Of a stretch of DNA of 64,000 bases, positions 1-64,000 are shown piece by piece; positions within the stretch are counted from its first letter, which is position 1, and every line of letters begins with the position of its first letter. Origin of the DNA: an uncultured Chthonomonadaceae bacterium. Its GTDB lineage: Bacteria; Armatimonadota; Chthonomonadetes; Chthonomonadales; Chthonomonadaceae. The stretch spans positions 1,568,001 to 1,632,000 of the forward strand of contig CAWFQB010000001.1 in assembly GCA_963817895.1 (NCBI GenBank). Direction: 5' to 3'. The notes beneath the pieces are model-generated. The model made no database searches. It worked only from the letters and a program-made list of their open reading frames with translations, and had not been told where the DNA came from. The position numbers and the translations under genes were made by a program.

Positions 1-308
1 CTCAAACCCCTGTTCTCGTTTGCCGGGCTGGGCGTTCGCATCGGCCCGACACGCGAGGAGATCGAAGCCATAGCCAGACCGTTCGCAGTACATATTACAG
101 GAGAAAGTCGCGTTCGCGCCCCACATCGCAACGCCGTTCGGCCCGACCAAAGCGGAAATCCGTATCATGTATATCTGGCAGGACGAACTCCGCGCCGTCT
201 GCCCCCTGATTCGCATGGGCCGGGGCAGCATGATGGGCGTAGACCAGAACCGCAATCATGGAATGGGTCGGCGCATCCGCCGGTTTTCATCCTGTTGCCG
301 CCGGTTGA
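1..308 (+). CDS. 3' end of conserved hypothetical protein, possibly ATP-grasp-like; partial, frame changes
   Basis: Joined frames read LKPLFSFAGLGV...YILQEKVAFAP...KAEIRIMYIW...LIRMGRGSMMGVDQN..WVGASAG, TGA at 306-308. Confidence 0.5.
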
Positions 309-357
309 TGAAGTCAGATACAGGGAATTGCGTATTTCTTTAAGTCAGGAGGCTGCC

Positions 358-570
358 ATGTTGGACATAACGGAAGTTCAGTATGTGTCGGATGCAGAAG
401 GCAAGAACATCGGGGTGATTGTGCCGATAGCATTATGGCGCGAATTGGCATCCGAACGGGAAACCGCGTACCTGCTGAAAAGCGAGACGATGAAGCGTCG
501 CCTGCTGGAAGCCAAAGATCGCAACGAAGGTATATCGCTTGAGGACGCCCGTGAAAAACTTGGAATTTGA
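358..570 (+). CDS. YefM/Phd-like antitoxin
   Basis: GGAGG RBS before ATG 358; ETAYLLKSETMKRRLLEA motif; overlaps downstream toxin. Confidence 0.8.
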   Translation: MLDITEVQYVSDAEGKNIGVIVPIALWRELASERETAYLLKSETMKRRLLEAKDRNEGISLEDAREKLGI

Positions 571-814
571 CGCCAATGCTTTTGAGGATTTGCAGTGGTG
601 GGTAGAGCATGACCGCAAAGTTGCTTTGCGCGTCTTCAAGTTAATACAGGAAGCGCAGCGTGCGCCTTACGAGGGTACAGGCCAACCAGAGCCGTTGAAA
701 CACGAGTTGACAGGCTGTTGGTCACGGCGCATCACGCAGGAACACCGACTTGTGTACCGCGTGAGTGAGGAAGAAGACAAAATTCGCGTACTGGCCTGTC
801 GCTACCACTACTAA
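551..814 (+). CDS. yoeB: Txe/YoeB family mRNA interferase toxin
   Basis: GTG start; GTGQPEPLKHELTGCWSRRITQEHRLVY and C-terminal CRYHY. Confidence 0.92.
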   Translation: MKNLEFDANAFEDLQWWVEHDRKVALRVFKLIQEAQRAPYEGTGQPEPLKHELTGCWSRRITQEHRLVYRVSEEEDKIRVLACRYHY

Positions 815-840
815 ACAACCTTGTAAACGAGGCAGATACG

Positions 841-1092
841 ATGCAAACCTTGAAATCAAAACTGCTTGAACGTTTATTGTGGCCGATTATGACAGGGTTG
901 TTGTGGGTTGGCCCAATCATGCTTGTTGCAGCATTTGCGTTTCTGCCCATTTACTGTTCAACTTTGTCACACAATCAGGCATGGGCGCATTTAGCAGACA
1001 TTGCTTTCTTCTCTTTCCTGGTTTGGGTCGCAGGTGTAATCTTCGTGTACATTCTGATGAACTTATGTGGATTTGATGAGCGTGGTTTTTAA
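841..1092 (+). CDS. small hypothetical membrane protein
   Basis: 83 aa with two hydrophobic segments, fills the gap between genes. Confidence 0.55.
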   Translation: MQTLKSKLLERLLWPIMTGLLWVGPIMLVAAFAFLPIYCSTLSHNQAWAHLADIAFFSFLVWVAGVIFVYILMNLCGFDERGF

Positions 1093-1138
1093 CTTTCAAC
1101 CTTGTCGCAAACCAGATTAGCCATATAAGGGAGCAGAA

Positions 1139-1519
1139 ATGCAAACGGACCAGTTGATTGAGGAAGCGCGTAAGCGCGTCGGGCAGTTTTCGCTTTCAGA
1201 AGCGGATTTGACGGCGGGATCAGTGTCTGCCGCGCTTGTCACGGAAGCGGGAAACGTGTACACGGGCATCTGTCTTGATCTGGCCTGCGGCATCGGCTTT
1301 TGCGCGGAACATTCCGCCATTGCCGCCATGCTGCTCAACCGCGAAACGGTTATCTGGAAAATCGTTGCTGTCTCTGTTAGCAGGATTTTGCCGCCGTGTG
1401 GACGCTGCCGCGAATTGATGTTACAGGTTGACCGCCGTAATCTCGACTGCGAAGTTCTCTTACCGGAGGGTAGAACGGCAACCTTGCGCGAGTTGCTGCC
1501 CCATGCGTGGCTGCTTTAG
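1139..1519 (+). CDS. cytidine deaminase-like zinc-dependent deaminase
   Basis: CAEHSAIA and PCGRCRE zinc motifs. Confidence 0.88.
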   Translation: MQTDQLIEEARKRVGQFSLSEADLTAGSVSAALVTEAGNVYTGICLDLACGIGFCAEHSAIAAMLLNRETVIWKIVAVSVSRILPPCGRCRELMLQVDRRNLDCEVLLPEGRTATLRELLPHAWLL

Positions 1520-1540
1520 CAGCAAAGGCGTATCGGAATT

Positions 1541-1894
1541 ATGCCCGGTTCGTTCAACAACAACGCGCGCAAAGCACACAACAGGGGACTCCCTCTATCG
1601 GTTCGGTACTCGGCGCTGAGTTCTTGTATGTTGCGAATGGGTTGGCTGACGGGAAGAACGTTTCTACTGATTCGTTCACGTTATGCGCCACAACTGGATA
1701 CCGGCAGTTCTATCAGGCTGAATGAAGCGCAGTTGCTTGTCGCCATTGAGCGTGACCGTAACATCTATCTTGAAGCGTTACGAAGATTCGAGCGGCTGCG
1801 TATTCGCCAGAAGCAACGCGGGCTGCGCCATCCACTCAAGAGGGATAAAGAAGTTCTGGCTGTGACGGCACAAGCGTTGCTGCATCGTTTATAA
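1541..1894 (+). CDS. hypothetical basic protein
   Basis: 117 aa ORF followed directly by a terminator hairpin. Confidence 0.5.
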   Translation: MPGSFNNNARKAHNRGLPLSVRYSALSSCMLRMGWLTGRTFLLIRSRYAPQLDTGSSIRLNEAQLLVAIERDRNIYLEALRRFERLRIRQKQRGLRHPLKRDKEVLAVTAQALLHRL

Positions 1895-1925
1895 ATACGC
1901 CGGTTTGAAACCCGGCGTATTTTGT
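1893..1925. terminator. intrinsic terminator, likely bidirectional
   Basis: AAATACGCCGG-loop-CCGGCGTATTT then T-run, between convergent genes. Confidence 0.75.
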
Positions 1926-1956
1926 TGGTAACAGCTTGAAGGAGCGAGAAAGTAGT

Positions 1957-2970
1957 TCAGGGCTTTACGGTGAAATGCCATATCTGCATGGTTCTGTTGC
2001 CCGCCCGGTCGGATACTTGAAGTTCGACGGTTTGTTCGCCTTCACTCAGAGCCATCATGGGCGTGTACATAATGTGGTCTGCCGTCACCTGCGCGCTGCC
2101 GGTCACGTCGCGCCCATTGACGCGCAGATGGAGGGAAGCAATGTCAATGCCGCTGCCCTCGTCGCGCAGGTCGGCGGCGATTGCAGGTGTGGCGGACGCG
2201 GTTTCCTGTGGGCTTATGTTTGCGATGGTCGGGGGCAGCGCGTCAATTTGCAACGCGCACGACGCGGGCATCGGGTCCGCCGCTTTGCCGTTCGCGCGGA
2301 GTTCGCCCGTCACCGTAAACGGCGTTGTCGGAAACGGTTTGTCGGCGGGAACGATCCACGAACCGAGATATTGGCCGGGGGACGATTCGCGCATGACGAC
2401 ATTGCCCGACAGCGTTCCCACATGAAAGACCGCCTGCGCGCCGGGTGTACCCTGCATCGTGACATAAACGGTTTCACCCACCCGCAGCCATTTTTGCGCG
2501 TCCTGATTGAAATAGGTAATGACCGGCGCATTGACGGGAACGGGCGCGGCGACCGGCGGTTTCGTGGGCATCACGCGGGGAGGAACCGCACCGGCAAGCA
2601 AAGCAAGGGGTTGCTGTCCATTGCCTTTTGATTTTTGGCTTGCGCCACTGGTGATTTTAACCTGCTTGTTTTGCTTTGCGCCGCGTTCCGCATGGCTGCG
2701 CGATTTGGTTTTTGCCGATTGAGCCGCGCTTACAGTTTTCATCCGCGATGTTTCCGATGTTACCGGCGATATGTTGAATTGCGCAGAACCCGGCGCAGTT
2801 GGAACCGCAGCTTGTCCGTATGTGGGGACGGGCAGAAACGAAAACGTTGCCATTCCTGCCGCGCCCATGATTCCCGCCACAACGATTGTCAACGCGCCGC
2901 GTTCCGCCCTGTGCGCTCCGATAATTTTACGCGCAGACTGAAGCCTGCTTGATCTACACATTTCCGCCAA
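1957..2970 (-). CDS. secreted or membrane-anchored protein with C-terminal Ig-like domains
   Basis: N-terminal hydrophobic segment, low-complexity linker, DEGSGID...VSDRAGN...WHFTV Ig-like pattern; start uncertain. Confidence 0.65.
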   Translation of the reverse strand: MAEMCRSSRLQSARKIIGAHRAERGALTIVVAGIMGAAGMATFSFLPVPTYGQAAVPTAPGSAQFNISPVTSETSRMKTVSAAQSAKTKSRSHAERGAKQNKQVKITSGASQKSKGNGQQPLALLAGAVPPRVMPTKPPVAAPVPVNAPVITYFNQDAQKWLRVGETVYVTMQGTPGAQAVFHVGTLSGNVVMRESSPGQYLGSWIVPADKPFPTTPFTVTGELRANGKAADPMPASCALQIDALPPTIANISPQETASATPAIAADLRDEGSGIDIASLHLRVNGRDVTGSAQVTADHIMYTPMMALSEGEQTVELQVSDRAGNRTMQIWHFTVKP

Positions 2971-3136
2971 AACCTCATTATCCTAAATTTCAGGGCGATG
3001 CCCCTCTGCATCATTGTAGCGCATAATTCGCAAATGCGCTATTTCCGCTACGGAATTTGTCCGTTTGCAATATTGACACGCGAAAATAGAGGCTGCCTCG
3101 AAAGGCAACCTCCTAATTTGTTGTGTATGTCTGGTT

Positions 3137-3907
3137 TCAACCCGCCAGAGCGTAATTGTTCGCGGACTGCTCCTGCGCGGACAACATCGCAAGCGAATCA
3201 GAGACGCGGCGGGCATGGGCGGCTTCTTCGCTCAACGCCATCTCGTCACGCTCCTGCGCCTCTTCCTGACTTTGCAGTTTCAGGATGTTCTGGCGCAGCA
3301 ACTGCCGTCCGCGATGCAGGCGGCTGCGAATGGTTCCTACCGGGCAGCCCACATACTGCGCGATTTCTTCATAACTGTAACCCTGCACATCGGCCAGAAC
3401 GACGGCTTTGCGATAATCGCAGGGCAGAGCGGACAGGGCGCGGCGAACCCGCCGCCCGGTTTCCGCTCGCAGATACGATTGTTCCGGCATAGCGCTGGGA
3501 CGATCATCGGCAAGGCAGGCCAGCAACGGCGCGCCCGCGCCTTCCGCGCCTGAGCGCCCGCCCGCCCGCGCGCCGCGCGAACGCCCCCCGCCCGTACCCT
3601 CGGCGTCCAGTGAACAGACGGGCATCCCCGAATGTCGTCGCCAGCGATCAATGGCAAGATTGGAAATAATGCGGAACAGCCAGCCCTCGAAGGGACGGGA
3701 GCGGTCATAGCGATCAAAAGCGGACCACACGCGCATAAACGCTTCCTGCGTTAAATCCTCGGCATCGGTCGCGTTGCCCATCATGCGGTAAGCGGCGCTA
3801 TAGGCCCGACTGTAGTTGCGCCGCAGCAGGTCTTCGAATTCAGCGGTCGTCTCGGCGGGCCGGCAGTCCCGGTCTGTTGCGCGCCCTTCGTGGGTAGCTA
3901 TCGTCAT
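3137..3907 (-). CDS. ECF RNA polymerase sigma factor
   Basis: Region 2 DAEDLTQEAFMRVW...FEGWLFRIISNLAID; region 4 GYSYEEIAQYVGCPVGTIRSRLHRGR. Confidence 0.93.
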   Translation of the reverse strand: MTIATHEGRATDRDCRPAETTAEFEDLLRRNYSRAYSAAYRMMGNATDAEDLTQEAFMRVWSAFDRYDRSRPFEGWLFRIISNLAIDRWRRHSGMPVCSLDAEGTGGGRSRGARAGGRSGAEGAGAPLLACLADDRPSAMPEQSYLRAETGRRVRRALSALPCDYRKAVVLADVQGYSYEEIAQYVGCPVGTIRSRLHRGRQLLRQNILKLQSQEEAQERDEMALSEEAAHARRVSDSLAMLSAQEQSANNYALAG

Positions 3908-4212
3908 TCGTGTGTCCCCCTGATTCCTTTGCAATAGGCTGCAATAAGTGCAGATTCAACTCTGTTCTGCGTTTCGGGCGCGACGAGCATGGCCGCGTGC
4001 TGGTGAATGTCGGCGTGGATGAACAGCCGAAACCTCTGTGTCTTAAACTCTGTCATCAACGCAAACGCTGCCCTGCGCGAGTATGGCACAGGAGATGGGA
4101 AAGGCGCGATGCGGAAAGTGTCGTTGGATTTGTCTAAGGTTCGCCCTGTGGAAAAGAATTTTTAAGGGCAATGCGGGAGCGTTGCTGATATTCCTTTCCG
4201 GGTTTCGTATGG

Positions 4213-4240
4213 TAGACGCCGCGCGTTCAAGTGAGGTTCC
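4213..4240 (-). promoter_or_regulatory. ECF-type promoter upstream of the ECF sigma gene
   Basis: Minus strand reads GGAACC-N16-CGTCTA, about 300 nt upstream of the ATG. Confidence 0.6.
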
Positions 4241-4282
4241 CGGTTTTCAGGCAAGAATTTAGAAGAAATCGGGAAAGAAAAC

Positions 4283-4320
4283 AGCCGCGAATATACGCGA
4301 ATGAACGCAAATATACGGAA
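4283..4320 (+). repeat. 10-bp-period repeat (AGCCGCGAAT...ACGCGAAT...)
   Basis: Near-identical copies at 32101-32134 and 59752-59784. Confidence 0.8.
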
Positions 4321-4547
4321 ACAACCGAAGCGGGCTGTCATTAAGGAACAAATGTTCTGCTTCACCTGTCTTATGCGCGACACGGGAATAGTTCTAAGGA
4401 TGTATTTTTGTGTTGCCTCACCTGCTATTCTTTAGCAGGCGCTTTCAATAATGAGGACACGATTAGAACGCAGGCACAATCCGAACGTGGACACAACAAG
4501 TTGTGTCCCTACTCTATCTCCTCTGCATACTCAAGAAGGCCGCTCTG

Positions 4548-4907
4548 ATGCAAATCGTTTACTGGATTTTTCTTATTTTGACCGGGCTGATCTTTGTTGT
4601 CGGCATTGTGGCCCTGACGATCAGCGGGGTTGGGTTCTACCGGCTGGTTTCTGAAACCGCGCCCTTTCTGGATGAAACGAAGGACAACGTTCAGGATTTG
4701 GGCGATCTTGCCGCCAACACGGTGGGGCGAGTGGCGGATACCGTTGATCTTGTCGAAATGCGCGTGTCGCAAACCATGGCGCAGGCGACGCAGGGCGGCA
4801 TTTCCGCAACCAAACAGGCGTTGAGCGTGGGTACGGTTCTGGCCGGTATCTACATGGCCTCCCGCGTCCTCGGCCTTGCGCGGCAACAGTTTAAGAAGAG
4901 GCACTAG
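4548..4907 (+). CDS. membrane-anchored coiled-coil protein (DUF948-like)
   Basis: N-terminal TM helix, amphipathic middle, C-terminal hydrophobic segment. Confidence 0.65.
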   Translation: MQIVYWIFLILTGLIFVVGIVALTISGVGFYRLVSETAPFLDETKDNVQDLGDLAANTVGRVADTVDLVEMRVSQTMAQATQGGISATKQALSVGTVLAGIYMASRVLGLARQQFKKRH

Positions 4908-4973
4908 ATACGAGATACAAGGTCAATGCCCTGGTACATCAGAGTTTTACTCATATCTCGTGTCTCATATCTC
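4906..4973. repeat. inverted pair of AGATACG heptamer arrays
   Basis: AGATACGAGATACAA (4906-4920) vs CTCATATCTCGTGTCTCATATCTC (4950-4973). Confidence 0.7.
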
Positions 4974-4986
4974 ACAAAGGCGCACT

Positions 4987-6375
4987 ATGCTGGAAATAAG
5001 AATTCACGCTTCGGACGGCAGGCGATGGCGGCGCAATGGGGCGCTGCTGCTTGGCCTGCTGTTCGCGGTGTATGTCGGGTATGTGGTACGCGAAATTTGG
5101 CTGCCGTTGATGATCGCGTTTTTGATCGCGATGGTGCTGGACCCGCTTGTAGATAAGATGGAGAGCCGGGGCTGGTCGCGCTTAAAGGGCGCAGTCGTGA
5201 TTTACGTGCTGTTCTTCGCCCTGCTTGGCGGTGGATTGACGTTCGCGGTTCCCGCTGTTGTAAGCCAGACTACCGCCATCACGCGAGAAATCGGACAATA
5301 CCTGCCCAGCGATACGGGCAAAGATGCCGAGTCGAAAACTCGGCATAATCTGAAACTTCTGCTGATACGCATGCGCGCTACGCCTGTTGTGGAGAATACC
5401 GTTCTACGGGCAAGCGGGCAGATCAGTAATGCTTTTACCCATGCCAACTCGTGGTTCGGCAAGGCGGCGGAATCCGCGCTTGAAAATCTGCTATGGGTGA
5501 TTATCATTCCGCTCGTTTCGTTTTACGCCTTGAAAGACCTGCATCTGATTTATGCCCGCCTGCTGTTGATGATACCGCGCCAGAACCGGGCAACGGCGCA
5601 AAACCTGCTCAATGAGGTCAGTTCGATTTTTGTGCGCTATCTGCGCGGCCTGATGATCGTGTGCGCCCTGAATGGACTGGCGACGTTTTTGCTGCTGTGG
5701 AAATTCGGGGTTCCCAATGCGGCGGGGTTGGCGGCGATTTCGGGCGTAATGTACATGGTTCCTTATATCGGGGCTGCGCTGACGATTCTGCTGGTCGGCG
5801 GCGTATGCCTGATGGCAAGCAAGCCGGTTCTGCTGATCGTGTTTCTGATGGTATTGCTGCACCATGTCTTTTTTGATCAGTTCGTCACGCCGCGCATTGT
5901 CGGGCAGCATGTCGGCCTGCATCCCATTCTGAGCATTATCGCGCTGCTGATGGGCGCGACCCTGCTCGGTATTCCGGGCATGATTCTGGCCGTTCCCATT
6001 GCCGCAACCGTGCAAATGATTCTGCTGGCGATTTTTCCGAAATTGGGCAGTCCGATTGAAGTGCCGACCGGCGAGGAGTTGCACAACCGCGTGGAAGCGG
6101 CGAGCAATTTGCCCGCGCCCTCAGACGAACCGAGGCAGGCGAGTACAGCGCAGCCCACCGGCACAATGGCGCAGGTGAGCGCGGTGCATCAGACCATTGT
6201 GGACGCAGTGGATGAGGCCGAAATCGCGGAAGCAACCGCGTCAAAGCCCGTTTCACCCCTGCTGTCGCAATCCCCGGCGCAGGCGCAGGTGTTGGATGAC
6301 GAGGCCGAAGAGGGCCGCAAGCAGGCTCCCGGCCTGCTGACCGGAACCAACAAAACGCATTATTCATCTTCATAA
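4987..6375 (+). CDS. AI-2E family (PerM-like) transporter
   Basis: Multiple TM helices; VPYIGA, TPRIVGQHVGLHP and GIPGMILAVPIAA motifs. Confidence 0.9.
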   Translation: MLEIRIHASDGRRWRRNGALLLGLLFAVYVGYVVREIWLPLMIAFLIAMVLDPLVDKMESRGWSRLKGAVVIYVLFFALLGGGLTFAVPAVVSQTTAITREIGQYLPSDTGKDAESKTRHNLKLLLIRMRATPVVENTVLRASGQISNAFTHANSWFGKAAESALENLLWVIIIPLVSFYALKDLHLIYARLLLMIPRQNRATAQNLLNEVSSIFVRYLRGLMIVCALNGLATFLLLWKFGVPNAAGLAAISGVMYMVPYIGAALTILLVGGVCLMASKPVLLIVFLMVLLHHVFFDQFVTPRIVGQHVGLHPILSIIALLMGATLLGIPGMILAVPIAATVQMILLAIFPKLGSPIEVPTGEELHNRVEAASNLPAPSDEPRQASTAQPTGTMAQVSAVHQTIVDAVDEAEIAEATASKPVSPLLSQSPAQAQVLDDEAEEGRKQAPGLLTGTNKTHYSSS

Positions 6376-6377
6376 TG

Positions 6378-6476
6378 CAGGTATTCAGGTGTTCGGGTGT
6401 TCAGGACAATACATGAGTACACGTTTGCTTTAGCGCGGAAAATCTATCAACCCAATACCTGAACACCTGAATACCT
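6378..6476. repeat. inverted pair of CAGGTGTT/CGGGTGTT octamer arrays
   Basis: 6378-6405 vs 6451-6476, between convergent genes. Confidence 0.8.
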
Positions 6477-7347
6477 ATTCCACCGGAGGATGATCGGTGT
6501 CGCCGTTGGCATGGCCGCCGTTCCAGTTGTAGATTTCGCCGCCGATGCGTCCGTAGCGGGGATTGTGCGGGCCGGAAGCGGGCGCGTAGTGTTCTACGGA
6601 CAGGCTGACGGCGTGACCATCGGCGGCGACCACCGCAAGTTTGCCCCCGTGCGTGGCGGGATACGGCCACAAATCCTCTACGCGGTCCGCCACATCGCCG
6701 TATTCCAACCGCGCAAGGTTTCGGCTTTCCGCTTCCGACTGTGGGGCGCGTAACCTATCGGCAGACATCGGGCCGGCCTCCACAAACAGCGCGGTTTGGG
6801 CGGATAGTTCCAGATTGTCTACGGGAAACGGCCCGGGCGCGAACGTGTCCCAAAAGCGCGTATTGAGCGCGTAACCGGTTTCAACATCAAACCCGCGAGT
6901 AGGGTCATGCAGCGCAGGCCGCCGTTCCCCGGCAGGATTGGCAGGGTTGTCCAGAATGGCCGTCGTCGCGCCATACGCGCCCAATCGCTTGTTCCACGTC
7001 AGCCAGTATGCTTTGCCGCCCTTCTCCTCTCCGCGCCGTTCCACTGTAGGAACCGGCGCGCCATCCCAATCCTGCGCATACAACTGCCACGCATCCGCCA
7101 ACCGCCGCATATTCGACAAACTCCGCGCCCGCTGTTCCCCCGTCCGTTGCCACATCAGCAACGGCGGCAAGCCGATAATCAGCCCGACAATCAGCAGCGC
7201 GAAAACGAGAATACGCCATTTGAAGGGAAAAGGGAAGAGGGAAGAGGGAAGAGAGACAGTCTTCCCTTCTCGTATCTCGTATCTCGTATCTCGTATCTCG
7301 TCTTTTCCCTCTTCCCTTTTCCCTTTTCCCTCTCCTAATGTTCCCAT
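6475..7347 (-). CDS. DUF1559-like protein with H-X9-DG C-terminal motif and TM anchor
   Basis: RARSLSNMRRLADAWQLYAQDWD and HGGKLAVVAADGH; ATG 7347 overlaps the upstream gene end; N-terminus is repeat-encoded. Confidence 0.75.
   Translation of the reverse strand: MGTLGEGKGKREEGKDEIRDTRYEIREGKTVSLPSSLFPFPFKWRILVFALLIVGLIIGLPPLLMWQRTGEQRARSLSNMRRLADAWQLYAQDWDGAPVPTVERRGEEKGGKAYWLTWNKRLGAYGATTAILDNPANPAGERRPALHDPTRGFDVETGYALNTRFWDTFAPGPFPVDNLELSAQTALFVEAGPMSADRLRAPQSEAESRNLARLEYGDVADRVEDLWPYPATHGGKLAVVAADGHAVSLSVEHYAPASGPHNPRYGRIGGEIYNWNGGHANGDTDHPPVE
7224..7331. repeat. nested heptamer repeat element
   Basis: (AGGGAAR)4 at 7224-7253, about five TCTCGTA units at 7268-7301, inverted (YTTCCCT)4 at 7302-7331. 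Confidence 0.85.
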
Positions 7348-9005
7348 TCGTACCTCGCAATCCGCCTTGCGCCAATTTCCATAGGGATGCCGATGACCAG
7401 AAGCGTGAGCAGCAGATGCACGGCGAAGGCAATAGCGAGAATGGGAACGGGAGAAACGGCGGAACCTCCACTGGCAATCGCCAAAATCGCGAACCCGAAG
7501 CACAACAGCGTGAGCAGCATATAGCCCGTCGTGGCGAAAAAACTGACGATGAGCGCCCACGGGCTGACGCGCAGAGCGGGGTTGTCGTGCAGGAAGCGAG
7601 GCAGGGCGGCGGAAATACCCACGCCAATCCCGCACAATCCCGCCGCGCACAGGGCAATGATGCCCGACCTCGACTCCCATCCACAGGGGTTCCGCGCCGA
7701 AACTCGCGCCCGCGATCACACTCAAGATGATGGCAAGCCCGCCTGAAAGGGTCACGCTGATAAGGAATTTTGCCCATAGCAATGCGCGGCGCGAGGAGGG
7801 GGCGAGGAGCAGCAGCCAGAAACCCTGCGCTTCCATGCCGAGCAGCGACAGGGACAAGATACTTGTCTGGATAAACAGAATAAACGTGATGATCACGGCG
7901 GAAAATGGAAACAGTTCGGAACGGGCTGCGCTCGTGCCGAGCGCGCGGTTTTGCAGGCCGATGAGATAGGGGACGAGGAACAGAATCAACGGTACGCTGA
8001 GTTGGGACAGCAGCATGGTATCGCGCCACACGTACTTCATGTCCTTGACCAGAATGGCGGCAATGGGAGGGCCGACAAGTCGCCGCAACCGCCGCGCGTC
8101 ATCCTTTCCCGTTGGCGCGATATGCCCGCTGTTCTGATGCTCTTCGCCAACACTGGCATTGGACAGCAGCAACCCGCCAAGCGTCATGCAGGCCGCGAAC
8201 AGACCGCCGCATAAGAGCAGAATGCGCAGGAGACAGCCAGACGGCCTGAACGGTCGCGGTCGGTTCGCGCTGCGCCAGTCCCACAACCACGCCCGCGAAC
8301 CACGCGGAGGGGAGCAGATGCGCGGAAACGGATGTGGCATGAAGCGCGGGCTGAAATGCGGCCGGTTGTCCGCTCAAACCGCCGAACTTGAACGGCAGGT
8401 TACGCGCTTCCAGCACAAAGGTCACGCACACGCCAATGCCCATCAGCACATTGACAAGGGTAATCACGCCCCGCAGCCGCGCCATGCCCAACCCGGCGAG
8501 GGCAAGCAGCAGGGCAAGGGCGGTCAGCAGGGCGGGCAGCAGCACGAACAGCGCGATGAGCAGCAGGACAAGCGGCCACTGCCAGGCGGGACAGGCGCAG
8601 GGCGAACGCGCCGGCAACGATGGCGGGCAGGCCGATGATGGTGAATTGCAGCGAGTTGGTGATGGTGGCGTCCAGCAGTTTGGCGGCGACAACGGTTCGG
8701 GGCGGAATGGGCGCGGCAAACAGCAGGCTGTAATCGGCGGATTGGAACAGGGTCGAGGCGACAAACGGCACGGCTCCCGCGAACAGCAGCAGGAACAGAT
8801 AATAGAACGCCTGATAGATGGTTTCGGGCAGGACGCCCGCGCCTTTGGCGAACTGAAAAAAGAACAAAAACCCAAGAAACATGCCGCCGAACAGACAGAT
8901 ACCCGTCACGCCCAGCGACATGGCGACAACCGGGCGGTTGCGCCACGTTTCCAACACCACATTGCGCCCGGACAGCAGGCGCGTTCGCATCAACAGCCAG
9001 AACAT
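7335..9005 (-). CDS. putative ABC-2 type exporter permease, split over several frames (probable indel errors)
   Basis: LFQSADYSLLFAAPIPPRTVVAAK, AILVKDMKYVWRD and EAQGFWLLLLAPSSRRALLWAKF segments in successive frames. Confidence 0.8.
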
Positions 9006-9084
9006 TCGCGCAGCACACTCATTTCCCGCAAGGTTTACGAAACTCTCGTTCTATTATAGCAAACCGACGGGAAAATAGTTGCTT

Positions 9085-11298
9085 TTACTTCCTTGCCAAT
9101 TTCTCCATCTTAACCGCGCCGGGTTTGCCGATTTTGAGCAGAACGCAGCCGTGCGCGGGAACGGACACGCTGTACTTGCCATCGTACATGCCCAGGTTTT
9201 TGTGCAGCCACAGATCGCGCACGGGCTGCCTGCCTTTCAACCCCAAATCCGCCCAGTTCGCCGTGACTTCGGTTGCTTCCACGCCGCTGTTGACCAGGCC
9301 GACGGCCATTGTGCCATCCGCGAGCGGACGCGCCCAGACTTCTTTGCCCCCGTCGAGCAGGACGCGGCCGGCGGGTTTGCCGAGCGGGTCCTGATTGATG
9401 TCGAGCGCTTCGTCGTTGGACAGCAGCGCAACGGTAAACTTCGACATTTGCGACATGTCACAGCCGATGAGCAGGGGCGAGGAGAGCAGGCACCACATCG
9501 AGATGTGCAGTATCTGCTCGTTGGGCGTCAGGCGCGACTCGTGCAGGCTTGGCCCCCAGCCCACTTTGCCGACGACCAGCATATCCGGGTCGTTCCAGTG
9601 TCCCGGCCCGGCGAACTTCTCGTGTCCGTTCTGGCTGGAATAGATGCCGTGCAGGCTGCCCCAACTGTCGTTGATGTCGCCGGTCGTGCGCCAGCAGTTG
9701 CCTTTGATTTCGTCGCTGCCGCCCCACTTCCACACGTCCGCCATGCCGTACTGGCACAGGCTGTACACAATGTCCCGGTCGGTTTTGTCCAGCGCGTCGC
9801 CCATGACGTGATAGGGGAGTTTCTGCTTTTCCAGTTCGGGCAGGGTCTGCTCGTCCGCGATGCCGCCATACGAACACCAGTCGTATTTGAGGTAATCAAT
9901 GCCCCATTTGGCGTACGTATTCGCGTCCTGCTGCTCGTGCTGGTAACTGGCCTCGAAATTGGCGCAGGTTTTGGGGCCGGGGGAGGAGTAAATGCCCAGT
10001 TTCAGGCCCTTGCTGTGAACGTAATCGGCCAAGGCTTTCATGTCGGGGAATTTGGAGTTGGTTTCGATTTCGCCGGTTGCGCTCCGTCCCGCTTCCCACG
10101 TATCGTCAATGTTGACGTACTGAAAGCCGTGTCCCGCCAGTCCGCTTTTGAGCATCCCATCGGCGGCGGCTTTCACTTTGTCGCTGTCTACCGCGCCCGC
10201 CCAGCAGTTCCAACTGTTCCAGCCCATGGGAGGCGTGAGCGCGAGTTTGTGTTTGCCGCCCACAATGGTCAGTTTGCGGGTCGCCTTGCCCTGCGCACTG
10301 GTAACGGTCAGGGTTACGTCCGTCATGCCGTCCTGCTGCAACGCGCCGGAAATCACGCCGGTTTGCGCGTCCAGTTTCAGGCCGGTCGGAAGGTTTTTCG
10401 CCGCGTAGGTAAGCGGGCCATCTCCCGTTGCCGGAATCAGGAACAGGAACGGGTGTCCGGGCGTGGCTCCCGTGATGCGCGGGCCGTGAATGGCGGGCTT
10501 TGGGTCGGCGGGTTCCGTTTCCATGCGCGGCGGGTCAACGGGAACGGTCATCACGGTCGGCTTTGCGGTCGCGCCGTCTACTAATTCAATACGCGCGCCC
10601 GCCCAATCGCCGTGATCGCTGTCCATGCCGTCGCCCGCATCCGTCACGTGCAGCAGCATTTTTTTCGCGCCCGTCAAATCCACGGAGATCAGTTTAGCCA
10701 AAGCGCCGCCCCGCATCACGCCGCTGTCGGCCACTTTTTTGCCGTCCAGCCATACTTCAAAGGTCACGGAACCCGAACCGGTCTTTTCATCGTCCACGCC
10801 CACCATTGACAAAAACCGCTTGCCCGCGCCTTTCAAATCAATTATCAGCGTACTGTTCGCATGAGTGCCGACGCCATGCGCGTAAACCCGATTGTGAAGC
10901 CGAATTGGGCTGTTGTCTACGGAGCGGCGGCGCATGGGCGTACCGTATCCCTGCTCCATCTGCCGAATGTCCAAATCTTCCAGCCACATCGTATTCGCGG
11001 GGAGTTGTTCGCCCACCATCGTGTCTTCGTCAATCTGACCAGACTGCGCAAACGCAATCGTGGTGACGGAAGCGCGGGACGTGGCGAAAACGCCCGCGTC
11101 CGGCGGGTTTGGAACGGCGTAGCGCGCGGCGGAACAGCACGAATTTCGCGCGTTGTCCGTCTTTTCGGCGTCCTGCGCATGGGAGGGCGCGTTCAGCAGC
11201 GCGGCAAATGCGCCCGATACCGCCACAGCGGAAACCGCGCCGATTATAAATTTATTGTGAGCGGCTGGAATTTGTTTTCTCAAGACTCTTCTCCTCAT
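9085..11298 (-). CDS. alpha-galactosidase (GH27) with NPCBM/NEW2 and He_PIG Ig domains
   Basis: LTPPMGWNSWN, YVNIDDTW, WGIDYLKYDWC, CWRTTGDI, WNDPDML; GVGTHANS NPCBM motif. Confidence 0.95.
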   Translation of the reverse strand: MRRRVLRKQIPAAHNKFIIGAVSAVAVSGAFAALLNAPSHAQDAEKTDNARNSCCSAARYAVPNPPDAGVFATSRASVTTIAFAQSGQIDEDTMVGEQLPANTMWLEDLDIRQMEQGYGTPMRRRSVDNSPIRLHNRVYAHGVGTHANSTLIIDLKGAGKRFLSMVGVDDEKTGSGSVTFEVWLDGKKVADSGVMRGGALAKLISVDLTGAKKMLLHVTDAGDGMDSDHGDWAGARIELVDGATAKPTVMTVPVDPPRMETEPADPKPAIHGPRITGATPGHPFLFLIPATGDGPLTYAAKNLPTGLKLDAQTGVISGALQQDGMTDVTLTVTSAQGKATRKLTIVGGKHKLALTPPMGWNSWNCWAGAVDSDKVKAAADGMLKSGLAGHGFQYVNIDDTWEAGRSATGEIETNSKFPDMKALADYVHSKGLKLGIYSSPGPKTCANFEASYQHEQQDANTYAKWGIDYLKYDWCSYGGIADEQTLPELEKQKLPYHVMGDALDKTDRDIVYSLCQYGMADVWKWGGSDEIKGNCWRTTGDINDSWGSLHGIYSSQNGHEKFAGPGHWNDPDMLVVGKVGWGPSLHESRLTPNEQILHISMWCLLSSPLLIGCDMSQMSKFTVALLSNDEALDINQDPLGKPAGRVLLDGGKEVWARPLADGTMAVGLVNSGVEATEVTANWADLGLKGRQPVRDLWLHKNLGMYDGKYSVSVPAHGCVLLKIGKPGAVKMEKLARK

Positions 11299-11358
11299 TT
11301 GGGTTTCTTATGTTCTGTCCCATACTACGCAGGGGCGCGAGGAATGGCGGCATGGTCA

Positions 11359-12459
11359 TTATTTCAGCGGCGTGAGCAGGTAGGCGTGGGGCGCGCCTTT
11401 GTAGTTGCCCGTGCCGCAAATCTGACCGCTGTTATTGATGGCTTTGGCGCCAATCAGTTCCCAGCCTGAGTTGGCGTCAATGCGTGTATTCAAATCGGTG
11501 AATTGACCATTCTGATACACGTAGGCATGAAAGCGCGGCAAATTGTTGACCGGCGTAAGTTGGCGCTGTCCGACAATCTGGCCGGAATCGTTGACGCCCT
11601 GCGCATTGAGGGCAAGGCCGGCAGAATCCATGTCGTGTATCTGCCCGTTCTGCCAGTAAACGGCGTGAAACGCGCCCGCTCTGGTCAGGACGGATTTGCC
11701 CACAATCAGGCCGTTGTTGTTGATCGCCGAGGCTGAACTGTAATCGCTGCCCAAAGTGCCTAAATCCGACATTTTGCCATTTTGCCACACAAAAGCGTGC
11801 TGAACGGGTACGCCGTTCGCCTGCAAAACGCCGGTTGCGGACACACCGACAATCTGGCCCTGATTGTTGATACTCGTGGCGCGACTGCCGCCCGAACCGC
11901 CGGTTTGCGGCGGCGAGGTTGCGCCCAACACGCCCAGATCGGTTGCTTGCCCGTTCGCGTATAGAACCGCGTGTACCACATAGGGTTGATCTTCGCGGCC
12001 AATGCCGGAAAAGCCTGCAATCTGCCCCTGATTGTTGATGGCGGCAGCGCTCAGGCTGATAACGCCGCCATCCGGGGTAGTGGCGAGCGAGGGAATCAGT
12101 TTGAGCGTTCCGTTCTGGTACAGTCCACTGCTGCCCACAATCACGCCGCTGTCGTTGACCGCGCTCAATCCAATAGCGTTGAGGGGCGTGACGTTGCCAT
12201 CGTACAGAAAAGAAACCGGCTGATTCTGCCCCGGCTGCGCGTTGGTATTGGGCTGCACACTCCCGATGTTATGTACAACTCCTTCGCCAACAACAATTCC
12301 GGTACTGTTCAAGCCCAGCGCCGAACTGCTGCTGAACCGGTCGCCTAAATCCGTAATCGCGTAGCGCGTTGGCAGTGATGTTGAATTGCCGCCATTGCCG
12401 CCGCATCCATTCAGCAACAGCAAGCCCGCAAGTGCGCCGAACATAAGTTGCGCTCTCAT
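11359..12459 (-). CDS. HAF-repeat extracellular lipoprotein
   Basis: Lipobox LNGC; repeated AINNQGQIVG...HAFVWQNGKMSDLGTLG units. Confidence 0.88.
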   Translation of the reverse strand: MRAQLMFGALAGLLLLNGCGGNGGNSTSLPTRYAITDLGDRFSSSSALGLNSTGIVVGEGVVHNIGSVQPNTNAQPGQNQPVSFLYDGNVTPLNAIGLSAVNDSGVIVGSSGLYQNGTLKLIPSLATTPDGGVISLSAAAINNQGQIAGFSGIGREDQPYVVHAVLYANGQATDLGVLGATSPPQTGGSGGSRATSINNQGQIVGVSATGVLQANGVPVQHAFVWQNGKMSDLGTLGSDYSSASAINNNGLIVGKSVLTRAGAFHAVYWQNGQIHDMDSAGLALNAQGVNDSGQIVGQRQLTPVNNLPRFHAYVYQNGQFTDLNTRIDANSGWELIGAKAINNSGQICGTGNYKGAPHAYLLTPLK

Positions 12460-12489
12460 AGTATCTCTCCCTTCTCGCAAAGCCCGAAA

Positions 12490-12891
12490 TCATTTCGCGG
12501 GCTGCAAATCCGCTTCCAGCGATACGGTTCTGACGCCGCACACTTCCCTGACCACGCGGACGTTCTTCATTTCATAAGGCTGATAGCCGGTTTTCGTAAC
12601 GCGAACGGTGAACACGCCCCCATCGAAGGCTCCCTGAAAGCTGAGAACTTTCCCCTGAGCGTCGGTGGCATGAGGGCGCAGGGTTTCCACAACCGTTCCG
12701 CTTTGAGCCGTGGCGACCGCGCCATCCGCAATAGAGGCGTGGGTCTGCGCATCTACAACCGTAACCACAATCCCCGGCAGAACAACATCGCCGCAGGTGA
12801 AAGCATTGGAACTGCCGCAGCCCCCGACAGACAGCGCAGACAGTATCAGCAGGCAAGCGGCAATCAAGCGTGAGAAGAAAAAACGTTTCAT
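12490..12891 (-). CDS. lipoprotein with carboxypeptidase-regulatory-like beta-sandwich
   Basis: Signal peptide with VGGC; VTVVDAQTHASIADGAV...FTVRVTKTGY. Confidence 0.75.
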   Translation of the reverse strand: MKRFFFSRLIAACLLILSALSVGGCGSSNAFTCGDVVLPGIVVTVVDAQTHASIADGAVATAQSGTVVETLRPHATDAQGKVLSFQGAFDGGVFTVRVTKTGYQPYEMKNVRVVREVCGVRTVSLEADLQPAK

Positions 12892-13035
12892 GGGCAGGCT
12901 TTCTACAGGAGATGTGACCGAGCGGGCGCAGCCGGGGAAGCCGCGCCTGTCAGGTCATGGTGAGCAAACAGGGAGAACGAGGGGGATTGGGGAGAACGTT
13001 TACAAGCCGGTTACAGGGACGGACGGCGCGGAGCG

Positions 13036-14291
13036 CTACCAGTCGGATTTTACATACTCCTTCCAGCAGCGGACGTACACGTCATTGGTTTGTTTGGCGA
13101 TGTTGGCCCAGTTGAACACGGTTGCGATACGGGTCAGGGCTTCTTCGGCCATCGCTTTTGCGCGTTCGGGGTTGTACAGCACATACAGAGGCCGTCCGCC
13201 AAACTGCCGGGATTGTCCGCGAACGTCGTAATGCCGGTCACGTTGTTTTCCACCACTTCGGGCAAGCCGCCCGCATTGGAAACCACTACCGGAACATGCG
13301 CCGCCATGCCCTCCAGAGCCACAATGCCGAACGGCTCGTACAAACTCGGGAAACACGCGATGTCGGCCACTTTATACAGGCGCAACAGCGCGTCATCGGG
13401 AATGAAACCCGTAAACAGAACATGCGCGCTCATGCCGATGGCGGCGGCCTGATCCACCAGATGCTGCCGATACCCGCCGCCCGCGATCACCAGTTTGGCG
13501 TCGTGGTAGGACTGGCGCACACTGGGCAGGGCGTCAATCAGAACCTGCGCCCCTTTTTCCCGTACCCCCCTGCCGACAAACATGATGATTTTTTCATTGG
13601 GCGCGGCGAACTGCGCCCGAAATGAAGCGGCTTCTTCGGGCGGAAAATCGAAGGCGAACTTGTCGGGATTGACGCCGTTGGGGATGATGTCCAGTTTGTC
13701 GGCAGGCGAGTGGAGGGCATGCATCACTTCATGCTGCATGAAATGGGTGCAGACGATCACGCGCCACGATTCATACACCAGTTTCCATTCGATGCTGTTG
13801 ATATAGGTTTGCATTTCGTTGTGGATGCCGTTGTTGCGCCCGTACTCCGTCGCGTGAATCGTGCCAACAAGCGGCAGTTTGTACGTGTGCTTCAATTCGT
13901 TGGCCGCGAACCAGACGAGCCAATCGTGCGCGTGAAGAACAATGGCGTCTTTGTTGGAGAGTTTTTTCGGGTCGCGGAGGGGATCGCCCGCTTTCTTGCC
14001 CGCCAGCCATTCGCGGCAAAGCGCGTCCGCCCGGTCGCGCATGGCGGCATTGAGCTGGTGTATCCAGTGGAAAAAGTCTTTATGCCCGCCCGGAGCGTCA
14101 TACGCGGCAACCCGGTGGACATGGACGCCCGCCACGATCTCTTCCGCCGCCGCGCCCGGAAAGTCGCAGGTCACGACATGGACCTCTACGCCCGGCAGTT
14201 TCGCCAGTTCCCACGACAACTCTTCCACATGGCGGGCAATGCCGCCCACGATTTTGGGAGGATACTCCCACGAAAGCATTAGTATTCGCAC
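13036..14291 (-). CDS. GT4 glycosyltransferase (one frame change near 13190)
   Basis: MLSWEYPPKIVGG, HAHDW, FVGRGVREKG, FPSLYEPFGIVALEGMA; C-terminus FNWANIAKQT in another frame. Confidence 0.92.
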
Positions 14292-14389
14292 GATTGGCCT
14301 CCTGTCGCTTCGCCGCGATCTATTCCTGACGCGCTAATTCCACATACCGCTTCCGTCCTCCTGCACGAATTCAAATACAAAAACAACTT

Positions 14390-14427
14390 TCACCACCGAG
14401 ACACAGAGACACAGAGGTTTCACAGAG
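14390..14427 (+). repeat. left arm of 38-bp inverted repeat flanking xisHI
   Basis: TCACCACCGAGACACAGAGACACAGAGGTTTCACAGAG; 37/38 complementary to 15387-15424. Confidence 0.92.
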
Positions 14428-14491
14428 GAATACGAGGGAAAGAACCGCTAAACACACGAAGTAAACGAAAAGAAGAGCGGAGTTTTTGCGC

Positions 14492-14520
14492 TTGACGTTT
14501 CCGGCGTTTCCCGCTACAAT
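14492..14520 (+). promoter_or_regulatory. sigma70-type promoter for xisHI
   Basis: TTGACG-N17-TACAAT, 26 nt before the ATG. Confidence 0.7.
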
Positions 14521-14546
14521 TGAGAAGGGAAGCGGAAGGAGATTCT

Positions 14547-14963
14547 ATGTCGCGGCGAGATTTGTTTCATACGGCGGTGGTTCATGCGCTGGAACGGGAG
14601 GGCTGGACAATTACGGATGACCCGTACTATCTGGAATATGGCGCTCAGATGCTGCAAATTGATCTCGGCGCACAGATGCCGATTGCGGCGGAGCGAGCGG
14701 GGCGCAAAATCGCGGTTGAGATAAAGAGTTTCGCGGGTAAAACGGAGATGGTAGAATTTTACGCGGCGGTGGGGCAGTTTGTGACGTATCAGGACGCGCT
14801 GCAAGCGCAGGAACCGGAGCGGGTCTTGTATCTTGCGGTTCCTGATGAGGCTTTTGCCGCCCTGTTCGATACGGCGCGAGGCCGCAGTTTGCAAAAAAGG
14901 CTTTCGCTCTTTTTGCTGGTGTATCATTCCCAAAAGGAGACAATCACGCAATGGATAGAGTAG
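14547..14963 (+). CDS. xisH: XisH family protein (PD-(D/E)XK-like)
   Basis: SRRDLFHTAVVHALEREGWTITDDP, IDLGA, IAVEIKSF, AVGQFVTY, RVLYLAVP. Confidence 0.93.
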   Translation: MSRRDLFHTAVVHALEREGWTITDDPYYLEYGAQMLQIDLGAQMPIAAERAGRKIAVEIKSFAGKTEMVEFYAAVGQFVTYQDALQAQEPERVLYLAVPDEAFAALFDTARGRSLQKRLSLFLLVYHSQKETITQWIE

Positions 14964-15286
14964 CGGATTACGGGGCTATCGTGAAACATATTGTGGACGG
15001 AATTGCCGACCAAATCCCTGAAGACGAGGAGGTGCGAACAGAACGCAATTACGACGCAGAGCGCGGTCATTATGAACTGTTGCGCGTGGGCTGGCGCGAC
15101 ACGCGCCGTCTGCATGGAATCGTGCTTCATGTTGATATTCGGAACGACAAAGTCTGGATTGAGCATGACGGGACGGAAGACGGAATTGTGGATGAACTGC
15201 TGGAAGCGGGAATTCCGAAAGAGCATATCGTGCTGGCATTCCACCCGCCTTACAAGCGCCCCTATACCGGCTTTGCGGTCGCATGA
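14951..15286 (+). CDS. xisI: XisI family protein
   Basis: HVDIRNDKVWIEHDGTEDGIVDELLEAGIPKEHIVLAFHPPYKRPYTGFAVA. Confidence 0.95.
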   Translation: MDRVADYGAIVKHIVDGIADQIPEDEEVRTERNYDAERGHYELLRVGWRDTRRLHGIVLHVDIRNDKVWIEHDGTEDGIVDELLEAGIPKEHIVLAFHPPYKRPYTGFAVA

Positions 15287-15386
15287 GGCTCTCTAAGAGG
15301 TTTCACAGAGAAACAAAGAAGAGAGGAGGATGAGCGACTGTTGCGTCTTCAGCGTTTTCCTCACTCCTCGTTTTCTCTCCTTAAAT

Positions 15387-15424
15387 CTCTGTGAAACCTC
15401 TGTGTCTCTGTGTCTCTGTGGTGA
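15387..15424 (-). repeat. right arm of 38-bp inverted repeat flanking xisHI
   Basis: CTCTGTGAAACCTCTGTGTCTCTGTGTCTCTGTGGTGA. Confidence 0.92.
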
Positions 15425-15516
15425 GACGCATTTTACGATGATTTCATGTTACAATAAGGTATGTGCGTACCCCTTGCTTGTCGTGGCGTTGAAGGAGTTC
15501 AAGCGTGAAATTTCGG

Positions 15517-16865
15517 ATGATAAAGTTGTGGCTGATGTTGCCTGTTTCGTTGGCGGGGGCAGTGGCCGGGGGGCTGACCGTTGGTGCGTTCTATAGCGCG
15601 GGCGGAAACCCCGGCGAATACCGTTGCGGTCAAAGCCAAAGCGGGCGCGGAAGCGGGGCGGAATCTGACGTTCACGCGGGACATCGCGCCCATTATGAAC
15701 CAGAATTGCGCGGTTTGCCATCGCGCTGGAGAAGTGGCCCCGTTTACCCTCGCGTCTTATAAGGATATGCAGAAACGCGCGCAGCAGATCGCGCTGGTCA
15801 CGGCAAAACGCATCATGCCGCCCTGGAAGGCCGACTCGCATGGCGAATTTCAGGACGAGCGGCGTTTGACGGATGGGCAAATCGCTTTGATTCAGGAATG
15901 GGTGAAGCAGGGCGCGAAAGAGGGCAAACCTGCCGACTTGCCACCCGCGCCCGAAATTTGCCGCCGGGTGGTCGTTGGGAACGCCGGATATGATGGCGCA
16001 GCCGCCTGCCGAGTTCAAAGTCGGCGCGGAGGGGCGCGACGTGTACCGCTGCTACGTGGTTCCCACCAGATTTTACCGAAGACCGTTGGGTATCCGCTAT
16101 TGACGTGCATCCGGGCAATCGCGCGGTCGTGCATCATATCATCGCGTATGTGGATACGACGGGCAAGGCCAAACGCCTGAACGCCGACGCCAGAGACACC
16201 GAGTTGGGACCGGGCTATACCACAGGCGGCGGCGTCGGGTTTATGCCGTCCGGCATGTTGGGCGGATGGGCGCCGGGGGCAATGCCGCACCGCCTGCCTG
16301 CCGATACGGGTATTCTGCTGCCCAAAGGTGCCGACATTGTTCTGGAAGTGCATTACCACAAGAACGGCAAGCCCGAAATCCGACCGCTCGCAGGTGGCCG
16401 TGTACTTCAACAAGGGCGAAGTGGACCATCCCTTCCGTATTGTGCCGCTGTTGCAGCACAACCTGAATTTGCAGCCGGGGGCAAGCAATCAGGAGGTTCG
16501 TTTCGACCTGCCGATTCCCGTTCCCGCGAATACCACGCTGATGACTGTGTTCCCGCACATGCACATGCTGGGCCGCAACATGACCGTCACCGCCGACCTG
16601 CCGGACGGCGCAAAGAAAACGCTCATTGACGTGCCGGATTGGGATTTCAACTGGCAGGGCTTTTACTATTACAAGCAGCCGGTGAAACTGCCCGCCGGTT
16701 CCAAACTACATCTGGTGGCGCACTACGACAACTCGACCGGCAACCCGCGCAATCCGAACAGTCCGCCCCAAATTGGCGCATTGGGGCGAACAGACAACGG
16801 ATGAAATGTGCCTGTGCTATCTGGGCTTCACCTTAGACGCCGAACACGCGCGCGAAATCCGCTAA
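15517..16865 (+). CDS. secreted cytochrome c / copper type II ascorbate-dependent monooxygenase-like protein (several frame changes)
   Basis: CAVCH heme motif, VVHHII, EVHYH, FPHMH, WDFNWQ, WGEQTTDEMC in successive frames. Confidence 0.8.
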
Positions 16866-16908
16866 AACCGAAGCCGCCCAAAATCGCGGACAAAGCCGCT
16901 GGAGCGCA

Positions 16909-18840
16909 ATGATGAAGCGTCTAGTGATGGCGCTTCGCATTGTGCTGGCAATGTTGGCGCAGGGGCGCGGGGCAAGCGCTGAGTCGCTGACGTTTACCCA
17001 AAACATCGCGCCTATCATTTTCAACAACTGCGCTAATTGCCACCGTCCGGGCGAAGTGGCGCCGTTTTCCCTGCTCACGTATCAGGATGTTGCCAAGCGG
17101 GCGAAGCAGATCGGCATTGTCACGCAAAAGCGCCTTATGCCGCCCTGGAAACTGGAACCTGGCTATGGCGAGTTTCAGCACGAGCGGCGGTTGACGGACA
17201 CGCAAATCGCCCTGATACAGCAGTGGGCGAATGAGGGCGCGAAAGAGGGCAATCCTCCGATTTGCCGCCCGCTCCGCAGTTCCCGGATGGCTGGCAGTTG
17301 GGCAAGCCCGACATGATTTTGACGATGCCCAAAGCCTTTACGGTTCCCGCCGAGGGCAAGGACGTGAACCGGAGTTTCGTGGTTTCCCTGCATCTGCCCG
17401 CCGACAAGTATGTTCGCGCAACCGAAGTTCGGCCCGGAGATCGCCGCGTGGTTCACCATGTCACGTTGATGATGGACAAAAGCGGCAAAGCAAAGCAATT
17501 GGAAGCGCAGCAGGGCGGGCCGGGAGCGGGCTACGTCAGTTTCGGCGGGCCGGGATTTCTGCCCTCCGGCGGCCTGCCCGGATACGTGCCGGGAGTGGGC
17601 GCGGAAGTTTTGCCCGCCGATGCATCTGGCGTGTTGCCCAAAGACATAGACCTCGTATTCGGGATGCACTACCACCCTGACGGGCAGGCAAGCGCAGGAT
17701 CAAACATCCGTCGGATTGTATTTTACGGACAAGCCGCCAACAAAAATCGCGTCGCTGATTGCGATGGGCGTTCTCAACATTGACATTGCGCCGGGAGAGA
17801 AAGACCATTTAGAGGAGACGACGTACACCCTGCCCGTCGATGTGGAAGTGGAAAGCGTTTATGAACACATGCACCTTATCGGCAAGACCTGCAAACTGTG
17901 GGCCGAACTGCCGGACCATTCCACCAGACCGATTATCAAAATCAACGATTGGGATTTCAACTGGCAGTCCACCTACCATGTGAAAGAGCGTTATCGCCTG
18001 CCCAAAGGAACCATTCTGCATGGCGAATGGACGCACGACAATTCCGCCGACAATCCCGCCAACCCGAACCATCCGCCCAGAGAGGTAAAGAACGGCGAGG
18101 ATTACGTAAATGAAATGGCGGGCGTTCTGGTGAATGTGTATGTGGACACCCCAACTGACAACGGCATATTATGGGTCGCCAATCTGGGACATTTAGGCGC
18201 GGCTTCCGTCCGCCCGGCCGCGCTGCGCCGCGAAAAACGTTCCAATCTGGGCGCGATCCTGCTGGAAAACGGCGTAAACGGCGCGACGGGACTGGCGATA
18301 GACGGCATGGCGAACCCGCGCGGTTGGCTGGCAAAGGGCGCGTTGGCGCTGGCGGCGTTTCTCGCCCTGCCCGGACTGCTGGCTCTGCTGCTGCCCCATG
18401 CCACAACCCGCGCCGCCGACAAACTCGATCAATCGTTCGGGCGTTGCCTCGGTTTCGGACTGGCGGTTCTGCTCGTGTTGCCTATGTCGGTATCGGCTCT
18501 GCTGTTCTCGTTTACGCCGTTCGCGCAACTGTTGGGAATGGGATTGCTGCTGTATTTGTGCGCGTTGTGCGCAACGGGCGCGGGCGGATGGGCGCGGTGG
18601 ATGGCCCGCCGTCTGCGCGGCAATAAGACAAAAGCCGCGAACAGAGCGGAAACGGCGGGGAAACTATTAGCCGGTGGACTGCTCGCGGTTCTGACGTGTC
18701 TGGTTCCCTACGTCGGCTGGCTGCTCCTCGCGCCCCTGTGCCTGACGCTCGGTTTGGGCGCGGGAGTGAGCGCGTTACGCTTCCCTCGCCTCCATTTTCG
18801 CCGTTTTGCCCCTGCCCTTGCCCCGCCGCAACGCGCCTGA
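16909..18840 (+). CDS. second cytochrome c / copper monooxygenase-like paralog with C-terminal multi-TM extension (frame changes near 17255 and 17690)
   Basis: CANCH, VVHHVT, GMHYH, YEHMH, WDFNWQ, NEMAG, then about 5 hydrophobic helices. Confidence 0.78.
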
Positions 18841-18857
18841 GAAAAGCGCAAACGTTG

Positions 18858-19060
18858 GTTTCTACCCTCATCCGGCCTCCGGCCACCTTCTCCCTGCAAG
18901 GGAGAAGGCTAAATTCTTCAATGGGCGGCTGAACAGGGGATTGGAAACACGCAGGCAAAGCCCACGCCGAAACTAATCCCGTAACCAACGCACTCAACCT
19001 CCACGTTAGCCTTCTCCCTTGCAGGGAGAAGGTGGCCGGAGGCCGGATGAGGGTAGAAAC
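18858..19060. repeat. perfect 55-bp inverted repeat (REP/REPIN-like), each arm with an internal hairpin
   Basis: 18858-18912 is the exact reverse complement of 19006-19060; each arm contains a CCTTCTCCC-N5-GGGAGAAGG hairpin. Confidence 0.95.
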
Positions 19061-19523
19061 TATCGTTTAACGCGCAACATTTCCGTATAGCTACGAGGTA
19101 ACGCAAGGACAGACTGCATTTATGAAGATTTCAAACTTGCCAGCAACGCTAAGGCAGCAGCAATAGTGATTGTGATGCCTAAGAGCGTTTAGAAAAAGTA
19201 AAATCCTGCGTTTCTATTCGGCCTCAATGTCGCCTCGCAACGTATTGAAAGCGTTGCGCTTTCACTTCGATGATGCGCCTGCACGGGGCAAAGTAGGCAT
19301 CAGAAAAGACTTTTTCTAAACGCTCTAATACGCGGTAGGCAAGATCACTGCAATCTTCAGCAAGTTTGCGCACCCATGCAAACGCGCTGAGAGCAACATA
19401 AACCTCCCTCGCTTGCTTCGGAAACAGAGCAATTCCGATTCCGCCTGAAATGGGGATGGCAAAAAACATGTGTTCCACGCCATTACTCTCCTAATTCGTT
19501 TTCTCCGTACCCGCCGTAGTTTG

Positions 19524-19566
19524 TTTCTCCTTTTCTCCTTTTCTCCTCTTCTCCTTTTCTTCTCCT
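19524..19566. repeat. TTTCTCCT octamer array
   Basis: About 5 units right after the GH63 stop codon. Confidence 0.7.
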
Positions 19567-22232
19567 ACTCTCCACTCTGCTGTATTAGTTTTGCTACTAA
19601 TGCCGTCCAGCCGGTTTGGTGACTGGCTCCTAATCCCTTGCCGGTATCGCCGTGAAAATACTCGTGGAAGGGGATGTGGTCGCGCCAGGCGGGGTCGTTC
19701 TGGAAGGTGGACACGTCGCCGAAGACGGGGCGCGTGCCGTCTTCGCGGCGCAAAAACAGGTGGGTCATGCGGCGCGACAACTCTTCCGCCACCTGCCACA
19801 GGGTCAGCATCGCGCCGGAACCTGTGGGACACTCCACCGTCAGGCCGTCGCCATAATAGTAGTGGAAGCGCTGCAAGGCTTCCACAAGCAGGTAGTTGAT
19901 GGGGAACCAGATGGGGCCGCGCCAGTTGCTGTTGCCGCCGAACAGCCCGGACGTGCTTTCCGCAGGCTCGTAATCGGCGATGCGGGCCTGCCCATCCACG
20001 TTCAGCACATACGGATGGTCGTGATGGTATTTGCTCAGGCCGCGCAAGCCGAAGTCGCTCAGGAATTCGGCGGGGTCGAGGGCGCGGTTGAGCAGGGCTT
20101 TCATGCGATGGGCGCGGACGAGGGCCAGCAACCGCCGATCCGCCTGCCCCGGAACCGTCATATACGACACCAGATCGGACAGGTCTTTGCGTTCGCGCAG
20201 GAACCAGTTCATACGCTCGGCGAAACCGGGGAAGCGGTCAAGGTCGGACTGCTCGATGGTTTCCACCGCAAGCAGGGGAATCAGGCCGACAAGCGAACGC
20301 ACTTTTAGGGAAATGGCGTGTCCATCGGGCAGGCGCAGCACATCATAAAAAAACTGGTCTTCCTCGTCCCACAGCGACACGCCCTCCTCGGCCAGATTGT
20401 TCAACGCTCCCGCGATATACATGTAATGCTCGAAAAACTTGGTGGCGACATCCTCATACACCGCATCCTGTCGGGCGAGTTCGAGGGCAATGGCGAGCAT
20501 GTTGAGGCAGTACATGCCCATCCACGCCGTGCCGTCCGACTGTTCCAGCCGTTCGCCATTGGGCAGGGGCGCGCTGCGGTCGAACACGCCGATGTTGTCC
20601 AGTCCCAGAAAGCCGCCCTGAAACACGTTGCGCCCATCCGGGTCTTTACGGTTGATCCACCACGTAAAGTTGATAATCAGCTTGTGGAAGATGCGCTCCA
20701 GAAAGGCGGTGTCGCCCTTTCCCGTCCTGCGTCGCTCGATTCGGTACACGCGCAGGGCGGCCCAGGCGTGAACGGGCGGGTTCACATCGCCGAACGCCCA
20801 CTCATACGCGGGCAGTTGGCCGTTGGGGTGCATGTACCATTCGCGGCACAGGAGGAGAAGCTGCCGCTTGGCGAATGCGGGGTCAATCATGGCAAGGGGG
20901 ATGCAGTGAAAGGCCAAATCCCAAGCGGCGTACCAGGGATATTCCCACGTATCCGGCATGGAAAACACGTCGAAGTTGTCCAGATGCCGCCAGTCGGCGT
21001 TGCGTCCGTGTTTGCGCTCCGGGGGCGGGGGCGGCTGGCCGGGGTCGCCGTCCAGCCAAGTGCGCACGTCGTAGTGGTAATACTGCTTGCTCCACATCAA
21101 GCCGGCCAGAGCTTGCCGCTGTACCATCTTGGCGTCGTCGGAAACGTCGGGCGGGGCAATCGTGGCGTAAAATTCATCGGCTTCGCGGCGGCGCACGTCC
21201 ATGATGGCATCGAAAGAGCCGCTCAGGGGCGTGGCTTCGCCCGTACCCGGCATCAGGCGCAGGCGCAGGGTATGGGTTTCGCCGGGCTGCAGGGCCAGGT
21301 GGTAGCGCGCGCTGGCTTTGGTTCCGGTCTGCGCGGGGTTGACGGCCTCGGTTTTGCCGTTCACAACGTAATCGTTGATGCCATCCTTAACGTAGGGAGT
21401 CGGATTTGACGCGCCATACAGTCGCGCGTTATTGGTGTCGTTTTCGGTGAACAGCAGTTCGGGCGCGGGATTGAGCGACTGGCAGGCGAGATAGTAGTCG
21501 CCAAGATACACATGCTCGACCCTGATAATCTGCATGTCGTTGGCGTGGGACATCGAATCCTGCGGTAGGAGCGACAGGTTGGGGCGGGCTGTTTTCTCGC
21601 CCCAGTTCCAGCAGTTGCGAAACCAGAGAGTCGGCAGCACGTCCAGTTCGGCAGCATTCGGGCCGTGATTGGTGACGGTAATCTGTATCAGAATATCGTG
21701 CGCTTCGGCTTTGGCGTACTCGACAAACACATCGAAGTAGCGGTTCTCATTAAACACGCCCGTATCAATGAGTTCGTATTCCGGCTGCATCCGGTTGCGC
21801 CGTCCGTTCTCCTCCACCAGATCGCTGTACGGGTACGCGGCCTGTGGATACTTGTACAGCGCTTTCATGTACGAGTGCGTGGGCGTGGAATCTGAGATAG
21901 AAATAGTATTCCTTGACATCCTCGCCGTGATTGCCCTGCGGTCCGGTCAGCCCGAACAGGCGCTCTTTGAGAATGGCATCTTTGCCGTTCCACAGCGCGA
22001 GGGCAAAGCACAGATGCTGCCGTCGTTCTGAAATTCCCATCAGGCCGTCTTCGTTCCATCGGTACGCTTTGGAACGGGCATGGTCGTGCGGAAAATAGTC
22101 CCACGCGCTGCCGTCCGGGCTGTAATCTTCGCGCACGGTTCCCCACGCGCGGTCCGCCAGATATGGCCCCCACTCTTTCCAGTCCACGCTATGTGAATTG
22201 GCCTCCTGCAAACGCTTCTCTTCTTCCGTCAC
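19565..22232 (-). CDS. GH63 / mannosyl-oligosaccharide glucosidase-like (MGH1-like) protein (frame change near 21895)
   Basis: [74 protein letters not shown] before GTG. Confidence 0.93.
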
Positions 22233-22365
22233 GGCCTGACTCCTTACAAAGAATAGCAGGCCGGTATTTCTCCGGCCTGCGTAATGTGGGTTCATGTTCC
22301 ATTTTGTATAGCGTTATCCCTCTACGAATAACGCCCATTTATGAGAAATCAATGAGAAACGATAC

Positions 22366-23303
22366 TCAGGAGGAAGAGGAGAGCGTTGCCTGCGCCGCGT
22401 GAAGGGTGTTGCGCAGCAGCATGGCAATGGTCATGGGGCCGACGCCGCCGGGAACGGGCGTAATGCAGGCGGCAACACGGGCCGCGGACTCGAAATGCAC
22501 GTCGCCCACATCGCCGCCCCTGCCTTCCACGCGGTTGTAGCCCGCGTCCATGACTGCCGCGCCGGGTTTAATCATGTCGCCTGTAATCAGTTCCGCGCGT
22601 CCGACTGCGGCAACGAGAATGTCGGCCTGCCGCGTGTATTCGGCCAGATTGGGAGTGCGCGAGTGGCAAATGGTGACGGTGGCGTTGCGGTTGAGCAGCA
22701 TCAGCGCGACGGGCTTGCCTAAAATGATGCTGCGCCCAACTACAACCGCGTGTTTTGCCCTCAATGGGAATGTTGTACCGATCCAGCAGTTCGATGATTC
22801 CCGCCGGGGTGCAGGAGGGAAACGCGGGTTCCCCATTCATCAGGCCACCGAGCGAACTGCGGCTGATGCCGTCAATATCTTTGTGGGGCGAAACGCTGAT
22901 CCAGAACCGCCGGTTCATGCAGATGTTTGGGCAGGGGATGCTGCACCAGAATCCCGCTGATGGCCGGATCGTTATTCAGCCGTTCTACCAGGTCTTCCGC
23001 TTCGGCCTGCGTTGCTGTATCGGGCAGGCGGTGAATGCTGCTGTCCATGCCGACCCATTTACACGCCTTTTGCTTCATGGCGACGTAGGTTTCCGAGGCG
23101 GGATCGGCCCCGATCAAGACAGCGGCCAGATGCGGCGTCACGCCCTTCGCCTTGAGTTCGCTTACCTGCGCGGCAATCTCGGCGCGGAGGGTTCGCGCGG
23201 TTGCCATACCGTCAAGTAGCAAGGATGAAGGATGAAGGATGAAGGATGAATCCTCTCCTTCTGTTTCCTGTTCTCTGTTCCCTGTTTCCTTTTCTGCTGT
23301 CAC
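22366..23303 (-). CDS. folD: bifunctional methylenetetrahydrofolate dehydrogenase/cyclohydrolase (two frame changes)
   Basis: [49 protein letters not shown]. Confidence 0.93.
23221..23290. repeat. AAGGATG and CTGTTYC heptamer arrays inside the folD 5' end
   Basis: Translate on the minus strand as [10 protein letters not shown] and [10 protein letters not shown]. Confidence 0.8.
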
Positions 23304-24895
23304 TATACGTTCTCCTCATCTATGCTGTTTTCATCAGATGTGGCTTCGTCTAAATCTACGTCTTCGTCTTCGGTAAGGTCAATCATGTCGTCGCTGTCAT
23401 CGGTCATGTCAGCGGTTGCCGGGTTTGTTTTCGCGGAGGCTTTGCTGCCGACTTGAACGGCGAGCGCGCCGAGTACGCCGTTGACGAAACGCCCGGATTC
23501 GGTTGTGCTGTACTTTTTGGCGAGTTCTACGGCCTCGTTGATGGAAGCGGCGGTGGGAACGCTCTTCCATAAACAGCATCTCGTAACCGCCGATGCGCAG
23601 AATGTTGCGGTCTACGGCGACCTGCCGCTCCATGTTCCAACCCGCGGACAATCCGGCAATCGCGGCGTCAATTTCGGTTTGTTTTGCGGACGCGCCCTGT
23701 ACCAGTTTCAGCGCGAAACTTGCCGTTCGCAGCCAGTCCCCGGCCTGCTTTTCCACAATCGCGCCCACTTTTTTCCAGCGTTCGATTTGGACGCGGTTGA
23801 AGGTTTCGCGCTGCGTCCGCAGATACGCCTGCATGTCCGCATGGGATACGCCGGACGGACGGTTGGCGACAATATTCTGCACAAACGCGACGCCCTCTTT
23901 GCGGAACTCCGGTTCCAGGCGTTCGGGCAGTTGTTCGCGCGCCTGCCGCGCAAACGCCTGCAAGCGTGTCCGGTCTTCGGCAGACAACTGTTCAAGGAGG
24001 GCGTTCAGCGAATTCGCGACCCTGTCCGCTTTCCGGCGCGACAAGGCCCGATCGGCGCGGGAGTCAGCAGGCGCGGCGGCTGTAGGGCGGGCAGGCCGGA
24101 AATCTCCCCTTCCGACAGGTCGAACGTCTGCGCAATCGCGCTGATACGCATTCTTCGCGCCGTGTGGGGCAGCACGGAAGAGGGTTCGCGGAACAGGCGA
24201 TCAATGCGCTGCTCCTGCCAGTACGGGGCGTCCCCAAGCAGGCGGGAGCGAGCAGAGACAGGGCGCGTTCCTGCGTGTGGTTCAGTTCCGGCAGCATGTC
24301 GCGCAGGCCGGACGTGAACACGTCCAGACAGATTTGCTCCACAAGCGAACCGCTGGCCGCATGGGAACCGCGCTGCACAAATTCCAGCCGCAGCCGTTCC
24401 AACGCGCCCTCGACCACCTCTTGCTGCAAGCGACCGCGCACGATGCGGGTATGGTCTTCCAGCCGTTCCCGCGCTTCGGCAAGATACGCGCCCACTTTGT
24501 CTGCCCGCAACGGGTGCTGGCAGTCGCTCGCCCTGTATGCGCAATTCGTCCAGCAGGGCAAACGCCTGCGCCAGTTCTCGAACCACGAAGGGAACCGGGC
24601 GCTTGCTGCGGACGGCGTTTCCCCCGTTGCGCAGGTCTTGCAGCAGTTCGCGGGTTTCGGTAAAGCTGTATCCGGCCTGCGTCACTTCGCGCTCCAGATG
24701 CTCCTGCCCGTTTCCCAATCCCACAACGGCAACCTCAACGGCCTCGCGCATTAGCTGCTGGCGCAGCCGTTCTCCCGCCTGCCCGATGTCGCGCAGGGTG
24801 GCTTCGAGAATGGATTGCGCGGCTGGCGTAAAATGCTCCCGCTGATATAATATTTTCAAGGCCCATTCACGGGCCAATCGTCTTGAACTTATCAC
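23303..24895 (-). CDS. nusB: transcription antitermination factor NusB with very large internal insertion (several frame changes)
   Basis: N-term SRRLAREWALKILYQ; C-term WNMERQVAVDRNILRIGGYEM...SINEAVELAKKYSTTESGRFVNGVLG; stop overlaps folD start. Confidence 0.85.
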
Positions 24896-24912
24896 GGAAA
24901 AACCTTTGTGTC

Positions 24913-25020
24913 AGGTTGTTAGGTTGTTAGTTGTTAGGTTGTTAGGTAAATAGGATTTTTGAGCGTCTTTTCCTGCGCGATAAGCGTTTCTTAACCTAAC
25001 AACCTAACAACCTAACACCT
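24913..25020. repeat. inverted pair of AG(G)TTGTT 7/8-mer arrays
   Basis: 24913-24946 vs 24993-25020. Confidence 0.85.
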
Positions 25021-25193
25021 GCCCTTACGGGTATACTAGAAACAGGCCAGTCGCCTGCCATTTTTATCACTGCGTCATGCGCCGTAGCGTACTCGGATGC
25101 TTTTGCCGCCGCGCTTCCCACAGGTTTGCGCGTTTGTGGCGGCACTCTCTATTGTACTCTAATTGCGGCGCGGCGTGAAGCGAGAAATACGTT

Positions 25194-25985
25194 ATGCCTG
25201 TGTTATCTGCTATGCCTGACAATTCCGAAATGCCTGCTGCCCTGCCTGTGATTCACATTCTCGATATGCCCGTTCATCATGTCACGATGCGCGACGCGCT
25301 GGAAACCATTGACGGCTTCATCCGTTCCGGCGTGTCCCACCATGTCGTAACCGCCGATGCTTCCATGCTCGTTATGGCGCAGCAGGATGCGGATTTACGC
25401 GCCATTGTTGGCGGGGCCGATCTGATTACGCCCGACAGCGAGGGCATTTTGTGGGCGTCACGGCAGCAGGGGCAAGCGTTGTCCGAGCGCGTGTCCGGCG
25501 TAGAAATCGTCGAGCGATTGTGCGAACGTTCCTCACATCACGGGCAGAAGATTTACTTTTTAGGGGCCGCGCCCGGTATCGCGGAGGGCGCCAAAGCCCG
25601 TATGGAAGCGAAATACCCCGGCGCGCAAATCGTCGGAACGCGCAATGGATTTTTCACGGATGCGGATTTGCCGCAAGTGTTAGCCGACATTCGCGCCTGC
25701 CGTCCCGATGTGCTGTGCGTGGCGATGGGCATTCCCAAACAGGAAAAATGGATCGCCCGTCACCGCGAAGCGCTGGGCGTACCTGTTCTCATTGGCGTCG
25801 GCGGAACCTTAGATGTGCTTTCCGATACGGTGAAACGCGCCCCGAAAATTATGCGGCAACTAAAGCTGGAATGGCTGTGGCGCGTCCTCAAAAACCCCCG
25901 CAAAATCGGCAAAGTGATGCTGCTCCCCCGCTTCGTGCTGCTGGTGCGCGGGCATAAGGGAAAAGGGAAGAGGGAAGAGGGATAA
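25194..25985 (+). CDS. WecB/TagA/CpsF family glycosyltransferase
   Basis: ERVSGVE, IYFLGAAPG, VAMGIPKQEKWI, GVGGTLDVLSDTVKRAP, LEWLWR. Confidence 0.92.
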   Translation: MPVLSAMPDNSEMPAALPVIHILDMPVHHVTMRDALETIDGFIRSGVSHHVVTADASMLVMAQQDADLRAIVGGADLITPDSEGILWASRQQGQALSERVSGVEIVERLCERSSHHGQKIYFLGAAPGIAEGAKARMEAKYPGAQIVGTRNGFFTDADLPQVLADIRACRPDVLCVAMGIPKQEKWIARHREALGVPVLIGVGGTLDVLSDTVKRAPKIMRQLKLEWLWRVLKNPRKIGKVMLLPRFVLLVRGHKGKGKREEG

Positions 25986-26063
25986 GTGAAGATACGAGAT
26001 ACGAGATACGAGATACGAGCAGGAGAGGATTCCTCAACACCCAACACCCAACATCCAACACCC
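25957..26063 (+). repeat. three adjacent heptamer arrays (AGGGAAR, AGATACG, CAACACC) spanning a gene junction
   Basis: Encode GKGKREEG at the GT C-terminus and IRDTRYEIR..TPNTQHPTP at the CobA N-terminus. Confidence 0.85.
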
Positions 26064-27698
26064 GGAACGGTCTATTTGATCGGGGCGGGGCCGGGCGATC
26101 CGGGGTTGATTACGGTGCGGGGGCGGATGTTGCTGCAAACGGCGGATGTGGTTGTGTATGATCGGCTGGCGCATCCCTCCCTGCTGGATTATGCGCGGGC
26201 GGACGCGGAAAAGGTTTATGTTGGGAAGGTAAGCGCGCATCACGCCATGAAGCAGCCGGATATCAACGCGCTGCTGCTGGATCGGGCGAAACAGGGCAAA
26301 AGCGTGGCGCGGTTGAAGGGCGGCGACCCGTTTGTGTTCGGCAGGGGCGGCGAGGAAGCCGAAGAGTGCCGGGACGCGGGAGTTCCGTTTGAGATAGTGC
26401 CGGGGGTTACGTCGGCCATTGCCGCGCCCGCGTATGCCGGTATTCCGGTCACGCACCGGGATATGGCGTCGTCATTTGCCATTGTCACCGGACACGAGCG
26501 GGATGACAGCCGCGAGTCGGGAACCCGCGCGCCGGGAGAGGCGGAACAGCGCCGCAACTGGGCCAATATCGCCAAAGCGGGGGATACGCTGATTTTTCTG
26601 ATGGGCGTGGAAGCCCTGCCCGATATTGCCGCCCGATTGCAGGAAAACGGACGCGATCCGCAAACTCCCGTCGCTCTCGTGCAATGGGGAACGTGGACGC
26701 GGCAGCAGGTCGTGACCGGCACACTGGCAACCATTGTGGAGGACGTGAAACGAGCCGGCCTGACGCCGCCCGCCGTGTGCGTGGTTGGCGAAGTGGTGAA
26801 ACTGCGCGAACGCCTGCGCTGGTTCGACGATCCCGCCTCGCGTCCCCTGTTCGGCAAAAAAATCGTCGTCACGCGAGCGCGGGAACAGGCGAGCGCCCTC
26901 TCCGATTTGCTGCGTTCGCGGGGCGCGGAACCCTTAGAATTTCCCGCCATCGAAATCGCCCATCTGGACGACATGAGCGAACTGGATGCCGCGCTTGCCA
27001 ATCTGAACTCCTACCAGTGGATGATTGTCACCAGCGCGAACACGGTTCCGGTTCTGGCCGAACGCCTGAACGCGCTGAATTTGGACGCCCGCGCCTTCCA
27101 CGCCACGCGCATTGCCGCCATCGGCCCCGCCACTGCCGATGCCCTCCGCCTGCATCTGGGACTCCGCGCCGACTTCATGCCGACCGAAGCCGTTGCCGAA
27201 GCCATTCTTGCCGAGTGGCCGGACGCCGATGTGACCGGGCAGCGCATCCTCCTGCCCCGCGCCCGCGAAGCCCGCGAAATTCTGCCCGACCAACTGCGCG
27301 AACGGGGCGCAACCGTAGACGTAATCGCCGCCTACGAAACCCGCATGGATGGCGCGGCGTCCGACCGCTTGAAGCAGCAGTTACAAAACGGCGAGATAAA
27401 CGTCTTAACCTTCACAGCCTCGTCAACGGTACGCAATTTTGCGCAAGCGTTGTAGAAGGAGAAAGGGAACAGGGAAAAGGAGAAAGCGTAGGGGAGCATG
27501 ATTGCGCCCAATCCCCAACCTCCAACCCCCAACACCCTTGCAGAGCTTGTTGGAGAAACAACCATTGCGGCCATTGGGCCGGTTACGGCGCAAACCCTGC
27601 GCGAGTTCGGCCTGAACGTGGACATTGAAGCCGAAGAACATACCATTCCCGGCCTTGTTGCGGCGATTGAAAAGCATTTCGCCACGACGCGGAAATAG
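25986..27698 (+). CDS. cobA: fused uroporphyrinogen-III C-methyltransferase / synthase (CobA-HemD); frame broken at a repeat insert 27450-27540
   Basis: VYLIGAGPGDPGLIT, RLKGGDPFVFGRGGEE, PLFGKKIVVTRA, FTASSTVRNF, then AAIGPVTAQTLREFG...HTIPGLV. Confidence 0.9.
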
Positions 27699-28706
27699 GT
27701 TGGTACACAGATGCGTAAATTTCTGCGCCGTAGCCAGCATATAAAATGCCGGTTATCAGGACTGCGGCCAACCGTCCTGCGGACGAGAAATTGTACACGC
27801 GGTCAATTGGGAGGAACGTGCTGGTGAGCGAGGTTATGGTTTCTGTGGAAACGATGCGGTGCCTCCCTCTGCCAACGCCAGAACAACACGTTGCTTCATT
27901 ACACATCTACGTAGCGCGCATAGTTGGTATAAACATTTGCCTTTACTGACGGGAGGAACGTTGTCGTCTTCCTTGCGCCAGATGCAGGTTGTCAGCTATA
28001 CCATCCCAGACATCCTTGCGCTTGCCCTATGGATAATAATCCTCGTGGGCTATCAGACGTACGCCTTCGGCTACCGTTGATTACATGTGGCGCGGCGGAC
28101 ACCTTGAATTTCGAGCGGGATGGTAGCAATCCCATTGAGCTTGCCGCAGCAAGTGGTTATCGCATGCGGAATGCGAGTTTTGTAAGTACAAACCTGTATA
28201 AACACCTCCAGCTGTGGCTGGACCCTGAGCGAATTCGTGGCCACCTCCGCCACTGTTGCTGAGGTCAGAATGAATGCACCCCTGAATCGGAGACAGTCCG
28301 GCCTGTCTTCGCGCATTCGGGATTGGTATTCATCCACCCGGCTTGGACTATACGCGCTTTCGCTGACATTGACATGGCTGAAAAGCCGATTGCCCTTGAA
28401 GCGTAATGTGAGAACGTGAGCCTGATCATTGAGCCTTACATCTTGAACGCACGATGGATATCGCATTATCATGCATTAGCATGGTTGTCCATTTTGTACG
28501 TGGACGAAGACAAACATTGCAATCTGGCTGGTAGTTGGGTCTCGAGGTGGCCGATGTATGAATTGCAAGCATGCAGGTCTGACGAGTTGCGCAGAAATTG
28601 GTGAGTCGTGATTGTTTGTAACCGTCTCTACGAAGTCATCATGATAGCATAGGCGCGTCGTTAGCAGCAACTGTAGATGAGACAAGCGAGGCTAAGGAAG
28701 TATGAC

Positions 28707-29684
28707 ATGATGAAACGCGGGCGACGATTGCGCAGCAGCGAGGCGATGCGGCGATTGGTGCGCGAACATGGCGTGACAACCGATGATTTGCTGTATCCGA
28801 TGTTTGTTACCGAAGAAAAGCAGAGCCGGGAAATCGCTTCTATGCCGGGGATATTTCGGTATACCGTTGATGATTTGTGCCGCGCGGTGGAGGAAGTGGC
28901 GAGCCTGAATATTCCCGCCATTATGCTGTTCGGCATCCCGGCGGAAAAGGATGAGGTTGGCAGCGGCGGGTATCATGCGCAGGGGATTGTGCCGCAGGCG
29001 ATACGCGCTGTTCGGCGGGCGGTTGGCGATAAACTTCTGATCGTGCCGGACGTGTGTTTGTGCGAGTATACCAGTCACGGGCATTGCGGCGTGTTGGAAG
29101 TGCGCAACGGCGTTCATACGGTTGCCAACGACCCGACGCTTGAACTTTTGGCCCGCGCCGCCGTCACTTATGCGGAAGCGGGCGCGGACATCATCGCGCC
29201 CTCCGACATGATGGACGGGCGCGTTTCCGCCATTCGCCGCGCGCTGGACGCGAACGGTTTTGAAGGCTTGCCGATTATGGCGTACAGCGCGAAATACGCC
29301 AGCGGCTTTTACGGGCCGTTCCGTGAAGCCGCCGACAGCGCGCCGCAAATGGGCGACCGCCGTTCCTACCAGATGGACCCGCCCAACCGCCGCGAAGCCC
29401 TGCGGGAAATCGCGCAGGACATTGACGAGGGCGCGGATATGGTGATGGTCAAGCCCGGACTGGCGTATCTGGACATTCTGCGGGACGCCCGCGAAACGTT
29501 CGACGTGCCGCTTGCCGTTTATAATGTATCGGGCGAATACAGCATGGTGAAAGCCGCCGCCCGCAACGGCTGGATTGACGAAGCCCGCGTCATTGATGAA
29601 ACCCTCACCGCCTTCAAGCGCGCGGGCGCGGACATTATTTTGACGTATCATGCGGTGGAGTATGCGAGGATGGCAGGCAGGTAG
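28707..29684 (+). CDS. hemB: porphobilinogen synthase (ALA dehydratase)
   Basis: DVCLCEYTSHGHCG, APSDMMDGRV, SGFYGPFREAA, MVMVKPG, YNVSGEYSM. Confidence 0.97.
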   Translation: MMKRGRRLRSSEAMRRLVREHGVTTDDLLYPMFVTEEKQSREIASMPGIFRYTVDDLCRAVEEVASLNIPAIMLFGIPAEKDEVGSGGYHAQGIVPQAIRAVRRAVGDKLLIVPDVCLCEYTSHGHCGVLEVRNGVHTVANDPTLELLARAAVTYAEAGADIIAPSDMMDGRVSAIRRALDANGFEGLPIMAYSAKYASGFYGPFREAADSAPQMGDRRSYQMDPPNRREALREIAQDIDEGADMVMVKPGLAYLDILRDARETFDVPLAVYNVSGEYSMVKAAARNGWIDEARVIDETLTAFKRAGADIILTYHAVEYARMAGR

Positions 29685-32075
29685 ATGATTGGAACAACCG
29701 TCGCGGGCCGGTATGAAATAGAAGCGCAAATCGGCGTGGGCGGCATGGGGATCGTGTATCGCGCCCATGATACGCGCCTGCGCCGGGATGTCGCGCTGAA
29801 AGTGATCGCGCCGCACCTGATGCAGCAGGAATCGGCGCGCGTCCGGTTTTTGCGGGAAGCGCAGGCGCTTGCCGGCCTGATGCACCCCCATATTGTCACC
29901 ATCTTCGACATGGCCGAGGATGCGGATTCCAATACCGTGTTTCTGGTCATGGAATTGCTGTCGGGCCATTCTCTGCGCGAGTTTTTGAGCGATGGAACCT
30001 GCCCGAACACTCCCGATTGCCCCCGCTTTTCCGAGATTGCCCTGCCGCTTTGCCGCGCACTGGAAGCCGCCCATAAGCGCGGCGTCCTGCATCGGGACAT
30101 CAAGCCGGAAAACATCTTCGTGTGCGACGACGGCGAATTGAAACTGATGGACTTCGGGCTTGCCCGTTTGCTTGGCGACATGTCCAAAAACCAGTCCAGC
30201 ACGGTGGCGGGAACCCTCGCGTATATGGCTCCCGAACAATTGCGCGGCGACAAACTGGACGCCCGAACGGATTTATACGCGCTGGGGGCCGTGTTCTTCG
30301 AGTTCGTGACGGGAACGCAGCCGTTTATGGGCGACAATCCCGGCACGGTTCTGCTGAAACATCTTACTGAACCGCCGCCCCACTTGCGGGATCGCCTGCC
30401 TGCCCCTCTAAACGCCGACGATGAAGCCACCCTGAACGCGCTGGATGATCTGATTACGCGGCTAATGGCGAAAGAAGCGGGCGAACGTCCGGCAAGCGCT
30501 GGCGAAGTTCGGGACGCGCTGGCGCAAGTGTTGCCGGGGCGCGATACGCTTGCCTTCGCCATAGACCGCCTGCTTGCCACGCAGGGCATAAGGGGCGCGG
30601 GCGCGGCGTACAGCATGACGCGATCTATGCCGCCGGTTTCAATTCCCACCGAGGTTCTGGCCGCGCAGTTAGCCCCCCGGCAAACGACGGAAGTGGCGCA
30701 GGACGCAGAGCAGCCTGCGATTTCAGTTTTGACGCCTGCGGGTTCCCCTTCTCAGGCGGCGGAACTGCTGCCTGAGAATCCGCCCGCCCTCAAATCCTTG
30801 CCCGCATGGAAGCGGCGCGGGGTGGTTGTGGCGGGCATCAGCCTGTTAAGCGCGGCGTCCGTGCTGGCCGCCGTTCAGTTCCGGCCCCATTCCGACACGA
30901 GCGCGGACACGCCGGGTTCTGTTTCCGCTTCCGGTAAGCGGCAGCCTGTACGAAGCGCAGGGTAAAACTGCGGTTGGTTCCGCGCAGCCGGTATCCTCCG
31001 GTTCTTCCGTCGCAGCCGTTCCAGAATCCACGCCACCGGTTTCCGCGCCGTCTCTGGTCAGCAAAACCGGCGCATCCACGCAGCCATTAAAGCAGCCGAT
31101 AAAAACTAACGCTTCTACGCCCGCCGGGGATAACCACGCGCCTGCAACTGCAACCGGCGCAGCCTCCGGCAAAACAGCTTCCGTGTCACCGCCACAACGA
31201 ATTGCCGCTGCAAACGCCCAGTCCTGCAACCTCCTCTCCTCTTTCCAACAGCGCGGAACAGGAAGCATCGCGCAGGGCGCAAGAGGCGCTTATCAAAAAG
31301 CTACAGCAGCAGTTGGAGGCCGAGCGGGCGCGGAAAACGCCTGTGGTTACAAAGACAAAACCCAGCGTATCCGGCGCGACCGCCACCGACATCGGGAGCC
31401 GGTAAGAGCGGCAAGCCTGTCAAGTTGCCGCCCCTGCCCAGTGTCGCGGATGAGGCCACGCCGCCGCTTGTCATCGGCATGAAGGTGACGCGCATTGACA
31501 GAAACGACCCGAAAGCCATTCATATCAGCCTGCAAAACGACGCGGATTGCTACGCTTACTTCTATCTGCTTCCCCCGCCCGCGCATACGGCCACGCGCCT
31601 GTTTGCCGGGTACGAATACTTTCCCGCCGCGCCCAAAACGCCCTACGCGCTCTCACTGTTGCTGCCACATGGCATTGCAAACAGTCGCGGCGCGATTCTG
31701 ATTGTGGCGGCGAAAAAGGAATTGAAAAACCTGCCGCCCACCTTTGATTTACAGCCGCCGCAAACGCAGGCGATTACGCCGGGGATGAGCCGGGAACAAA
31801 TCCAACAAATTGTTCGCCAGAATATTCATCTGTTCAGCGATCAGGTGGCGCAGCAATTAGCCGCAAGCCAGACGCTGCAAGGGGGACAATTGATGCAATC
31901 GCACAACGTATTCGTCCGGCTCATCGGCAACTTCGCGCTGGTATCGGGCCGCCCTCTGGACGGCAGCCGCCGCGATCTCAATGGCGGGCGACGTGGATCG
32001 GGCCGTCCGTCGTTTCAGGGACGCAGGAATTTGCAGCCGCCCGCCGAATCTGGAAATACGGGCGCGAAGCATTGA
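29685..32075 (+). CDS. membrane Ser/Thr protein kinase; C-terminal part spread over frames, ends in a DUF4384-like domain
   Basis: GVGGMGIVY, VALK, HRDIKPEN, DFGLAR, YMAPEQ; TM segment near 30820; downstream frames without their own clear starts. Confidence 0.8.
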
Positions 32076-32100
32076 AATTGAAGACAAAAAGCAAGCGGAA

Positions 32101-32236
32101 TTTAGCCGCGAATTCACGCGAATGAACGCGAATAGGATTATACACCCGTCGCGCTGAATTATCCATTTGAACCACAGGTATCAGGTACCGGGTTTGTCCC
32201 TCGTATCTTGTATCTCGTATCTCGTATCTCATATCT
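32101..32236. repeat. decamer array (32101-32134) and TCGTATC heptamer array (32201-32236)
   Basis: Direct reading. Confidence 0.8.
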
Positions 32237-32262
32237 TCCCCCTCTAAGGAGACTGCGCCGCT

Positions 32263-33609
32263 ATGTCGGACACTTTGCCTGCTGAAATCGAACCGACGGA
32301 CTACCTTGCCACGCTGCTGCAATTAGGGCAGTTGCTCAATTCCAGTCTGGACTTGAAACAGGTGCTGGAAACCGCCATTGAACAGGTCATTAGTTTTGTG
32401 GGCGCGGAGCGCGGATTTATCCTGCTGGTGGACATAGAAACGGGGCGCGTATGGGGTGAGGCCGTGCGCAACATCGAAAAGAGAGCGTTGGAAGCCACGC
32501 TCGGCGACATCGGCGGCGTGAATCAGGCGGAAATCAGCCGCTACATCGTGGAAAGCGCATTGGACACGCGGCAGCCGATTCTCTCCGTCAACGCAATGGA
32601 AGACCCCCGATTCGCGAACCGGCAGAGTGTGCAGTTGACGCATCTGCGCTCGGTCTGCTGCGTGCCGCTTATGGCGCAGGGGCGGTTGTTGGGCATCATT
32701 TATATTGACAACCGCTTGAAATCGGGCGTGTTTACCGAACGGCATCTCGCCATGCTATCGGCGTTTGGCAATCAGGCCGCAGTCGCCATCCAGAACGCCC
32801 GCTTGTACGACAATCTAAGAGGCAGTCTTGAAGAGCGTTTGCGACTGCAAGATGAGTTGCACACGCAGGAAACGCAGCGGCTTGCTTTGGAAGAGGCCAG
32901 CCGCCTGAAATCGGACTTTATCGGGTTTGTCGCCCACGAACTGCGCAATCCGCTGACCACAATACGGGGCTACGTGCAAACAATTCTAGCGGACGAAGAG
33001 CAGACGCTGGATGAGGAGACGAAACACGAGTTTTACGAGGCGATTGAGGCCGATTCCGACCGCCTGCTGGACATGATTAACGAACTGCTGGACGTGTCCC
33101 GACTGGAAGCGGGCCGTCCCCTGTCACTGTCGCAGAAGGAAGTGGATTTGCGCGGCCTGCTGGAAAAAGTGGCGAGGCGGCACAAGTTCTACAAGTTTTT
33201 CACGCCGCAGCACAGCATCGCCACCGACCTTGCGGACGATTTGCCCGAAACGATTACCGCCGATGAGGACAAACTGAACCAAATCCTGTCCAACCTCCTC
33301 AGCAACGCCATCAAATACTCCCCGGACGGCGGCCAGATTACGCTCACGGCGCGTTGGGAGCGGGAAGGGCAGATGCTCATCAGCGTAAAAGACAGCGGCG
33401 TGGGCATGTCGCAGGAGCAGTGCGGGCGCTTGTTCCGGCAGTACGAGCGCATTGACCGCGATTCCATCAAGAACATTCCCGGCACGGGATTGGGCCTGTA
33501 TCTCGTGAAAAGCCTCGTGGAACTGCACGGCGGCGAAATCTCCTGCGAAAGCGCGCCGGGGCAGGGCAGCGCCTTCCTCGTCCGCCTCCCCGTTCCACAG
33601 CCCGCGTAA
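32263..33609 (+). CDS. GAF-domain sensor histidine kinase
   Basis: GAF (RSVCCVPLMAQGRLLGIIYID), H-box FVAHELRNPLT, NLLSNAIKYS, DSGVG, GTGLGL. Confidence 0.95.
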   Translation: MSDTLPAEIEPTDYLATLLQLGQLLNSSLDLKQVLETAIEQVISFVGAERGFILLVDIETGRVWGEAVRNIEKRALEATLGDIGGVNQAEISRYIVESALDTRQPILSVNAMEDPRFANRQSVQLTHLRSVCCVPLMAQGRLLGIIYIDNRLKSGVFTERHLAMLSAFGNQAAVAIQNARLYDNLRGSLEERLRLQDELHTQETQRLALEEASRLKSDFIGFVAHELRNPLTTIRGYVQTILADEEQTLDEETKHEFYEAIEADSDRLLDMINELLDVSRLEAGRPLSLSQKEVDLRGLLEKVARRHKFYKFFTPQHSIATDLADDLPETITADEDKLNQILSNLLSNAIKYSPDGGQITLTARWEREGQMLISVKDSGVGMSQEQCGRLFRQYERIDRDSIKNIPGTGLGLYLVKSLVELHGGEISCESAPGQGSAFLVRLPVPQPA

Positions 33610-33680
33610 ATTGTCTTGCTCTCAGTAAAATAGAAGTGTTCGAGACGATTATCTATGATTGGCGGCGATAGTCAAAAACA

Positions 33681-33708
33681 GTGGGCAGGCACATGGATGC
33701 CTGCCCAC
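33681..33708. terminator. hairpin between convergent genes (terminator or REP-like)
   Basis: GTGGGCAGGCA-CATGGA-TGCCTGCCCAC, 11-bp perfect stem. Confidence 0.6.
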
Positions 33709-33733
33709 AAAGTGCCTCAGTGAACCACGAGCT

Positions 33734-34516
33734 TTAATGAGGTGAGTATTTCGGCATAATTTCCTCAATTATTTTCTTTTGGCCTATAGGTGTCAGCGCA
33801 ACTTCACTGTCACCTACTGGGCGAATCTGCTTCTGCGTTATTAGGCGGGAAAGAGCAGTATTAACGTTGCTCGGTTTTTGGTCTGCGGCTTGCTCACGCA
33901 ATTCAGCGCGTGTTAATCGGTTGTTTGGAGCATGAAACAAGAGTAACAGTATCTCTTCAGGTGCAGTTAGGTTTGTGGCAAGTACAAGAGGCTTACCGTC
34001 CAATTCATGAATGATGGAATGTTGAAGCTGAACAATTTGCTCTATCGTCTCAGCTATAACCTTTCTGTCTTTGTTCCAAGCTAATCGTAGGAACTCAGCG
34101 AACATCCATTTGCATGAATGTAGTACAAGCATTGCATCCATGTAATTCGCGCTGAATTCTGATGAGATGTGAACAACTCCTCGATCTGAACGAAATTCGT
34201 ATACCATTCCGAGAACTTTGCAAAAGTGAGTACGTTCTTTCTGGCCTAGTTTATGAGTCCGCTTTTTGTCGCGGTCAATTAATCCTTCTGCAACCTCACC
34301 GGGGGTAACTGTATGGCTAGGCAACCCTAGGTCAATCTGACGCATTGCCCGTGCGACGGCTTCGCAGAAGCGTCCGCCGTCCAGTTCCGAGGGCTTCCAG
34401 TCACCAGCAAGAAAGCGTTGTTGCATTTCAATATAGGATTGGACGAACTCACAAGCAAATGCCGAGTCAACAAGTGTTGAAAGTTCACTGATAAGTTGTT
34501 CAGAAGTTAGTTTCAT
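33734..34516 (-). CDS. HEPN (Abi_C-like) domain protein with C-terminal winged helix
   Basis: GGRFCEAVAR helix and YEFRSDRGVVH Rx4-6H motif; C-terminal wHTH-like ...LSRLITQKQI...VALTPIG; AT-rich. Confidence 0.65.
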   Translation of the reverse strand: MKLTSEQLISELSTLVDSAFACEFVQSYIEMQQRFLAGDWKPSELDGGRFCEAVARAMRQIDLGLPSHTVTPGEVAEGLIDRDKKRTHKLGQKERTHFCKVLGMVYEFRSDRGVVHISSEFSANYMDAMLVLHSCKWMFAEFLRLAWNKDRKVIAETIEQIVQLQHSIIHELDGKPLVLATNLTAPEEILLLLFHAPNNRLTRAELREQAADQKPSNVNTALSRLITQKQIRPVGDSEVALTPIGQKKIIEEIMPKYSPH

Positions 34517-35850
34517 GTTGCTGTCTCTGGTTTGCCAGAACTTGGCGCTACCAATGCGATAGGAGAAGAATTGGCTATTCTCTCTGCGTGTTCCATTCCC
34601 GGCGGCAAGATTTGGAAGGTGATACCTGTCACCTTTTCCACTTTACCTTCCGCTGCCTTCGACTTCAAGGCTGTTTCAAGATTACGCCCATTTACACGTA
34701 TTTCAAATGCCTCCCACAGAAACTGAGCAAGTTTATCTCTTGAAACCTGTTTGCCGACTTCGTTCAACGCAAGTCGAATAGCCCAAAGCCCGAACAGTGC
34801 CTTGTCCAAGTTAGTTCGATCTTTGACAGCCTTATGTCCATCAACGTCTAGACCAAGGGACTTCCATTTACCAACCCACTCTTTAATGCCTTTCGACGGA
34901 GTGTTTGCTTTACGCCTTGTTGGCTGTTCAGCCGGGTTGGATTGACCTTCTGTTGATGTATTTTCCTTACCTCGTTTCGTCCGGCCTGTCGCATCGGGCA
35001 TCCATCCTGCATCCGTACTTGCGTCAAGCACCTCGCTTAGTACCTTAACGGCTTCTTCACGGCCTGATTGCACTAGCCTAATTTGATCATCTTCACGGCG
35101 AATATCAGAACTGTGAGCAAACCAGTTGCGGTAATTCGCATCATTGGCTGCTTGCTTCTCAACAATCGCATTCAGCAAAGCACGAGAAACGAATGTGTGT
35201 CCTGCTAACTCATGAGCATATAGGAACAAGTAAGTTAAGCGTTTAGAGTAGTCGAGTTTTCCAGATGCTTTCAGGCGTGTCTCCTCTAGTGCCAACTGAT
35301 CGCCATTATCACCTTCCATACGGAAAATGCGCTTCATCTTGGCTTCGTCAGTGTTGCCTTGTGCCACTGCCTGCGTATTGTCAGTAAAAGCTGTGTCAAC
35401 TACATCTTCTGACTTTTCTGTGTGACCCTCGGGAGTAGTTCCCGGCAATGCAAGCTGATTGGTTGGGGTAGCATTGCCATTGCGCGGCGGACGACCATTT
35501 GTTATTTTGCCCGTGTCAAGGCTGTTTGTGATGAGAGAGCCTAACGTCCCGCCTAAATAGCTGAAAGCCACATCTGTGAGTTCTGCATCAAGAGATGCTT
35601 CTTCGTGCTTAGACTTCTGATGTCGCCAATGAATTTGGCTGGTCGTTTGAGGATTTTGAGGCATTTCGAGAGTAGGCTGTTTTTCCACTACAGAAATAGC
35701 CATGCCACAAAACACACAGAAATCTTCGTCTGCTTCAAGCAACTCGACACAATTTACATTTTTGCAGCGAAATTGGCGTCCACATTTTTTGCAGTGAAAT
35801 CCTCTCTGCGGAAGCAAATTGCCACAAGAAAAACATGAATGTTCGTTCAA
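34513..35850 (-). CDS. double zinc-ribbon protein with two probable winged-helix domains
   Basis: CFSC/CKKC/CKNVNC/CVFC at N-terminus; GGAG RBS before TTG; ATGA overlap with next gene. Confidence 0.7.
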   Translation of the reverse strand: MNEHSCFSCGNLLPQRGFHCKKCGRQFRCKNVNCVELLEADEDFCVFCGMAISVVEKQPTLEMPQNPQTTSQIHWRHQKSKHEEASLDAELTDVAFSYLGGTLGSLITNSLDTGKITNGRPPRNGNATPTNQLALPGTTPEGHTEKSEDVVDTAFTDNTQAVAQGNTDEAKMKRIFRMEGDNGDQLALEETRLKASGKLDYSKRLTYLFLYAHELAGHTFVSRALLNAIVEKQAANDANYRNWFAHSSDIRREDDQIRLVQSGREEAVKVLSEVLDASTDAGWMPDATGRTKRGKENTSTEGQSNPAEQPTRRKANTPSKGIKEWVGKWKSLGLDVDGHKAVKDRTNLDKALFGLWAIRLALNEVGKQVSRDKLAQFLWEAFEIRVNGRNLETALKSKAAEGKVEKVTGITFQILPPGMEHAERIANSSPIALVAPSSGKPETAT

Positions 35851-36331
35851 CGTTGGTTACTCCACAACAATATGACATGAGAATCAGTAGTAATTATAGC
35901 ACTTCTGGCCGAGATATGAATTCTGCATGGGCTGATACAAACGCTGATTGCCTTGTTGTACTCTTCCCACTCATCACAACTGACCTTTAATAAACCAACA
36001 TAGTTGCACAACCTGCTTCAGTTCGCGAACAAAGTTCTATTCAGATTCGGTAGACAGCAAAGTGCAGACTTGCAGAGGTTACGGACGTATCTGCTACAAT
36101 AACACAGGTGGGTACAAGGCAATGGCTACGTGGCAGGAAATGGGTGAGGAGAATTTGAAGGCGGCGCAGACACTGCTTGCCGAGGAACACTATCGCAGCA
36201 GCGTGACGCGCTCTTACTACGCTGTGTACTGCCTGATGACGAGCGAGTTGGTCAAGCGCGGAGCCAGTTTTCCGCGTGGCTGGAATAATCCTGCGCACGA
36301 TCAGCCTCCCGATATGGTCTTGAATAATACA

Positions 36332-37756
36332 CAGTATCTTTGCACTTTTGGGTTCAGGCCGCCAAGAGTAGCTGCACCTGCTCTGGCGTGGTTCCTTGTT
36401 GGTAGTGGTCGAATACCCATTGCAGCAGATTGTTCTGGTGTTGTGCCTGTATTTGGCGTCTCATGTGTCCGATACTGACACTTTGCTGTCTGTTCTCAAC
36501 CCTCGGCTTCGGTAGAGAGGCGCGTTGTTCTTCCAGAAACACGTAGGCCAGACACGCAAGCGTCCAGAAGCGCACGACGGCAACATCGCTCATCATCTGG
36601 TAGTGGTCGGTGCCGAAGAGTTCCTTGACATCGGCAAAGAACGTCTCGATGTGCCAGCGGACGGCGATAATGGCAACAAGCGTTGGGGTGTCCGCGTCTA
36701 CCAGACTGCTGACGTAGAAGGTTGTCTTGTGCGGCGGATCCTCCAGGTGACGCTTCACGCACAGCACTTGACACGCGCCTAACTTGCGCACCAGCGTTCG
36801 CCGCCGATGCACCCAGAGAACCTGCCCGCCCGTGTCCGAAGGCCAGACCACCTTCTCGAACTGCTCGTCCGTCACAGATGCGGCGTAAACCGACAGCTTT
36901 TGCCAGACTTTGTTTCCCTGCGCGTCCGTCACGCGCAGACTGCGGTTGCAGGCTAGACCGCCGCTGAGGTCGAAGCCGCGTTGCTTGGCCGCTTTCCACA
37001 GCGCTTTGTTCATGTACCACGCATCTACCAGCGCATGCGTGTGCGTGTCGGGGGCAGGGACAAAGGTTTGCACACACGAAACCGCCATCGCGACCTTGCT
37101 CACGAACGGCGTTTCTTGCGCTTGGCACACGTTCTTGGTCCGGTACATACGTGGCAGCAAGGGACAACGCCTGCCAACAAGCACATACAACGCTTGAAAC
37201 AGGCTATGCCCGCTCACCCGCTTGCCGTGTGTGCTGCTGTGGTGACGCCCTAAACCGCGCATCGTTTTGGCATACGGCTTGGCATGGGTGCTGTCATCCA
37301 TAATCAGGTAACCGGTGAGCAGGGTTGCCTTCGGACGACCGGGCGCTTTGCCGCGCTGTTGTCGTTGGTGTTGATGCGCGTACTGAACGCTTGCTTGCTG
37401 CTGTTGCCGAAAACGGGCTTGCCACTGCTCTGCTAAAGCGGCTTCGCTCCACGGCGCACGGGCAAAGAAGCGCGACAGTCCGGCTAAAGTGACACTGCAT
37501 TGCACTTTGTGCAACATTCCTGAGAGTGTGCGTCGGTCTTCGACTTGCATGAGCGCCAGCAGTACGGTTTCGAGGTACTTGAACTGAGGCTTGCTGAACA
37601 CGCAACGAAATGCGGCTAGGAATTGACAAAGTGCCTGACTTGCGCAGATAATAGGAGTGGGCATGGTTTTCCTCGGGAATGGATGGTTGGCACTTTCCAT
37701 TTTCCACAAAGAAAGCCATGTCCGCTACCCCTTCTTCAAAAAGTGCAAAGATACTG
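36332..37756 (-). mobile_element. complete 1425-bp IS701-like insertion sequence
   Basis: Perfect 18-bp terminal inverted repeats CAGTATCTTTGCACTTTT; 6-bp target duplication AATACA at 36326-36331 and 37757-37762. Confidence 0.95.
36354..37664 (-). CDS. IS701-family DDE transposase
   Basis: LSRFFARAPWSE, LIMDDS, LVDAWY, RWHIETFFADVKELFG. Confidence 0.9.
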   Translation of the reverse strand: MPTPIICASQALCQFLAAFRCVFSKPQFKYLETVLLALMQVEDRRTLSGMLHKVQCSVTLAGLSRFFARAPWSEAALAEQWQARFRQQQQASVQYAHQHQRQQRGKAPGRPKATLLTGYLIMDDSTHAKPYAKTMRGLGRHHSSTHGKRVSGHSLFQALYVLVGRRCPLLPRMYRTKNVCQAQETPFVSKVAMAVSCVQTFVPAPDTHTHALVDAWYMNKALWKAAKQRGFDLSGGLACNRSLRVTDAQGNKVWQKLSVYAASVTDEQFEKVVWPSDTGGQVLWVHRRRTLVRKLGACQVLCVKRHLEDPPHKTTFYVSSLVDADTPTLVAIIAVRWHIETFFADVKELFGTDHYQMMSDVAVVRFWTLACLAYVFLEEQRASLPKPRVENRQQSVSIGHMRRQIQAQHQNNLLQWVFDHYQQGTTPEQVQLLLAA

Positions 37757-37925
37757 AATACAGATTTTCCGCAAAACATCCGCCGCCGATTACGACAAAC
37801 GTTAGTTGTTCTGCGGCGGGCAAGAGAAGACGCAGATTATCGCCCTGTAGCAAATGTAGGCCGTGACATTGCATTAGAAGGTTTACGACGCGCAGATGCC
37901 TTCTTACGTGATCTGGAGAGAACCA

Positions 37926-38204
37926 ATGGCAGAGCAAAATGAACATACGGTTGCGGAAACGGTCAGCCAGTACCTCAAAGATTGTCACCCGGATGGCATT
38001 ACGTTTACGGTGATTGAGGAGGAGGTCAAGCAGGATGAGTTCGGCTGGAAGGTTCCGGTGCTTCTGGATAAAGAGCCGCGCAAGCTCTTCCCTTACTACG
38101 AAGCCCTTGCGGATGTAGAAATCGCGCTGCAAGATGAAGCGCATCTCAAAGTGCTGTTAATTCCGGCCTTCGACCTGATTGACGCGGCAAAGGAAGCCGC
38201 TTAA
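37926..38204 (+). CDS. small acidic partner of the HEPN gene (putative antitoxin)
   Basis: Overlaps HEPN 3' end; 92 aa, acidic; GGAG RBS upstream. Confidence 0.65.
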   Translation: MAEQNEHTVAETVSQYLKDCHPDGITFTVIEEEVKQDEFGWKVPVLLDKEPRKLFPYYEALADVEIALQDEAHLKVLLIPAFDLIDAAKEAA

Positions 38205-38240
38205 CCTTTCAGAAGACAAAATCCCGCAATTTCAGGAACT

Positions 38241-38342
38241 CTGACACCAGGCGCGAAAATCACCCTTGCCGTCCATTGTCATCAAACGGAAGGCGGACAG
38301 GGCGTAGACATTGGCTTTGCTGATGTAGTTGAAAACCATTAG
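38241..38342 (+). pseudogene. orphan 3' fragment of a glycoside-hydrolase-associated beta-sandwich domain
   Basis: LTPGAKITLAVHCHQTEGGQGVDIGFADVVENH* with no upstream gene body. Confidence 0.5.
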
Positions 38343-38362
38343 TTTAATTGAGAAGGCTGTTG

Positions 38363-38569
38363 ATGACCCGAATGGAAGCGTTGATACAAGAGGCAGAAGA
38401 CGTTCCCGAAGTTCTGCTGGATGAAACGCTGGACTTCCTGTGTTTTCTCAAGACCCGATACAATCAAGAGGCGCGTAGCGAATGCATGGAAACGATGCTG
38501 CTCAGTGAATCCGCGCTGGCGAAAGATTGGCTGCGCCCGGAGGAGGACGAGGCATGGCGGGATTTATGA
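38363..38569 (+). CDS. DUF2281-like protein (putative antitoxin)
   Basis: LLDETLDFLCFLK...LLSESALAKDWLRPEEDEAWRDL. Confidence 0.8.
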   Translation: MTRMEALIQEAEDVPEVLLDETLDFLCFLKTRYNQEARSECMETMLLSESALAKDWLRPEEDEAWRDL

Positions 38570-39743
38570 AGTTCTACGCTGTTGTAGGGAGCCTGTTCCT
38601 GTTGATAATAGCGTGTATGGCGCAGGGACAGGAGCCGTTGCAGGTGGTTCAGGCGCGGGACGGCCTGCCCAATGTGTTCGCGAAACTGCGGGCGAACAAG
38701 CCGGTTACGATTGTCTACTTCGGCGGCTCTATTACCGCAGGGGCGGGCGCGAGCAATGGCGACCTGACTTCCTATCGCGCCCGCGTCGGGCAGTGGTTTG
38801 AAACCACGTTTCCCAACAGCAAAATCACCAATGTCAACGCGGCGATTGGCGGCACGGGTTCCGATCTGGGCGCGTTTCGGACAAGCCGGGACGTGCTGGC
38901 GCACAAGCCCGATCTGGTGTTTGTGGAATATGCCGTCAACGATGGCGGCGCGGCGCCCGATATGATTGACCGCAGCATGGAGGGCATTGTCCGGCAAATC
39001 CGCCGCGCCAATTCCGCAACGGACATTTGCTTCGTGTATACCTTTGTGGTCGGCTGGCTGAATGACTTCAAGGCGGGGCGGCTGGTTCGTTCCATACAGC
39101 GCGACGAGGTTGTTGCCGAACACTATGGAATTCCCGCCGTCAATGTCGCCCTGCCCGCCGCCCGAAAACTGATTGACGGCGGCATGACGAGCGAGCAGTT
39201 TTCCAAAGACGGCGTTCACCCGACTGATGCGGGCTACCAGATTTACACCGATACGCTTGTCGGCTTTCTGGATACGGAAAAACAACGCGCCGCGCCTGCC
39301 CGAAAGTTCCGCCTGCCCAAACCGTTACGCGCCGACAGTTTAGAGTACGCCAAAATGCTCGACCCCGCTTCCATGCTGCCGGTTGCCGCAGGCTGGCAGG
39401 TGGAAGAGAAAACCAATAATCGAGACTTTCCCAAACTGCTGGTCAGCGACACGCCGGGTTCGGAAGCGACTCTCTGGTTTACCGGCCCGACATTGGGCGC
39501 GTTCTATGTGCTTGGCCCGGACACGGGCGCGTTCGATTACCGCATTGACGATGGCAACTGGCAAAAATGTGACCCTTCGACGTATTCGCCAAAGGCTACG
39601 CGCGTTCCAGTTATCGCCTGCTGACTGACAACCTGAAAAACGAGCGGCACAATGTCACTCTCCGTATTCGCGCCGACCACAACCCCGACAGCAAAGGCAA
39701 CTGGACGCGCATCGGGTTTCTGCTGACCAATCCGGGCCTCTGA
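38566..39743 (+). CDS. secreted SGNH/GDSL hydrolase (frame change near 39575)
   Basis: YFGGSITAG, NAAIGGTGS, FVEYAVND, DGVHPTDAG. Confidence 0.88.
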
Positions 39744-39789
39744 AATCATCGTGGCCTACTCCCCTGCCGCTGTGCTATAATATAGCACT

Positions 39790-41139
39790 ATGACCCTGCG
39801 AAATCTTCTTACTCCGCTTGCCTTAGTGGGCATTGCGGCTACCATTCTCTTCAGCGAGCGCGTGGTTGCGCCGCCCGCCAAAGACGACAAAATCCACATC
39901 AAATACTGGGAGAAATGGACGGGCATCGAGGGCGACGCCATCAAAGCCACCGTTGACGAGTTTAACCGTTCCCAAAACCGAATTCATGTGGATTTGCTGA
40001 CCATCAGCAGCATCGAGCGCAAAACCCTGCTCGCCACTGCGGGGGGCAATCCGCCGGATATTGCCGGCTTGTACGGCCCCAATGTCGCGCAGTACGCGGA
40101 TGATAACGCCGTTCAGCCCCTCGACGATTATTGCAGGCGCAATGGCATTTCGCGCGACCAGTATATTCCCGTGTATTGGGATATGGGTTCGTATCACGGC
40201 CATCAGTACGCGCTGCCCTCCGTGCCGGGTTCGGTCGCGCTGCACTACCGCCGGGATATGTTCCGGGCGGCAGGCTTGAATCCCGACACGCCCCCGACCA
40301 CGTTTGAGGAGATGGACGCGGCCTCCCAGAAAATCACCACCTACACCGCCGACAAGAAGATAGATAAAGCCGGGTTCATGCCCTCCGAGCCGGGCTGGTG
40401 GGCGTGGTGCTGGGGCTACTACTTCGGCGGCAGTTTGTGGGACGGCAAGGATAAAATCACCGCTAACAGCCCGGAAAACGTCCGCGCCTTCGAGTGGATA
40501 CAATCCTACTCCAAAAAGTTCGGCGGCACGAACCTGCAAAGTTTCCACAGCGGATTGGGCAACTTTTCCAGCCCGCAAAACGGCTTTCTGGACGGCAAAG
40601 TGGCGATGGAACTACAGGGCGTGTGGATGTACAACTTCATCAACAAGTACGCGCCCAAAGTGGAGGCTCCAACCCGCGAATGGGGCGCGGCCCCGTTTCC
40701 GCATCCCGCCGACCGGCCCGATCTGGCAAACGGAACGATTGCCGATGAGGATATTCTCGTGATTCCGCGCGGCGCTCCGCACCCGGACGAGGCGTTCGAG
40801 TTCATCAAGTTTGTCGAGTCGCAAAAAGGCATGGAACTGCTGTGCCTGCTGCAAGGCAAACAATCCGCCCTGCGCAATGTCAGCGCTGAATTTTACAAAA
40901 AGCATCCCAATCCGTTTATCAAGTTGTTCGCCGACCTGCCGAGTGGCAAAAACGTGTTCACGCCGCCCAAAATAGGCATCTGGCCGGAGTACAGTGACGA
41001 AATCACCAACGCTTTCGACGAGATCTCCCTAGAAAAGAAGACGCCCAAAGAGGCGCTTGACGCGGTTCAGGCGCGGATGCAGCCCAAACTCGACGAGTAT
41101 CTGGAACAGTTGCGCAAACGCGCCTCTTCAACACCATGA
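39790..41139 (+). CDS. sugar ABC transporter substrate-binding protein
   Basis: YWEKWTG, AGGNPPDI, FLDGKVAMELQGVW, family 1 SBP pattern. Confidence 0.9.
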   Translation: MTLRNLLTPLALVGIAATILFSERVVAPPAKDDKIHIKYWEKWTGIEGDAIKATVDEFNRSQNRIHVDLLTISSIERKTLLATAGGNPPDIAGLYGPNVAQYADDNAVQPLDDYCRRNGISRDQYIPVYWDMGSYHGHQYALPSVPGSVALHYRRDMFRAAGLNPDTPPTTFEEMDAASQKITTYTADKKIDKAGFMPSEPGWWAWCWGYYFGGSLWDGKDKITANSPENVRAFEWIQSYSKKFGGTNLQSFHSGLGNFSSPQNGFLDGKVAMELQGVWMYNFINKYAPKVEAPTREWGAAPFPHPADRPDLANGTIADEDILVIPRGAPHPDEAFEFIKFVESQKGMELLCLLQGKQSALRNVSAEFYKKHPNPFIKLFADLPSGKNVFTPPKIGIWPEYSDEITNAFDEISLEKKTPKEALDAVQARMQPKLDEYLEQLRKRASSTP

Positions 41140-42096
41140 CCAACCCACAATCCACAACCCAAAATCGCCAATCGCAAAGCGCCAATCGTAAATCAAAAAT
41201 GGGCAGAGCCGCCCGTAACGAGGCGCTGACCGCGCTGCTGTTCGCGAGTCCGTGGCTTATCGGGTTCAGCGTGTTTATGTTGTATCCGCTTCTGGCCTCC
41301 ATCTATTACAGCTTCTGCGATTACTCCGTGCTGCGTCCGCCCGTGTATACCGGGCTGGCGAACTACCAGAATCTGACTGCGCGATCAGGTGTTCAAAGAC
41401 GCCTTCTGGAACACGTTCTGGTACGCCATTTACGCCCTGCCCATCAGCACGTTTGCCGCGCTCAGTCTCGCCCTGCTGCTCAACACCAAAGTGCGTGGCA
41501 TGACGTTTTACCGCGCTCTGTTTTACGTGCCGTCCCTCGTTCCCGCAGTGGCGACGGGCGTGTTGATTACGTGGATATTCAACGGGCAGCATGGCGTATT
41601 GAACGAACTTCTCAATCCGATTTTAGGTCGTTTCGGCTGGAAAGCGCCGCAATGGCTGGGCGATCCCGTCTGGTCGAAAGCGACCCTGATTATCATGGCG
41701 GCGTGGGGGGCGGGCAACGCGATGGTGATTTACCTCGCGGGGTTGCAGGACGTGCCGCAGCCCCTCTATGAAGCAGCGGATTTGGACGGCGCGAACTGGT
41801 GGCAGAAAACGCGCAACGTGACCATTCCCATGCTGTCGCCCGTGATTTTGTTCAACGTCATCATGGGACTGATTGGAACCCTTCAGGTGTTCACCGTGCC
41901 GTATCTGGTTTCGCCTGCCGGTTCGCCTGCCCGCTCGATTTATTTCTATACCATGTACCTGTTCGACAACGCTTTTATCTATCACAAAATGGGCTACGCC
42001 AGCGCGATGGGCTGGATCATGTTCCTCATCATTCTCGCGCTCACAATGCTGTCCCTGCGCCTGTCAAAACGCTTCGTGCATTACGGCTCTTCTTAA
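41136..42096 (+). CDS. sugar ABC transporter permease (frame change near 41382)
   Basis: SPWLIGF, LYEAADLDGA, YMFDNAF-like YLFDNAF...MGYASAMGW; repeat-encoded N-terminus. Confidence 0.9.
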
Positions 42097-42109
42097 AAGG
42101 AATGAACCC

Positions 42110-43205
42110 ATGAGTGATGAACTGGCACTGCCATTGGAAAATGACGCGCCGGATGTAGCCGTCCTGTTGCGCGACTTGCGCCAATTAATTACGAGCGCGC
42201 GGGAACGCGCCGCTGTCGCCGTCAACCGCGAATTGACGCTGCTGTACTGGCACCTCGGCAACCGCATTTTACGCGAAATACTGCAATCACAACGTGCTAA
42301 CTATGGCGCTTTGATTGTGCCTACACTGTCGGCACAATTAACGGTGGAGTATGGCAAAAGCTACAGTCCCCGTCTGTTGTTCTATATTATCCAGTTTGCA
42401 GAGGTCTTTTCTGATCTTAAGATTGTCCAATCACTGACTGGACAATTGGGCTGGTCGCATTTCAAAGAGCTTCTGCCCATCAAAGACCGACTCAAGCGCG
42501 AGTTCTATACAGAGATGTGCCGGCTGGAAAAGTGGAGTGTGCGTACCATGCGCGGCAAGATAGACGGGATGCTGTATCGAGCGTACCGTGCTGTCGGGCA
42601 GGAGTGAGGAAGTGATTGCGGCGGAAATCGCTTCCCTGCGCGAAACCGACCAACTGACGCCCGACCTTGTTTTCCGTGACCCGTACCTGCTGGACTTTCT
42701 CGGCCTGCATGACGGGTACGGCGAGGCTGATCTGGAAAACGCCATCATCCGCGAAATGGAAACGTTTCTGCTGGAACTTGGCGCGGGGTTCGCGTTTGTA
42801 GCTCGCCAGAAGCGCATGACCATTGACGATGAAGACTTTTACCTTGATCTGCTGTTCTATCATCTGGATTTGCGCCGGTTTGTCGCCATTGAATTGAAAC
42901 TTGGAAAATTTACCGCCGCGCACAAAGGGCAAATGGAACTGTACTTGCGCTGGCTGAACCGTTACGAGCGGCGCAAGCACGATGAGCCGCCCATCGGCCT
43001 GATTTTGTGCAGCGAACGCAGCCCGCAGCAGATCGAACTGCTGGAGTTGGATCGGGGCGACATTCGCGTGGCAGAGTATTTCACAAAGCAATTGCCGCAA
43101 TCCCGGCTGGAACAGGAACTGCAAAAGGCCGTGCGCAACGCCCGCGAACAGATCGCGCAACGCGCCACGTTCAACGCGCCGGAAGCAGACGAAACACACA
43201 TTTGA
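42110..43205 (+). CDS. YhcG / DUF1016 PD-(D/E)XK nuclease domain protein (frame change near 42580)
   Basis: VNRELTLLYWHLG, LGWSHF, RDPYLLDFLGL, FLLELGAGFAFVARQ, DLLFYH, IELK, GQMELYL. Confidence 0.92.
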
Positions 43206-43225
43206 GAAGGAACTTCCATTACCCA

Positions 43226-44071
43226 ATGCGCCAAAAAAACTCTCTTCTTTTACATATTCCCCTCATTCTCCTGTCCGTCGTTTTCGCGTTTCCCTTAATC
43301 TGGCTGGCGCTGACCTCGCTGAAGCCGATTGCGGAAACCATGAAAGTGCCGATTGTGTGGCTGCCTTCGGAATGGCAATGGGGCAACTACTGGAAAGCGT
43401 TCACGTTCAACCGCGAAAAGCTGGGGTACATCCCGTTTCTGGTGTACGGGCGCAATACGCTCATGCTGGCGATTCTGACCGTGAGCGGAACCGTGATTTC
43501 CAATTCGCTTGTCGCGTATGCGTTCGCGCGTTTGCGCTGGCCGGGGCGTGACCTCGCGTTCGGCCTGACGCTGGCGACCATGATGGTTCCATTTCCCGTC
43601 CTGATGGTTCCCATTTTCAGCCTGTTCGAGCGGCTGCACTGGATCGGCACGTTTCGGCCCCTGTGGGTTCCCGCATGGTTCGGCAGCGCGTTCAACATCT
43701 TTTTGCTGCGGCAGTTCTTTGCCACCATTCCGTTCGAGTTGTCGGAAGCGGCGAAAATTGACGGTTGCTCGGAATGGGCAATTTTTCGGCAGATAATTAT
43801 GCCGCTCGCCAAACCCGCGCTTTCCGTCGTCGCGCTGTTCACTTTTATGGGGACATGGAATGACTTCTTAGGCCCTCTCCTCTACCTGTCGCACCAGAAT
43901 CTGTTCACGCTCGGTTTAGGATTGCAGGCGTTCCAGAGTCAGAACGGCGGCACGGAATGGAACCTGCTCATGGCCGCGTCTACGATTGTCGTCGCGCCCA
44001 TCGTTGTGCTGTTCTTCTTCACGCAGAAACAGTTCATTCAGGGGATTGCGGTCACGGGGCTGAAGGGGTAA
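43226..44071 (+). CDS. sugar ABC transporter permease
   Basis: AYAFARLRWPGR, IFLLRQFFATIPFELSEAAKIDG, QKQFIQGIAVTGLKG. Confidence 0.93.
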   Translation: MRQKNSLLLHIPLILLSVVFAFPLIWLALTSLKPIAETMKVPIVWLPSEWQWGNYWKAFTFNREKLGYIPFLVYGRNTLMLAILTVSGTVISNSLVAYAFARLRWPGRDLAFGLTLATMMVPFPVLMVPIFSLFERLHWIGTFRPLWVPAWFGSAFNIFLLRQFFATIPFELSEAAKIDGCSEWAIFRQIIMPLAKPALSVVALFTFMGTWNDFLGPLLYLSHQNLFTLGLGLQAFQSQNGGTEWNLLMAASTIVVAPIVVLFFFTQKQFIQGIAVTGLKG

Positions 44072-44077
44072 GGGGAT

Positions 44078-44109
44078 AGGTTGTTAGTTGTTAGTTGTTA
44101 GTTGTTAGG
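44078..44109 (+). repeat. AGTTGTT heptamer array
   Basis: 4 units after the permease stop. Confidence 0.8.
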
Positions 44110-44140
44110 TTTTGAGAAGTGGGGATTGGGTTGGGATGCG

Positions 44141-44174
44141 AAAGGCGCGGGAACCATGCGGTTCCCGCGCCTTT
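44141..44174. terminator. bidirectional intrinsic terminator
   Basis: AAAGGCGCGGGAACC-ATGC-GGTTCCCGCGCCTTT, 15-bp stem. Confidence 0.85.
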
Positions 44175-44198
44175 ACTTAGTCTTGCTACTTTTACGTA

Positions 44199-44675
44199 TC
44201 ACTTCTTGTTGTAGTAACTGAAGTTGATTGTCGTGAACGTTCTCAGAGTGACGCGGTACTGTTGTGGCTGCGCGACCGGAACCTCATCAGTTGAGATAGG
44301 CTGTGGGGTGAGAATAAAATTGCCGGGTACGAGTGGGAGTTTGTAGCTGCCGTCACTGCCCGAAGTTGCCGTGCCGACAACGGTGCCGTCCGACAGCGTA
44401 GCGACAATCTTCGCGCCGGAAATGGGCGATTGGGTTGTGGACGTGGTCGAGTTCGGGGTCATCAGCGCCTTGCCGGAAAAGCCGGAAGTGCCGTCCCCGG
44501 CGGGATCAATGGTCGAACCGCCCAGCCCGTTGGAGCCGTTGACGATGTTGACGCCTGTACTCGCCGTGGAACTGCCGCCGCCGCCACAGCCGGCAAGCAG
44601 GAGCGCGAAGACCGCGCAAAGGAGCAGCGAAACCGCAAAACGTAAAGCGAACGGAGCAAGCAGCCGTTTCCGCAT
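44199..44675 (-). CDS. lipoprotein with beta-sandwich domain
   Basis: Lipobox LAGC followed by GGGGSS. Confidence 0.8.
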   Translation of the reverse strand: MRKRLLAPFALRFAVSLLLCAVFALLLAGCGGGGSSTASTGVNIVNGSNGLGGSTIDPAGDGTSGFSGKALMTPNSTTSTTQSPISGAKIVATLSDGTVVGTATSGSDGSYKLPLVPGNFILTPQPISTDEVPVAQPQQYRVTLRTFTTINFSYYNKK

Positions 44676-44731
44676 AAAGATTCCCTTTCCATACGATGGG
44701 AGAATAAAGTGGTGTTTCCGGGGTTGCCGCC

Positions 44732-44760
44732 ATTATAACAGTTTCCGCCAAACCGCGCAA
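44732..44760 (-). promoter_or_regulatory. sigma70-type promoter
   Basis: TTGCGC-N17-TATAAT with TGn extension, upstream of the lipoprotein. Confidence 0.6.
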
Positions 44761-44827
44761 GTGTTTTTCTGACTTTTCGCCCCTGAATTGTCAAATTTCT
44801 CTTCCTGAACGCTTCCGGTGAAGGAGA

Positions 44828-45243
44828 ATGAGAGATTTTGTATCAAGAATCTCTTCCTGAAGGGATAATAGATGAATGTTACGAAGAACATACAAACTCC
44901 CCGCCAACTGCAATATATGGCACTGGTCGCCTGAGACAACCCGGAGGCTTTTAAGACGCAGGTTCTTGATGGTTGCAGGAGCATTGCAATGTCTGATGAA
45001 GAAACGGCTTTCTATAGCGGAGTAATGTTCTCTACGCTGAACAAAATTGATGGCAACAGCGGAAGTATCATCAATGATGACTACTTTGATCGCATCTGTA
45101 TATCTCTGGAAATCTGCCGTGAGACGTATGAGGCGGAAAATGCGCCTGAAGTAGTTGAAGCGATTTCTGTAAACACGCCGGAAGAAGTTCAGTTTCATAA
45201 TCTATGGTACGGCTGGCTTGCTAAGTTCAGCCGCTGGAAGTAG
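44828..45243 (+). CDS. acidic hypothetical protein, immunity-like (5' part has frame changes)
   Basis: AAGGAG RBS + ATG 44828; intact 3' frame 44989-45243 ends GWLAKFSRWK. Confidence 0.5.
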
Positions 45244-45288
45244 CGCAACACGCATTGTGAGCGATGTCGCCAGTAAGGAGATTTTTGA

Positions 45289-45693
45289 TTGAATTCTTCA
45301 CAGCCTGATGTTGGCAACACTGAGGAGCAAACGCTTGATACTTTCGGGCAATGGTTGATGCAATGGGTTCGGGACAAATCCCTATCGGACATCACCAAGG
45401 TAATTGAAGGCCGGATGAAGGGGGCAAGCTCTCAATCTATACATGAACGCTTGGCAAGTTTCAGTCCACAGGAAGTAGAAACCCTAAAGCATGTGATGCC
45501 ATTTTTCATGGATATGATGTTGGGTAATCTGATGTGGGCATTGGAACAAACGGATGTGGTAGACGTTGCAGTACATGGCGAGGGGAACACGGTTGAGAGC
45601 CTACGTACAATAAGCGACGGCTTGGCAGGAGAGTTGTACGGCGAGCATGGATGGATTGCAAAATTTAGTACACAACCGTATGTAGAAGAATAA
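45289..45693 (+). CDS. acidic hypothetical protein resembling polymorphic-toxin immunity proteins
   Basis: LDTFGQWLMQWVRD...ISDGLAGELYGEHGWIAKFS; AAGGAG RBS. Confidence 0.65.
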   Translation: MNSSQPDVGNTEEQTLDTFGQWLMQWVRDKSLSDITKVIEGRMKGASSQSIHERLASFSPQEVETLKHVMPFFMDMMLGNLMWALEQTDVVDVAVHGEGNTVESLRTISDGLAGELYGEHGWIAKFSTQPYVEE

Positions 45694-45789
45694 CAAGTCA
45701 GCACTGCTGGCGGTGCAGAGCAGCGAAAGGGTGCAGTTGTTCTGCGACAGCGGCAGGCGGCGCGTATACAAACAGGTGGGTAGCGCATA

Positions 45790-46137
45790 ATGATCGAAGT
45801 GTTTACCAATAACTGGCAACGTACCGCAGTAGAAACTCTTCAACAGGGACAAACCGTTCAAATCCGGCCACGCGGAAATTCTATGCAGGGCATCATTGAG
45901 GGTGGCGAACTCATTTCTGTTCAGCCCTGTTGCGCTGAGGACTTACATGTCGGCGACGCTGTTCTGGCGCGGGTGAAGGGGAAGCGGTTTGTTCACATTG
46001 TCGTCCATTTAGTTCAGCGGATTGACAACGGCAGATTTTTAATCGGCAGCAATAATGGGCGGCTGGACGGATGGGTTCAATCCGAGGATATTTCAGGTAA
46101 AGTGACGCAAATCCTTTCGATTCATGATCAGGCATAG
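45790..46137 (+). CDS. S24/S26 peptidase-like small protein
   Basis: PRGNSMQGII, LHVGDAVLARV, VVHLV, IGSNNGRLDGWV. Confidence 0.65.
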   Translation: MIEVFTNNWQRTAVETLQQGQTVQIRPRGNSMQGIIEGGELISVQPCCAEDLHVGDAVLARVKGKRFVHIVVHLVQRIDNGRFLIGSNNGRLDGWVQSEDISGKVTQILSIHDQA

Positions 46138-46138
46138 C

Positions 46139-46248
46139 GTTCAGGTGTTCAGGTGCTCAGGTGTTTGTGTTTCGCGCAAAAGCCAACATGTAACTTCTGC
46201 ATTGTCCTGAACACCCGAATACCTGAACACCTGAACACCCGAATACCT
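46139..46248. repeat. inverted pair of TTCAGGTG-type octamer arrays
   Basis: 46139-46165 vs 46206-46248, between convergent genes. Confidence 0.85.
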
Positions 46249-47479
46249 ACTGCCCCGGATTGAACGGGTTCCCATTGGGCTGAACGGGCCGGGTATTCTG
46301 GTTGAACAGGGCGGCGGGGCGCTCGGTCAGGCTGGCGCTTAATGTCAGCGTGGAACCCCCGCGCCAGACGTTCAACGTCAGCGCGTCCCCAACCTTCAGG
46401 CTTTGCAGCAGCGTCAGCAGATCGTTGGGGATTTTCAGGTCTTTATTGTTAGCCTTCATAATCAGATCGTTGGGATGTAGTCCCATGCTCTCCGCCGGAC
46501 TGCCGGGCTGCACATGCCCGATGACAACGCCATCCGGCGCGTTTGTCATATTGTAATACGCTTTTCCGCGCTCCGTCAGCGTGGCGAATTGCGACACGCC
46601 AAGCCAGGGCCGCGAAACACGGCCTTTCTCAATGAGCTGGGCGGTGATTTCGCGCATGGTGTTGGACGGAATGGCGTAGCCGATGCCCACGCTGCCGCCC
46701 GTGTTGGAGCGGATAGCCGAGTTGATGCCGATCAAACGCCCCTCGATGTCGGCCAACGCGCCCCCGGAGTTGCCCGGATTGATGGCCGCGTCCGTTTGTA
46801 TCAGGCTGGCATAGGCGGTTCCTTTGCCGGTCGCCTCGTTTTTGCGAATCGCGCTGACAATGCCCGCCGTGACCGTCGTGCCAACGCCAAGCGGATCGCC
46901 AACGGCAACTACCCACTCCCCGACGCGCACCTTGTCCGAATCCGCGACCGTCGCGGTGGGCAGGTCTCTGGCGTCCACTTTCACGACCGCCAGATCGGAT
47001 TGCGCATCCGCGCCCAACACGCGCCCCACTAGTTCGCGCCCGTTCTGAAGCGTGACGCTGATGCGCGTGGCGTCCTGAACCACATGGTTGTTGGTCACAA
47101 TGATGCCGTCCGCGCTGATAATCACGCCCGAACCCGTGCCGCGCGGTATCTGCTGCATCACTTCGCTTTGCCCGTACATATCCTCGTTGCCGTAACTGTA
47201 ACGCGGGCGGTACTCCGTGTCAATGGTCACGACAGCGGGTTCCACGCGGGCGGCGGCATTGGCAATCGCGCCCGGATCGTTGATGGCTTTGGCGTCCAGA
47301 TTGAATTTGAACGGAACCGTGTTGTTGTTCGCCACGACGGGCGTCAGAGTTCCCGTCATCGTTCCTGCTGTTGTCGCGGCGGCAGGCAGGCGATTGCGCA
47401 GGACGCTGTACATCAGATACATGCCCCCGCCGAACGCCGCCAGCAATAAAAGAAACAAAACTCCTGCTTTTCGGCCCAT
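46247..47479 (-). CDS. HtrA/DegP-like serine protease with one PDZ domain
   Basis: GSGVII, VTNNHVV, DLAVVKV, IQTDAAINPGNSGG, RPWLGV. Confidence 0.95.
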   Translation of the reverse strand: MGRKAGVLFLLLLAAFGGGMYLMYSVLRNRLPAAATTAGTMTGTLTPVVANNNTVPFKFNLDAKAINDPGAIANAAARVEPAVVTIDTEYRPRYSYGNEDMYGQSEVMQQIPRGTGSGVIISADGIIVTNNHVVQDATRISVTLQNGRELVGRVLGADAQSDLAVVKVDARDLPTATVADSDKVRVGEWVVAVGDPLGVGTTVTAGIVSAIRKNEATGKGTAYASLIQTDAAINPGNSGGALADIEGRLIGINSAIRSNTGGSVGIGYAIPSNTMREITAQLIEKGRVSRPWLGVSQFATLTERGKAYYNMTNAPDGVVIGHVQPGSPAESMGLHPNDLIMKANNKDLKIPNDLLTLLQSLKVGDALTLNVWRGGSTLTLSASLTERPAALFNQNTRPVQPNGNPFNPGQ

Positions 47480-47628
47480 ACCGGTATCTCCTCATAATAT
47501 AATTGCCCGCCTCGTAACGTTAGGCTGTACTACAAAATACGGAAGGCGGGAAAACTCTGTTTCGGTTTTCATCCGCATTTGCGGCTTACGGGCTGAATTT
47601 AGCGCAAATTCTTGCGAAAGCATTACTT

Positions 47629-49674
47629 TTAGAGGTTCTTTTCGGCAGGCGCGTTTTTGTCGCGCCGACGCTCGCGCCACCAGACACATTCCTGTTTCAG
47701 CGCGGCAAACAGGGCGCGGGCAAGCGCCAGCGCGGGCGGGCCGTCGCTGAACGCGGCGGCAATCGCGTACAAAGCGCGGGGCGAGAAACGCGAATCGTTG
47801 GAAATCGCATAGAGAGGTTCCCACCCATCCGGTTTGAACTTGGCTTTGAAAGCGTCCAGCCCCTCGAAATTGTAAAACCGGGTTCCGTGCGCTCTAGCCC
47901 ATGTCAGCATCCAGCGCAGCCACGCCGGTTCCCCATCGGCAGGCGTATCCCCCCGGCGCGAAAGCGGGGCAAGGCCGAGCGTGACATACATAAAGCCATC
48001 CGCTTCCAATCCGCGCATCAGGGCGTCAATCAGCAGTTCCGCCGTGCCGTTGGGCGCGTCGTTACCCCTGACAATCTGCTCGACCAGCCAGCCCTTGCGA
48101 TGGGGAACCGGGGAGGCGATCAAGAATCCGATGGCTTTCGCGTTCAGCGTCGCCACCCATACGCGCCTGTCCGCCAGCCTGTCCAGCGTCACGGACTCGG
48201 TCAGAAAATGGAGGGGCGGCAACAGGCGCGAAGCCGTCCACTCTTCCAGACACGCCTGCAAATCGGGGTGGTTGTGCGCGCGTTCAATCGGCCACTCTTC
48301 CGCCACAACCCCCTTGTTACGCGCCCGGCTGAACTGCGCCCGCAGGGAACTGTGTTTTTTCACGATAGCGGGCCAGTGGGCGGGGTTCCAGACGGGCTGC
48401 GCGCCGATAGCAATGGAAGCGTGTGGGTGTGGCGAGTTGCGCAATACCGTTTGCAAACGTTCCGACGCGCCGAAATAGCAGACGCCCTCGCCGCGCAGCG
48501 CGGCCTCCCGCTCAAATTCCGCAATCACGGTTTCCAATTGCTCCCGCGCGCAAACCGGCGCTCCCGCCACGACACGCACCCGGGAGCGACGCGCATAGCC
48601 AATCACGGCTTCACCGTCCGGGGCGAACCAGTAGTCCATGTGGGGCGTGAGTATCTGGTACGACATGGCGTTCCAGCCGTAGCGCATTACGAGTTCCCGC
48701 GCCCGCGTTTGCGGATTGCAGGGCGCGATGTTCAGAGGCGGGGAAGTGGCGTTTGCGCAGGTTGTAATGGCTTCCACGACGGCAGCGGGGCGCGTTTGCG
48801 GCAGTTCATGCCCTGTATCGGGCAGAACCGTCAGCGTGGAATGGGGCAGGGCTTCATGCAGGGGGTACGCATGTTCGGCAGGCGGCACAACCTGATCGCA
48901 GTCGCCCGTGACAATCACAATCGGAACCTGAATTTGCCCGTAGCAGGGACGGAGCGCGCGCATCACGGCCCGGTCCCGCGTATTTTCGCGCGCGAATGTC
49001 AGCGCCTGCGAGGTTCGGCGTTGCCACAGCGCGGACGCCAACCGCGCGTAGTCAGCGGGAACCGGATCGGGCGCGAACGCTTCGCGCAGGCTTTTGCGCA
49101 GGTAGTGACCTCTGACCAGAATCAGCAGTGTGGCAACGACAAGAGGACCGAGCAGGGGAACCGAAGGCAGCCGCAGCAGCCACAAAGGACGCGCATCCGG
49201 CGCGTGTACCCATCCGCCAAGCAGCGTGAGTCCCGCCACCTCCTGCGGGTACGCGAGAGCATACGCCAATAGCAGGCTGCCGCTCCATGAGTGTCCCACG
49301 AGCAGGGGACGAGTGACGCCAAGCCGTTGCAGCGCGTCATGGATGATTCTGGCCTGCGCATCCGGGGCGCAATCGGCAACCGGGGGCGAATCGCTGTACC
49401 CATGCCCCGGACGGTCAAAGGCGATCACATCGTACTGAAGCGACAGCCGTTCCATTACCGCCTGAAAATCCTGCCAGAACCCTTCGCTGCCGTGCAGCAA
49501 TACAACGGTCGGGCCGCTCCCCCGCCGAACATAATGCAGGCGCAGGCCGTTCACAGTGACAAACGAACCGGCAGGCGGATAGCGTTGTTCCGCCCGCGCC
49601 GCGCGGCAAAACGTCAGCGCGTACAGCCCGAATAAAACGCATAGCAGAAGCGAGAGGATTACCGACAGCATCAT
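47629..49674 (-). CDS. alpha/beta hydrolase fused to DUF2156 (aminoacyl-tRNA-dependent transferase) domain
   Basis: LLHGS, AFDRPGHGYS, GHSWSG, GDCDQVV, TGHELP; then LGLAPLS and FYNFEGLDAFKAKFKPDGWEPLY. Confidence 0.85.
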   Translation of the reverse strand: MMLSVILSLLLCVLFGLYALTFCRAARAEQRYPPAGSFVTVNGLRLHYVRRGSGPTVVLLHGSEGFWQDFQAVMERLSLQYDVIAFDRPGHGYSDSPPVADCAPDAQARIIHDALQRLGVTRPLLVGHSWSGSLLLAYALAYPQEVAGLTLLGGWVHAPDARPLWLLRLPSVPLLGPLVVATLLILVRGHYLRKSLREAFAPDPVPADYARLASALWQRRTSQALTFARENTRDRAVMRALRPCYGQIQVPIVIVTGDCDQVVPPAEHAYPLHEALPHSTLTVLPDTGHELPQTRPAAVVEAITTCANATSPPLNIAPCNPQTRARELVMRYGWNAMSYQILTPHMDYWFAPDGEAVIGYARRSRVRVVAGAPVCAREQLETVIAEFEREAALRGEGVCYFGASERLQTVLRNSPHPHASIAIGAQPVWNPAHWPAIVKKHSSLRAQFSRARNKGVVAEEWPIERAHNHPDLQACLEEWTASRLLPPLHFLTESVTLDRLADRRVWVATLNAKAIGFLIASPVPHRKGWLVEQIVRGNDAPNGTAELLIDALMRGLEADGFMYVTLGLAPLSRRGDTPADGEPAWLRWMLTWARAHGTRFYNFEGLDAFKAKFKPDGWEPLYAISNDSRFSPRALYAIAAAFSDGPPALALARALFAALKQECVWWRERRRDKNAPAEKNL

Positions 49675-49725
49675 GCTCTGCTATACGCGATTGCGGGCGC
49701 AATATCGCCTGCCGACGAGACAATC

Positions 49726-50175
49726 CTACGCCGCCACCAATTGCCGCGTTTCCCGCGTTCCTGCGCTGAAGGCTTCCATGCCCTCCTGCATAACAGTGGC
49801 AACAACCGCGTAAACTTCCGCCCACGCTTCACGGGTTTCGGGCGTGAAGGCATCGCCCAATCCCTGTTCCAGCGTCCAGAGCAGAGTTTCGCCGACGAGC
49901 GCGAAGTGTTCCGGCGTGACGCCATAGCCCACATGCCGCTGTCCCAACTGCCGCAGCGCAGGCAGTAACTCTTCCAGACGATTCAGGCTTTCGACGGCGA
50001 AGCGCAATGCCGTCATCAGATGCCTGCTCTGTTCGCGGATGTCGCCCCGAAACAGAACTCGCAAGGTGGGGTCGCGTTCAAACAATCTGGCGTAAAACAG
50101 TTGTCCCGCTTCCTCCGCAATAGGCGCAATCTGCGCGAACGAATCCTGAACCAATCTTTTTTGTTCCTGTCGCAT
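49726..50175 (-). CDS. single-domain globin (flavohemoglobin/Vgb-like)
   Basis: LVQDSF, FYARLFERDP, LGQRHVGYGV, ETLLWTLEQGLG. Confidence 0.92.
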   Translation of the reverse strand: MRQEQKRLVQDSFAQIAPIAEEAGQLFYARLFERDPTLRVLFRGDIREQSRHLMTALRFAVESLNRLEELLPALRQLGQRHVGYGVTPEHFALVGETLLWTLEQGLGDAFTPETREAWAEVYAVVATVMQEGMEAFSAGTRETRQLVAA

Positions 50176-50258
50176 GATGTTTCTCTCCTCCTCAACGCTT
50201 GATGTGAATTCAATTTACCGTTCGAGCGTTAAGGCAGTGTGAGAAATGCGTTACAATA

Positions 50259-50283
50259 GCGTTATAATTTGAAATTATAACGC
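50259..50283. promoter_or_regulatory. 12-1-12 palindrome, candidate operator upstream of globin
   Basis: GCGTTATAATTT-G-AAATTATAACGC, contains TATAAT on both strands. Confidence 0.55.
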
Positions 50284-50287
50284 AAAT

Positions 50288-50318
50288 GCGGCTTCTTTCC
50301 AAAACAGAAAGAAGCCGC
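50288..50318. terminator. hairpin downstream of the TIM-barrel gene
   Basis: GCGGCTTCTTTC-N7-GAAAGAAGCCGC. Confidence 0.65.
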
Positions 50319-50353
50319 GCGTCAGGATGCAGACAGGCAGGGCAAACACTTTT

Positions 50354-51145
50354 TTAGACTTGCGTGGTCAGGAACTCGAAACTGGAGCGCAGGCAGTCGA
50401 AGGGATCACGGCGGCAAACGTCCTGCTCGACCGCGTATATTTCCACGCCCGCAACCGCGCAGGCGGGCAGAATGTGTTCCCAATCCAGATTGCCCTCGCC
50501 AATGGCCGCCATTACCGGGCCGTCTTTGGGAACCACCTCCTTGTCTTTGAGGTGGATGACGGGGACGCGGCCCGCGCAGCGCTCAAACAGGCGTTCGGGG
50601 CTGACGCCCGCGTGATCCACCCAGTAGACATCTATTTCCAGCGTGAAATCCGCGCCGCCCTCGTCAATGAGAATGTCGTAGCAGGTTTGTCGTCCCGCTC
50701 CCGCGCGCATAAACTCGAATTCGTGGTTGTGGTAGCCCCACCGGATGCCCGCTGCTTTCAATCGCGCGATAACGGGAATGGCGTCCTGTACAAATTGGCG
50801 ATAACCCTCCACGCCCTGTTCCCGGTAGCGTCCCGGCAGGCTGCCAATGGCGGTGTAATCGCAGCCGAGCGTCTGGTGAAACGCGATTTCCTCGTCCGTG
50901 TGGTTCAGCAGGCTATCCCAGTTCCGATGCGTGGCGACGCAGCGCAGGCCGTTGTCGTCCAGCATTTGCCGCGCCTCCGCAGCCGAAACTTCGGGCGTTT
51001 CGCTGTCCATTGCCGCAATTGCGGAGAGTTGAACCGCCTCATAGCCGATTGCGCGGAGTTTTTGCAAAGATTGCGCCAAATCCCCTGCGGTTTTGGTATA
51101 ATCACGAATGGTATACATCTGCGCCGCCAATTGCGATGCCAGCAT
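50354..51145 (-). CDS. sugar phosphate isomerase/epimerase (xylose isomerase-like TIM barrel)
   Basis: QMYTIRD, GYHNHEFEF, EIDVYWV, IHLKD, IGEGNLDW, VEQD. Confidence 0.92.
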   Translation of the reverse strand: MLASQLAAQMYTIRDYTKTAGDLAQSLQKLRAIGYEAVQLSAIAAMDSETPEVSAAEARQMLDDNGLRCVATHRNWDSLLNHTDEEIAFHQTLGCDYTAIGSLPGRYREQGVEGYRQFVQDAIPVIARLKAAGIRWGYHNHEFEFMRAGAGRQTCYDILIDEGGADFTLEIDVYWVDHAGVSPERLFERCAGRVPVIHLKDKEVVPKDGPVMAAIGEGNLDWEHILPACAVAGVEIYAVEQDVCRRDPFDCLRSSFEFLTTQV

Positions 51146-51164
51146 AGTGTTCCTCCAGGAGTTT

Positions 51165-51282
<118 letters not shown>

Positions 51283-51297
51283 TCAAAGGAGTGCCGA

Positions 51298-51864
51298 ATG
51301 GTACAGCGCACAGGGCGCGTCACCTGCCCCAAATGCGGAGCCAACAACTTCGATACGGTCACTACGTGTTACCGTTGCCAGTCGTCCCTGATAACGGGCG
51401 CGCAGCAGCCTGCCCCGATGCAGGGCGGAACGGCAATGGCGACAGATCGCGCAGGGAAGCCCGTTCCGATGAACGCGCCCCTGCCGCCTGCCATGAATCC
51501 CATGATGAACGCGCCGGCGCAGCCGCCGATGATGTCTTCGCCGCCCCCGGCGTATATGCCGGATTATGGCAATGGGGGTGGGGGCGACCCGGCGATGGCG
51601 CGGCGGGCGGCGGTGCTGCTCGCCCTGACAATTCCCTTTATCGGTCTGCCCGTCGGGTGGGCGTTTATGATGATGGAAGACCGCAAGCGGCAGGCCATCG
51701 GGCGATACTGCGCCAACTGGAGTATGATTGCGCTCGTCTTTCACCTGCTACTGTCGTTTGTCTTCATGCAGTCGCTGGCGTCGTATCTCCCGATGCTTTT
51801 GGGCGTGGCTAAATCCGTACAGCAAAAGCAGCAGCAAGATACGGGCATTCCGGGTGTACCGTAG
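51298..51864 (+). CDS. zinc-ribbon, Pro/Met-rich linker, two-TM membrane protein
   Basis: CPKC..CYRC; AAGGAG RBS; two hydrophobic helices. Confidence 0.75.
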   Translation: MVQRTGRVTCPKCGANNFDTVTTCYRCQSSLITGAQQPAPMQGGTAMATDRAGKPVPMNAPLPPAMNPMMNAPAQPPMMSSPPPAYMPDYGNGGGGDPAMARRAAVLLALTIPFIGLPVGWAFMMMEDRKRQAIGRYCANWSMIALVFHLLLSFVFMQSLASYLPMLLGVAKSVQQKQQQDTGIPGVP

Positions 51865-51870
51865 GAATAT

Positions 51871-51970
51871 GGTGTATGGTGTTCGGTATTGGGTATTGGG
51901 TGTTCGGTTGATGGTCTTGCCGCGCGAAATGAATTCCGGTAGTTTCGTATTCTCCGAATACCGAATACCG
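51871..51970. repeat. inverted pair of GGTRTTS heptamer arrays
   Basis: 51871-51907 vs CCGAATACCGAATACCG 51954-51970. Confidence 0.75.
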
Positions 51971-53773
51971 TCACTTCCTTGCTTCCAATTCTTCCCAACG
52001 GGCGTATAAAGTGGCGACGCGGGTTTGCGCGGTTTCCAATGCTTTCAGCGCGTCCTGCATTTTGAGGTGGTCAGAAAACACAGTAGAGTCGCTGAGGGCT
52101 TGCTGCCGCGTTTCCACGTCCGTTTCCGCTGCCATGATCGCGGTTTCCATGTTCGCCAGCTCTTTTTGCTCTGCCGTACTCAAGCGGCGCAGGGGAACCG
52201 CGCCCGGTTTCGCGCCGCCAGACGTTTTGGCGTTGTCGGTTTTTGACGCATCCGATTGCCGCCCCTGCATCTGTTCCCATTGCGCGTAATCGGCAAAATA
52301 CGCCGCGCCCCCCCTACCGTCCAACGCCAGCAGTTCCTGCGAAACGTTGTCGAGCATGTAGCGGTCGTGCGTGACCAGTATTAATGCCCCTTTGAACTCT
52401 TCCAGACTGTCTTCCAGCACTTCCAGCGAGGGTATATCCAGATCGTTTGTGGGTTCGTCCAGTATCAGCACGTCGGCGGGTTGAAGCATTAAATTCGCGA
52501 TTAAGATACGCGCCTGTTCGCCGCCCGATAACTGGCTGACCGGCATATCCAACTGCTGCGACTGAAACAGAAACCGCTTTGCCCATGACACTATATGGGT
52601 TTTGCCGCCCTGATACTCCACGTAATCGCTGTTGGGCGAAAGCGCGTTGCGCAGGGACACCGTTTTATCCAACTGCGCCCGGTTCTGATCGAACAAAACG
52701 ATGCGCAGACCGTCCGCCCGCCGAATCGTACCCTCGTCCGGCTGCAAGGTATCGGTCAGCAGGCGCAACAGGGTGGTTTTGCCGGAACCGTTCGCGCCGA
52801 TCAAGCCTAATTTCGTGCCGGGTGAAAGCGTCACGTCCACGCCCGAAAACAACTGCCGTTGCCCCATTGTTTTGGCAATGTTTTTCGCGACAATTAGTTC
52901 GCGGGTTCTGCGCCCCGACGCGGAAAAATCAATGGCGACCGCCTTGTCCTGCGCGTTGCGGTATTTCACTTCCGCAAACTCGCCGATCAGTTGGTTGGCG
53001 GCGTCAATGCGGTACTGGGCTTTAGTGGAACGCGCCTGCGCCCCCCGCCGCAACCATTCGATTTCGCGCTTCACCTTGCCTGCCATCGCGTGCTGCTGCT
53101 GCTGCTGCGCGGCCAGCAGTTCCTCTTTCTCCATTAGAAACTGACTATAATTGCCCCGGATGCTCAGATAGCCTTCGGGGTACGCGCGGTTAAGTTCCAC
53201 GATGCGGTTGGTGATGTTTTCCAGAAAGGTTCGGTCGTGGCTGACGAGGACAAACGCGAATGGCGCGTTTTGCAGCAGGTTTTCCAGCCACAAGACGCCC
53301 TGCAAATCAAGGTGGTTGGTGGGTTCGTCGAGCAACAGCAGATCAGGACGCTGCACCAATGCCCGCGCAATGGCAAGCCGCTTTTTCCAGCCGCCGGACA
53401 GCGCGCCGACAACCTGCGAACCATCGGCAAAGCCCGTCGCCGTCATCACGCGGTTCTTCTCCGCGTCGCGCTCATAGTCTTCCATCGGCTGCTGCTGTAA
53501 CACGGCGTCCAGCACATCGTCAACGGTCAGGTCGGGCGGAAAGCGATCTTCCTGCGCCAGATACACCAGATTCAGATAGCGGCGGCGCGTTATTTCGCCC
53601 CTATCCGGCTTGTCCTCGCCCGCCAGCAGGCGCAGCAGGGTGGACTTGCCGGAACCGTTCGGCCCGATCAAGCCCAGTTTTTCATCGGCTTCGATGCCGA
53701 ACGTAATATCGGAAAACAGCGGTCGAGCGCCGTAACTTTTGGTCAAAGATTGACAGGATACCAGAGGAGCCAT
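51971..53773 (-). CDS. ABC-F family ATPase (Uup-like)
   Basis: Two Walker A motifs (GPNGSGKST, GANGSGKTT), LSGG, LDEPTN twice, coiled-coil C-terminus LYARWEELE. Confidence 0.93.
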   Translation of the reverse strand: MAPLVSCQSLTKSYGARPLFSDITFGIEADEKLGLIGPNGSGKSTLLRLLAGEDKPDRGEITRRRYLNLVYLAQEDRFPPDLTVDDVLDAVLQQQPMEDYERDAEKNRVMTATGFADGSQVVGALSGGWKKRLAIARALVQRPDLLLLDEPTNHLDLQGVLWLENLLQNAPFAFVLVSHDRTFLENITNRIVELNRAYPEGYLSIRGNYSQFLMEKEELLAAQQQQQHAMAGKVKREIEWLRRGAQARSTKAQYRIDAANQLIGEFAEVKYRNAQDKAVAIDFSASGRRTRELIVAKNIAKTMGQRQLFSGVDVTLSPGTKLGLIGANGSGKTTLLRLLTDTLQPDEGTIRRADGLRIVLFDQNRAQLDKTVSLRNALSPNSDYVEYQGGKTHIVSWAKRFLFQSQQLDMPVSQLSGGEQARILIANLMLQPADVLILDEPTNDLDIPSLEVLEDSLEEFKGALILVTHDRYMLDNVSQELLALDGRGGAAYFADYAQWEQMQGRQSDASKTDNAKTSGGAKPGAVPLRRLSTAEQKELANMETAIMAAETDVETRQQALSDSTVFSDHLKMQDALKALETAQTRVATLYARWEELEARK

Positions 53774-54071
53774 AATACTTTTAGTTTACCACACCGTTGC
53801 GGTAGGAGGAGGTACGATGCAGTCTTGTTTTCACCGACGAGCTATTTCTTGCCCTCACAAACTGTATTCTCAAACAATTTAGATCATCCGCATACTTGCG
53901 AACTTTTACCCGTCAGTTCAACGTCAGTAATATTACACTACGAATTCACTAGAATTTCTCTGAGAATACTCTAGTATGTCACATTATTGCGAGGTTGATA
54001 GTGATGACTTACGCGCCTGCTGTTGAGAACATCAGCGACGGGCGCACAGTGGCGGAAAGGAATGAAGCGAG

Positions 54072-54473
54072 ATGCAAAAGACGATTCTGGCGGTGGATGA
54101 TGAGCGCAGCATTGTGCGACTGGTGCAGATCAATCTGGAACGGCACGGCTACCGCGTGGTGACGGCGATGGATGGCCGCGAAGCGCTGGAGAAGATCGCG
54201 CAGGAGGTTCCCGACATGGTGGTGACGGACGTGATGATGCCCCACATAGACGGGTTTGAACTGCTGAAAACGCTGCAAAAGAACCCGGCGACCCGCGACC
54301 TGCCCGTGATTATGCTGACGGCGAAAGCGATGGATGCCGATGTCACGGCGGGCTGGCAGTCGGGCGCGGCCTGCTATTTGACCAAACCGTTCAATCCGAG
54401 CGAACTTGTCGCGTTTGTGAAACGCATTTTTGCTTTTCGGGAGGAGGAAGACGGTACAATACTACAACTGTAG
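54072..54473 (+). CDS. stand-alone response regulator receiver
   Basis: ILAVDDE, TDVMMP, MLTAK, YLTKPF. Confidence 0.93.
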   Translation: MQKTILAVDDERSIVRLVQINLERHGYRVVTAMDGREALEKIAQEVPDMVVTDVMMPHIDGFELLKTLQKNPATRDLPVIMLTAKAMDADVTAGWQSGAACYLTKPFNPSELVAFVKRIFAFREEEDGTILQL

Positions 54474-54577
54474 CAGGTTGTTAGTTGTTAGGTTGTTAGG
54501 TTGTTAGGTATGCGGTTGGCAGAGTTGCGGCGCGCAAGCGTGGCGCTCTTGCATCCTCCTAACAACTAACAACCTGC
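54473..54577. repeat. inverted pair of AG(G)TTGTT arrays
   Basis: 54473-54492 is the perfect 20-bp reverse complement of 54558-54577. Confidence 0.88.
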
Positions 54578-54602
54578 ATTTCCGCAGACACGAGGTTGTA
54601 GA

Positions 54603-55310
54603 TTGACCAGAGACGCGCTGTATACATTGGAAGAACTGGCGCACACCGCCCACATCACGCCCCGCGCCGTGCGTTACTATGCGGCCAAAGGATTGTTGCC
54701 CGCGCCACAGTCCCGAGGCCGCTACGCGCTTTACGGAAGCGCCCACCTCAACCGCCTGCGCCTGATCGGGCAAATGAAGCAGGCGCTGCTTCCCATTGCC
54801 GCCATGCGGGATCGCATGTTATCCCTCACGGACGCGCAGGTAGCCGCCCTGCTGACGCGCAGCGAATGGCCGGAACGCAATTCCCACTCGCAAGCGGGCA
54901 ACGCGCTGACCGATGTTCCCCCGGATACGGTTGGCGCGACGCTCGAAGAGCAGGCGGAAGCGTACCAGTACATTCTGGATGCCCTGACCGCCCGCCCCAA
55001 CGGAGAAGCGCTTCTTGCCGAAAACGCGCAGGCTGTCCCCCCCTCGCGCCGCGCCCTGTTTCCGCGTCCTTCCGTTGCAGAAGAAGAGGAGAAGAGGAGA
55101 CAGGGAGAAAAGGAGATACAAGATACAAGATACAAGATACGAGAAGGAGAGCAATCGTCAATCGCCAATCGTCAATCGTCAATCGAAATCTGGCAGCGTA
55201 TTCTGCTTGCGCCGGGGGTGGAACTGCATGTGCGCGACGATAAAAATACGCAAAACCGGCAGAAATTGGAACGGCTGATTGCCGAAGCGAAATCTTTGTT
55301 CGAGTCGTGA
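54603..55310 (+). CDS. MerR-type HTH regulator with repeat-derived internal peptide
   Basis: YTLEELA..ITPRAVRYYAAKGLLP..RLRLI; C-term WQRILLAPGVELHV; 55084-55185 holds three repeat arrays. Confidence 0.8.
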   Translation: MTRDALYTLEELAHTAHITPRAVRYYAAKGLLPAPQSRGRYALYGSAHLNRLRLIGQMKQALLPIAAMRDRMLSLTDAQVAALLTRSEWPERNSHSQAGNALTDVPPDTVGATLEEQAEAYQYILDALTARPNGEALLAENAQAVPPSRRALFPRPSVAEEEEKRRQGEKEIQDTRYKIREGEQSSIANRQSSIEIWQRILLAPGVELHVRDDKNTQNRQKLERLIAEAKSLFES

Positions 55311-55378
55311 GGCCGTCTTTAAGGTTGTGTTATACTACTAGAAGGCAGATGCCAACTAGAGACAGGAGGGGCAAAGCA

Positions 55379-55681
55379 ATGGCAGCGTTGACACAGCAAG
55401 AGCGTACAGTCACAACGGAGGAGCTAACAGAATTGCAAGAGAGCGTAGATGCCTTGGAAGCGCGCGTAACCGTTCTGGAAGCCGAAGCCGCCCGCCTGAA
55501 AGCGCAACAAGTAACAGCAACACCGGAGGACGCTGCTCCGTGGTGGAAAAAGATATGGGGAACGTTTAAGGATGATCCCGATTACGAAGAGGCAATGCGT
55601 TTAGGGCGCGAGTACCGAGAGTCGTTGCGCCCCGCAGACGATGAGGCAGTACTAACAAGCAATGAGGAAGTTGCCGCGTAA
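55379..55681 (+). CDS. putative VapB-like antitoxin
   Basis: PWWKKIWGTFKDDPDYEEAMRLGREYR; overlaps the PIN gene. Confidence 0.75.
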   Translation: MAALTQQERTVTTEELTELQESVDALEARVTVLEAEAARLKAQQVTATPEDAAPWWKKIWGTFKDDPDYEEAMRLGREYRESLRPADDEAVLTSNEEVAA

Positions 55682-56103
55682 TGTTTATTCTTGACACAGA
55701 CCACCTCAGCATTGCTGACCAAGACACCGTAGAAGGTTTCAACCTCGGGAGGCGGTTGGCGCTTGTACAGTCCGCAGACATTTTCGTCAGTGTCATCACC
55801 TATGAGGAACAGATGCGTGGATGGCTCACCTACATTGCCCGCGCAAATACTGTTGAGCAGCAGGTGCGCGCCTATGCCAACCTGCGGCTGTTTATTGATC
55901 GTTATCAGCAGATTTCTTTGTTGAACTATGACGATCAGGCTGCGGCCCACTTTGAACGATTGCGACAAATGCGCGTTCGTATCGGCACGATGGACTTGAA
56001 GATTGCGGCTATCGCGCTTGCCAATGATGCCACCGTGTTGACGCGCAACCTGAGCGACTTTGAAAAAGTACGCGGATTGCGCGTCGAGGATTGGTCGGTA
56101 TAA
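55681..56103 (+). CDS. vapC: VapC PIN-domain toxin
   Basis: ILDTDHLS, ITYEEQ, GTMDLKIAAIALA, TRNLSDF..VEDW. Confidence 0.92.
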   Translation: MFILDTDHLSIADQDTVEGFNLGRRLALVQSADIFVSVITYEEQMRGWLTYIARANTVEQQVRAYANLRLFIDRYQQISLLNYDDQAAAHFERLRQMRVRIGTMDLKIAAIALANDATVLTRNLSDFEKVRGLRVEDWSV

Positions 56104-56158
56104 TGCCTGTGTACTTCAACAGAACTGTTTATTCGTCCGTGTAACTTCGTGAATTCTG

Positions 56159-57286
56159 CTATGCCTGTTTTAGCGCGTGGGGATTGAGGGCTTGCAGTTC
56201 GGGCAGGGTGAACAGGCCGTCCTTGCGAATTAGAACGTCGTCGAAGTAGATTTCACCGCCGCCGTATTCGGGACGCTGGATGCACACCATGTCCCAATGC
56301 ACCTGCGATTTGTTGCCGTTATCGGCCTCCTCATACGCCTGTCCGGGCGTTAAATGGAAACTGCCCGCGATCTTCTCGTCGAACAGAATGTCCTTCATGG
56401 GTTTGAGAATATACGGGTTGAAGGCCAGCGACCATTCGCCGATGTAACGCGCGCCCTCGTCCGCGTCCAGAATCTCGTTGAGTTTGTCCCCGTCGCTTTC
56501 CGCGCTTGCTTCCACGATTTTGCCGTCCTTGAACACCAGCCGGATGTTGTTGAACGTCGTGCCGCGATACAGGGTTTCGCAGTTGTACTGAATCACGCCA
56601 TTTACCGAGTCTCGAATAGGGCAGGTGAAAATTTCCCCGTCCGGCACATTGGCTTCACCGGCGCAGGGAACGGTTGCAATCCCCTTTTTGCTGAAAGTCA
56701 GGTCGGTTCCCGCGCCCAGAATGTGAACCCGGTCGGTTTTATCCATCAGCGCGTGTAAGGGCTTCATCGCTTCCGCCATCTGTCCGTAATCCACGCCCGC
56801 GCACACCTGAAAATAAAAGTCTTCAAAGGCTTCCGTAGGCAGATTGGCGGCCTGCGCCATGCTCGGATTGGGCCAGCGCAGCACTACCCATCGTGTTTTG
56901 GGAACGCGCACTTCGCCATGCACGTACCGCCACCAATGCTCTTCGTACAGGCTCATGCGCTCTTTCGGCACATCGGCCAGTTCGTTGATATTGTGGCTGC
57001 CGCGCACACCGATATAACACTGCACGGATTCCATCTGTAGCCGCTCAATCGCGCCGATGGTTCGCATCTGCGCCTCAGTCGCCACCGAATACAGAGCGCG
57101 TCGAATCGCCATTTCGTTCGTGCTGACAATCGGCAGCCCGCCCGCCGCGTCCACAATTCGAATTAGTTCCACAACAAAATCGGTAGGAATATCGAACGTC
57201 TCGATAAACACCTTGTCCCCCGGCGTCACTTTAATCGAATGGCGTACCAACAGCGTCGCTAACTGCGTATAGCGTGGGTCTTTCAT
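56159..57286 (-). CDS. aminopeptidase, peptidase M29 (AmpS/AmpT)
   Basis: NVPDGEIFTCP, ARYIGEW, DILFDEKIAGSFHLTPGQAY, SQVHWDMV. Confidence 0.94.
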   Translation of the reverse strand: MKDPRYTQLATLLVRHSIKVTPGDKVFIETFDIPTDFVVELIRIVDAAGGLPIVSTNEMAIRRALYSVATEAQMRTIGAIERLQMESVQCYIGVRGSHNINELADVPKERMSLYEEHWWRYVHGEVRVPKTRWVVLRWPNPSMAQAANLPTEAFEDFYFQVCAGVDYGQMAEAMKPLHALMDKTDRVHILGAGTDLTFSKKGIATVPCAGEANVPDGEIFTCPIRDSVNGVIQYNCETLYRGTTFNNIRLVFKDGKIVEASAESDGDKLNEILDADEGARYIGEWSLAFNPYILKPMKDILFDEKIAGSFHLTPGQAYEEADNGNKSQVHWDMVCIQRPEYGGGEIYFDDVLIRKDGLFTLPELQALNPHALKQA

Positions 57287-57303
57287 TAAAATCTCCTTGT
57301 AGG

Positions 57304-57416
57304 TAGGGTTTTAGGGTTTTAGGTTTCTATGGTTCTATGGTTTCAGGTGTTCGGCTTGTATCTCGTATCTCGTATCTTGTATCTCCTATCTTCTTACCCC
57401 TTACCCCTTTCACCTT
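57304..57416. repeat. composite array (AGGGTTTT, TCGTATC and CTTACCC units)
   Basis: Direct reading, in a divergent intergenic region. Confidence 0.7.
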
Positions 57417-57553
57417 ATAAAGGGTAAAATCCTGTATGAAGACGCGAGAAGCGCGACGGCAAACAAAGCGGTTTACCCGGACGTATGGAGTTTCAGAGAG
57501 AACCTGCGGCGTTTCTGAACGTCTGCATAGTAACGAGAAGTTACGAAGGAGTT

Positions 57554-57799
57554 ATGAGCGTGGCGACAATAACATGCGTGAAGTGCGGCGCGGAAGCCGC
57601 AGCAATGCCGGAACCGCCCGTCGGCGGGCAGTTGGGACAGACGATTCAGAGTAAAGTCTGCCCGACATGCTATAATGAATGGGCAAATCAAGCCGTGCTG
57701 TACATCAACCATTACGGCCTGCAAATGGCTGACCCGGATGACCGCAAGAAACTCAATCAGGCCATGAAAGAATATCTCAATCTGGAACCGGCCCGCTAA
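57554..57799 (+). CDS. YggX-like Fe(II)-trafficking / oxidative damage protection protein
   Basis: ITCVKCG...PPVGGQLGQTIQSKVCPTCYNEW...LYINHYGL. Confidence 0.8.
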   Translation: MSVATITCVKCGAEAAAMPEPPVGGQLGQTIQSKVCPTCYNEWANQAVLYINHYGLQMADPDDRKKLNQAMKEYLNLEPAR

Positions 57800-57804
57800 T
57801 CGCA

Positions 57805-57867
57805 AAGGATGAAGGATGAAGGATGAAGGATGAAGTTTTTCCTTCTGTCTTCTGTCTTTTGTCTTCT
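57805..57867. repeat. AAGGATG and CTTCTGT heptamer arrays
   Basis: 57805-57835 and 57842-57867. Confidence 0.82.
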
Positions 57868-57894
57868 CTTTTCCTCTGCTGGAGACAACGGCCT

Positions 57895-58827
57895 ATGACG
57901 CAGCCGCCCCTCGCGTCGCAACAACCGCAACTGCAAGACCGTTTTCGTGGCGTCCTGCTCGGCTCGGCAGTGGGGGACGCGCTCGGCGCGCCGCTGGAGT
58001 TTCAGCCCGCCCGCGATCCGAACCATTACGTCACCGATATGATCGGTGGCGGATGGCTGCGCCTTGCCCCCGGCGAATGGACGGACGACACGCAAATGAC
58101 GCTGTGCGCGGTAGACAGCCTGCTGGAAAAGCGCGTGTTCGATCCCGACGATATTGCGCGGCGTTTTGTCGCGTGGCTGCAATCCAGCCCGCCGGATGTG
58201 GGCAACCATACGCGAACAGTTTTGAACGCCATTGCGCGTGGCGTGGGATGGGAAGAGGCCAGTACAAAGGCGCAGGCCGCCAATCCCGATAACGCGCCCA
58301 ACGGTTCCCTCATGCGCTGTTCGCCCCTCGCGCTGTTCTTTTATCGCCACCCTGATTACGTCGCCACGCTGTCGCCCGTGTTTTCGCGCATTACGCATGC
58401 CCACGCGGATTGCGAACAGAGTTGCGTGTTTCTCAACGTCGCCATTGCCCTGCTGCTCATGGGCGCGGATAAACAGGCGGCGATAGCGGGCGCGGAACAG
58501 GCCACTGCGGGGGTGTCGGAGGAATTAAAAGCGCGAATTCGCCGCGCGCAGGAAACCCGCAACGACACCTCTCCCACCGGCTACGTTTTAGACACGCTGG
58601 AAGTGGCAATATGGGCGTTTCTGCACACGGCCACGCTGGAAGCCGCGCTGATTGCCGTCATCAACCGGGGCGCGGATGCAGATACGGTCGGGGCGGTTAC
58701 AGGCGCATTAGCAGGCGCTTATTACGGCTATTCCTGCATCCCCGCCCGCTGGCTGAATGCGCTCCACGAATGCGACGCGCTTCTCGCCCGCGCCGATGGC
58801 CTGCTGCTGATTGCGCAAGGGGCGTAG
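57895..58827 (+). CDS. ADP-ribosylglycohydrolase (DraG/ARH family)
   Basis: AVGDALGAPLEF, EWTDDTQM, NGSLMR, GADADTVGAVTGALAGAYYG. Confidence 0.95.
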   Translation: MTQPPLASQQPQLQDRFRGVLLGSAVGDALGAPLEFQPARDPNHYVTDMIGGGWLRLAPGEWTDDTQMTLCAVDSLLEKRVFDPDDIARRFVAWLQSSPPDVGNHTRTVLNAIARGVGWEEASTKAQAANPDNAPNGSLMRCSPLALFFYRHPDYVATLSPVFSRITHAHADCEQSCVFLNVAIALLLMGADKQAAIAGAEQATAGVSEELKARIRRAQETRNDTSPTGYVLDTLEVAIWAFLHTATLEAALIAVINRGADADTVGAVTGALAGAYYGYSCIPARWLNALHECDALLARADGLLLIAQGA

Positions 58828-58835
58828 GTAAGGAT

Positions 58836-58909
58836 AGGTTGTTAGTTGTTAGATTGAGCAGGACAGTATTATAAACTTTGTATCGTAACAACCTAGCAAC
58901 TAACAACCT
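58836..58909. repeat. inverted pair of AG(G)TTGTT arrays
   Basis: 58836-58852 vs 58886-58909. Confidence 0.78.
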
Positions 58910-58930
58910 TCCTCTCGAAAGGATTTCACG

Positions 58931-59746
58931 GTGACAAACACGGAATGGCGGCGCGCGATTGTGGTGGGCGCGTCGTCGGGAATAGGCGAATCGCTGGCGC
59001 GGCAACTGGCGGCGCAGGGCTGTCAGGTTGCGCTGGTGGCGCGGCGCGAATCGGAATTAGCGCGGATTGTTGAAGACATTAACGGGAGAACTCGGCAGGT
59101 AGTTGCGCCAGTTCCGCAAGAATCTGCCCGAATACCCAACACCGAACACCCAACACCAACATTAGCGCGGGCGTATGTCCATGATGTGCGCGAGTATGAG
59201 TGCGTTCCCGCGCTGTTTCAGCAGATTACGCATGATATGGGCGGACTGGACCTGATTATTTATGCGGCGGGCGTGATGCCGCTGATTGAGGACAACGAGT
59301 ACGCCTTTGATAAAGACAGGCTGGCTATCGAGATCAATGTTCTGGGCGCGATTGCGTGGCTGAACGAGGCGGCGCAGCGATTCGAGCGGGCGCAGGCGGG
59401 AACCATTGTCGGCATCTCTTCGGTTGCGGGCGACCGGGGGCGCAAGGGCTATCCGGCTTATGGCGCGTCCAAGACCGCGCTCAACACCTATCTGGAAGCC
59501 CTGCGCAACCGTATCGGCAGATACGGCGTTAAAGTCGTCACCATCAAACCCGGCCCCGTAGATACGCCGATGACCAAAGACGTGACCAAAAAGCCGCTGT
59601 TGATTTCCGCAGACGAGGCCGCTAAAGCAATTCTTACCGCCGCCCGCGCCGGGAAACATACCGCCTACGTTCCGTGGAAGTGGCAGCCGATTATGCTGAT
59701 TATTCGCAACATCCCGTCCGCCATTTTCAAAAAGTTAAATTTTTAG
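58931..59746 (+). CDS. SDR oxidoreductase, DprE2-like
   Basis: GASSGIG, SSVAGDRGR, YGASK, TIKPGPVDTPMT; repeat-derived insert RIPNTEHPTP. Confidence 0.85.
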   Translation: MTNTEWRRAIVVGASSGIGESLARQLAAQGCQVALVARRESELARIVEDINGRTRQVVAPVPQESARIPNTEHPTPTLARAYVHDVREYECVPALFQQITHDMGGLDLIIYAAGVMPLIEDNEYAFDKDRLAIEINVLGAIAWLNEAAQRFERAQAGTIVGISSVAGDRGRKGYPAYGASKTALNTYLEALRNRIGRYGVKVVTIKPGPVDTPMTKDVTKKPLLISADEAAKAILTAARAGKHTAYVPWKWQPIMLIIRNIPSAIFKKLNF

Positions 59747-59893
59747 GAGTGTTTAGCCGCAAATGAACGCGAATACACGCGAATGTCGTTCAAGTACATT
59801 GTCGCGGTAACATGAAGGCAACTCTTGCGTTGATGAGACGATTGGCCGAAGGCCTGATAACCGGCTTTTTATAAGCCGGATGCGCGTACCATT

Positions 59894-61411
59894 ATGGAAC
59901 TGTCCACACTACAAACGACTCTGCCCCCCAACCCTTATACAGAGATAAACACCGCTTCTTGCGTCCACACGTCCGAAACATTGCGCCCGCCCATGCCGCT
60001 GGAACGTCTGGAGCGCGTGGAAACGTGGGGCATGAATGAGGCCGTTCTTTCCTACGTGTATCGCCCGACTACCATTCAGGGAATTCGGGAGGCGTTTGAG
60101 ACGGCGCGGGCGCATGGCCTGAAAGTGGGACTGCGCGGCGCGGGACGGAGTTACGGCGATGCGTCGCTGTCCGGCGAAAATGTCTGCCTCGACCTGACGC
60201 GCATGAACCGAATTTTGGACTGGAATCCGCAAACCGGCGTTCTCGTTATCGAACCGGGCGTGACCCTGCGCCAATTGTGGCAGTATGTGGTTGGCGATGG
60301 CTGGTGGCCGCCCGTCGTGTCGGGAACCATGACCGTGACGATGGGCGGCGCGTTGGGCATGAACTTTCACGGCAAGAACAACTTCAAAATGGGGCCGATA
60401 GGCGACCATGTTCTGGAATTCAACCTGCTGCTGCCGACCGGCGAGTTGGCGACGTGCAGCCGCGAACAGAATGCCGACCTGTTTTATGCCGCTATCGGCA
60501 GTTTCGGCATGTTGGGCTGCTTTACGCGCATCGTCCTGCAAATGAAAAAGGTGGAATCCGGCCTGCTGTCCGTGTATGCGTTTTCCGTTCGTAATTTTGC
60601 CGATATTATCCGCGAGTTCGAGGCCCGCATGGACAAAGCCGATTATCTTGTGGGCTGGATAGACTGCTTTGCCAAAGGCGATCAAATGGGCAGGGGGCAG
60701 GTACACGAGGCGTTTTACCTGCACGGGGAGGACGATCCTAACCCCGCCCAAACCCTGCGCGTGGAGAATCAGGAGTTACCAGACACGCTGTTCGGCTTGA
60801 TTCCAAAGTCCATTATGTGGCGATTGATGAAGCCATTCAGCTGCGATTGGGGCATGCGACTGCTGAATTGGGCCAAATATACCGCCAGCAGCACAATCGG
60901 CAACCGCAAGTGGGCGCGGCAATCCCATGCCGGTTTCGCGTTTCTGCTGGACTACGTTCCCAACTGGAAATGGGTGTACAAGCCAGGGGGATTGATACAG
61001 TACCAGAGTTTCGTTCCCGCCGCCCATGCCGAAAAATGCTTCACCGCGCAAATAAAATTGTGTCAGCGCATGGGCATTGTTCCCTATCTCGGCGTGTTCA
61101 AGCGGCATCGGCGGGACGATTTTCTCATGTCCCACGCGGTAGACGGTTACTCCTTCGCCCTCGACTTCCCCGTCACCAAACATAATCGCAAACGGCTGTG
61201 GGCGCTTACCGCCAAACTGAACGAGTTGGTACTGGCCTCCGGCGGGCGTTTCTATTTCGCCAAAGACAGCACGCTGGACAACGCCAGCGCGGCAACGTAC
61301 CTCGGCGGGGATGTGCTGCGCCAGTTCGCCGCCCTGAAACGCGAGTGCGACCCCGAGAACCTGCTGCAAACGGAATTGTCGAAAAGGTTGTTCGGAGACT
61401 TTGGCGCGTAA
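59894..61411 (+). CDS. FAD-binding oxidoreductase, DprE1-like
   Basis: RGAGRSYGDAS, PVVSGT..TMGG..HGKN, IQYQSFVP, GYSFALDF, GGRFYFAKDS. Confidence 0.88.
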   Translation: MELSTLQTTLPPNPYTEINTASCVHTSETLRPPMPLERLERVETWGMNEAVLSYVYRPTTIQGIREAFETARAHGLKVGLRGAGRSYGDASLSGENVCLDLTRMNRILDWNPQTGVLVIEPGVTLRQLWQYVVGDGWWPPVVSGTMTVTMGGALGMNFHGKNNFKMGPIGDHVLEFNLLLPTGELATCSREQNADLFYAAIGSFGMLGCFTRIVLQMKKVESGLLSVYAFSVRNFADIIREFEARMDKADYLVGWIDCFAKGDQMGRGQVHEAFYLHGEDDPNPAQTLRVENQELPDTLFGLIPKSIMWRLMKPFSCDWGMRLLNWAKYTASSTIGNRKWARQSHAGFAFLLDYVPNWKWVYKPGGLIQYQSFVPAAHAEKCFTAQIKLCQRMGIVPYLGVFKRHRRDDFLMSHAVDGYSFALDFPVTKHNRKRLWALTAKLNELVLASGGRFYFAKDSTLDNASAATYLGGDVLRQFAALKRECDPENLLQTELSKRLFGDFGA

Positions 61412-61519
61412 TTTGTTCATGCAAACGCCTCGGTTTTGTCACGCTGTTGTCACACAGAATGATATATCCTACAGCCATGAACCCCTGCGAAGACTGCAAA
61501 CGTCTTCTCAACATAGGGT

Positions 61520-62503
61520 ATGCTGTACATTACAGAAGCAAGAGGCTGCAAAGAACGCATTATGTCCTGTCAACACCGAACACCGAATACCGGGCGCTCA
61601 CTTGTGAACAAACACCTGAACACCCGAATACCTGAACACCTGAATACCGCTTTCACCCTGATTGAATTGCTCGTCGTAATCGCCATTATTTCCATACTCG
61701 CGGCCATTCTGTTTCCCGTCTTCGCGCAGGCGCGTAGTTCGGCCCGCAACACGCAGGACATGTCCAACATCCGGCAAGTCGGGCTGACCGCCACGATGTA
61801 CGCGCAGGATTATGACGAGCAGTGGGTTCCGGTCGGGTCGTGGAATGATCCGAGCGTCACGCCTTACACCAACCCTAAAGCGCCCGCGCCCGGTATACCC
61901 TGGCAGGGATGGGGATTGCGCCTGCTGCCGTATGCCAAAAACAAACAGATTTTTCACTCGCCCTGGATGCCCGACAAAGCCAACTGGTTCACGGATGCCT
62001 GCGCCACGTCCAACGGCGAACTGCTCACCAATACCTATCAGATGAACTGGTTTTTAGGCTGCGACGGCAGTTACCCGTTCGATTTCGACCCGGACACGTA
62101 CACGCACACGCCTAACGGCAAGGTTTTGGATACGCCCGCAATTCTGGCGCAAATCAATCAGCCTTCAAGCACCGTCGCGTTTACGCTCAATCAGGCGACT
62201 TCCGCCTTTGGCAACAGTTTCGGCTGCGACTGGAACACGCTGGAGTCGTCGGACTTCGATAATAAACTGCGCTGGCGGGCCGTCTTCCGCAAGGGCGGCA
62301 ACCTGGCGTTTGTGGACGGTCATGCCAAATTTACTATCGCGCGGGAGGCCGACAGCGCGGGCGAAGATTTCCCCGCCTGTCAGGGTGGTCCAAGCCACAC
62401 CATCTACAACTGGTCGGCGCGTAATCTATGGATGTACCCGGCCATGCCCGACGACAACGGCGGCTACGGCGATGGCCCCATGCCGCTGCCCTGCGCTCAA
62501 TAG
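61520..62503 (+). CDS. prepilin-type N-terminal cleavage/methylation domain protein (DUF1559)
   Basis: AFTLIELLVVIAIISILAAILFPVFAQAR, MYAQDYDE, NLAFVDGHAK; start uncertain (61520/61562/61604); leader is repeat-encoded. Confidence 0.92.
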   Translation: MLYITEARGCKERIMSCQHRTPNTGRSLVNKHLNTRIPEHLNTAFTLIELLVVIAIISILAAILFPVFAQARSSARNTQDMSNIRQVGLTATMYAQDYDEQWVPVGSWNDPSVTPYTNPKAPAPGIPWQGWGLRLLPYAKNKQIFHSPWMPDKANWFTDACATSNGELLTNTYQMNWFLGCDGSYPFDFDPDTYTHTPNGKVLDTPAILAQINQPSSTVAFTLNQATSAFGNSFGCDWNTLESSDFDNKLRWRAVFRKGGNLAFVDGHAKFTIAREADSAGEDFPACQGGPSHTIYNWSARNLWMYPAMPDDNGGYGDGPMPLPCAQ

Positions 62504-62505
62504 GA

Positions 62506-62626
62506 AGGTATCAGGTATCAGGTGTCAGGTGTCAGAAAAACACGCGCTTACTTCAGCCCTGTTCGGAATAGAGTACGAGGGAAATGAGGCATTTGCCTGA
62601 CACCTGACACCTGATACCTGACACCT
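62506..62626. repeat. inverted pair of AGGTRTC heptamer arrays
   Basis: 62506-62535 vs 62596-62626. Confidence 0.88.
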
Positions 62627-62637
62627 TTGTAACCACT

Positions 62638-63297
62638 ATGCACTCACTTCTTAACGAATTTTGGCAACAACTCATCACGATGGACAAGAAAGAGGTAATC
62701 GCCGCGACTACTGGCCTTATCTCCGTAATGCTTGCCGCGCGTAACAACATCTGGACATGGCCCTGGGGCATTGTGTCCGTCGTGTTGTATGCCCTCGTGT
62801 TTCGAGATGGCAAGCTGTTCGCCAATGCCGGATTGCAGATATTCTGCTTTCTGCCGCTCTCCTTTTATGCGTGGTGGGCCTGGCTGCGCTGCGGTCCCAA
62901 TCGCAAGGATGACCTGCCTATTATGCCGCTTTCCATGCGCTGGCGATGGATATGGGCAGGCATTACAGTTGCATTGAGCGTTGTGCTTGTCGCCGCCATG
63001 AAAATGCCCGCATGGGCCGACCCCAACCCCTATGCGGACGGCATTACAACCGCATTGAGCATCGTCGCGCAGTGTCTGCAAACCCGAAAGATTATTGAAA
63101 ACTGGCCTCTCTGGATTGCCGCCGATGTGGTTTACACGCTTTATCTGTTCCCTGTCAATCACTACTACACAAGCACCGTGTTGTATTTAATCTTTCTCAT
63201 TCTGGCAGTGATGGGTTGGCGGGGATGGCTACGCATTATGCGCGAACAGGAGAATCCACTGGAAGCGCCAATCGTGAGGAGTGAAACCACCGTATGA
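62638..63297 (+). CDS. pnuC: nicotinamide riboside transporter PnuC family
   Basis: NIWTWPWGIV, PYADGITTALSIVAQ, RKIIENWPLWIAADV. Confidence 0.9.
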   Translation: MHSLLNEFWQQLITMDKKEVIAATTGLISVMLAARNNIWTWPWGIVSVVLYALVFRDGKLFANAGLQIFCFLPLSFYAWWAWLRCGPNRKDDLPIMPLSMRWRWIWAGITVALSVVLVAAMKMPAWADPNPYADGITTALSIVAQCLQTRKIIENWPLWIAADVVYTLYLFPVNHYYTSTVLYLIFLILAVMGWRGWLRIMREQENPLEAPIVRSETTV

Positions 63298-63677
63298 TTG
63301 AGCGATTGGATCATCTGGTATTAACGGTACGCGATGTGGGAGCAACCTGCGCGTTCTACTCCGAAGTGTTAGGCATGGAGGTTATCACGTTCGGCGAGGG
63401 GCGCAAAGCGTTGCGCTTCGGGCAACAGAAAATCAATCTGCATGAGGTGGGGCGTGAATTCGAGCCGAAAGCCATGCAGCCGACGCCCGGTTCCGCCGAC
63501 CTGTGCTTTCTTGCTTCTATCCCTCTTACTGAAGTGGAAGCGCGTCTGCGTTCGCATAAGATTGATATACTGGAAGGCCCTGTTCTGCGGACGGGCGCGA
63601 TTGGCCCAATAGAATCTCTTTATTTCCGCGACCCTGACGGCAATTTGCTTGAAGTGAGCAGGATGGTAAATAGGTAA
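63294..63677 (+). CDS. VOC / glyoxalase family protein
   Basis: LDHLVLTV, FGQQKINLH, GSADLCF, SLYFRDPDGNLLEV. Confidence 0.92.
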   Translation: MIERLDHLVLTVRDVGATCAFYSEVLGMEVITFGEGRKALRFGQQKINLHEVGREFEPKAMQPTPGSADLCFLASIPLTEVEARLRSHKIDILEGPVLRTGAIGPIESLYFRDPDGNLLEVSRMVNR

Positions 63678-63685
63678 ACAAGCAA

Positions 63686-64000
63686 ATGGCGGAGGGGATG
63701 CGGGGCAAAATCTGCCTGATTACGGGCGGCACGGGCGGCATCGGCAGACAGACCGGTTTGGAACTGGCGAAACGTGGGGCAACCGTTGTTCTCGTGGGGC
63801 GCAGTGAAGAACGGGGCGCGGCGGCAGTGGAAGCGATACGGGAGCAGACGGGCAACCCTGCCATCGCGTTTCTGCGATATGACCTTTCCATGCTGGCAAA
63901 CGTTCGCGCGTTGGCGGCAGATTTTTCCCATCGCTATGACCGCCTTGATGTGCTGATCAACAACGCGGGCGTCGTGAAAAAGCAATGCGAAATCACGACG
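63686..64000 (+). CDS. SDR oxidoreductase (retinol dehydrogenase-like), runs off the window
   Basis: ITGGTGGIG, DLS, RLDVLINNAG. Confidence 0.9.
   Translation, partial: MAEGMRGKICLITGGTGGIGRQTGLELAKRGATVVLVGRSEERGAAAVEAIREQTGNPAIAFLRYDLSMLANVRALAADFSHRYDRLDVLINNAGVVKKQCEITT

Follow-up and report, generated by a model that had tools for sequence, protein, structure and literature searches.

Introduction

Cyanobacterial STRR are short intergenic heptamer repeats. Heptamer repeats are over-represented in many bacteria, and the passages drawn on here give no accepted cause for them (PMC4692102, PMC4679880; all PMC articles are cited from part of their text). The heptamers are GGGAATC in Xanthomonas and GGGGA(C/T)T in Nostoc (Rehm et al. 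2015, PMC4692102). According to the cited part of that study, Xanthomonas-type heptamers form arrays of ~4 units, with 70-75 convergent inverted pairs per genome. Their G-rich strand is the coding strand directly after stops and the opposite strand before starts, the sites are common to several species, and the function is unknown. rRNA intervening sequences occur with or without an S23p ORF in organisms such as Coxiella and Leptospira, and the S23p four-helix-bundle family is described there as having no known function (cited part of PMC4990558). REP/REPIN sequences with RAYT, and TIRtrons, combine a repeat-bracketed small gene with many gene-less hairpins near or inside genes (PMC3733652, cited part). 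In the Beggiatoaceae, TAACTGA repeats overlap in distribution with xisH/xisI (PMC4679880, cited part).

The DNA analysed here, a stretch of 64,000 nucleotides that we call the window, belongs to a genome with hundreds of small DNA hairpins whose arms consist of ~4 copies of a 7-8-base word. As in the Xanthomonas type, we find ~4 heptamers per arm, convergent inverted pairs and the G-rich strand after stops. A preliminary description of the window named no established mechanism for such repeats. Their layout, with the same stop/start rule, is already published for one Xanthomonas heptamer (cited part of PMC4692102). That study, in the part cited, has one word per genome and describes no cassette, core family or word swap, whereas our genome uses dozens of words and also has rRNA inserts and arms that are nested or unmatched. 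A G-quadruplex-capable unit (G-tract of at least 3) also sets the Xanthomonas type apart: the commonest words here, AGATACG, AAGGATG, AGGAGAAA and AGGTTGTT, all lack GGG, and some rarer words have it.

Other systems resemble ours in part. As in the cited account of rRNA intervening sequences (PMC4990558), a long stem replaces a helix-tip tetraloop, here in two 16S copies only, and the cargo belongs to the same protein family, PF05635; unlike them, our stems are tandem words and most copies stand at mRNA junctions. The TAACTGA repeats are likewise short heptamer arrays in intergenic DNA, oriented relative to start codons, with no mechanism evident in the cited text (PMC4679880). They and the cyanobacterial STRR are described mostly as single direct arrays, with no inverted partner or cassette. 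A literature search, mostly of open-access main texts, found neither a link of four-helix-bundle or GxxExxY genes to heptamer arms nor unit swapping at fixed sites.

Results

Array abundance, polarity and arm matching

A genome-wide scan detected ~2,260 arrays at 1,319 sites. The 7.48-Mb genome has 948 arrays of period 7 and 427 of period 8; on contig C1 the numbers are 224 and 113, compared to 0 after codon shuffling. Array abundance is therefore far above chance. An assembly artefact is unlikely because the independently assembled sister species, G002, holds arrays at the same sites.

All ten inverted pairs of the preliminary description were recovered with the G-rich arm 5', and the polarity extends to the whole genome. 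All G arms precede all C arms at 663 of the 670 sites having both arm types, although this label is unreliable where G and C are about equal in the word, e.g. ACACAGAG. Inverted pairs with a gap of <150 bp are G-first in 319 of 321 cases, and both exceptions are purine-rich-first. The mirroring of private variants between arms was likewise confirmed: both the terminal variant at 51 kb and the 8-7 pattern at 54.5 kb can be seen, and for 79 of 132 pairs a variant unit in the left arm is found again in the right arm of the same pair, compared to 32.5 expected when variants are drawn from other loci with the same unit. Outside the arrays, arm complementarity was not above control (p=0.25).

Two of the initial claims need revision. 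Units were thought to be locus-specific and are instead family-specific: a few units recur, each at dozens to >150 loci. Both arms do carry the same unit in the ten listed pairs, but genome-wide the two arms differ at 152 of 512 two-arm sites (23221, 25956, 27456, 57304 and 57805 in the window).

Placement relative to genes and rRNA

Arrays were first described as lying at gene boundaries. This is borne out by an excess at stop codons, where 750 of 1,983 G arms start, compared to 445 of 4,866 random intergenic points. It does not hold for the arrays at 55082, 59128 and most likely 7224, which stand in frame in genes, or for two gene-less pairs within the 16S rRNA gene of this genome. The gene caller was crude (6,871 calls, with unreliable start positions), and the 214 sites scored within ORFs are an overcount. 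One of the 16S pairs replaces a GCAA loop. The two inserts fold with z of -9.5 and -6.5; they are present in G000 and G002 and absent from G005, G009 and G013. Inspection led us to reject a choice of words for stops in all frames, as AGATACG repeats contain no stop codon. The sites in the window, with the strand where one applies, are as follows.

4906..4974: AGATACG-type pair with a short G arm and a degenerate C arm, at the tandem junction before an AI-2E transporter; in G002 the junction has an AGGCATC/T pair
6378..6476: AGGTGTTC-unit pair with a family-B core, between convergent stop codons; hairpin z ~ -6 on both strands
7224..7333: AGGGAAR pair enclosing a lone third array, an AGATACG-type C arm; most likely translated in frame at the N-terminus of a minus-strand gene; G002 has a different in-frame insert at this place
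14394..15420: ACACAGAG-type inverted arms enclosing an xisH-xisI pair; no element at the corresponding place in G001
14520-14963 and 14951-15286, plus strand: the xisH-xisI pair between these arms, read as a passenger
19524..19560, minus strand: lone AGGAGAAA arm directly after a minus-strand stop codon
23221..23294: unmatched pair, AAGGATG arm with an AGGGAAC-type C arm
24909..25017: AGGTTGTT-unit pair; G002 has an AGGATTC pair here and G001 has none
25956..26063: nested site with an AAGGGAA arm, an AGATACG arm and an unmatched C arm; G002 retains the outer arm and differs in the inner arms
27456..27537: unmatched pair
32107..32236: G arm of a GxxExxY-type 10-mer together with an AGATACG-type C arm; the GxxExxY locus L007 has this 10-mer as its arm unit
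41141..41194: two lone C arms between a stop and the following start
44080..44108, plus strand: lone AGTTGTT G arm directly after a stop codon
46139..46248: AGGTGTTC-unit pair with a family-B core, between convergent genes
51165..51282: AGATACG-unit pair with a mirrored inner variant; AGATAAG/AGATATG pair in G002
51868..51970: GGTRTTS-unit pair between convergent genes; AGGTGTTC pair in G002
54475..54573: AG(G)TTGTT-unit pair with a family-B core, which G002 retains but with another unit
55082..55185, plus strand: two G arms and an unmatched C arm within a MerR-family reading frame
57304..57417: AGGGTTTT/ATGGTTCT G arm with two unmatched C arms; the same two-word mix is on the arms of the loaded cassette L003
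57805..57867: unmatched AAGGATG / AAGACAG pair; 21-24 plain bases instead in relatives' contigs (three runs)
58838..58908: AG(G)TTGTT-unit pair; AGGCATT pair in G002
59128..59161, plus strand: lone C arm translated within a short-chain dehydrogenase (SDR), in a ~18-aa insert relative to G001
61572..61648: two C arms at the 5' end of a prepilin-type gene
62506..62626: AGGTRTC-unit pair filling a tandem junction

Orthologous sites in relatives

G002 has arrays at 107 of 129 orthologous sites, and no word is shared at 87. Eight AGGCATT pairs of G002 stand at sites that carry five different words here, and one G002 module, with 8 copies in 1.3 Mb, has 0 in this genome. Words at orthologous sites are nevertheless closer than random (2.5 compared to 3.2 edits), suggesting that word change is partly drift in place. 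Empty sites also exist in relatives, as anticipated: 6 of the 129 are short empty sites, and whole pairs are absent as units at 6378 (in G002) and at 62506, where the contig of a relative shows 3 bases instead of 131. At two orthologous sites the core lies in reverse orientation, an outcome reported for template switching (cited part of PMC8604942).

Cores and folding

Family B cores gave 36 matches of at least 15 bits compared to 0 in a reversed control, and they are associated with related words; 144 of 219 cores are singletons without a family. The cores form strongly diverged families. Elements with family-specific cores are either complete or wholly missing at a site, and terminal inverted repeats surround a shared non-coding core, a feature of MITEs. 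Strong stems are found on both strands. Rfam gave no match above the gathering score, only 10 sub-threshold matches to miRNA models, all weak and all on the 7224 hairpin.

Several origins for the cores were rejected. Inherited intergenic DNA is not the source, as the ortholog ranked top at only 2 of 31 sites, nor are copies of other genomic DNA, as 208 of 232 cores with a match match only themselves. Family B is promoter-like by eye, yet it also lies between convergent genes; in tandem junctions, 20 copies point with transcription and 11 against. Remnants of deleted cargo genes were also rejected, as nhmmer matches near arms were intact genes only; this lack of cargo remnants in cores counts against derivation by deletion. 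At compound sites, short spacers are Shine-Dalgarno-like, which gives a weak hint of former cargo.

Cassettes carrying four-helix-bundle and GxxExxY genes

In this genome, both PF05635 (four-helix-bundle) genes and each of the 4 GxxExxY genes lie between inverted arms, with the G- or purine-rich arm first. An inverted-10-mer rule recovered 17 of the 22 PF05635 genes of this genome and related genomes, and 0 controls. Across phyla, 38 of 78 PF05635 genes are bracketed by inverted arms, compared to 0 of 66 control windows. These results support the link of the two gene families to the repeats, for which the preliminary description suggested a test. Among the 38, 33 are G-first and 23 have period 7. 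One four-helix-bundle gene, in Xanthomonas codiaei, is bracketed by GGGGACC arms. Ten of 17 genomes with a strong PF05635 match are heptamer-rich, compared to 3 of 24 without, though kin are not independent in this count. Arm words follow PF05635 protein clades in part. The cargo protein matches 2GSC at E 2.7e-20, and this solved homologue has five chains.

Cassettes and hairpin elements are linked by their arm design and several words in common. Of the junctions loaded with a cassette in a relative, L029 is bare in this genome, L011 and L012 have a gene-less pair with another word, and L030 matches on one side only. Two words from loaded cassettes of G002 occur at 18.4 and 25.3 per Mb there compared to 0.4 and 1.1 here. 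The correspondence is incomplete. No loaded cassette in the same assembly carries the commonest word, which is AGATACG here (81% complete assembly) and AGGCATT in G002, and two of the words on loaded cassettes are more frequent in the other genome than in the cassette's own. Several genomes with the PF05635 gene hold few arrays.

Search for a mobilising or writing enzyme

The four-helix-bundle cargo, we assume, resembles the pentameric Avd fold of diversity-generating retroelements (DGRs; for these elements see 10.1101/2021.01.26.428298). Unlike in DGRs, no DGR-class RT lies beside the Avd-like gene, and the genome's single RT (PF00078), on another contig, is that of a type XIII retron. Family B cores show no base-specific variation (conservation A 0.74, C 0.75, G 0.76, T 0.75); family A cores gave A 0.61 compared to 0.65-0.76 for the other bases, a weak signal from 11 rows. 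DGR-type mutagenesis was rejected as there is neither a DGR RT nor adenine-specific variation.

Unlike REP/REPIN as presented in the cited part of PMC3733652, the arms here are tandem heptamers with no GTAG terminal tag, their ends being family-specific word extensions by eye, and the gene they bracket does not encode a HUH tyrosine transposase. Of three PF01797 matches, one is bracketed by an inverted repeat with arms unrelated to the heptamer words; the scan found no bracketing repeat at the other two. RAYT was thus rejected as the mobiliser, as no HUH tyrosine transposase is bracketed by these repeats. Target-site duplication was absent in 146 pairs (longest shared flank 3.66 compared to 3.76 for shuffled partners), in a test blind to duplications of 2-3 bp. 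No enzyme for movement was identified.

The IS elements seen carry their own unrelated ends, and a few sit inside arms. Only one of 18 xisH loci viewed, that at 14394..15420, is bracketed by eye; xisHI was rejected as a third cargo class, being mostly unarmed. Since xisHI and IS elements also sit inside arms, cargo can be a passenger.

Discussion

On balance, we favour the view that the pairs are gene-less, non-autonomous hairpin members of four-helix-bundle/GxxExxY cassette families, probably copied between loci, their arms staying matched through slippage and template switching. An element comprises ~110-130 bp: a G-rich arm of ~4 words, a family-specific core and a complementary C-rich arm. 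It likely spreads by copying from locus to locus, and its targets would be stop-codon junctions, protein surface loops and rRNA helix tips. Copies may often land where an element already sits; this would replace or nest arms and give a new word at a fixed site. Slippage within arms and template switching between them likely keep the pair matched, and the fixed polarity would come from the cassette design. A putative cognate protein likely recognises its own arms. Both the non-autonomous element and the template switching proposed in the preliminary description are supported, the former by whole elements with family-specific cores that come and go as units. Its third proposal, repeat addition to both ends of a break, is disfavoured as the main route by these same units and by the retron identity of the only RT.

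The host alone might suffice. Slippage, an explanation of heptamers cited in PMC4692102, would build the runs, template switching would mirror them, and selection for an RNA stem in processing, stability or termination would retain them at gene ends, with four-helix-bundle genes merely landing in or acquiring stems. Such an account fits the strong stems on both strands, the passengers inside arms and the partial drift of words in place. It also fits G001 (97% complete) and G015, which have many arrays and no PF05635 or TIGR02436 match. We consider it unlikely, as it leaves unexplained the family-specific cores, the presence or absence of whole elements and the convergence of unrelated sites on one genome-specific word; moreover, arming is usual for PF05635 (38/78) and rare for xisH in the same genomes.

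A host regulatory network, in which the arms are RNA binding sites at gene ends for a pentameric protein and follow the current protein's word through selection rather than copying, appears improbable. Placement at stop and start codons, words that partly follow protein clades, and the five chains of 2GSC (a pentamer according to the cited part of PMC4990558) beside arms of ~4-5 words are consistent with it. However, the assembly lacks a cognate gene for most arrays, some sites are within genes or rRNA, and the flanking genes are functionally unrelated. A telomerase-like enzyme adding donor-free G-rich repeats onto both 3' ends of a break or processed RNA before joining is likewise improbable: polarity would follow directly, arm length is tightly capped (3-5 full words in 304 of 306 arms, the minimum of 3 being imposed by the search) and single unpaired arms are exchanged at their sites, also within reading frames, but the cores form families that come and go with the arms, family B lacks base-specific variation and the sole PF00078 gene is the retron RT.

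The cassette reading has a stronger form, which we put forward tentatively. Four-helix-bundle and GxxExxY cassettes may be an undescribed class of transposase-free mobile elements, in which a small pentameric protein would read the heptamer array at about one word per subunit, home the cassette or gene-less hairpins to stop-codon junctions or RNA helix tips, and overwrite resident arms with its own word. Such elements could be the common source of bacterial heptamer repeats and rRNA intervening sequences.

An armed cassette would join the heptamer repeats to the S23p family and give the repeats a testable origin. The cassette model would account for one origin of rRNA intervening sequences and of short in-frame inserts in proteins. 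It also hints at a route for locus-to-locus DNA copying, seemingly without a transposase.

Heptamer-array pairs across the genome

The preliminary description had reported ten inverted pairs of short tandem arrays in the window, and all ten were present as described. In the genome under study (G000; an assembly of 7.48 Mb in 14 contigs, 57% GC, 81% complete, with a 16S sequence suggestive of Armatimonadota), the dominant array periods were 7 (948 arrays) and 8 (427 arrays), with none in shuffled contig C1. A looser genome scan, restricted to 66 recurring words (the 7-8-base units), detected 2,261 arrays at 1,319 sites; on C1 it returned 540 arrays compared to 1 after shuffling. The G-first polarity proposed earlier was nearly absolute: it held for 319 of the 321 inverted pairs with a short gap, and at 663 of the 670 sites where both arm types occur. 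Variant units were mirrored between arms, also as proposed (79 of 132 compared to 32.5 expected). Three to five full words made up 304 of 306 arms, with a search minimum of three. The claim that each locus has its own word was not borne out, as words are common to many loci. The two arms carried different words at 152 of 512 two-arm sites, nested sites were common, and the functions of the window genes were ordinary and mutually unrelated. The heptamer-pair system is real, genome-wide and more structured than first described.

Compound elements with nested arm modules in a fixed order were observed at G000:C1:1197698-1197972, C3:149056-149321 and C5:656688-656961, with AGGAGAAA as the outermost module, ACAGGATT as the innermost and inner partners that mix and match.

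Placement relative to genes

Pairs had been said to occur at gene boundaries between tandem, convergent and divergent genes. By crude gene calls, they occupy 424 junctions between tandem genes, 69 between convergent genes and 48 between divergent genes. When only stops closing at least 100 open codons were counted, the outer end of the G-rich arm lay -15 to +9 bases from a stop codon in 750 of 1,983 cases. The corresponding control figures were 445 of 4,866 for random points in intergenic DNA and 50 of 601 for oppositely read lone arms. Some elements also lie inside reading frames. Compared with the sister species G001, a dehydrogenase carries an insert of ~18 residues at 59128, and the arm falls within it. 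At 7224 the frame stays open across the pair in G000 as well as in the other sister species, G002. Length differences were multiples of three at 15 of 18 orthologous sites lying deep within strong gene calls, compared to 32 of 91 intergenic sites.

Orthologous sites in relatives

G002 was compared over 1.3 of its 8.0 Mb and G001 over 0.5 of 6.6 Mb, both being of the same genus as G000. For 129 G000 sites, both flanking sequences could be located in G002. Arrays were present there at 107 of the 129; 20 of these had a common word and 87 did not. No array was detected at the other 22, six of which were short empty sites, nor at 23 of 35 orthologous sites in G001. Empty sites, the search for which had been suggested earlier, were also found for the 62506 and 57805 elements, which are missing from relatives' contigs of roughly 90% identity. 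Among 31 clean orthologous pairs the word was kept in three, and the mean word distance was 2.5 edits compared to 3.2 when permuted (p=2e-4). Opposite eight AGGCATT pairs of G002 stood five different G000 words. Words closer than permuted, together with this convergence on AGGCATT, therefore show both in-place drift and convergence on genome-specific words. At junctions where relatives have loaded cassettes (arms bracketing a four-helix-bundle, PF05635, or GxxExxY gene), G000 was bare or had a gene-less pair with a different word.

Two pairs lie inside the G000 16S gene. G002 has inserts with different words at both places, and three other compared genomes (G005, G009 and G013) had no insert at either place. 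One insert replaces a GCAA loop seen in those three genomes and in G001. The 16S genes of G001 are 1,686 bp long, and their first site is occupied by a long insert of a different type (locus L146, ~1710-1850). On the second contig of G013 (C2; L152, L154) were two low-scoring 16S-like matches of 1,805 bp. An AGGGATT pair was observed at G000:C4:878977-879036, ~2.5 kb beyond the end of the 16S gene, at the expected location of the 23S gene.

Cores of the pairs

Orthologous cores (the spacers between arms) were mostly not alignable, the ortholog ranking top in 2 of 31, and at two orthologous sites the core was inverted. Some cores from the same genome fall into diverged families linked to word groups. 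Family B goes with AGGTGTTC, AGGTTGTT and CGGTGTT; family A goes with AGATRGGT in G000 and AGTAGTC in G002, which are in each genome the words of closely related loaded cassettes (L004, L029). An identical non-periodic 22-mer was common to another site at 126 of 718 multi-array sites. No recognisable piece of a cargo gene was found in any core, and no target duplication was found at pairs.

A family A pair occupies the junction of the SWIM and RT genes in a type XIII retron (L057 2720-2830; G000:C6 ~134170-134280), a position that is probably coincidental given how common occupied junctions are. The G002 counterpart is an AGTAGTC pair whose core is inverted. A separate palindromic element of ~210 bp (window 18850-19067) has long CCCTC...GAGGG arms, C-rich first, and many copies in G002. 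It is, we presume, reminiscent of hairpins beside DUF559 genes.

Loaded cassettes and passengers

G000 has two PF05635 and four GxxExxY genes, each of them enclosed by inverted arms with the polarity seen at the other pairs. The arm words are 8-mers at the PF05635 genes and longer at the GxxExxY genes (9-10-mers in three of four). Under a fixed rule, 17 of 22 PF05635 genes in G000 and its relatives were armed, with none among controls; one of the two G000 loci fell below this rule, its arms being visible nonetheless. Across phyla, 38 of 78 PF05635 loci were armed (from the best 80 of more than 595 matches, two being excluded for missing upstream DNA), compared to 0 of 66 control windows. The four-helix-bundle protein matches the five-chain structure 2GSC. 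In Xanthomonas codiaei, a four-helix-bundle gene is bracketed by arms of GGGGACC (L264 4935-4967, 5340-5375), a word related to the GGGAATC repeat already published for that genus.

Genomes were also surveyed with three generic period-7 patterns and classed as heptamer-rich at 10 or more matches per Mb. This class included 10 of the 17 genomes that have a strong PF05635 hit and 3 of the 24 that lack one (Fisher p=0.003, a significance inflated by kinship among genomes). G001 and G015, another compared genome, were clear exceptions. Loaded-cassette words were commoner in their own genome for three of five cassettes and not for two, and no loaded cassette with the most frequent word of a genome was found in its assembly.

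An xisH-xisI pair (window 14520-15286) lies inside arms in one instance. By eye, this was the only one of 18 viewed xisH loci with arms, and xisH-xisI is therefore read as a passenger; G000 and both sister species have 12-13 xisH matches each, several broken. A DDE transposase gene (PF13546/PF01609) lies at window 36354-37709 with further copies elsewhere, one of them inside 9-mer arms (G000 C14:676198).

Discussion

Pairs and cassettes have a common design and common words. Elements are present or absent as units, fixed sites are rewritten and arms are mirrored. We suggest that the pairs are members of the cassette families, that fixed sites may be rewritten by copying between loci, and that arms may be kept matched through template switching, a process described in PMC8604942. 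The cassette protein would recognise its arms. No mobilising enzyme was found in G000, whose single RT is that of the type XIII retron, and no tyrosine transposase was seen there with these words as brackets.

The pairs follow the same logic as REPIN-RAYT but fell outside that class on its membership tests, and likewise outside DDE MITEs and DGRs. The layout itself has already been published for Xanthomonas (PMC4692102), as have rRNA intervening sequences carrying the four-helix-bundle protein (PMC4990558). Our literature search found no paper uniting the Xanthomonas-type layout, rRNA intervening sequences and armed cassettes. The system belongs with the known repeat and intervening-sequence classes, as a variant, and it opens a long-standing question to testing.

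Follow-up and report, generated by a model that had tools for sequence, protein, structure and literature searches.

A horizontally spread operon of a zinc-ribbon winged-helix protein and a predicted HEPN RNase, likely a member of the predicted poly-wHTH class

The window, the whole 64,000-nucleotide stretch of DNA that was analysed, carries an intact gene pair in which a zinc-ribbon protein with two predicted winged helices (wHTH) precedes a predicted HEPN RNase with a predicted winged helix of its own. Its low GC content, its patchy spread and its occurrence in many phyla mark the pair as a horizontally spread two-gene operon. Sequence comparisons suggested that it likely belongs to the recently predicted poly-wHTH class. 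The close linkage of the two genes and their defence context supported an anti-phage role, which in some form we consider likely. The operon is compact and self-contained, has both a promoter-like site and a terminator-like hairpin, and can be cloned directly. Its features were as follows.

34513..35850, minus strand: gene 1, 445 aa, TTG start, from the ORF listing
33734..34516, minus strand: gene 2, 260 aa, from the ORF listing
35893..35920, minus strand: promoter-like site, TTCATA, 16 nt, TG-extended TATAAT, a consensus match only
35860..35863, minus strand: GGAG ribosome-binding site, 9 nt 5' of the TTG start, read from the sequence
35695..35841, minus strand: double zinc ribbon of gene 1, residues 4-52, eight invariant Cys
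35518..35643, minus strand: conserved short module of gene 1, residues about 70-111
34987..35367, minus strand: wHTH1 of gene 1, residues about 162-288, in the long and short forms
34567..34893, minus strand: wHTH2 of gene 1, residues about 320-428, absent from the 290-aa forms
34169..34192, minus strand: HEPN catalytic motif R109-x6-H116 of gene 2, from the homologue alignment
33746..33982, minus strand: wHTH of gene 2, residues about 179-257
33681..33708, minus strand: intrinsic-terminator-like hairpin directly 3' of gene 2

The two genes were joined by an ATGA overlap, and both frames were unbroken. The GC content of the pair was 0.462 against 0.569 for the window, a value matched or undercut in just 1 of 248 segments of equal length. 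These observations confirmed the AT-rich, frameshift-free, overlapping pair described in a sequence-only reading of this DNA, and the peptides quoted there were all present. That reading had also pointed to a TGnTATAAT element. The element was present upstream of gene 1 as TGcTATAAT, ending at 35893, and a weak -35 hexamer lay 16 nt farther upstream, but a promoter scan gave 4 sites against 3.2 in shuffled sequences, so the site alone is not beyond chance. The stem of the hairpin after gene 2 had 12 bp without a mismatch, and a T run came next. The pair was flanked by a histidine kinase gene, a split HEPN gene and an insertion sequence (IS). The second HEPN gene, previously listed as a neighbour, was indeed there but was interrupted by an IS701-like element (18-nt terminal inverted repeats at 36332-36349 and 37739-37756) and is not intact. 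A DUF2281-like gene was located farther along from the pair, with a weak match (E 0.002). No Rfam match was found in 30000-42000 of the window and no repeat array near the gene pair; an RNA antitoxin for the pair is therefore not indicated.

The HEPN superfamily is characterized by a helical fold and an Rx4-6H motif with an upstream Glu, and its members act as metal-independent RNases in the form of dimers. The structure model of gene 2 (pLDDT 82.7) comprised a HEPN domain and a C-terminal wHTH. The HEPN part, spanning residues about 10-149, matched 2hsb with a Z-score of 9.9 (rmsd 3.6 over 120 residues), sacsin (3o10) with 9.6 and 1wol with 9.4. For a helical bundle such scores are middling, and the helical domain of LinB, which is related, scored equally high (Z 10.2). 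The motif residues were strongly conserved among 106 diverse homologues, most of which share just 20-33% identity with gene 2. R109 was kept in 104 and H116 in 105 of them, while E52 was found in all 106 and R112 in 100. The model of the wHTH matched 4hqe over residues 179-260 (VIA Z 11.4, rmsd 2.3, 78 aligned), and the folds of all three winged helices of the pair resembled MarR/PadR-type regulators. The domains that had been proposed from the letters alone, HEPN and wHTH in gene 2 and two wHTH in gene 1, thus agreed with the structure models. By analogy with HEPN biology, the predicted RNase encoded by gene 2 would form a dimer, cleave RNA and arrest growth.

Neither gene had a Pfam or NCBIfam (20.0) match at the cut-off, and PADLOC (PADLOC-DB 2.0), one of the checks named in the sequence-only reading, matched neither. 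The same held for relatives. Among 37 gene 2 members there was no curated match (best E 1e-3 in PADLOC and 8e-4 in Pfam), 106 members gave none in NCBIfam (best E 1e-3), and the partner variants, 17 added on purpose together with those among the neighbours, had no PADLOC match at E 1e-8. The gene 2 profile found nothing below E 0.3 among the sequences of solved structures, and Foldseek with either model found nothing at E 0.001 or better. In the ESM Atlas, each gene fell into clusters without a family name of their own; the nearest named clusters to gene 2 were Ymh (0.78) and DUF4145 (0.75). As the gene 2 family is nameless in Pfam, NCBIfam and PADLOC, counts of defence systems overlook it.

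Gene 1 is arranged as a double zinc ribbon, the conserved short module, a disordered linker, wHTH1, another linker and wHTH2. In its structure model the zinc-ribbon region was confident, the stretch 56-163 was mostly disordered and two folded domains were seen. The four Cys pairs counted earlier correspond to C6, C9, C20, C23, C29, C34, C45 and C48, which were invariant across 52 homologues. The match to Pfam DZR (E 0.028) was below the DZR cut-off, and DZR occurred in 21-58% of the members of neighbouring ESM Atlas clusters. A match to DUF3095 (E 1.5e-4, below the cut-off) was set aside as an artefact of the wHTH region. In the short module, N74 and E80 were nearly invariant. The module had low pLDDT in the monomer model, and looks by eye like a beta-hairpin plus helix; it may serve in oligomerisation. 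Profile comparison (P <1%) lent no support to its homology with the N-terminal parts of distant partners, a likeness seen by eye only. wHTH1 matched 2qvo (VIA Z 8.6, rmsd 3.0, 80 aligned) and wHTH2 matched 1stz (VIA Z 8.5). In profile comparison, wHTH2 was clearly related to the wHTH of gene 2 (P 95%, E 2.9e-8). Gene 1 exists both in the long form and in a 290-aa form without wHTH2. Going by the modelled folds, gene 1 may bind DNA. A likeness to the silencer Rok appeared in a single weak Foldseek row (E 0.33) and is a lead only.

The gene 2 family comprised about 750 clusters at 50% identity in a profile search (E 0.001 or better). In GTDB genomes, the profile found 68 loci, in cyanobacteria, Acidobacteriota, Armatimonadota, Bacteroidota, Chloroflexota and Actinomycetota among other phyla. 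Gene 2 was rare within any lineage, as seen from its presence in 0 of 2 same-genus genomes and 6 of 301 genomes in the phylum. Where it occurred, gene 1 usually accompanied it. A gene 1 homologue was located immediately 5' of gene 2 in 65 of 68 metagenome loci, these being the best 80 of 283 minus 12 with less than 300 nt upstream. One of the other three had a frameshifted gene 1 and two had other partners. Full-length gene 1 matches in 22 genomes, chosen for having gene 2, were found at known pairs only. Distant gene 2 clades had other coupled partners, and these too ended in a winged helix. Partners of one type grouped together on the tree of gene 2, with 7 changes as compared with 22.2 after shuffling, which kinship alone could explain. 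No gene 2 relative was found in viral contigs. Plasmids gave no match for gene 2 and one weak archaeal match for a distant relative only, and of four partner queries three likewise matched no plasmid. Within the same 52 loci, mean pairwise identity was 39% and 36% for the two winged helices of gene 1 (40 rows for the second) and 62.5% for the HEPN domain. The winged helices of gene 1 therefore diverge faster than the HEPN domain, which fits the expectation for a sensor.

The genes around the pair were compared with a control. The neighbour set consisted of the closest gene to either side of the de-duplicated loci, and 150 of these 184 genes were scanned with Pfam. For the control, 20 arbitrary stretches of 11 kb were taken from 17 of the same genomes, and 145 of their 179 genes were scanned; most of the other 34 were long or lay at an edge. 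Defence or toxin-antitoxin (TA) families made up 28 of the 150 nearest neighbours against 3 of the 145 control genes (Fisher p 1e-6), although Pfam classes were assigned by hand after viewing and related loci are not independent, so that this and the following p-values overstate the difference. An enrichment of defence genes next to the pair, named as a check in the sequence-only reading, was thus seen among the nearest neighbours. A strict defence list (YhcG, DndB, SEFIR, type I and ISP restriction, BamHI, Mrr, SIR2, AbiEi, RES, Fic, PIN, MNT and Uma2) retained 21 of the 150 neighbours (p 1e-4 against the control), or 16 if DndB was counted once (p 0.002). Mobile-element genes were found in 9 of 150 against 0 of 145 (p 0.002), excluding an IS that itself broke gene 2. 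The wider PADLOC test, covering about 5 kb each side of the loci, gave a weaker picture. Established systems accounted for 13 of 335 non-Nostoc neighbours and 2 of 142 controls, which was not significant (p 0.13), and adding candidate PDC systems gave 21 of 335 against 3 of 142 (p 0.04). Two PADLOC 'mad3' matches were dropped, since Pfam showed them to be UvrA (L068) and RecN-like (L088).

Across the loci, the neighbours included RM, SEFIR, AbiE/AbiL, NucC, pPIWI and WYL genes, as well as integrases, a resolvase, mobilisation genes and TA genes. A divergent WYL-type gene was located 5' of the cyanobacterial copies (19 loci). In six loci, a DndB-family gene lay directly 5' on the same strand; these genes came from four lineages that share at most 25% identity. 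tRNA or tmRNA genes were seen in 10 of 56 loci, a count without a control.

The sequence-only reading could match this architecture to no named system. It fits, however, the poly-wHTH (PRA-wHTH) systems of Li, Burroughs and Aravind (bioRxiv 10.64898/2026.10.19.760177, October 2026), a class that so far amounts to a paragraph of prediction in that preprint. According to this paragraph, the wHTH is fast-evolving and was first seen 5' of ParA-Tox-RelA, its copies are tandem or separate, and there are at least four N-terminal extensions. The effector is most often HEPN, otherwise a cyclase, HKD or TIR, or there is none. The wHTH is regarded as the primary agent that coats invader DNA, with HEPN as backup. 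Our literature search found the class name in the preprint alone and no published test of the class; nor did it find an account of the HEPN-wHTH or wHTH-HEPN arrangement under those names.

The pair shares several features with this class. An upstream wHTH gene is coupled to an effector gene, of the HEPN type that is commonest in the class. Several wHTH copies are present, in this pair three, of which gene 1 carries two, while L043, L050, L174 and L178 have two or three separate partner genes and L180 has a run of wHTH genes. The N-terminal extensions vary in the family of the pair as well, with zinc-ribbon, hairpin-helix and helical types as judged by eye, and the wHTH diverges quickly in both. 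There are also differences. The main text of the preprint mentions neither a zinc ribbon, which gene 1 has, nor DndB, and the part that deals with the class describes no HEPN with its own C-terminal wHTH and no WYL links. There the wHTH is primary, whereas in the clade of the pair the HEPN domain is the conserved core.

Two profiles connected the pair with the class. Profile A10 was built from the partners of distant gene 2 relatives only, and A11 added the first-round matches. The searches covered 1,605 genome slots, and 23 loci were examined after known, duplicate and unpublished ones were skipped. Downstream of the wHTH in these loci were the gene 2 family (2), a second wHTH-HEPN family (5) and ParA (1), and by eye HEPN-like proteins (3), an unnamed helical family (3) and a TIR-like protein (1), while 8 of the 23 had no evident effector. 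The ParA locus had the order wHTH, ParA and RelA/SpoT-type synthetase, which is the type case of the preprint; its wHTH (L223/L225) was matched by A11 with E 1e-6. Behind one and the same wHTH family, the effector may thus belong to another HEPN family, be TIR-like, consist of ParA-RelA/SpoT or be missing, and effectors are swapped as the preprint describes. In a search of 52 sequences, A11 matched wHTH2 of the gene 1 homologues L143 (3e-8), L160 and L140, with values ranging to 1e-5, and the partner profile matched gene 1 wHTH2 with P 77% and E 2e-5. In L198, a gene 1-type zinc ribbon and short module are fused to an A11-type wHTH (P 97.7%). The gene 1 of the window itself was matched by neither A10 nor A11. 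Membership of the pair in the class is therefore likely, through homologues of gene 1 and not through gene 1 itself.

Broken copies were informative about the relation between the two genes. After removal of loci at contig edges, 91 close-clade loci remained, or 77 after de-duplication, of which 60 had the two genes intact. In 8, only gene 1 was broken and gene 2 was whole and had kept its motif, although in three of these the reading is less certain, as L017, which had lost its upstream region, may be silent and L006 and L019 possibly still make a usable protein. Gene 2 was broken beside an intact gene 1 in 6, or 7 with L167, which was misfiled by a distance cut; both genes were broken in 3, or 2 once L167 changes class. 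L009 is the cleanest case of a broken gene 1 beside an intact gene 2. It has an in-frame loss matching residues 158-369 of a Nostoc homologue and has kept its upstream WYL gene. A lethal toxin should be lost first, and such toxin-first decay was absent. The symmetric pattern thus leans against a simple toxin-antitoxin pair, with the reservations that breaks in gene 1 may silence gene 2 through translational coupling and that most loci come from MAG or metagenome assemblies, where assembly errors are possible. Gene 1 had been proposed as a sensor or an inhibitor; on the decay pattern (8 against 6-7 of 77) it leans toward a sensor or activator over an antitoxin. Together with the neighbourhood test and its control and with the paralogous winged helix of the two genes, this pattern is what the present analysis adds to the published prediction.

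The reading that we favour, at somewhat below an even chance, is that of an abortive-infection module in which gene 1 is the sensor-activator and gene 2 a latent RNase. In such a module, gene 1 would use its two winged helices to bind the nucleic acid of an invader and, once bound, would switch on gene 2, whose HEPN domain would cut cellular RNA so that the infected cell halts. Three elements are less firmly grounded, namely that gene 1 would activate rather than inhibit gene 2, that gene 1 would oligomerise by means of its short module, and that gene 2 would dock on the gene 1 array via its own related winged helix. The paralogous winged helix common to sensor and effector suggests such a communication route. 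Alternatively, gene 1 might bind and block the HEPN protein as a guard or antitoxin, and the RNase would be freed when a phage attacks gene 1 or the DNA of the host. This is somewhat unlikely, although it has a precedent in Retron-Kva2, where HEPN is toxic alone and the WH protein mitigates, and it suits the partner-first order with ATGA coupling. Solo partners exist, and the eight effector-free wHTH loci would also fit orphan antitoxins. The eight loci where gene 2 is intact although gene 1 is broken, L009 among them, argue against it, as does the swapping of partners across unrelated effectors, which a sensor would allow more readily than a specific inhibitor.

The effector-free loci and the run of wHTH genes in L180 would also suit the proposal of the preprint, in which the winged helices coat and block invader DNA directly and HEPN is a mere backup. 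The HEPN domain, however, is the most conserved part of the pair, and gene 1 without gene 2 was not seen in the clade (22 genomes, selected for gene 2), so we consider this model improbable for the pair. We find it just as doubtful that the pair is a plain TA, addiction or stress module riding on mobile islands without an anti-phage role. The integrases, resolvase, mobilisation and TA genes among the neighbours would be expected of such a module, and the neighbours in the window itself are TA-like remnants. Against this stand the missing toxin-first decay, the plasmid searches (no match for gene 2, one weak for a distant relative) and the RM, SEFIR, AbiE/AbiL, NucC, pPIWI and WYL genes in the same neighbourhoods. 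The MarR/PadR-type folds of the three winged helices would also be compatible with transcription regulators or RNA-processing factors without toxic output. This is very improbable in view of the near-invariant catalytic motif, the patchy spread, the frequent broken copies and the defence-gene neighbours.

The sensor-activator reading could be extended, in a more speculative and rather unlikely form, to an effector-agnostic sensor. Gene 1 and its relatives would then form an oligomerising winged-helix array with a build like that of nucleoid proteins (assembly module, flexible linker and winged helix), which would polymerise on foreign DNA and activate enzymes carrying a matching wHTH. If this were true, homotypic wHTH-wHTH signalling would be common to HEPN RNases, TIR-like enzymes and ParA-RelA, and the WYL regulators and the four unrelated DndB-family proteins would be recurring add-ons.

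Among other known systems, the sections consulted of PMC10853773 and PMC12839542 do not describe the pair. The Abi_C/AbiJ, Ymh and DUF4145 families (Anantharaman et al. 2013, PMC3710099) share with gene 2 the HEPN fold, the Rx4-6H motif and the defence-island context. No gene 2 member, however, matched them better than E 0.003, a weak Abi_C match in 1 of 37 members. A HEPN domain followed by a wHTH and accompanied by an obligate wHTH partner is not described in the relevant part of PMC3710099.

In Retron type IX (Retron-Kva2), the HEPN protein is toxic by itself, an effect that the WH protein alone mitigates (bioRxiv 10.64898/2026.07.14.738597), and abortive infection proceeds via cleavage of rRNA and tRNA (same preprint; PMC7736814). 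As far as the passages on type IX describe it, this system differs from the pair in several ways. It requires a reverse transcriptase and msDNA, whereas the pair has no RT in its flanking genes; no retron RT model matched any of 414 neighbour genes, and gene 2 had no PADLOC HEPN_IX match. In the retron the HEPN gene comes first and its HEPN lacks Rx4-6H, while in the pair the partner comes first and the HEPN domain has the canonical motif. The retron WH inhibits HEPN, whereas gene 1 leans toward a sensor or activator. In spite of these differences, Retron type IX is the nearest experimentally tested analogue of the pair, with which it shares a HEPN RNase, predicted in the case of gene 2, coupled to a winged-helix partner.

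The effector position, that is, the gene slot directly behind the wHTH partner (a candidate poly-wHTH family), is held in the window by gene 2, the predicted HEPN protein with a C-terminal wHTH. At nine loci in other genomes (L185, L188, L193, L197, L201, L202, L208, L216 and L181), the partner family that also precedes the relatives of gene 2 is followed by a second effector family, in which the domain order is reversed: wHTH, then HEPN. In a shallow profile test, its HEPN domain gave no alignment with that of gene 2. A third family in this position, an unnamed helical protein of 260-290 aa, was seen in three genomes (L203, L204 and L224). On the Haloarcula plasmid NZ_CP119795.1 (L180:3547-5520), overlapping small winged-helix-like genes form a run with no evident enzyme.

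A small HEPN gene beside the window pair is split by an insertion whose 18-nt terminal repeats are perfect and which is apparently flanked by a 6-bp target duplication. Both halves are PF05168-like, and the C-terminal part carries R-x4-Y, not R-x4-6-H.

36122-37942, + strand: small HEPN gene, IS-interrupted
36332-37756: IS701-like element inside it
ending at 38204: short gene, overlapping the split HEPN gene
ending at 38569: DUF2281-like orphan, next in order

Gene 1, the zinc-ribbon protein with two wHTH segments, is directly preceded on the same strand by a DndB/DGQHR-family gene at L022 (7385-8782), L104, L133, L105 (344-1468), L027 (6690-8342) and L116 (3070-4692), overlapping it in four of the six. 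These upstream genes come from four unrelated lineages, and together with genes 1 and 2 they may constitute a three-gene variant. At three related loci, L115 (4428-4715), L118 and L122, a DUF3892 gene lies 42 nt upstream of gene 1.

The cyanobacterial copies, at L003 (7342-12177) and further loci from Nostoc and Leptolyngbya, share a cassette in which a divergent WYL-type gene is followed by the pair and two conserved unknown genes; the surroundings vary between loci. Two inverted hexamers, separated by about 65-70 nt, are conserved in the spacer of this cassette and are possibly a regulator site. Directly downstream of the cassette, three Nostoc loci, L002 (4172-5855), L007 and L014, carry a pPIWI-RE and DinG-type module.
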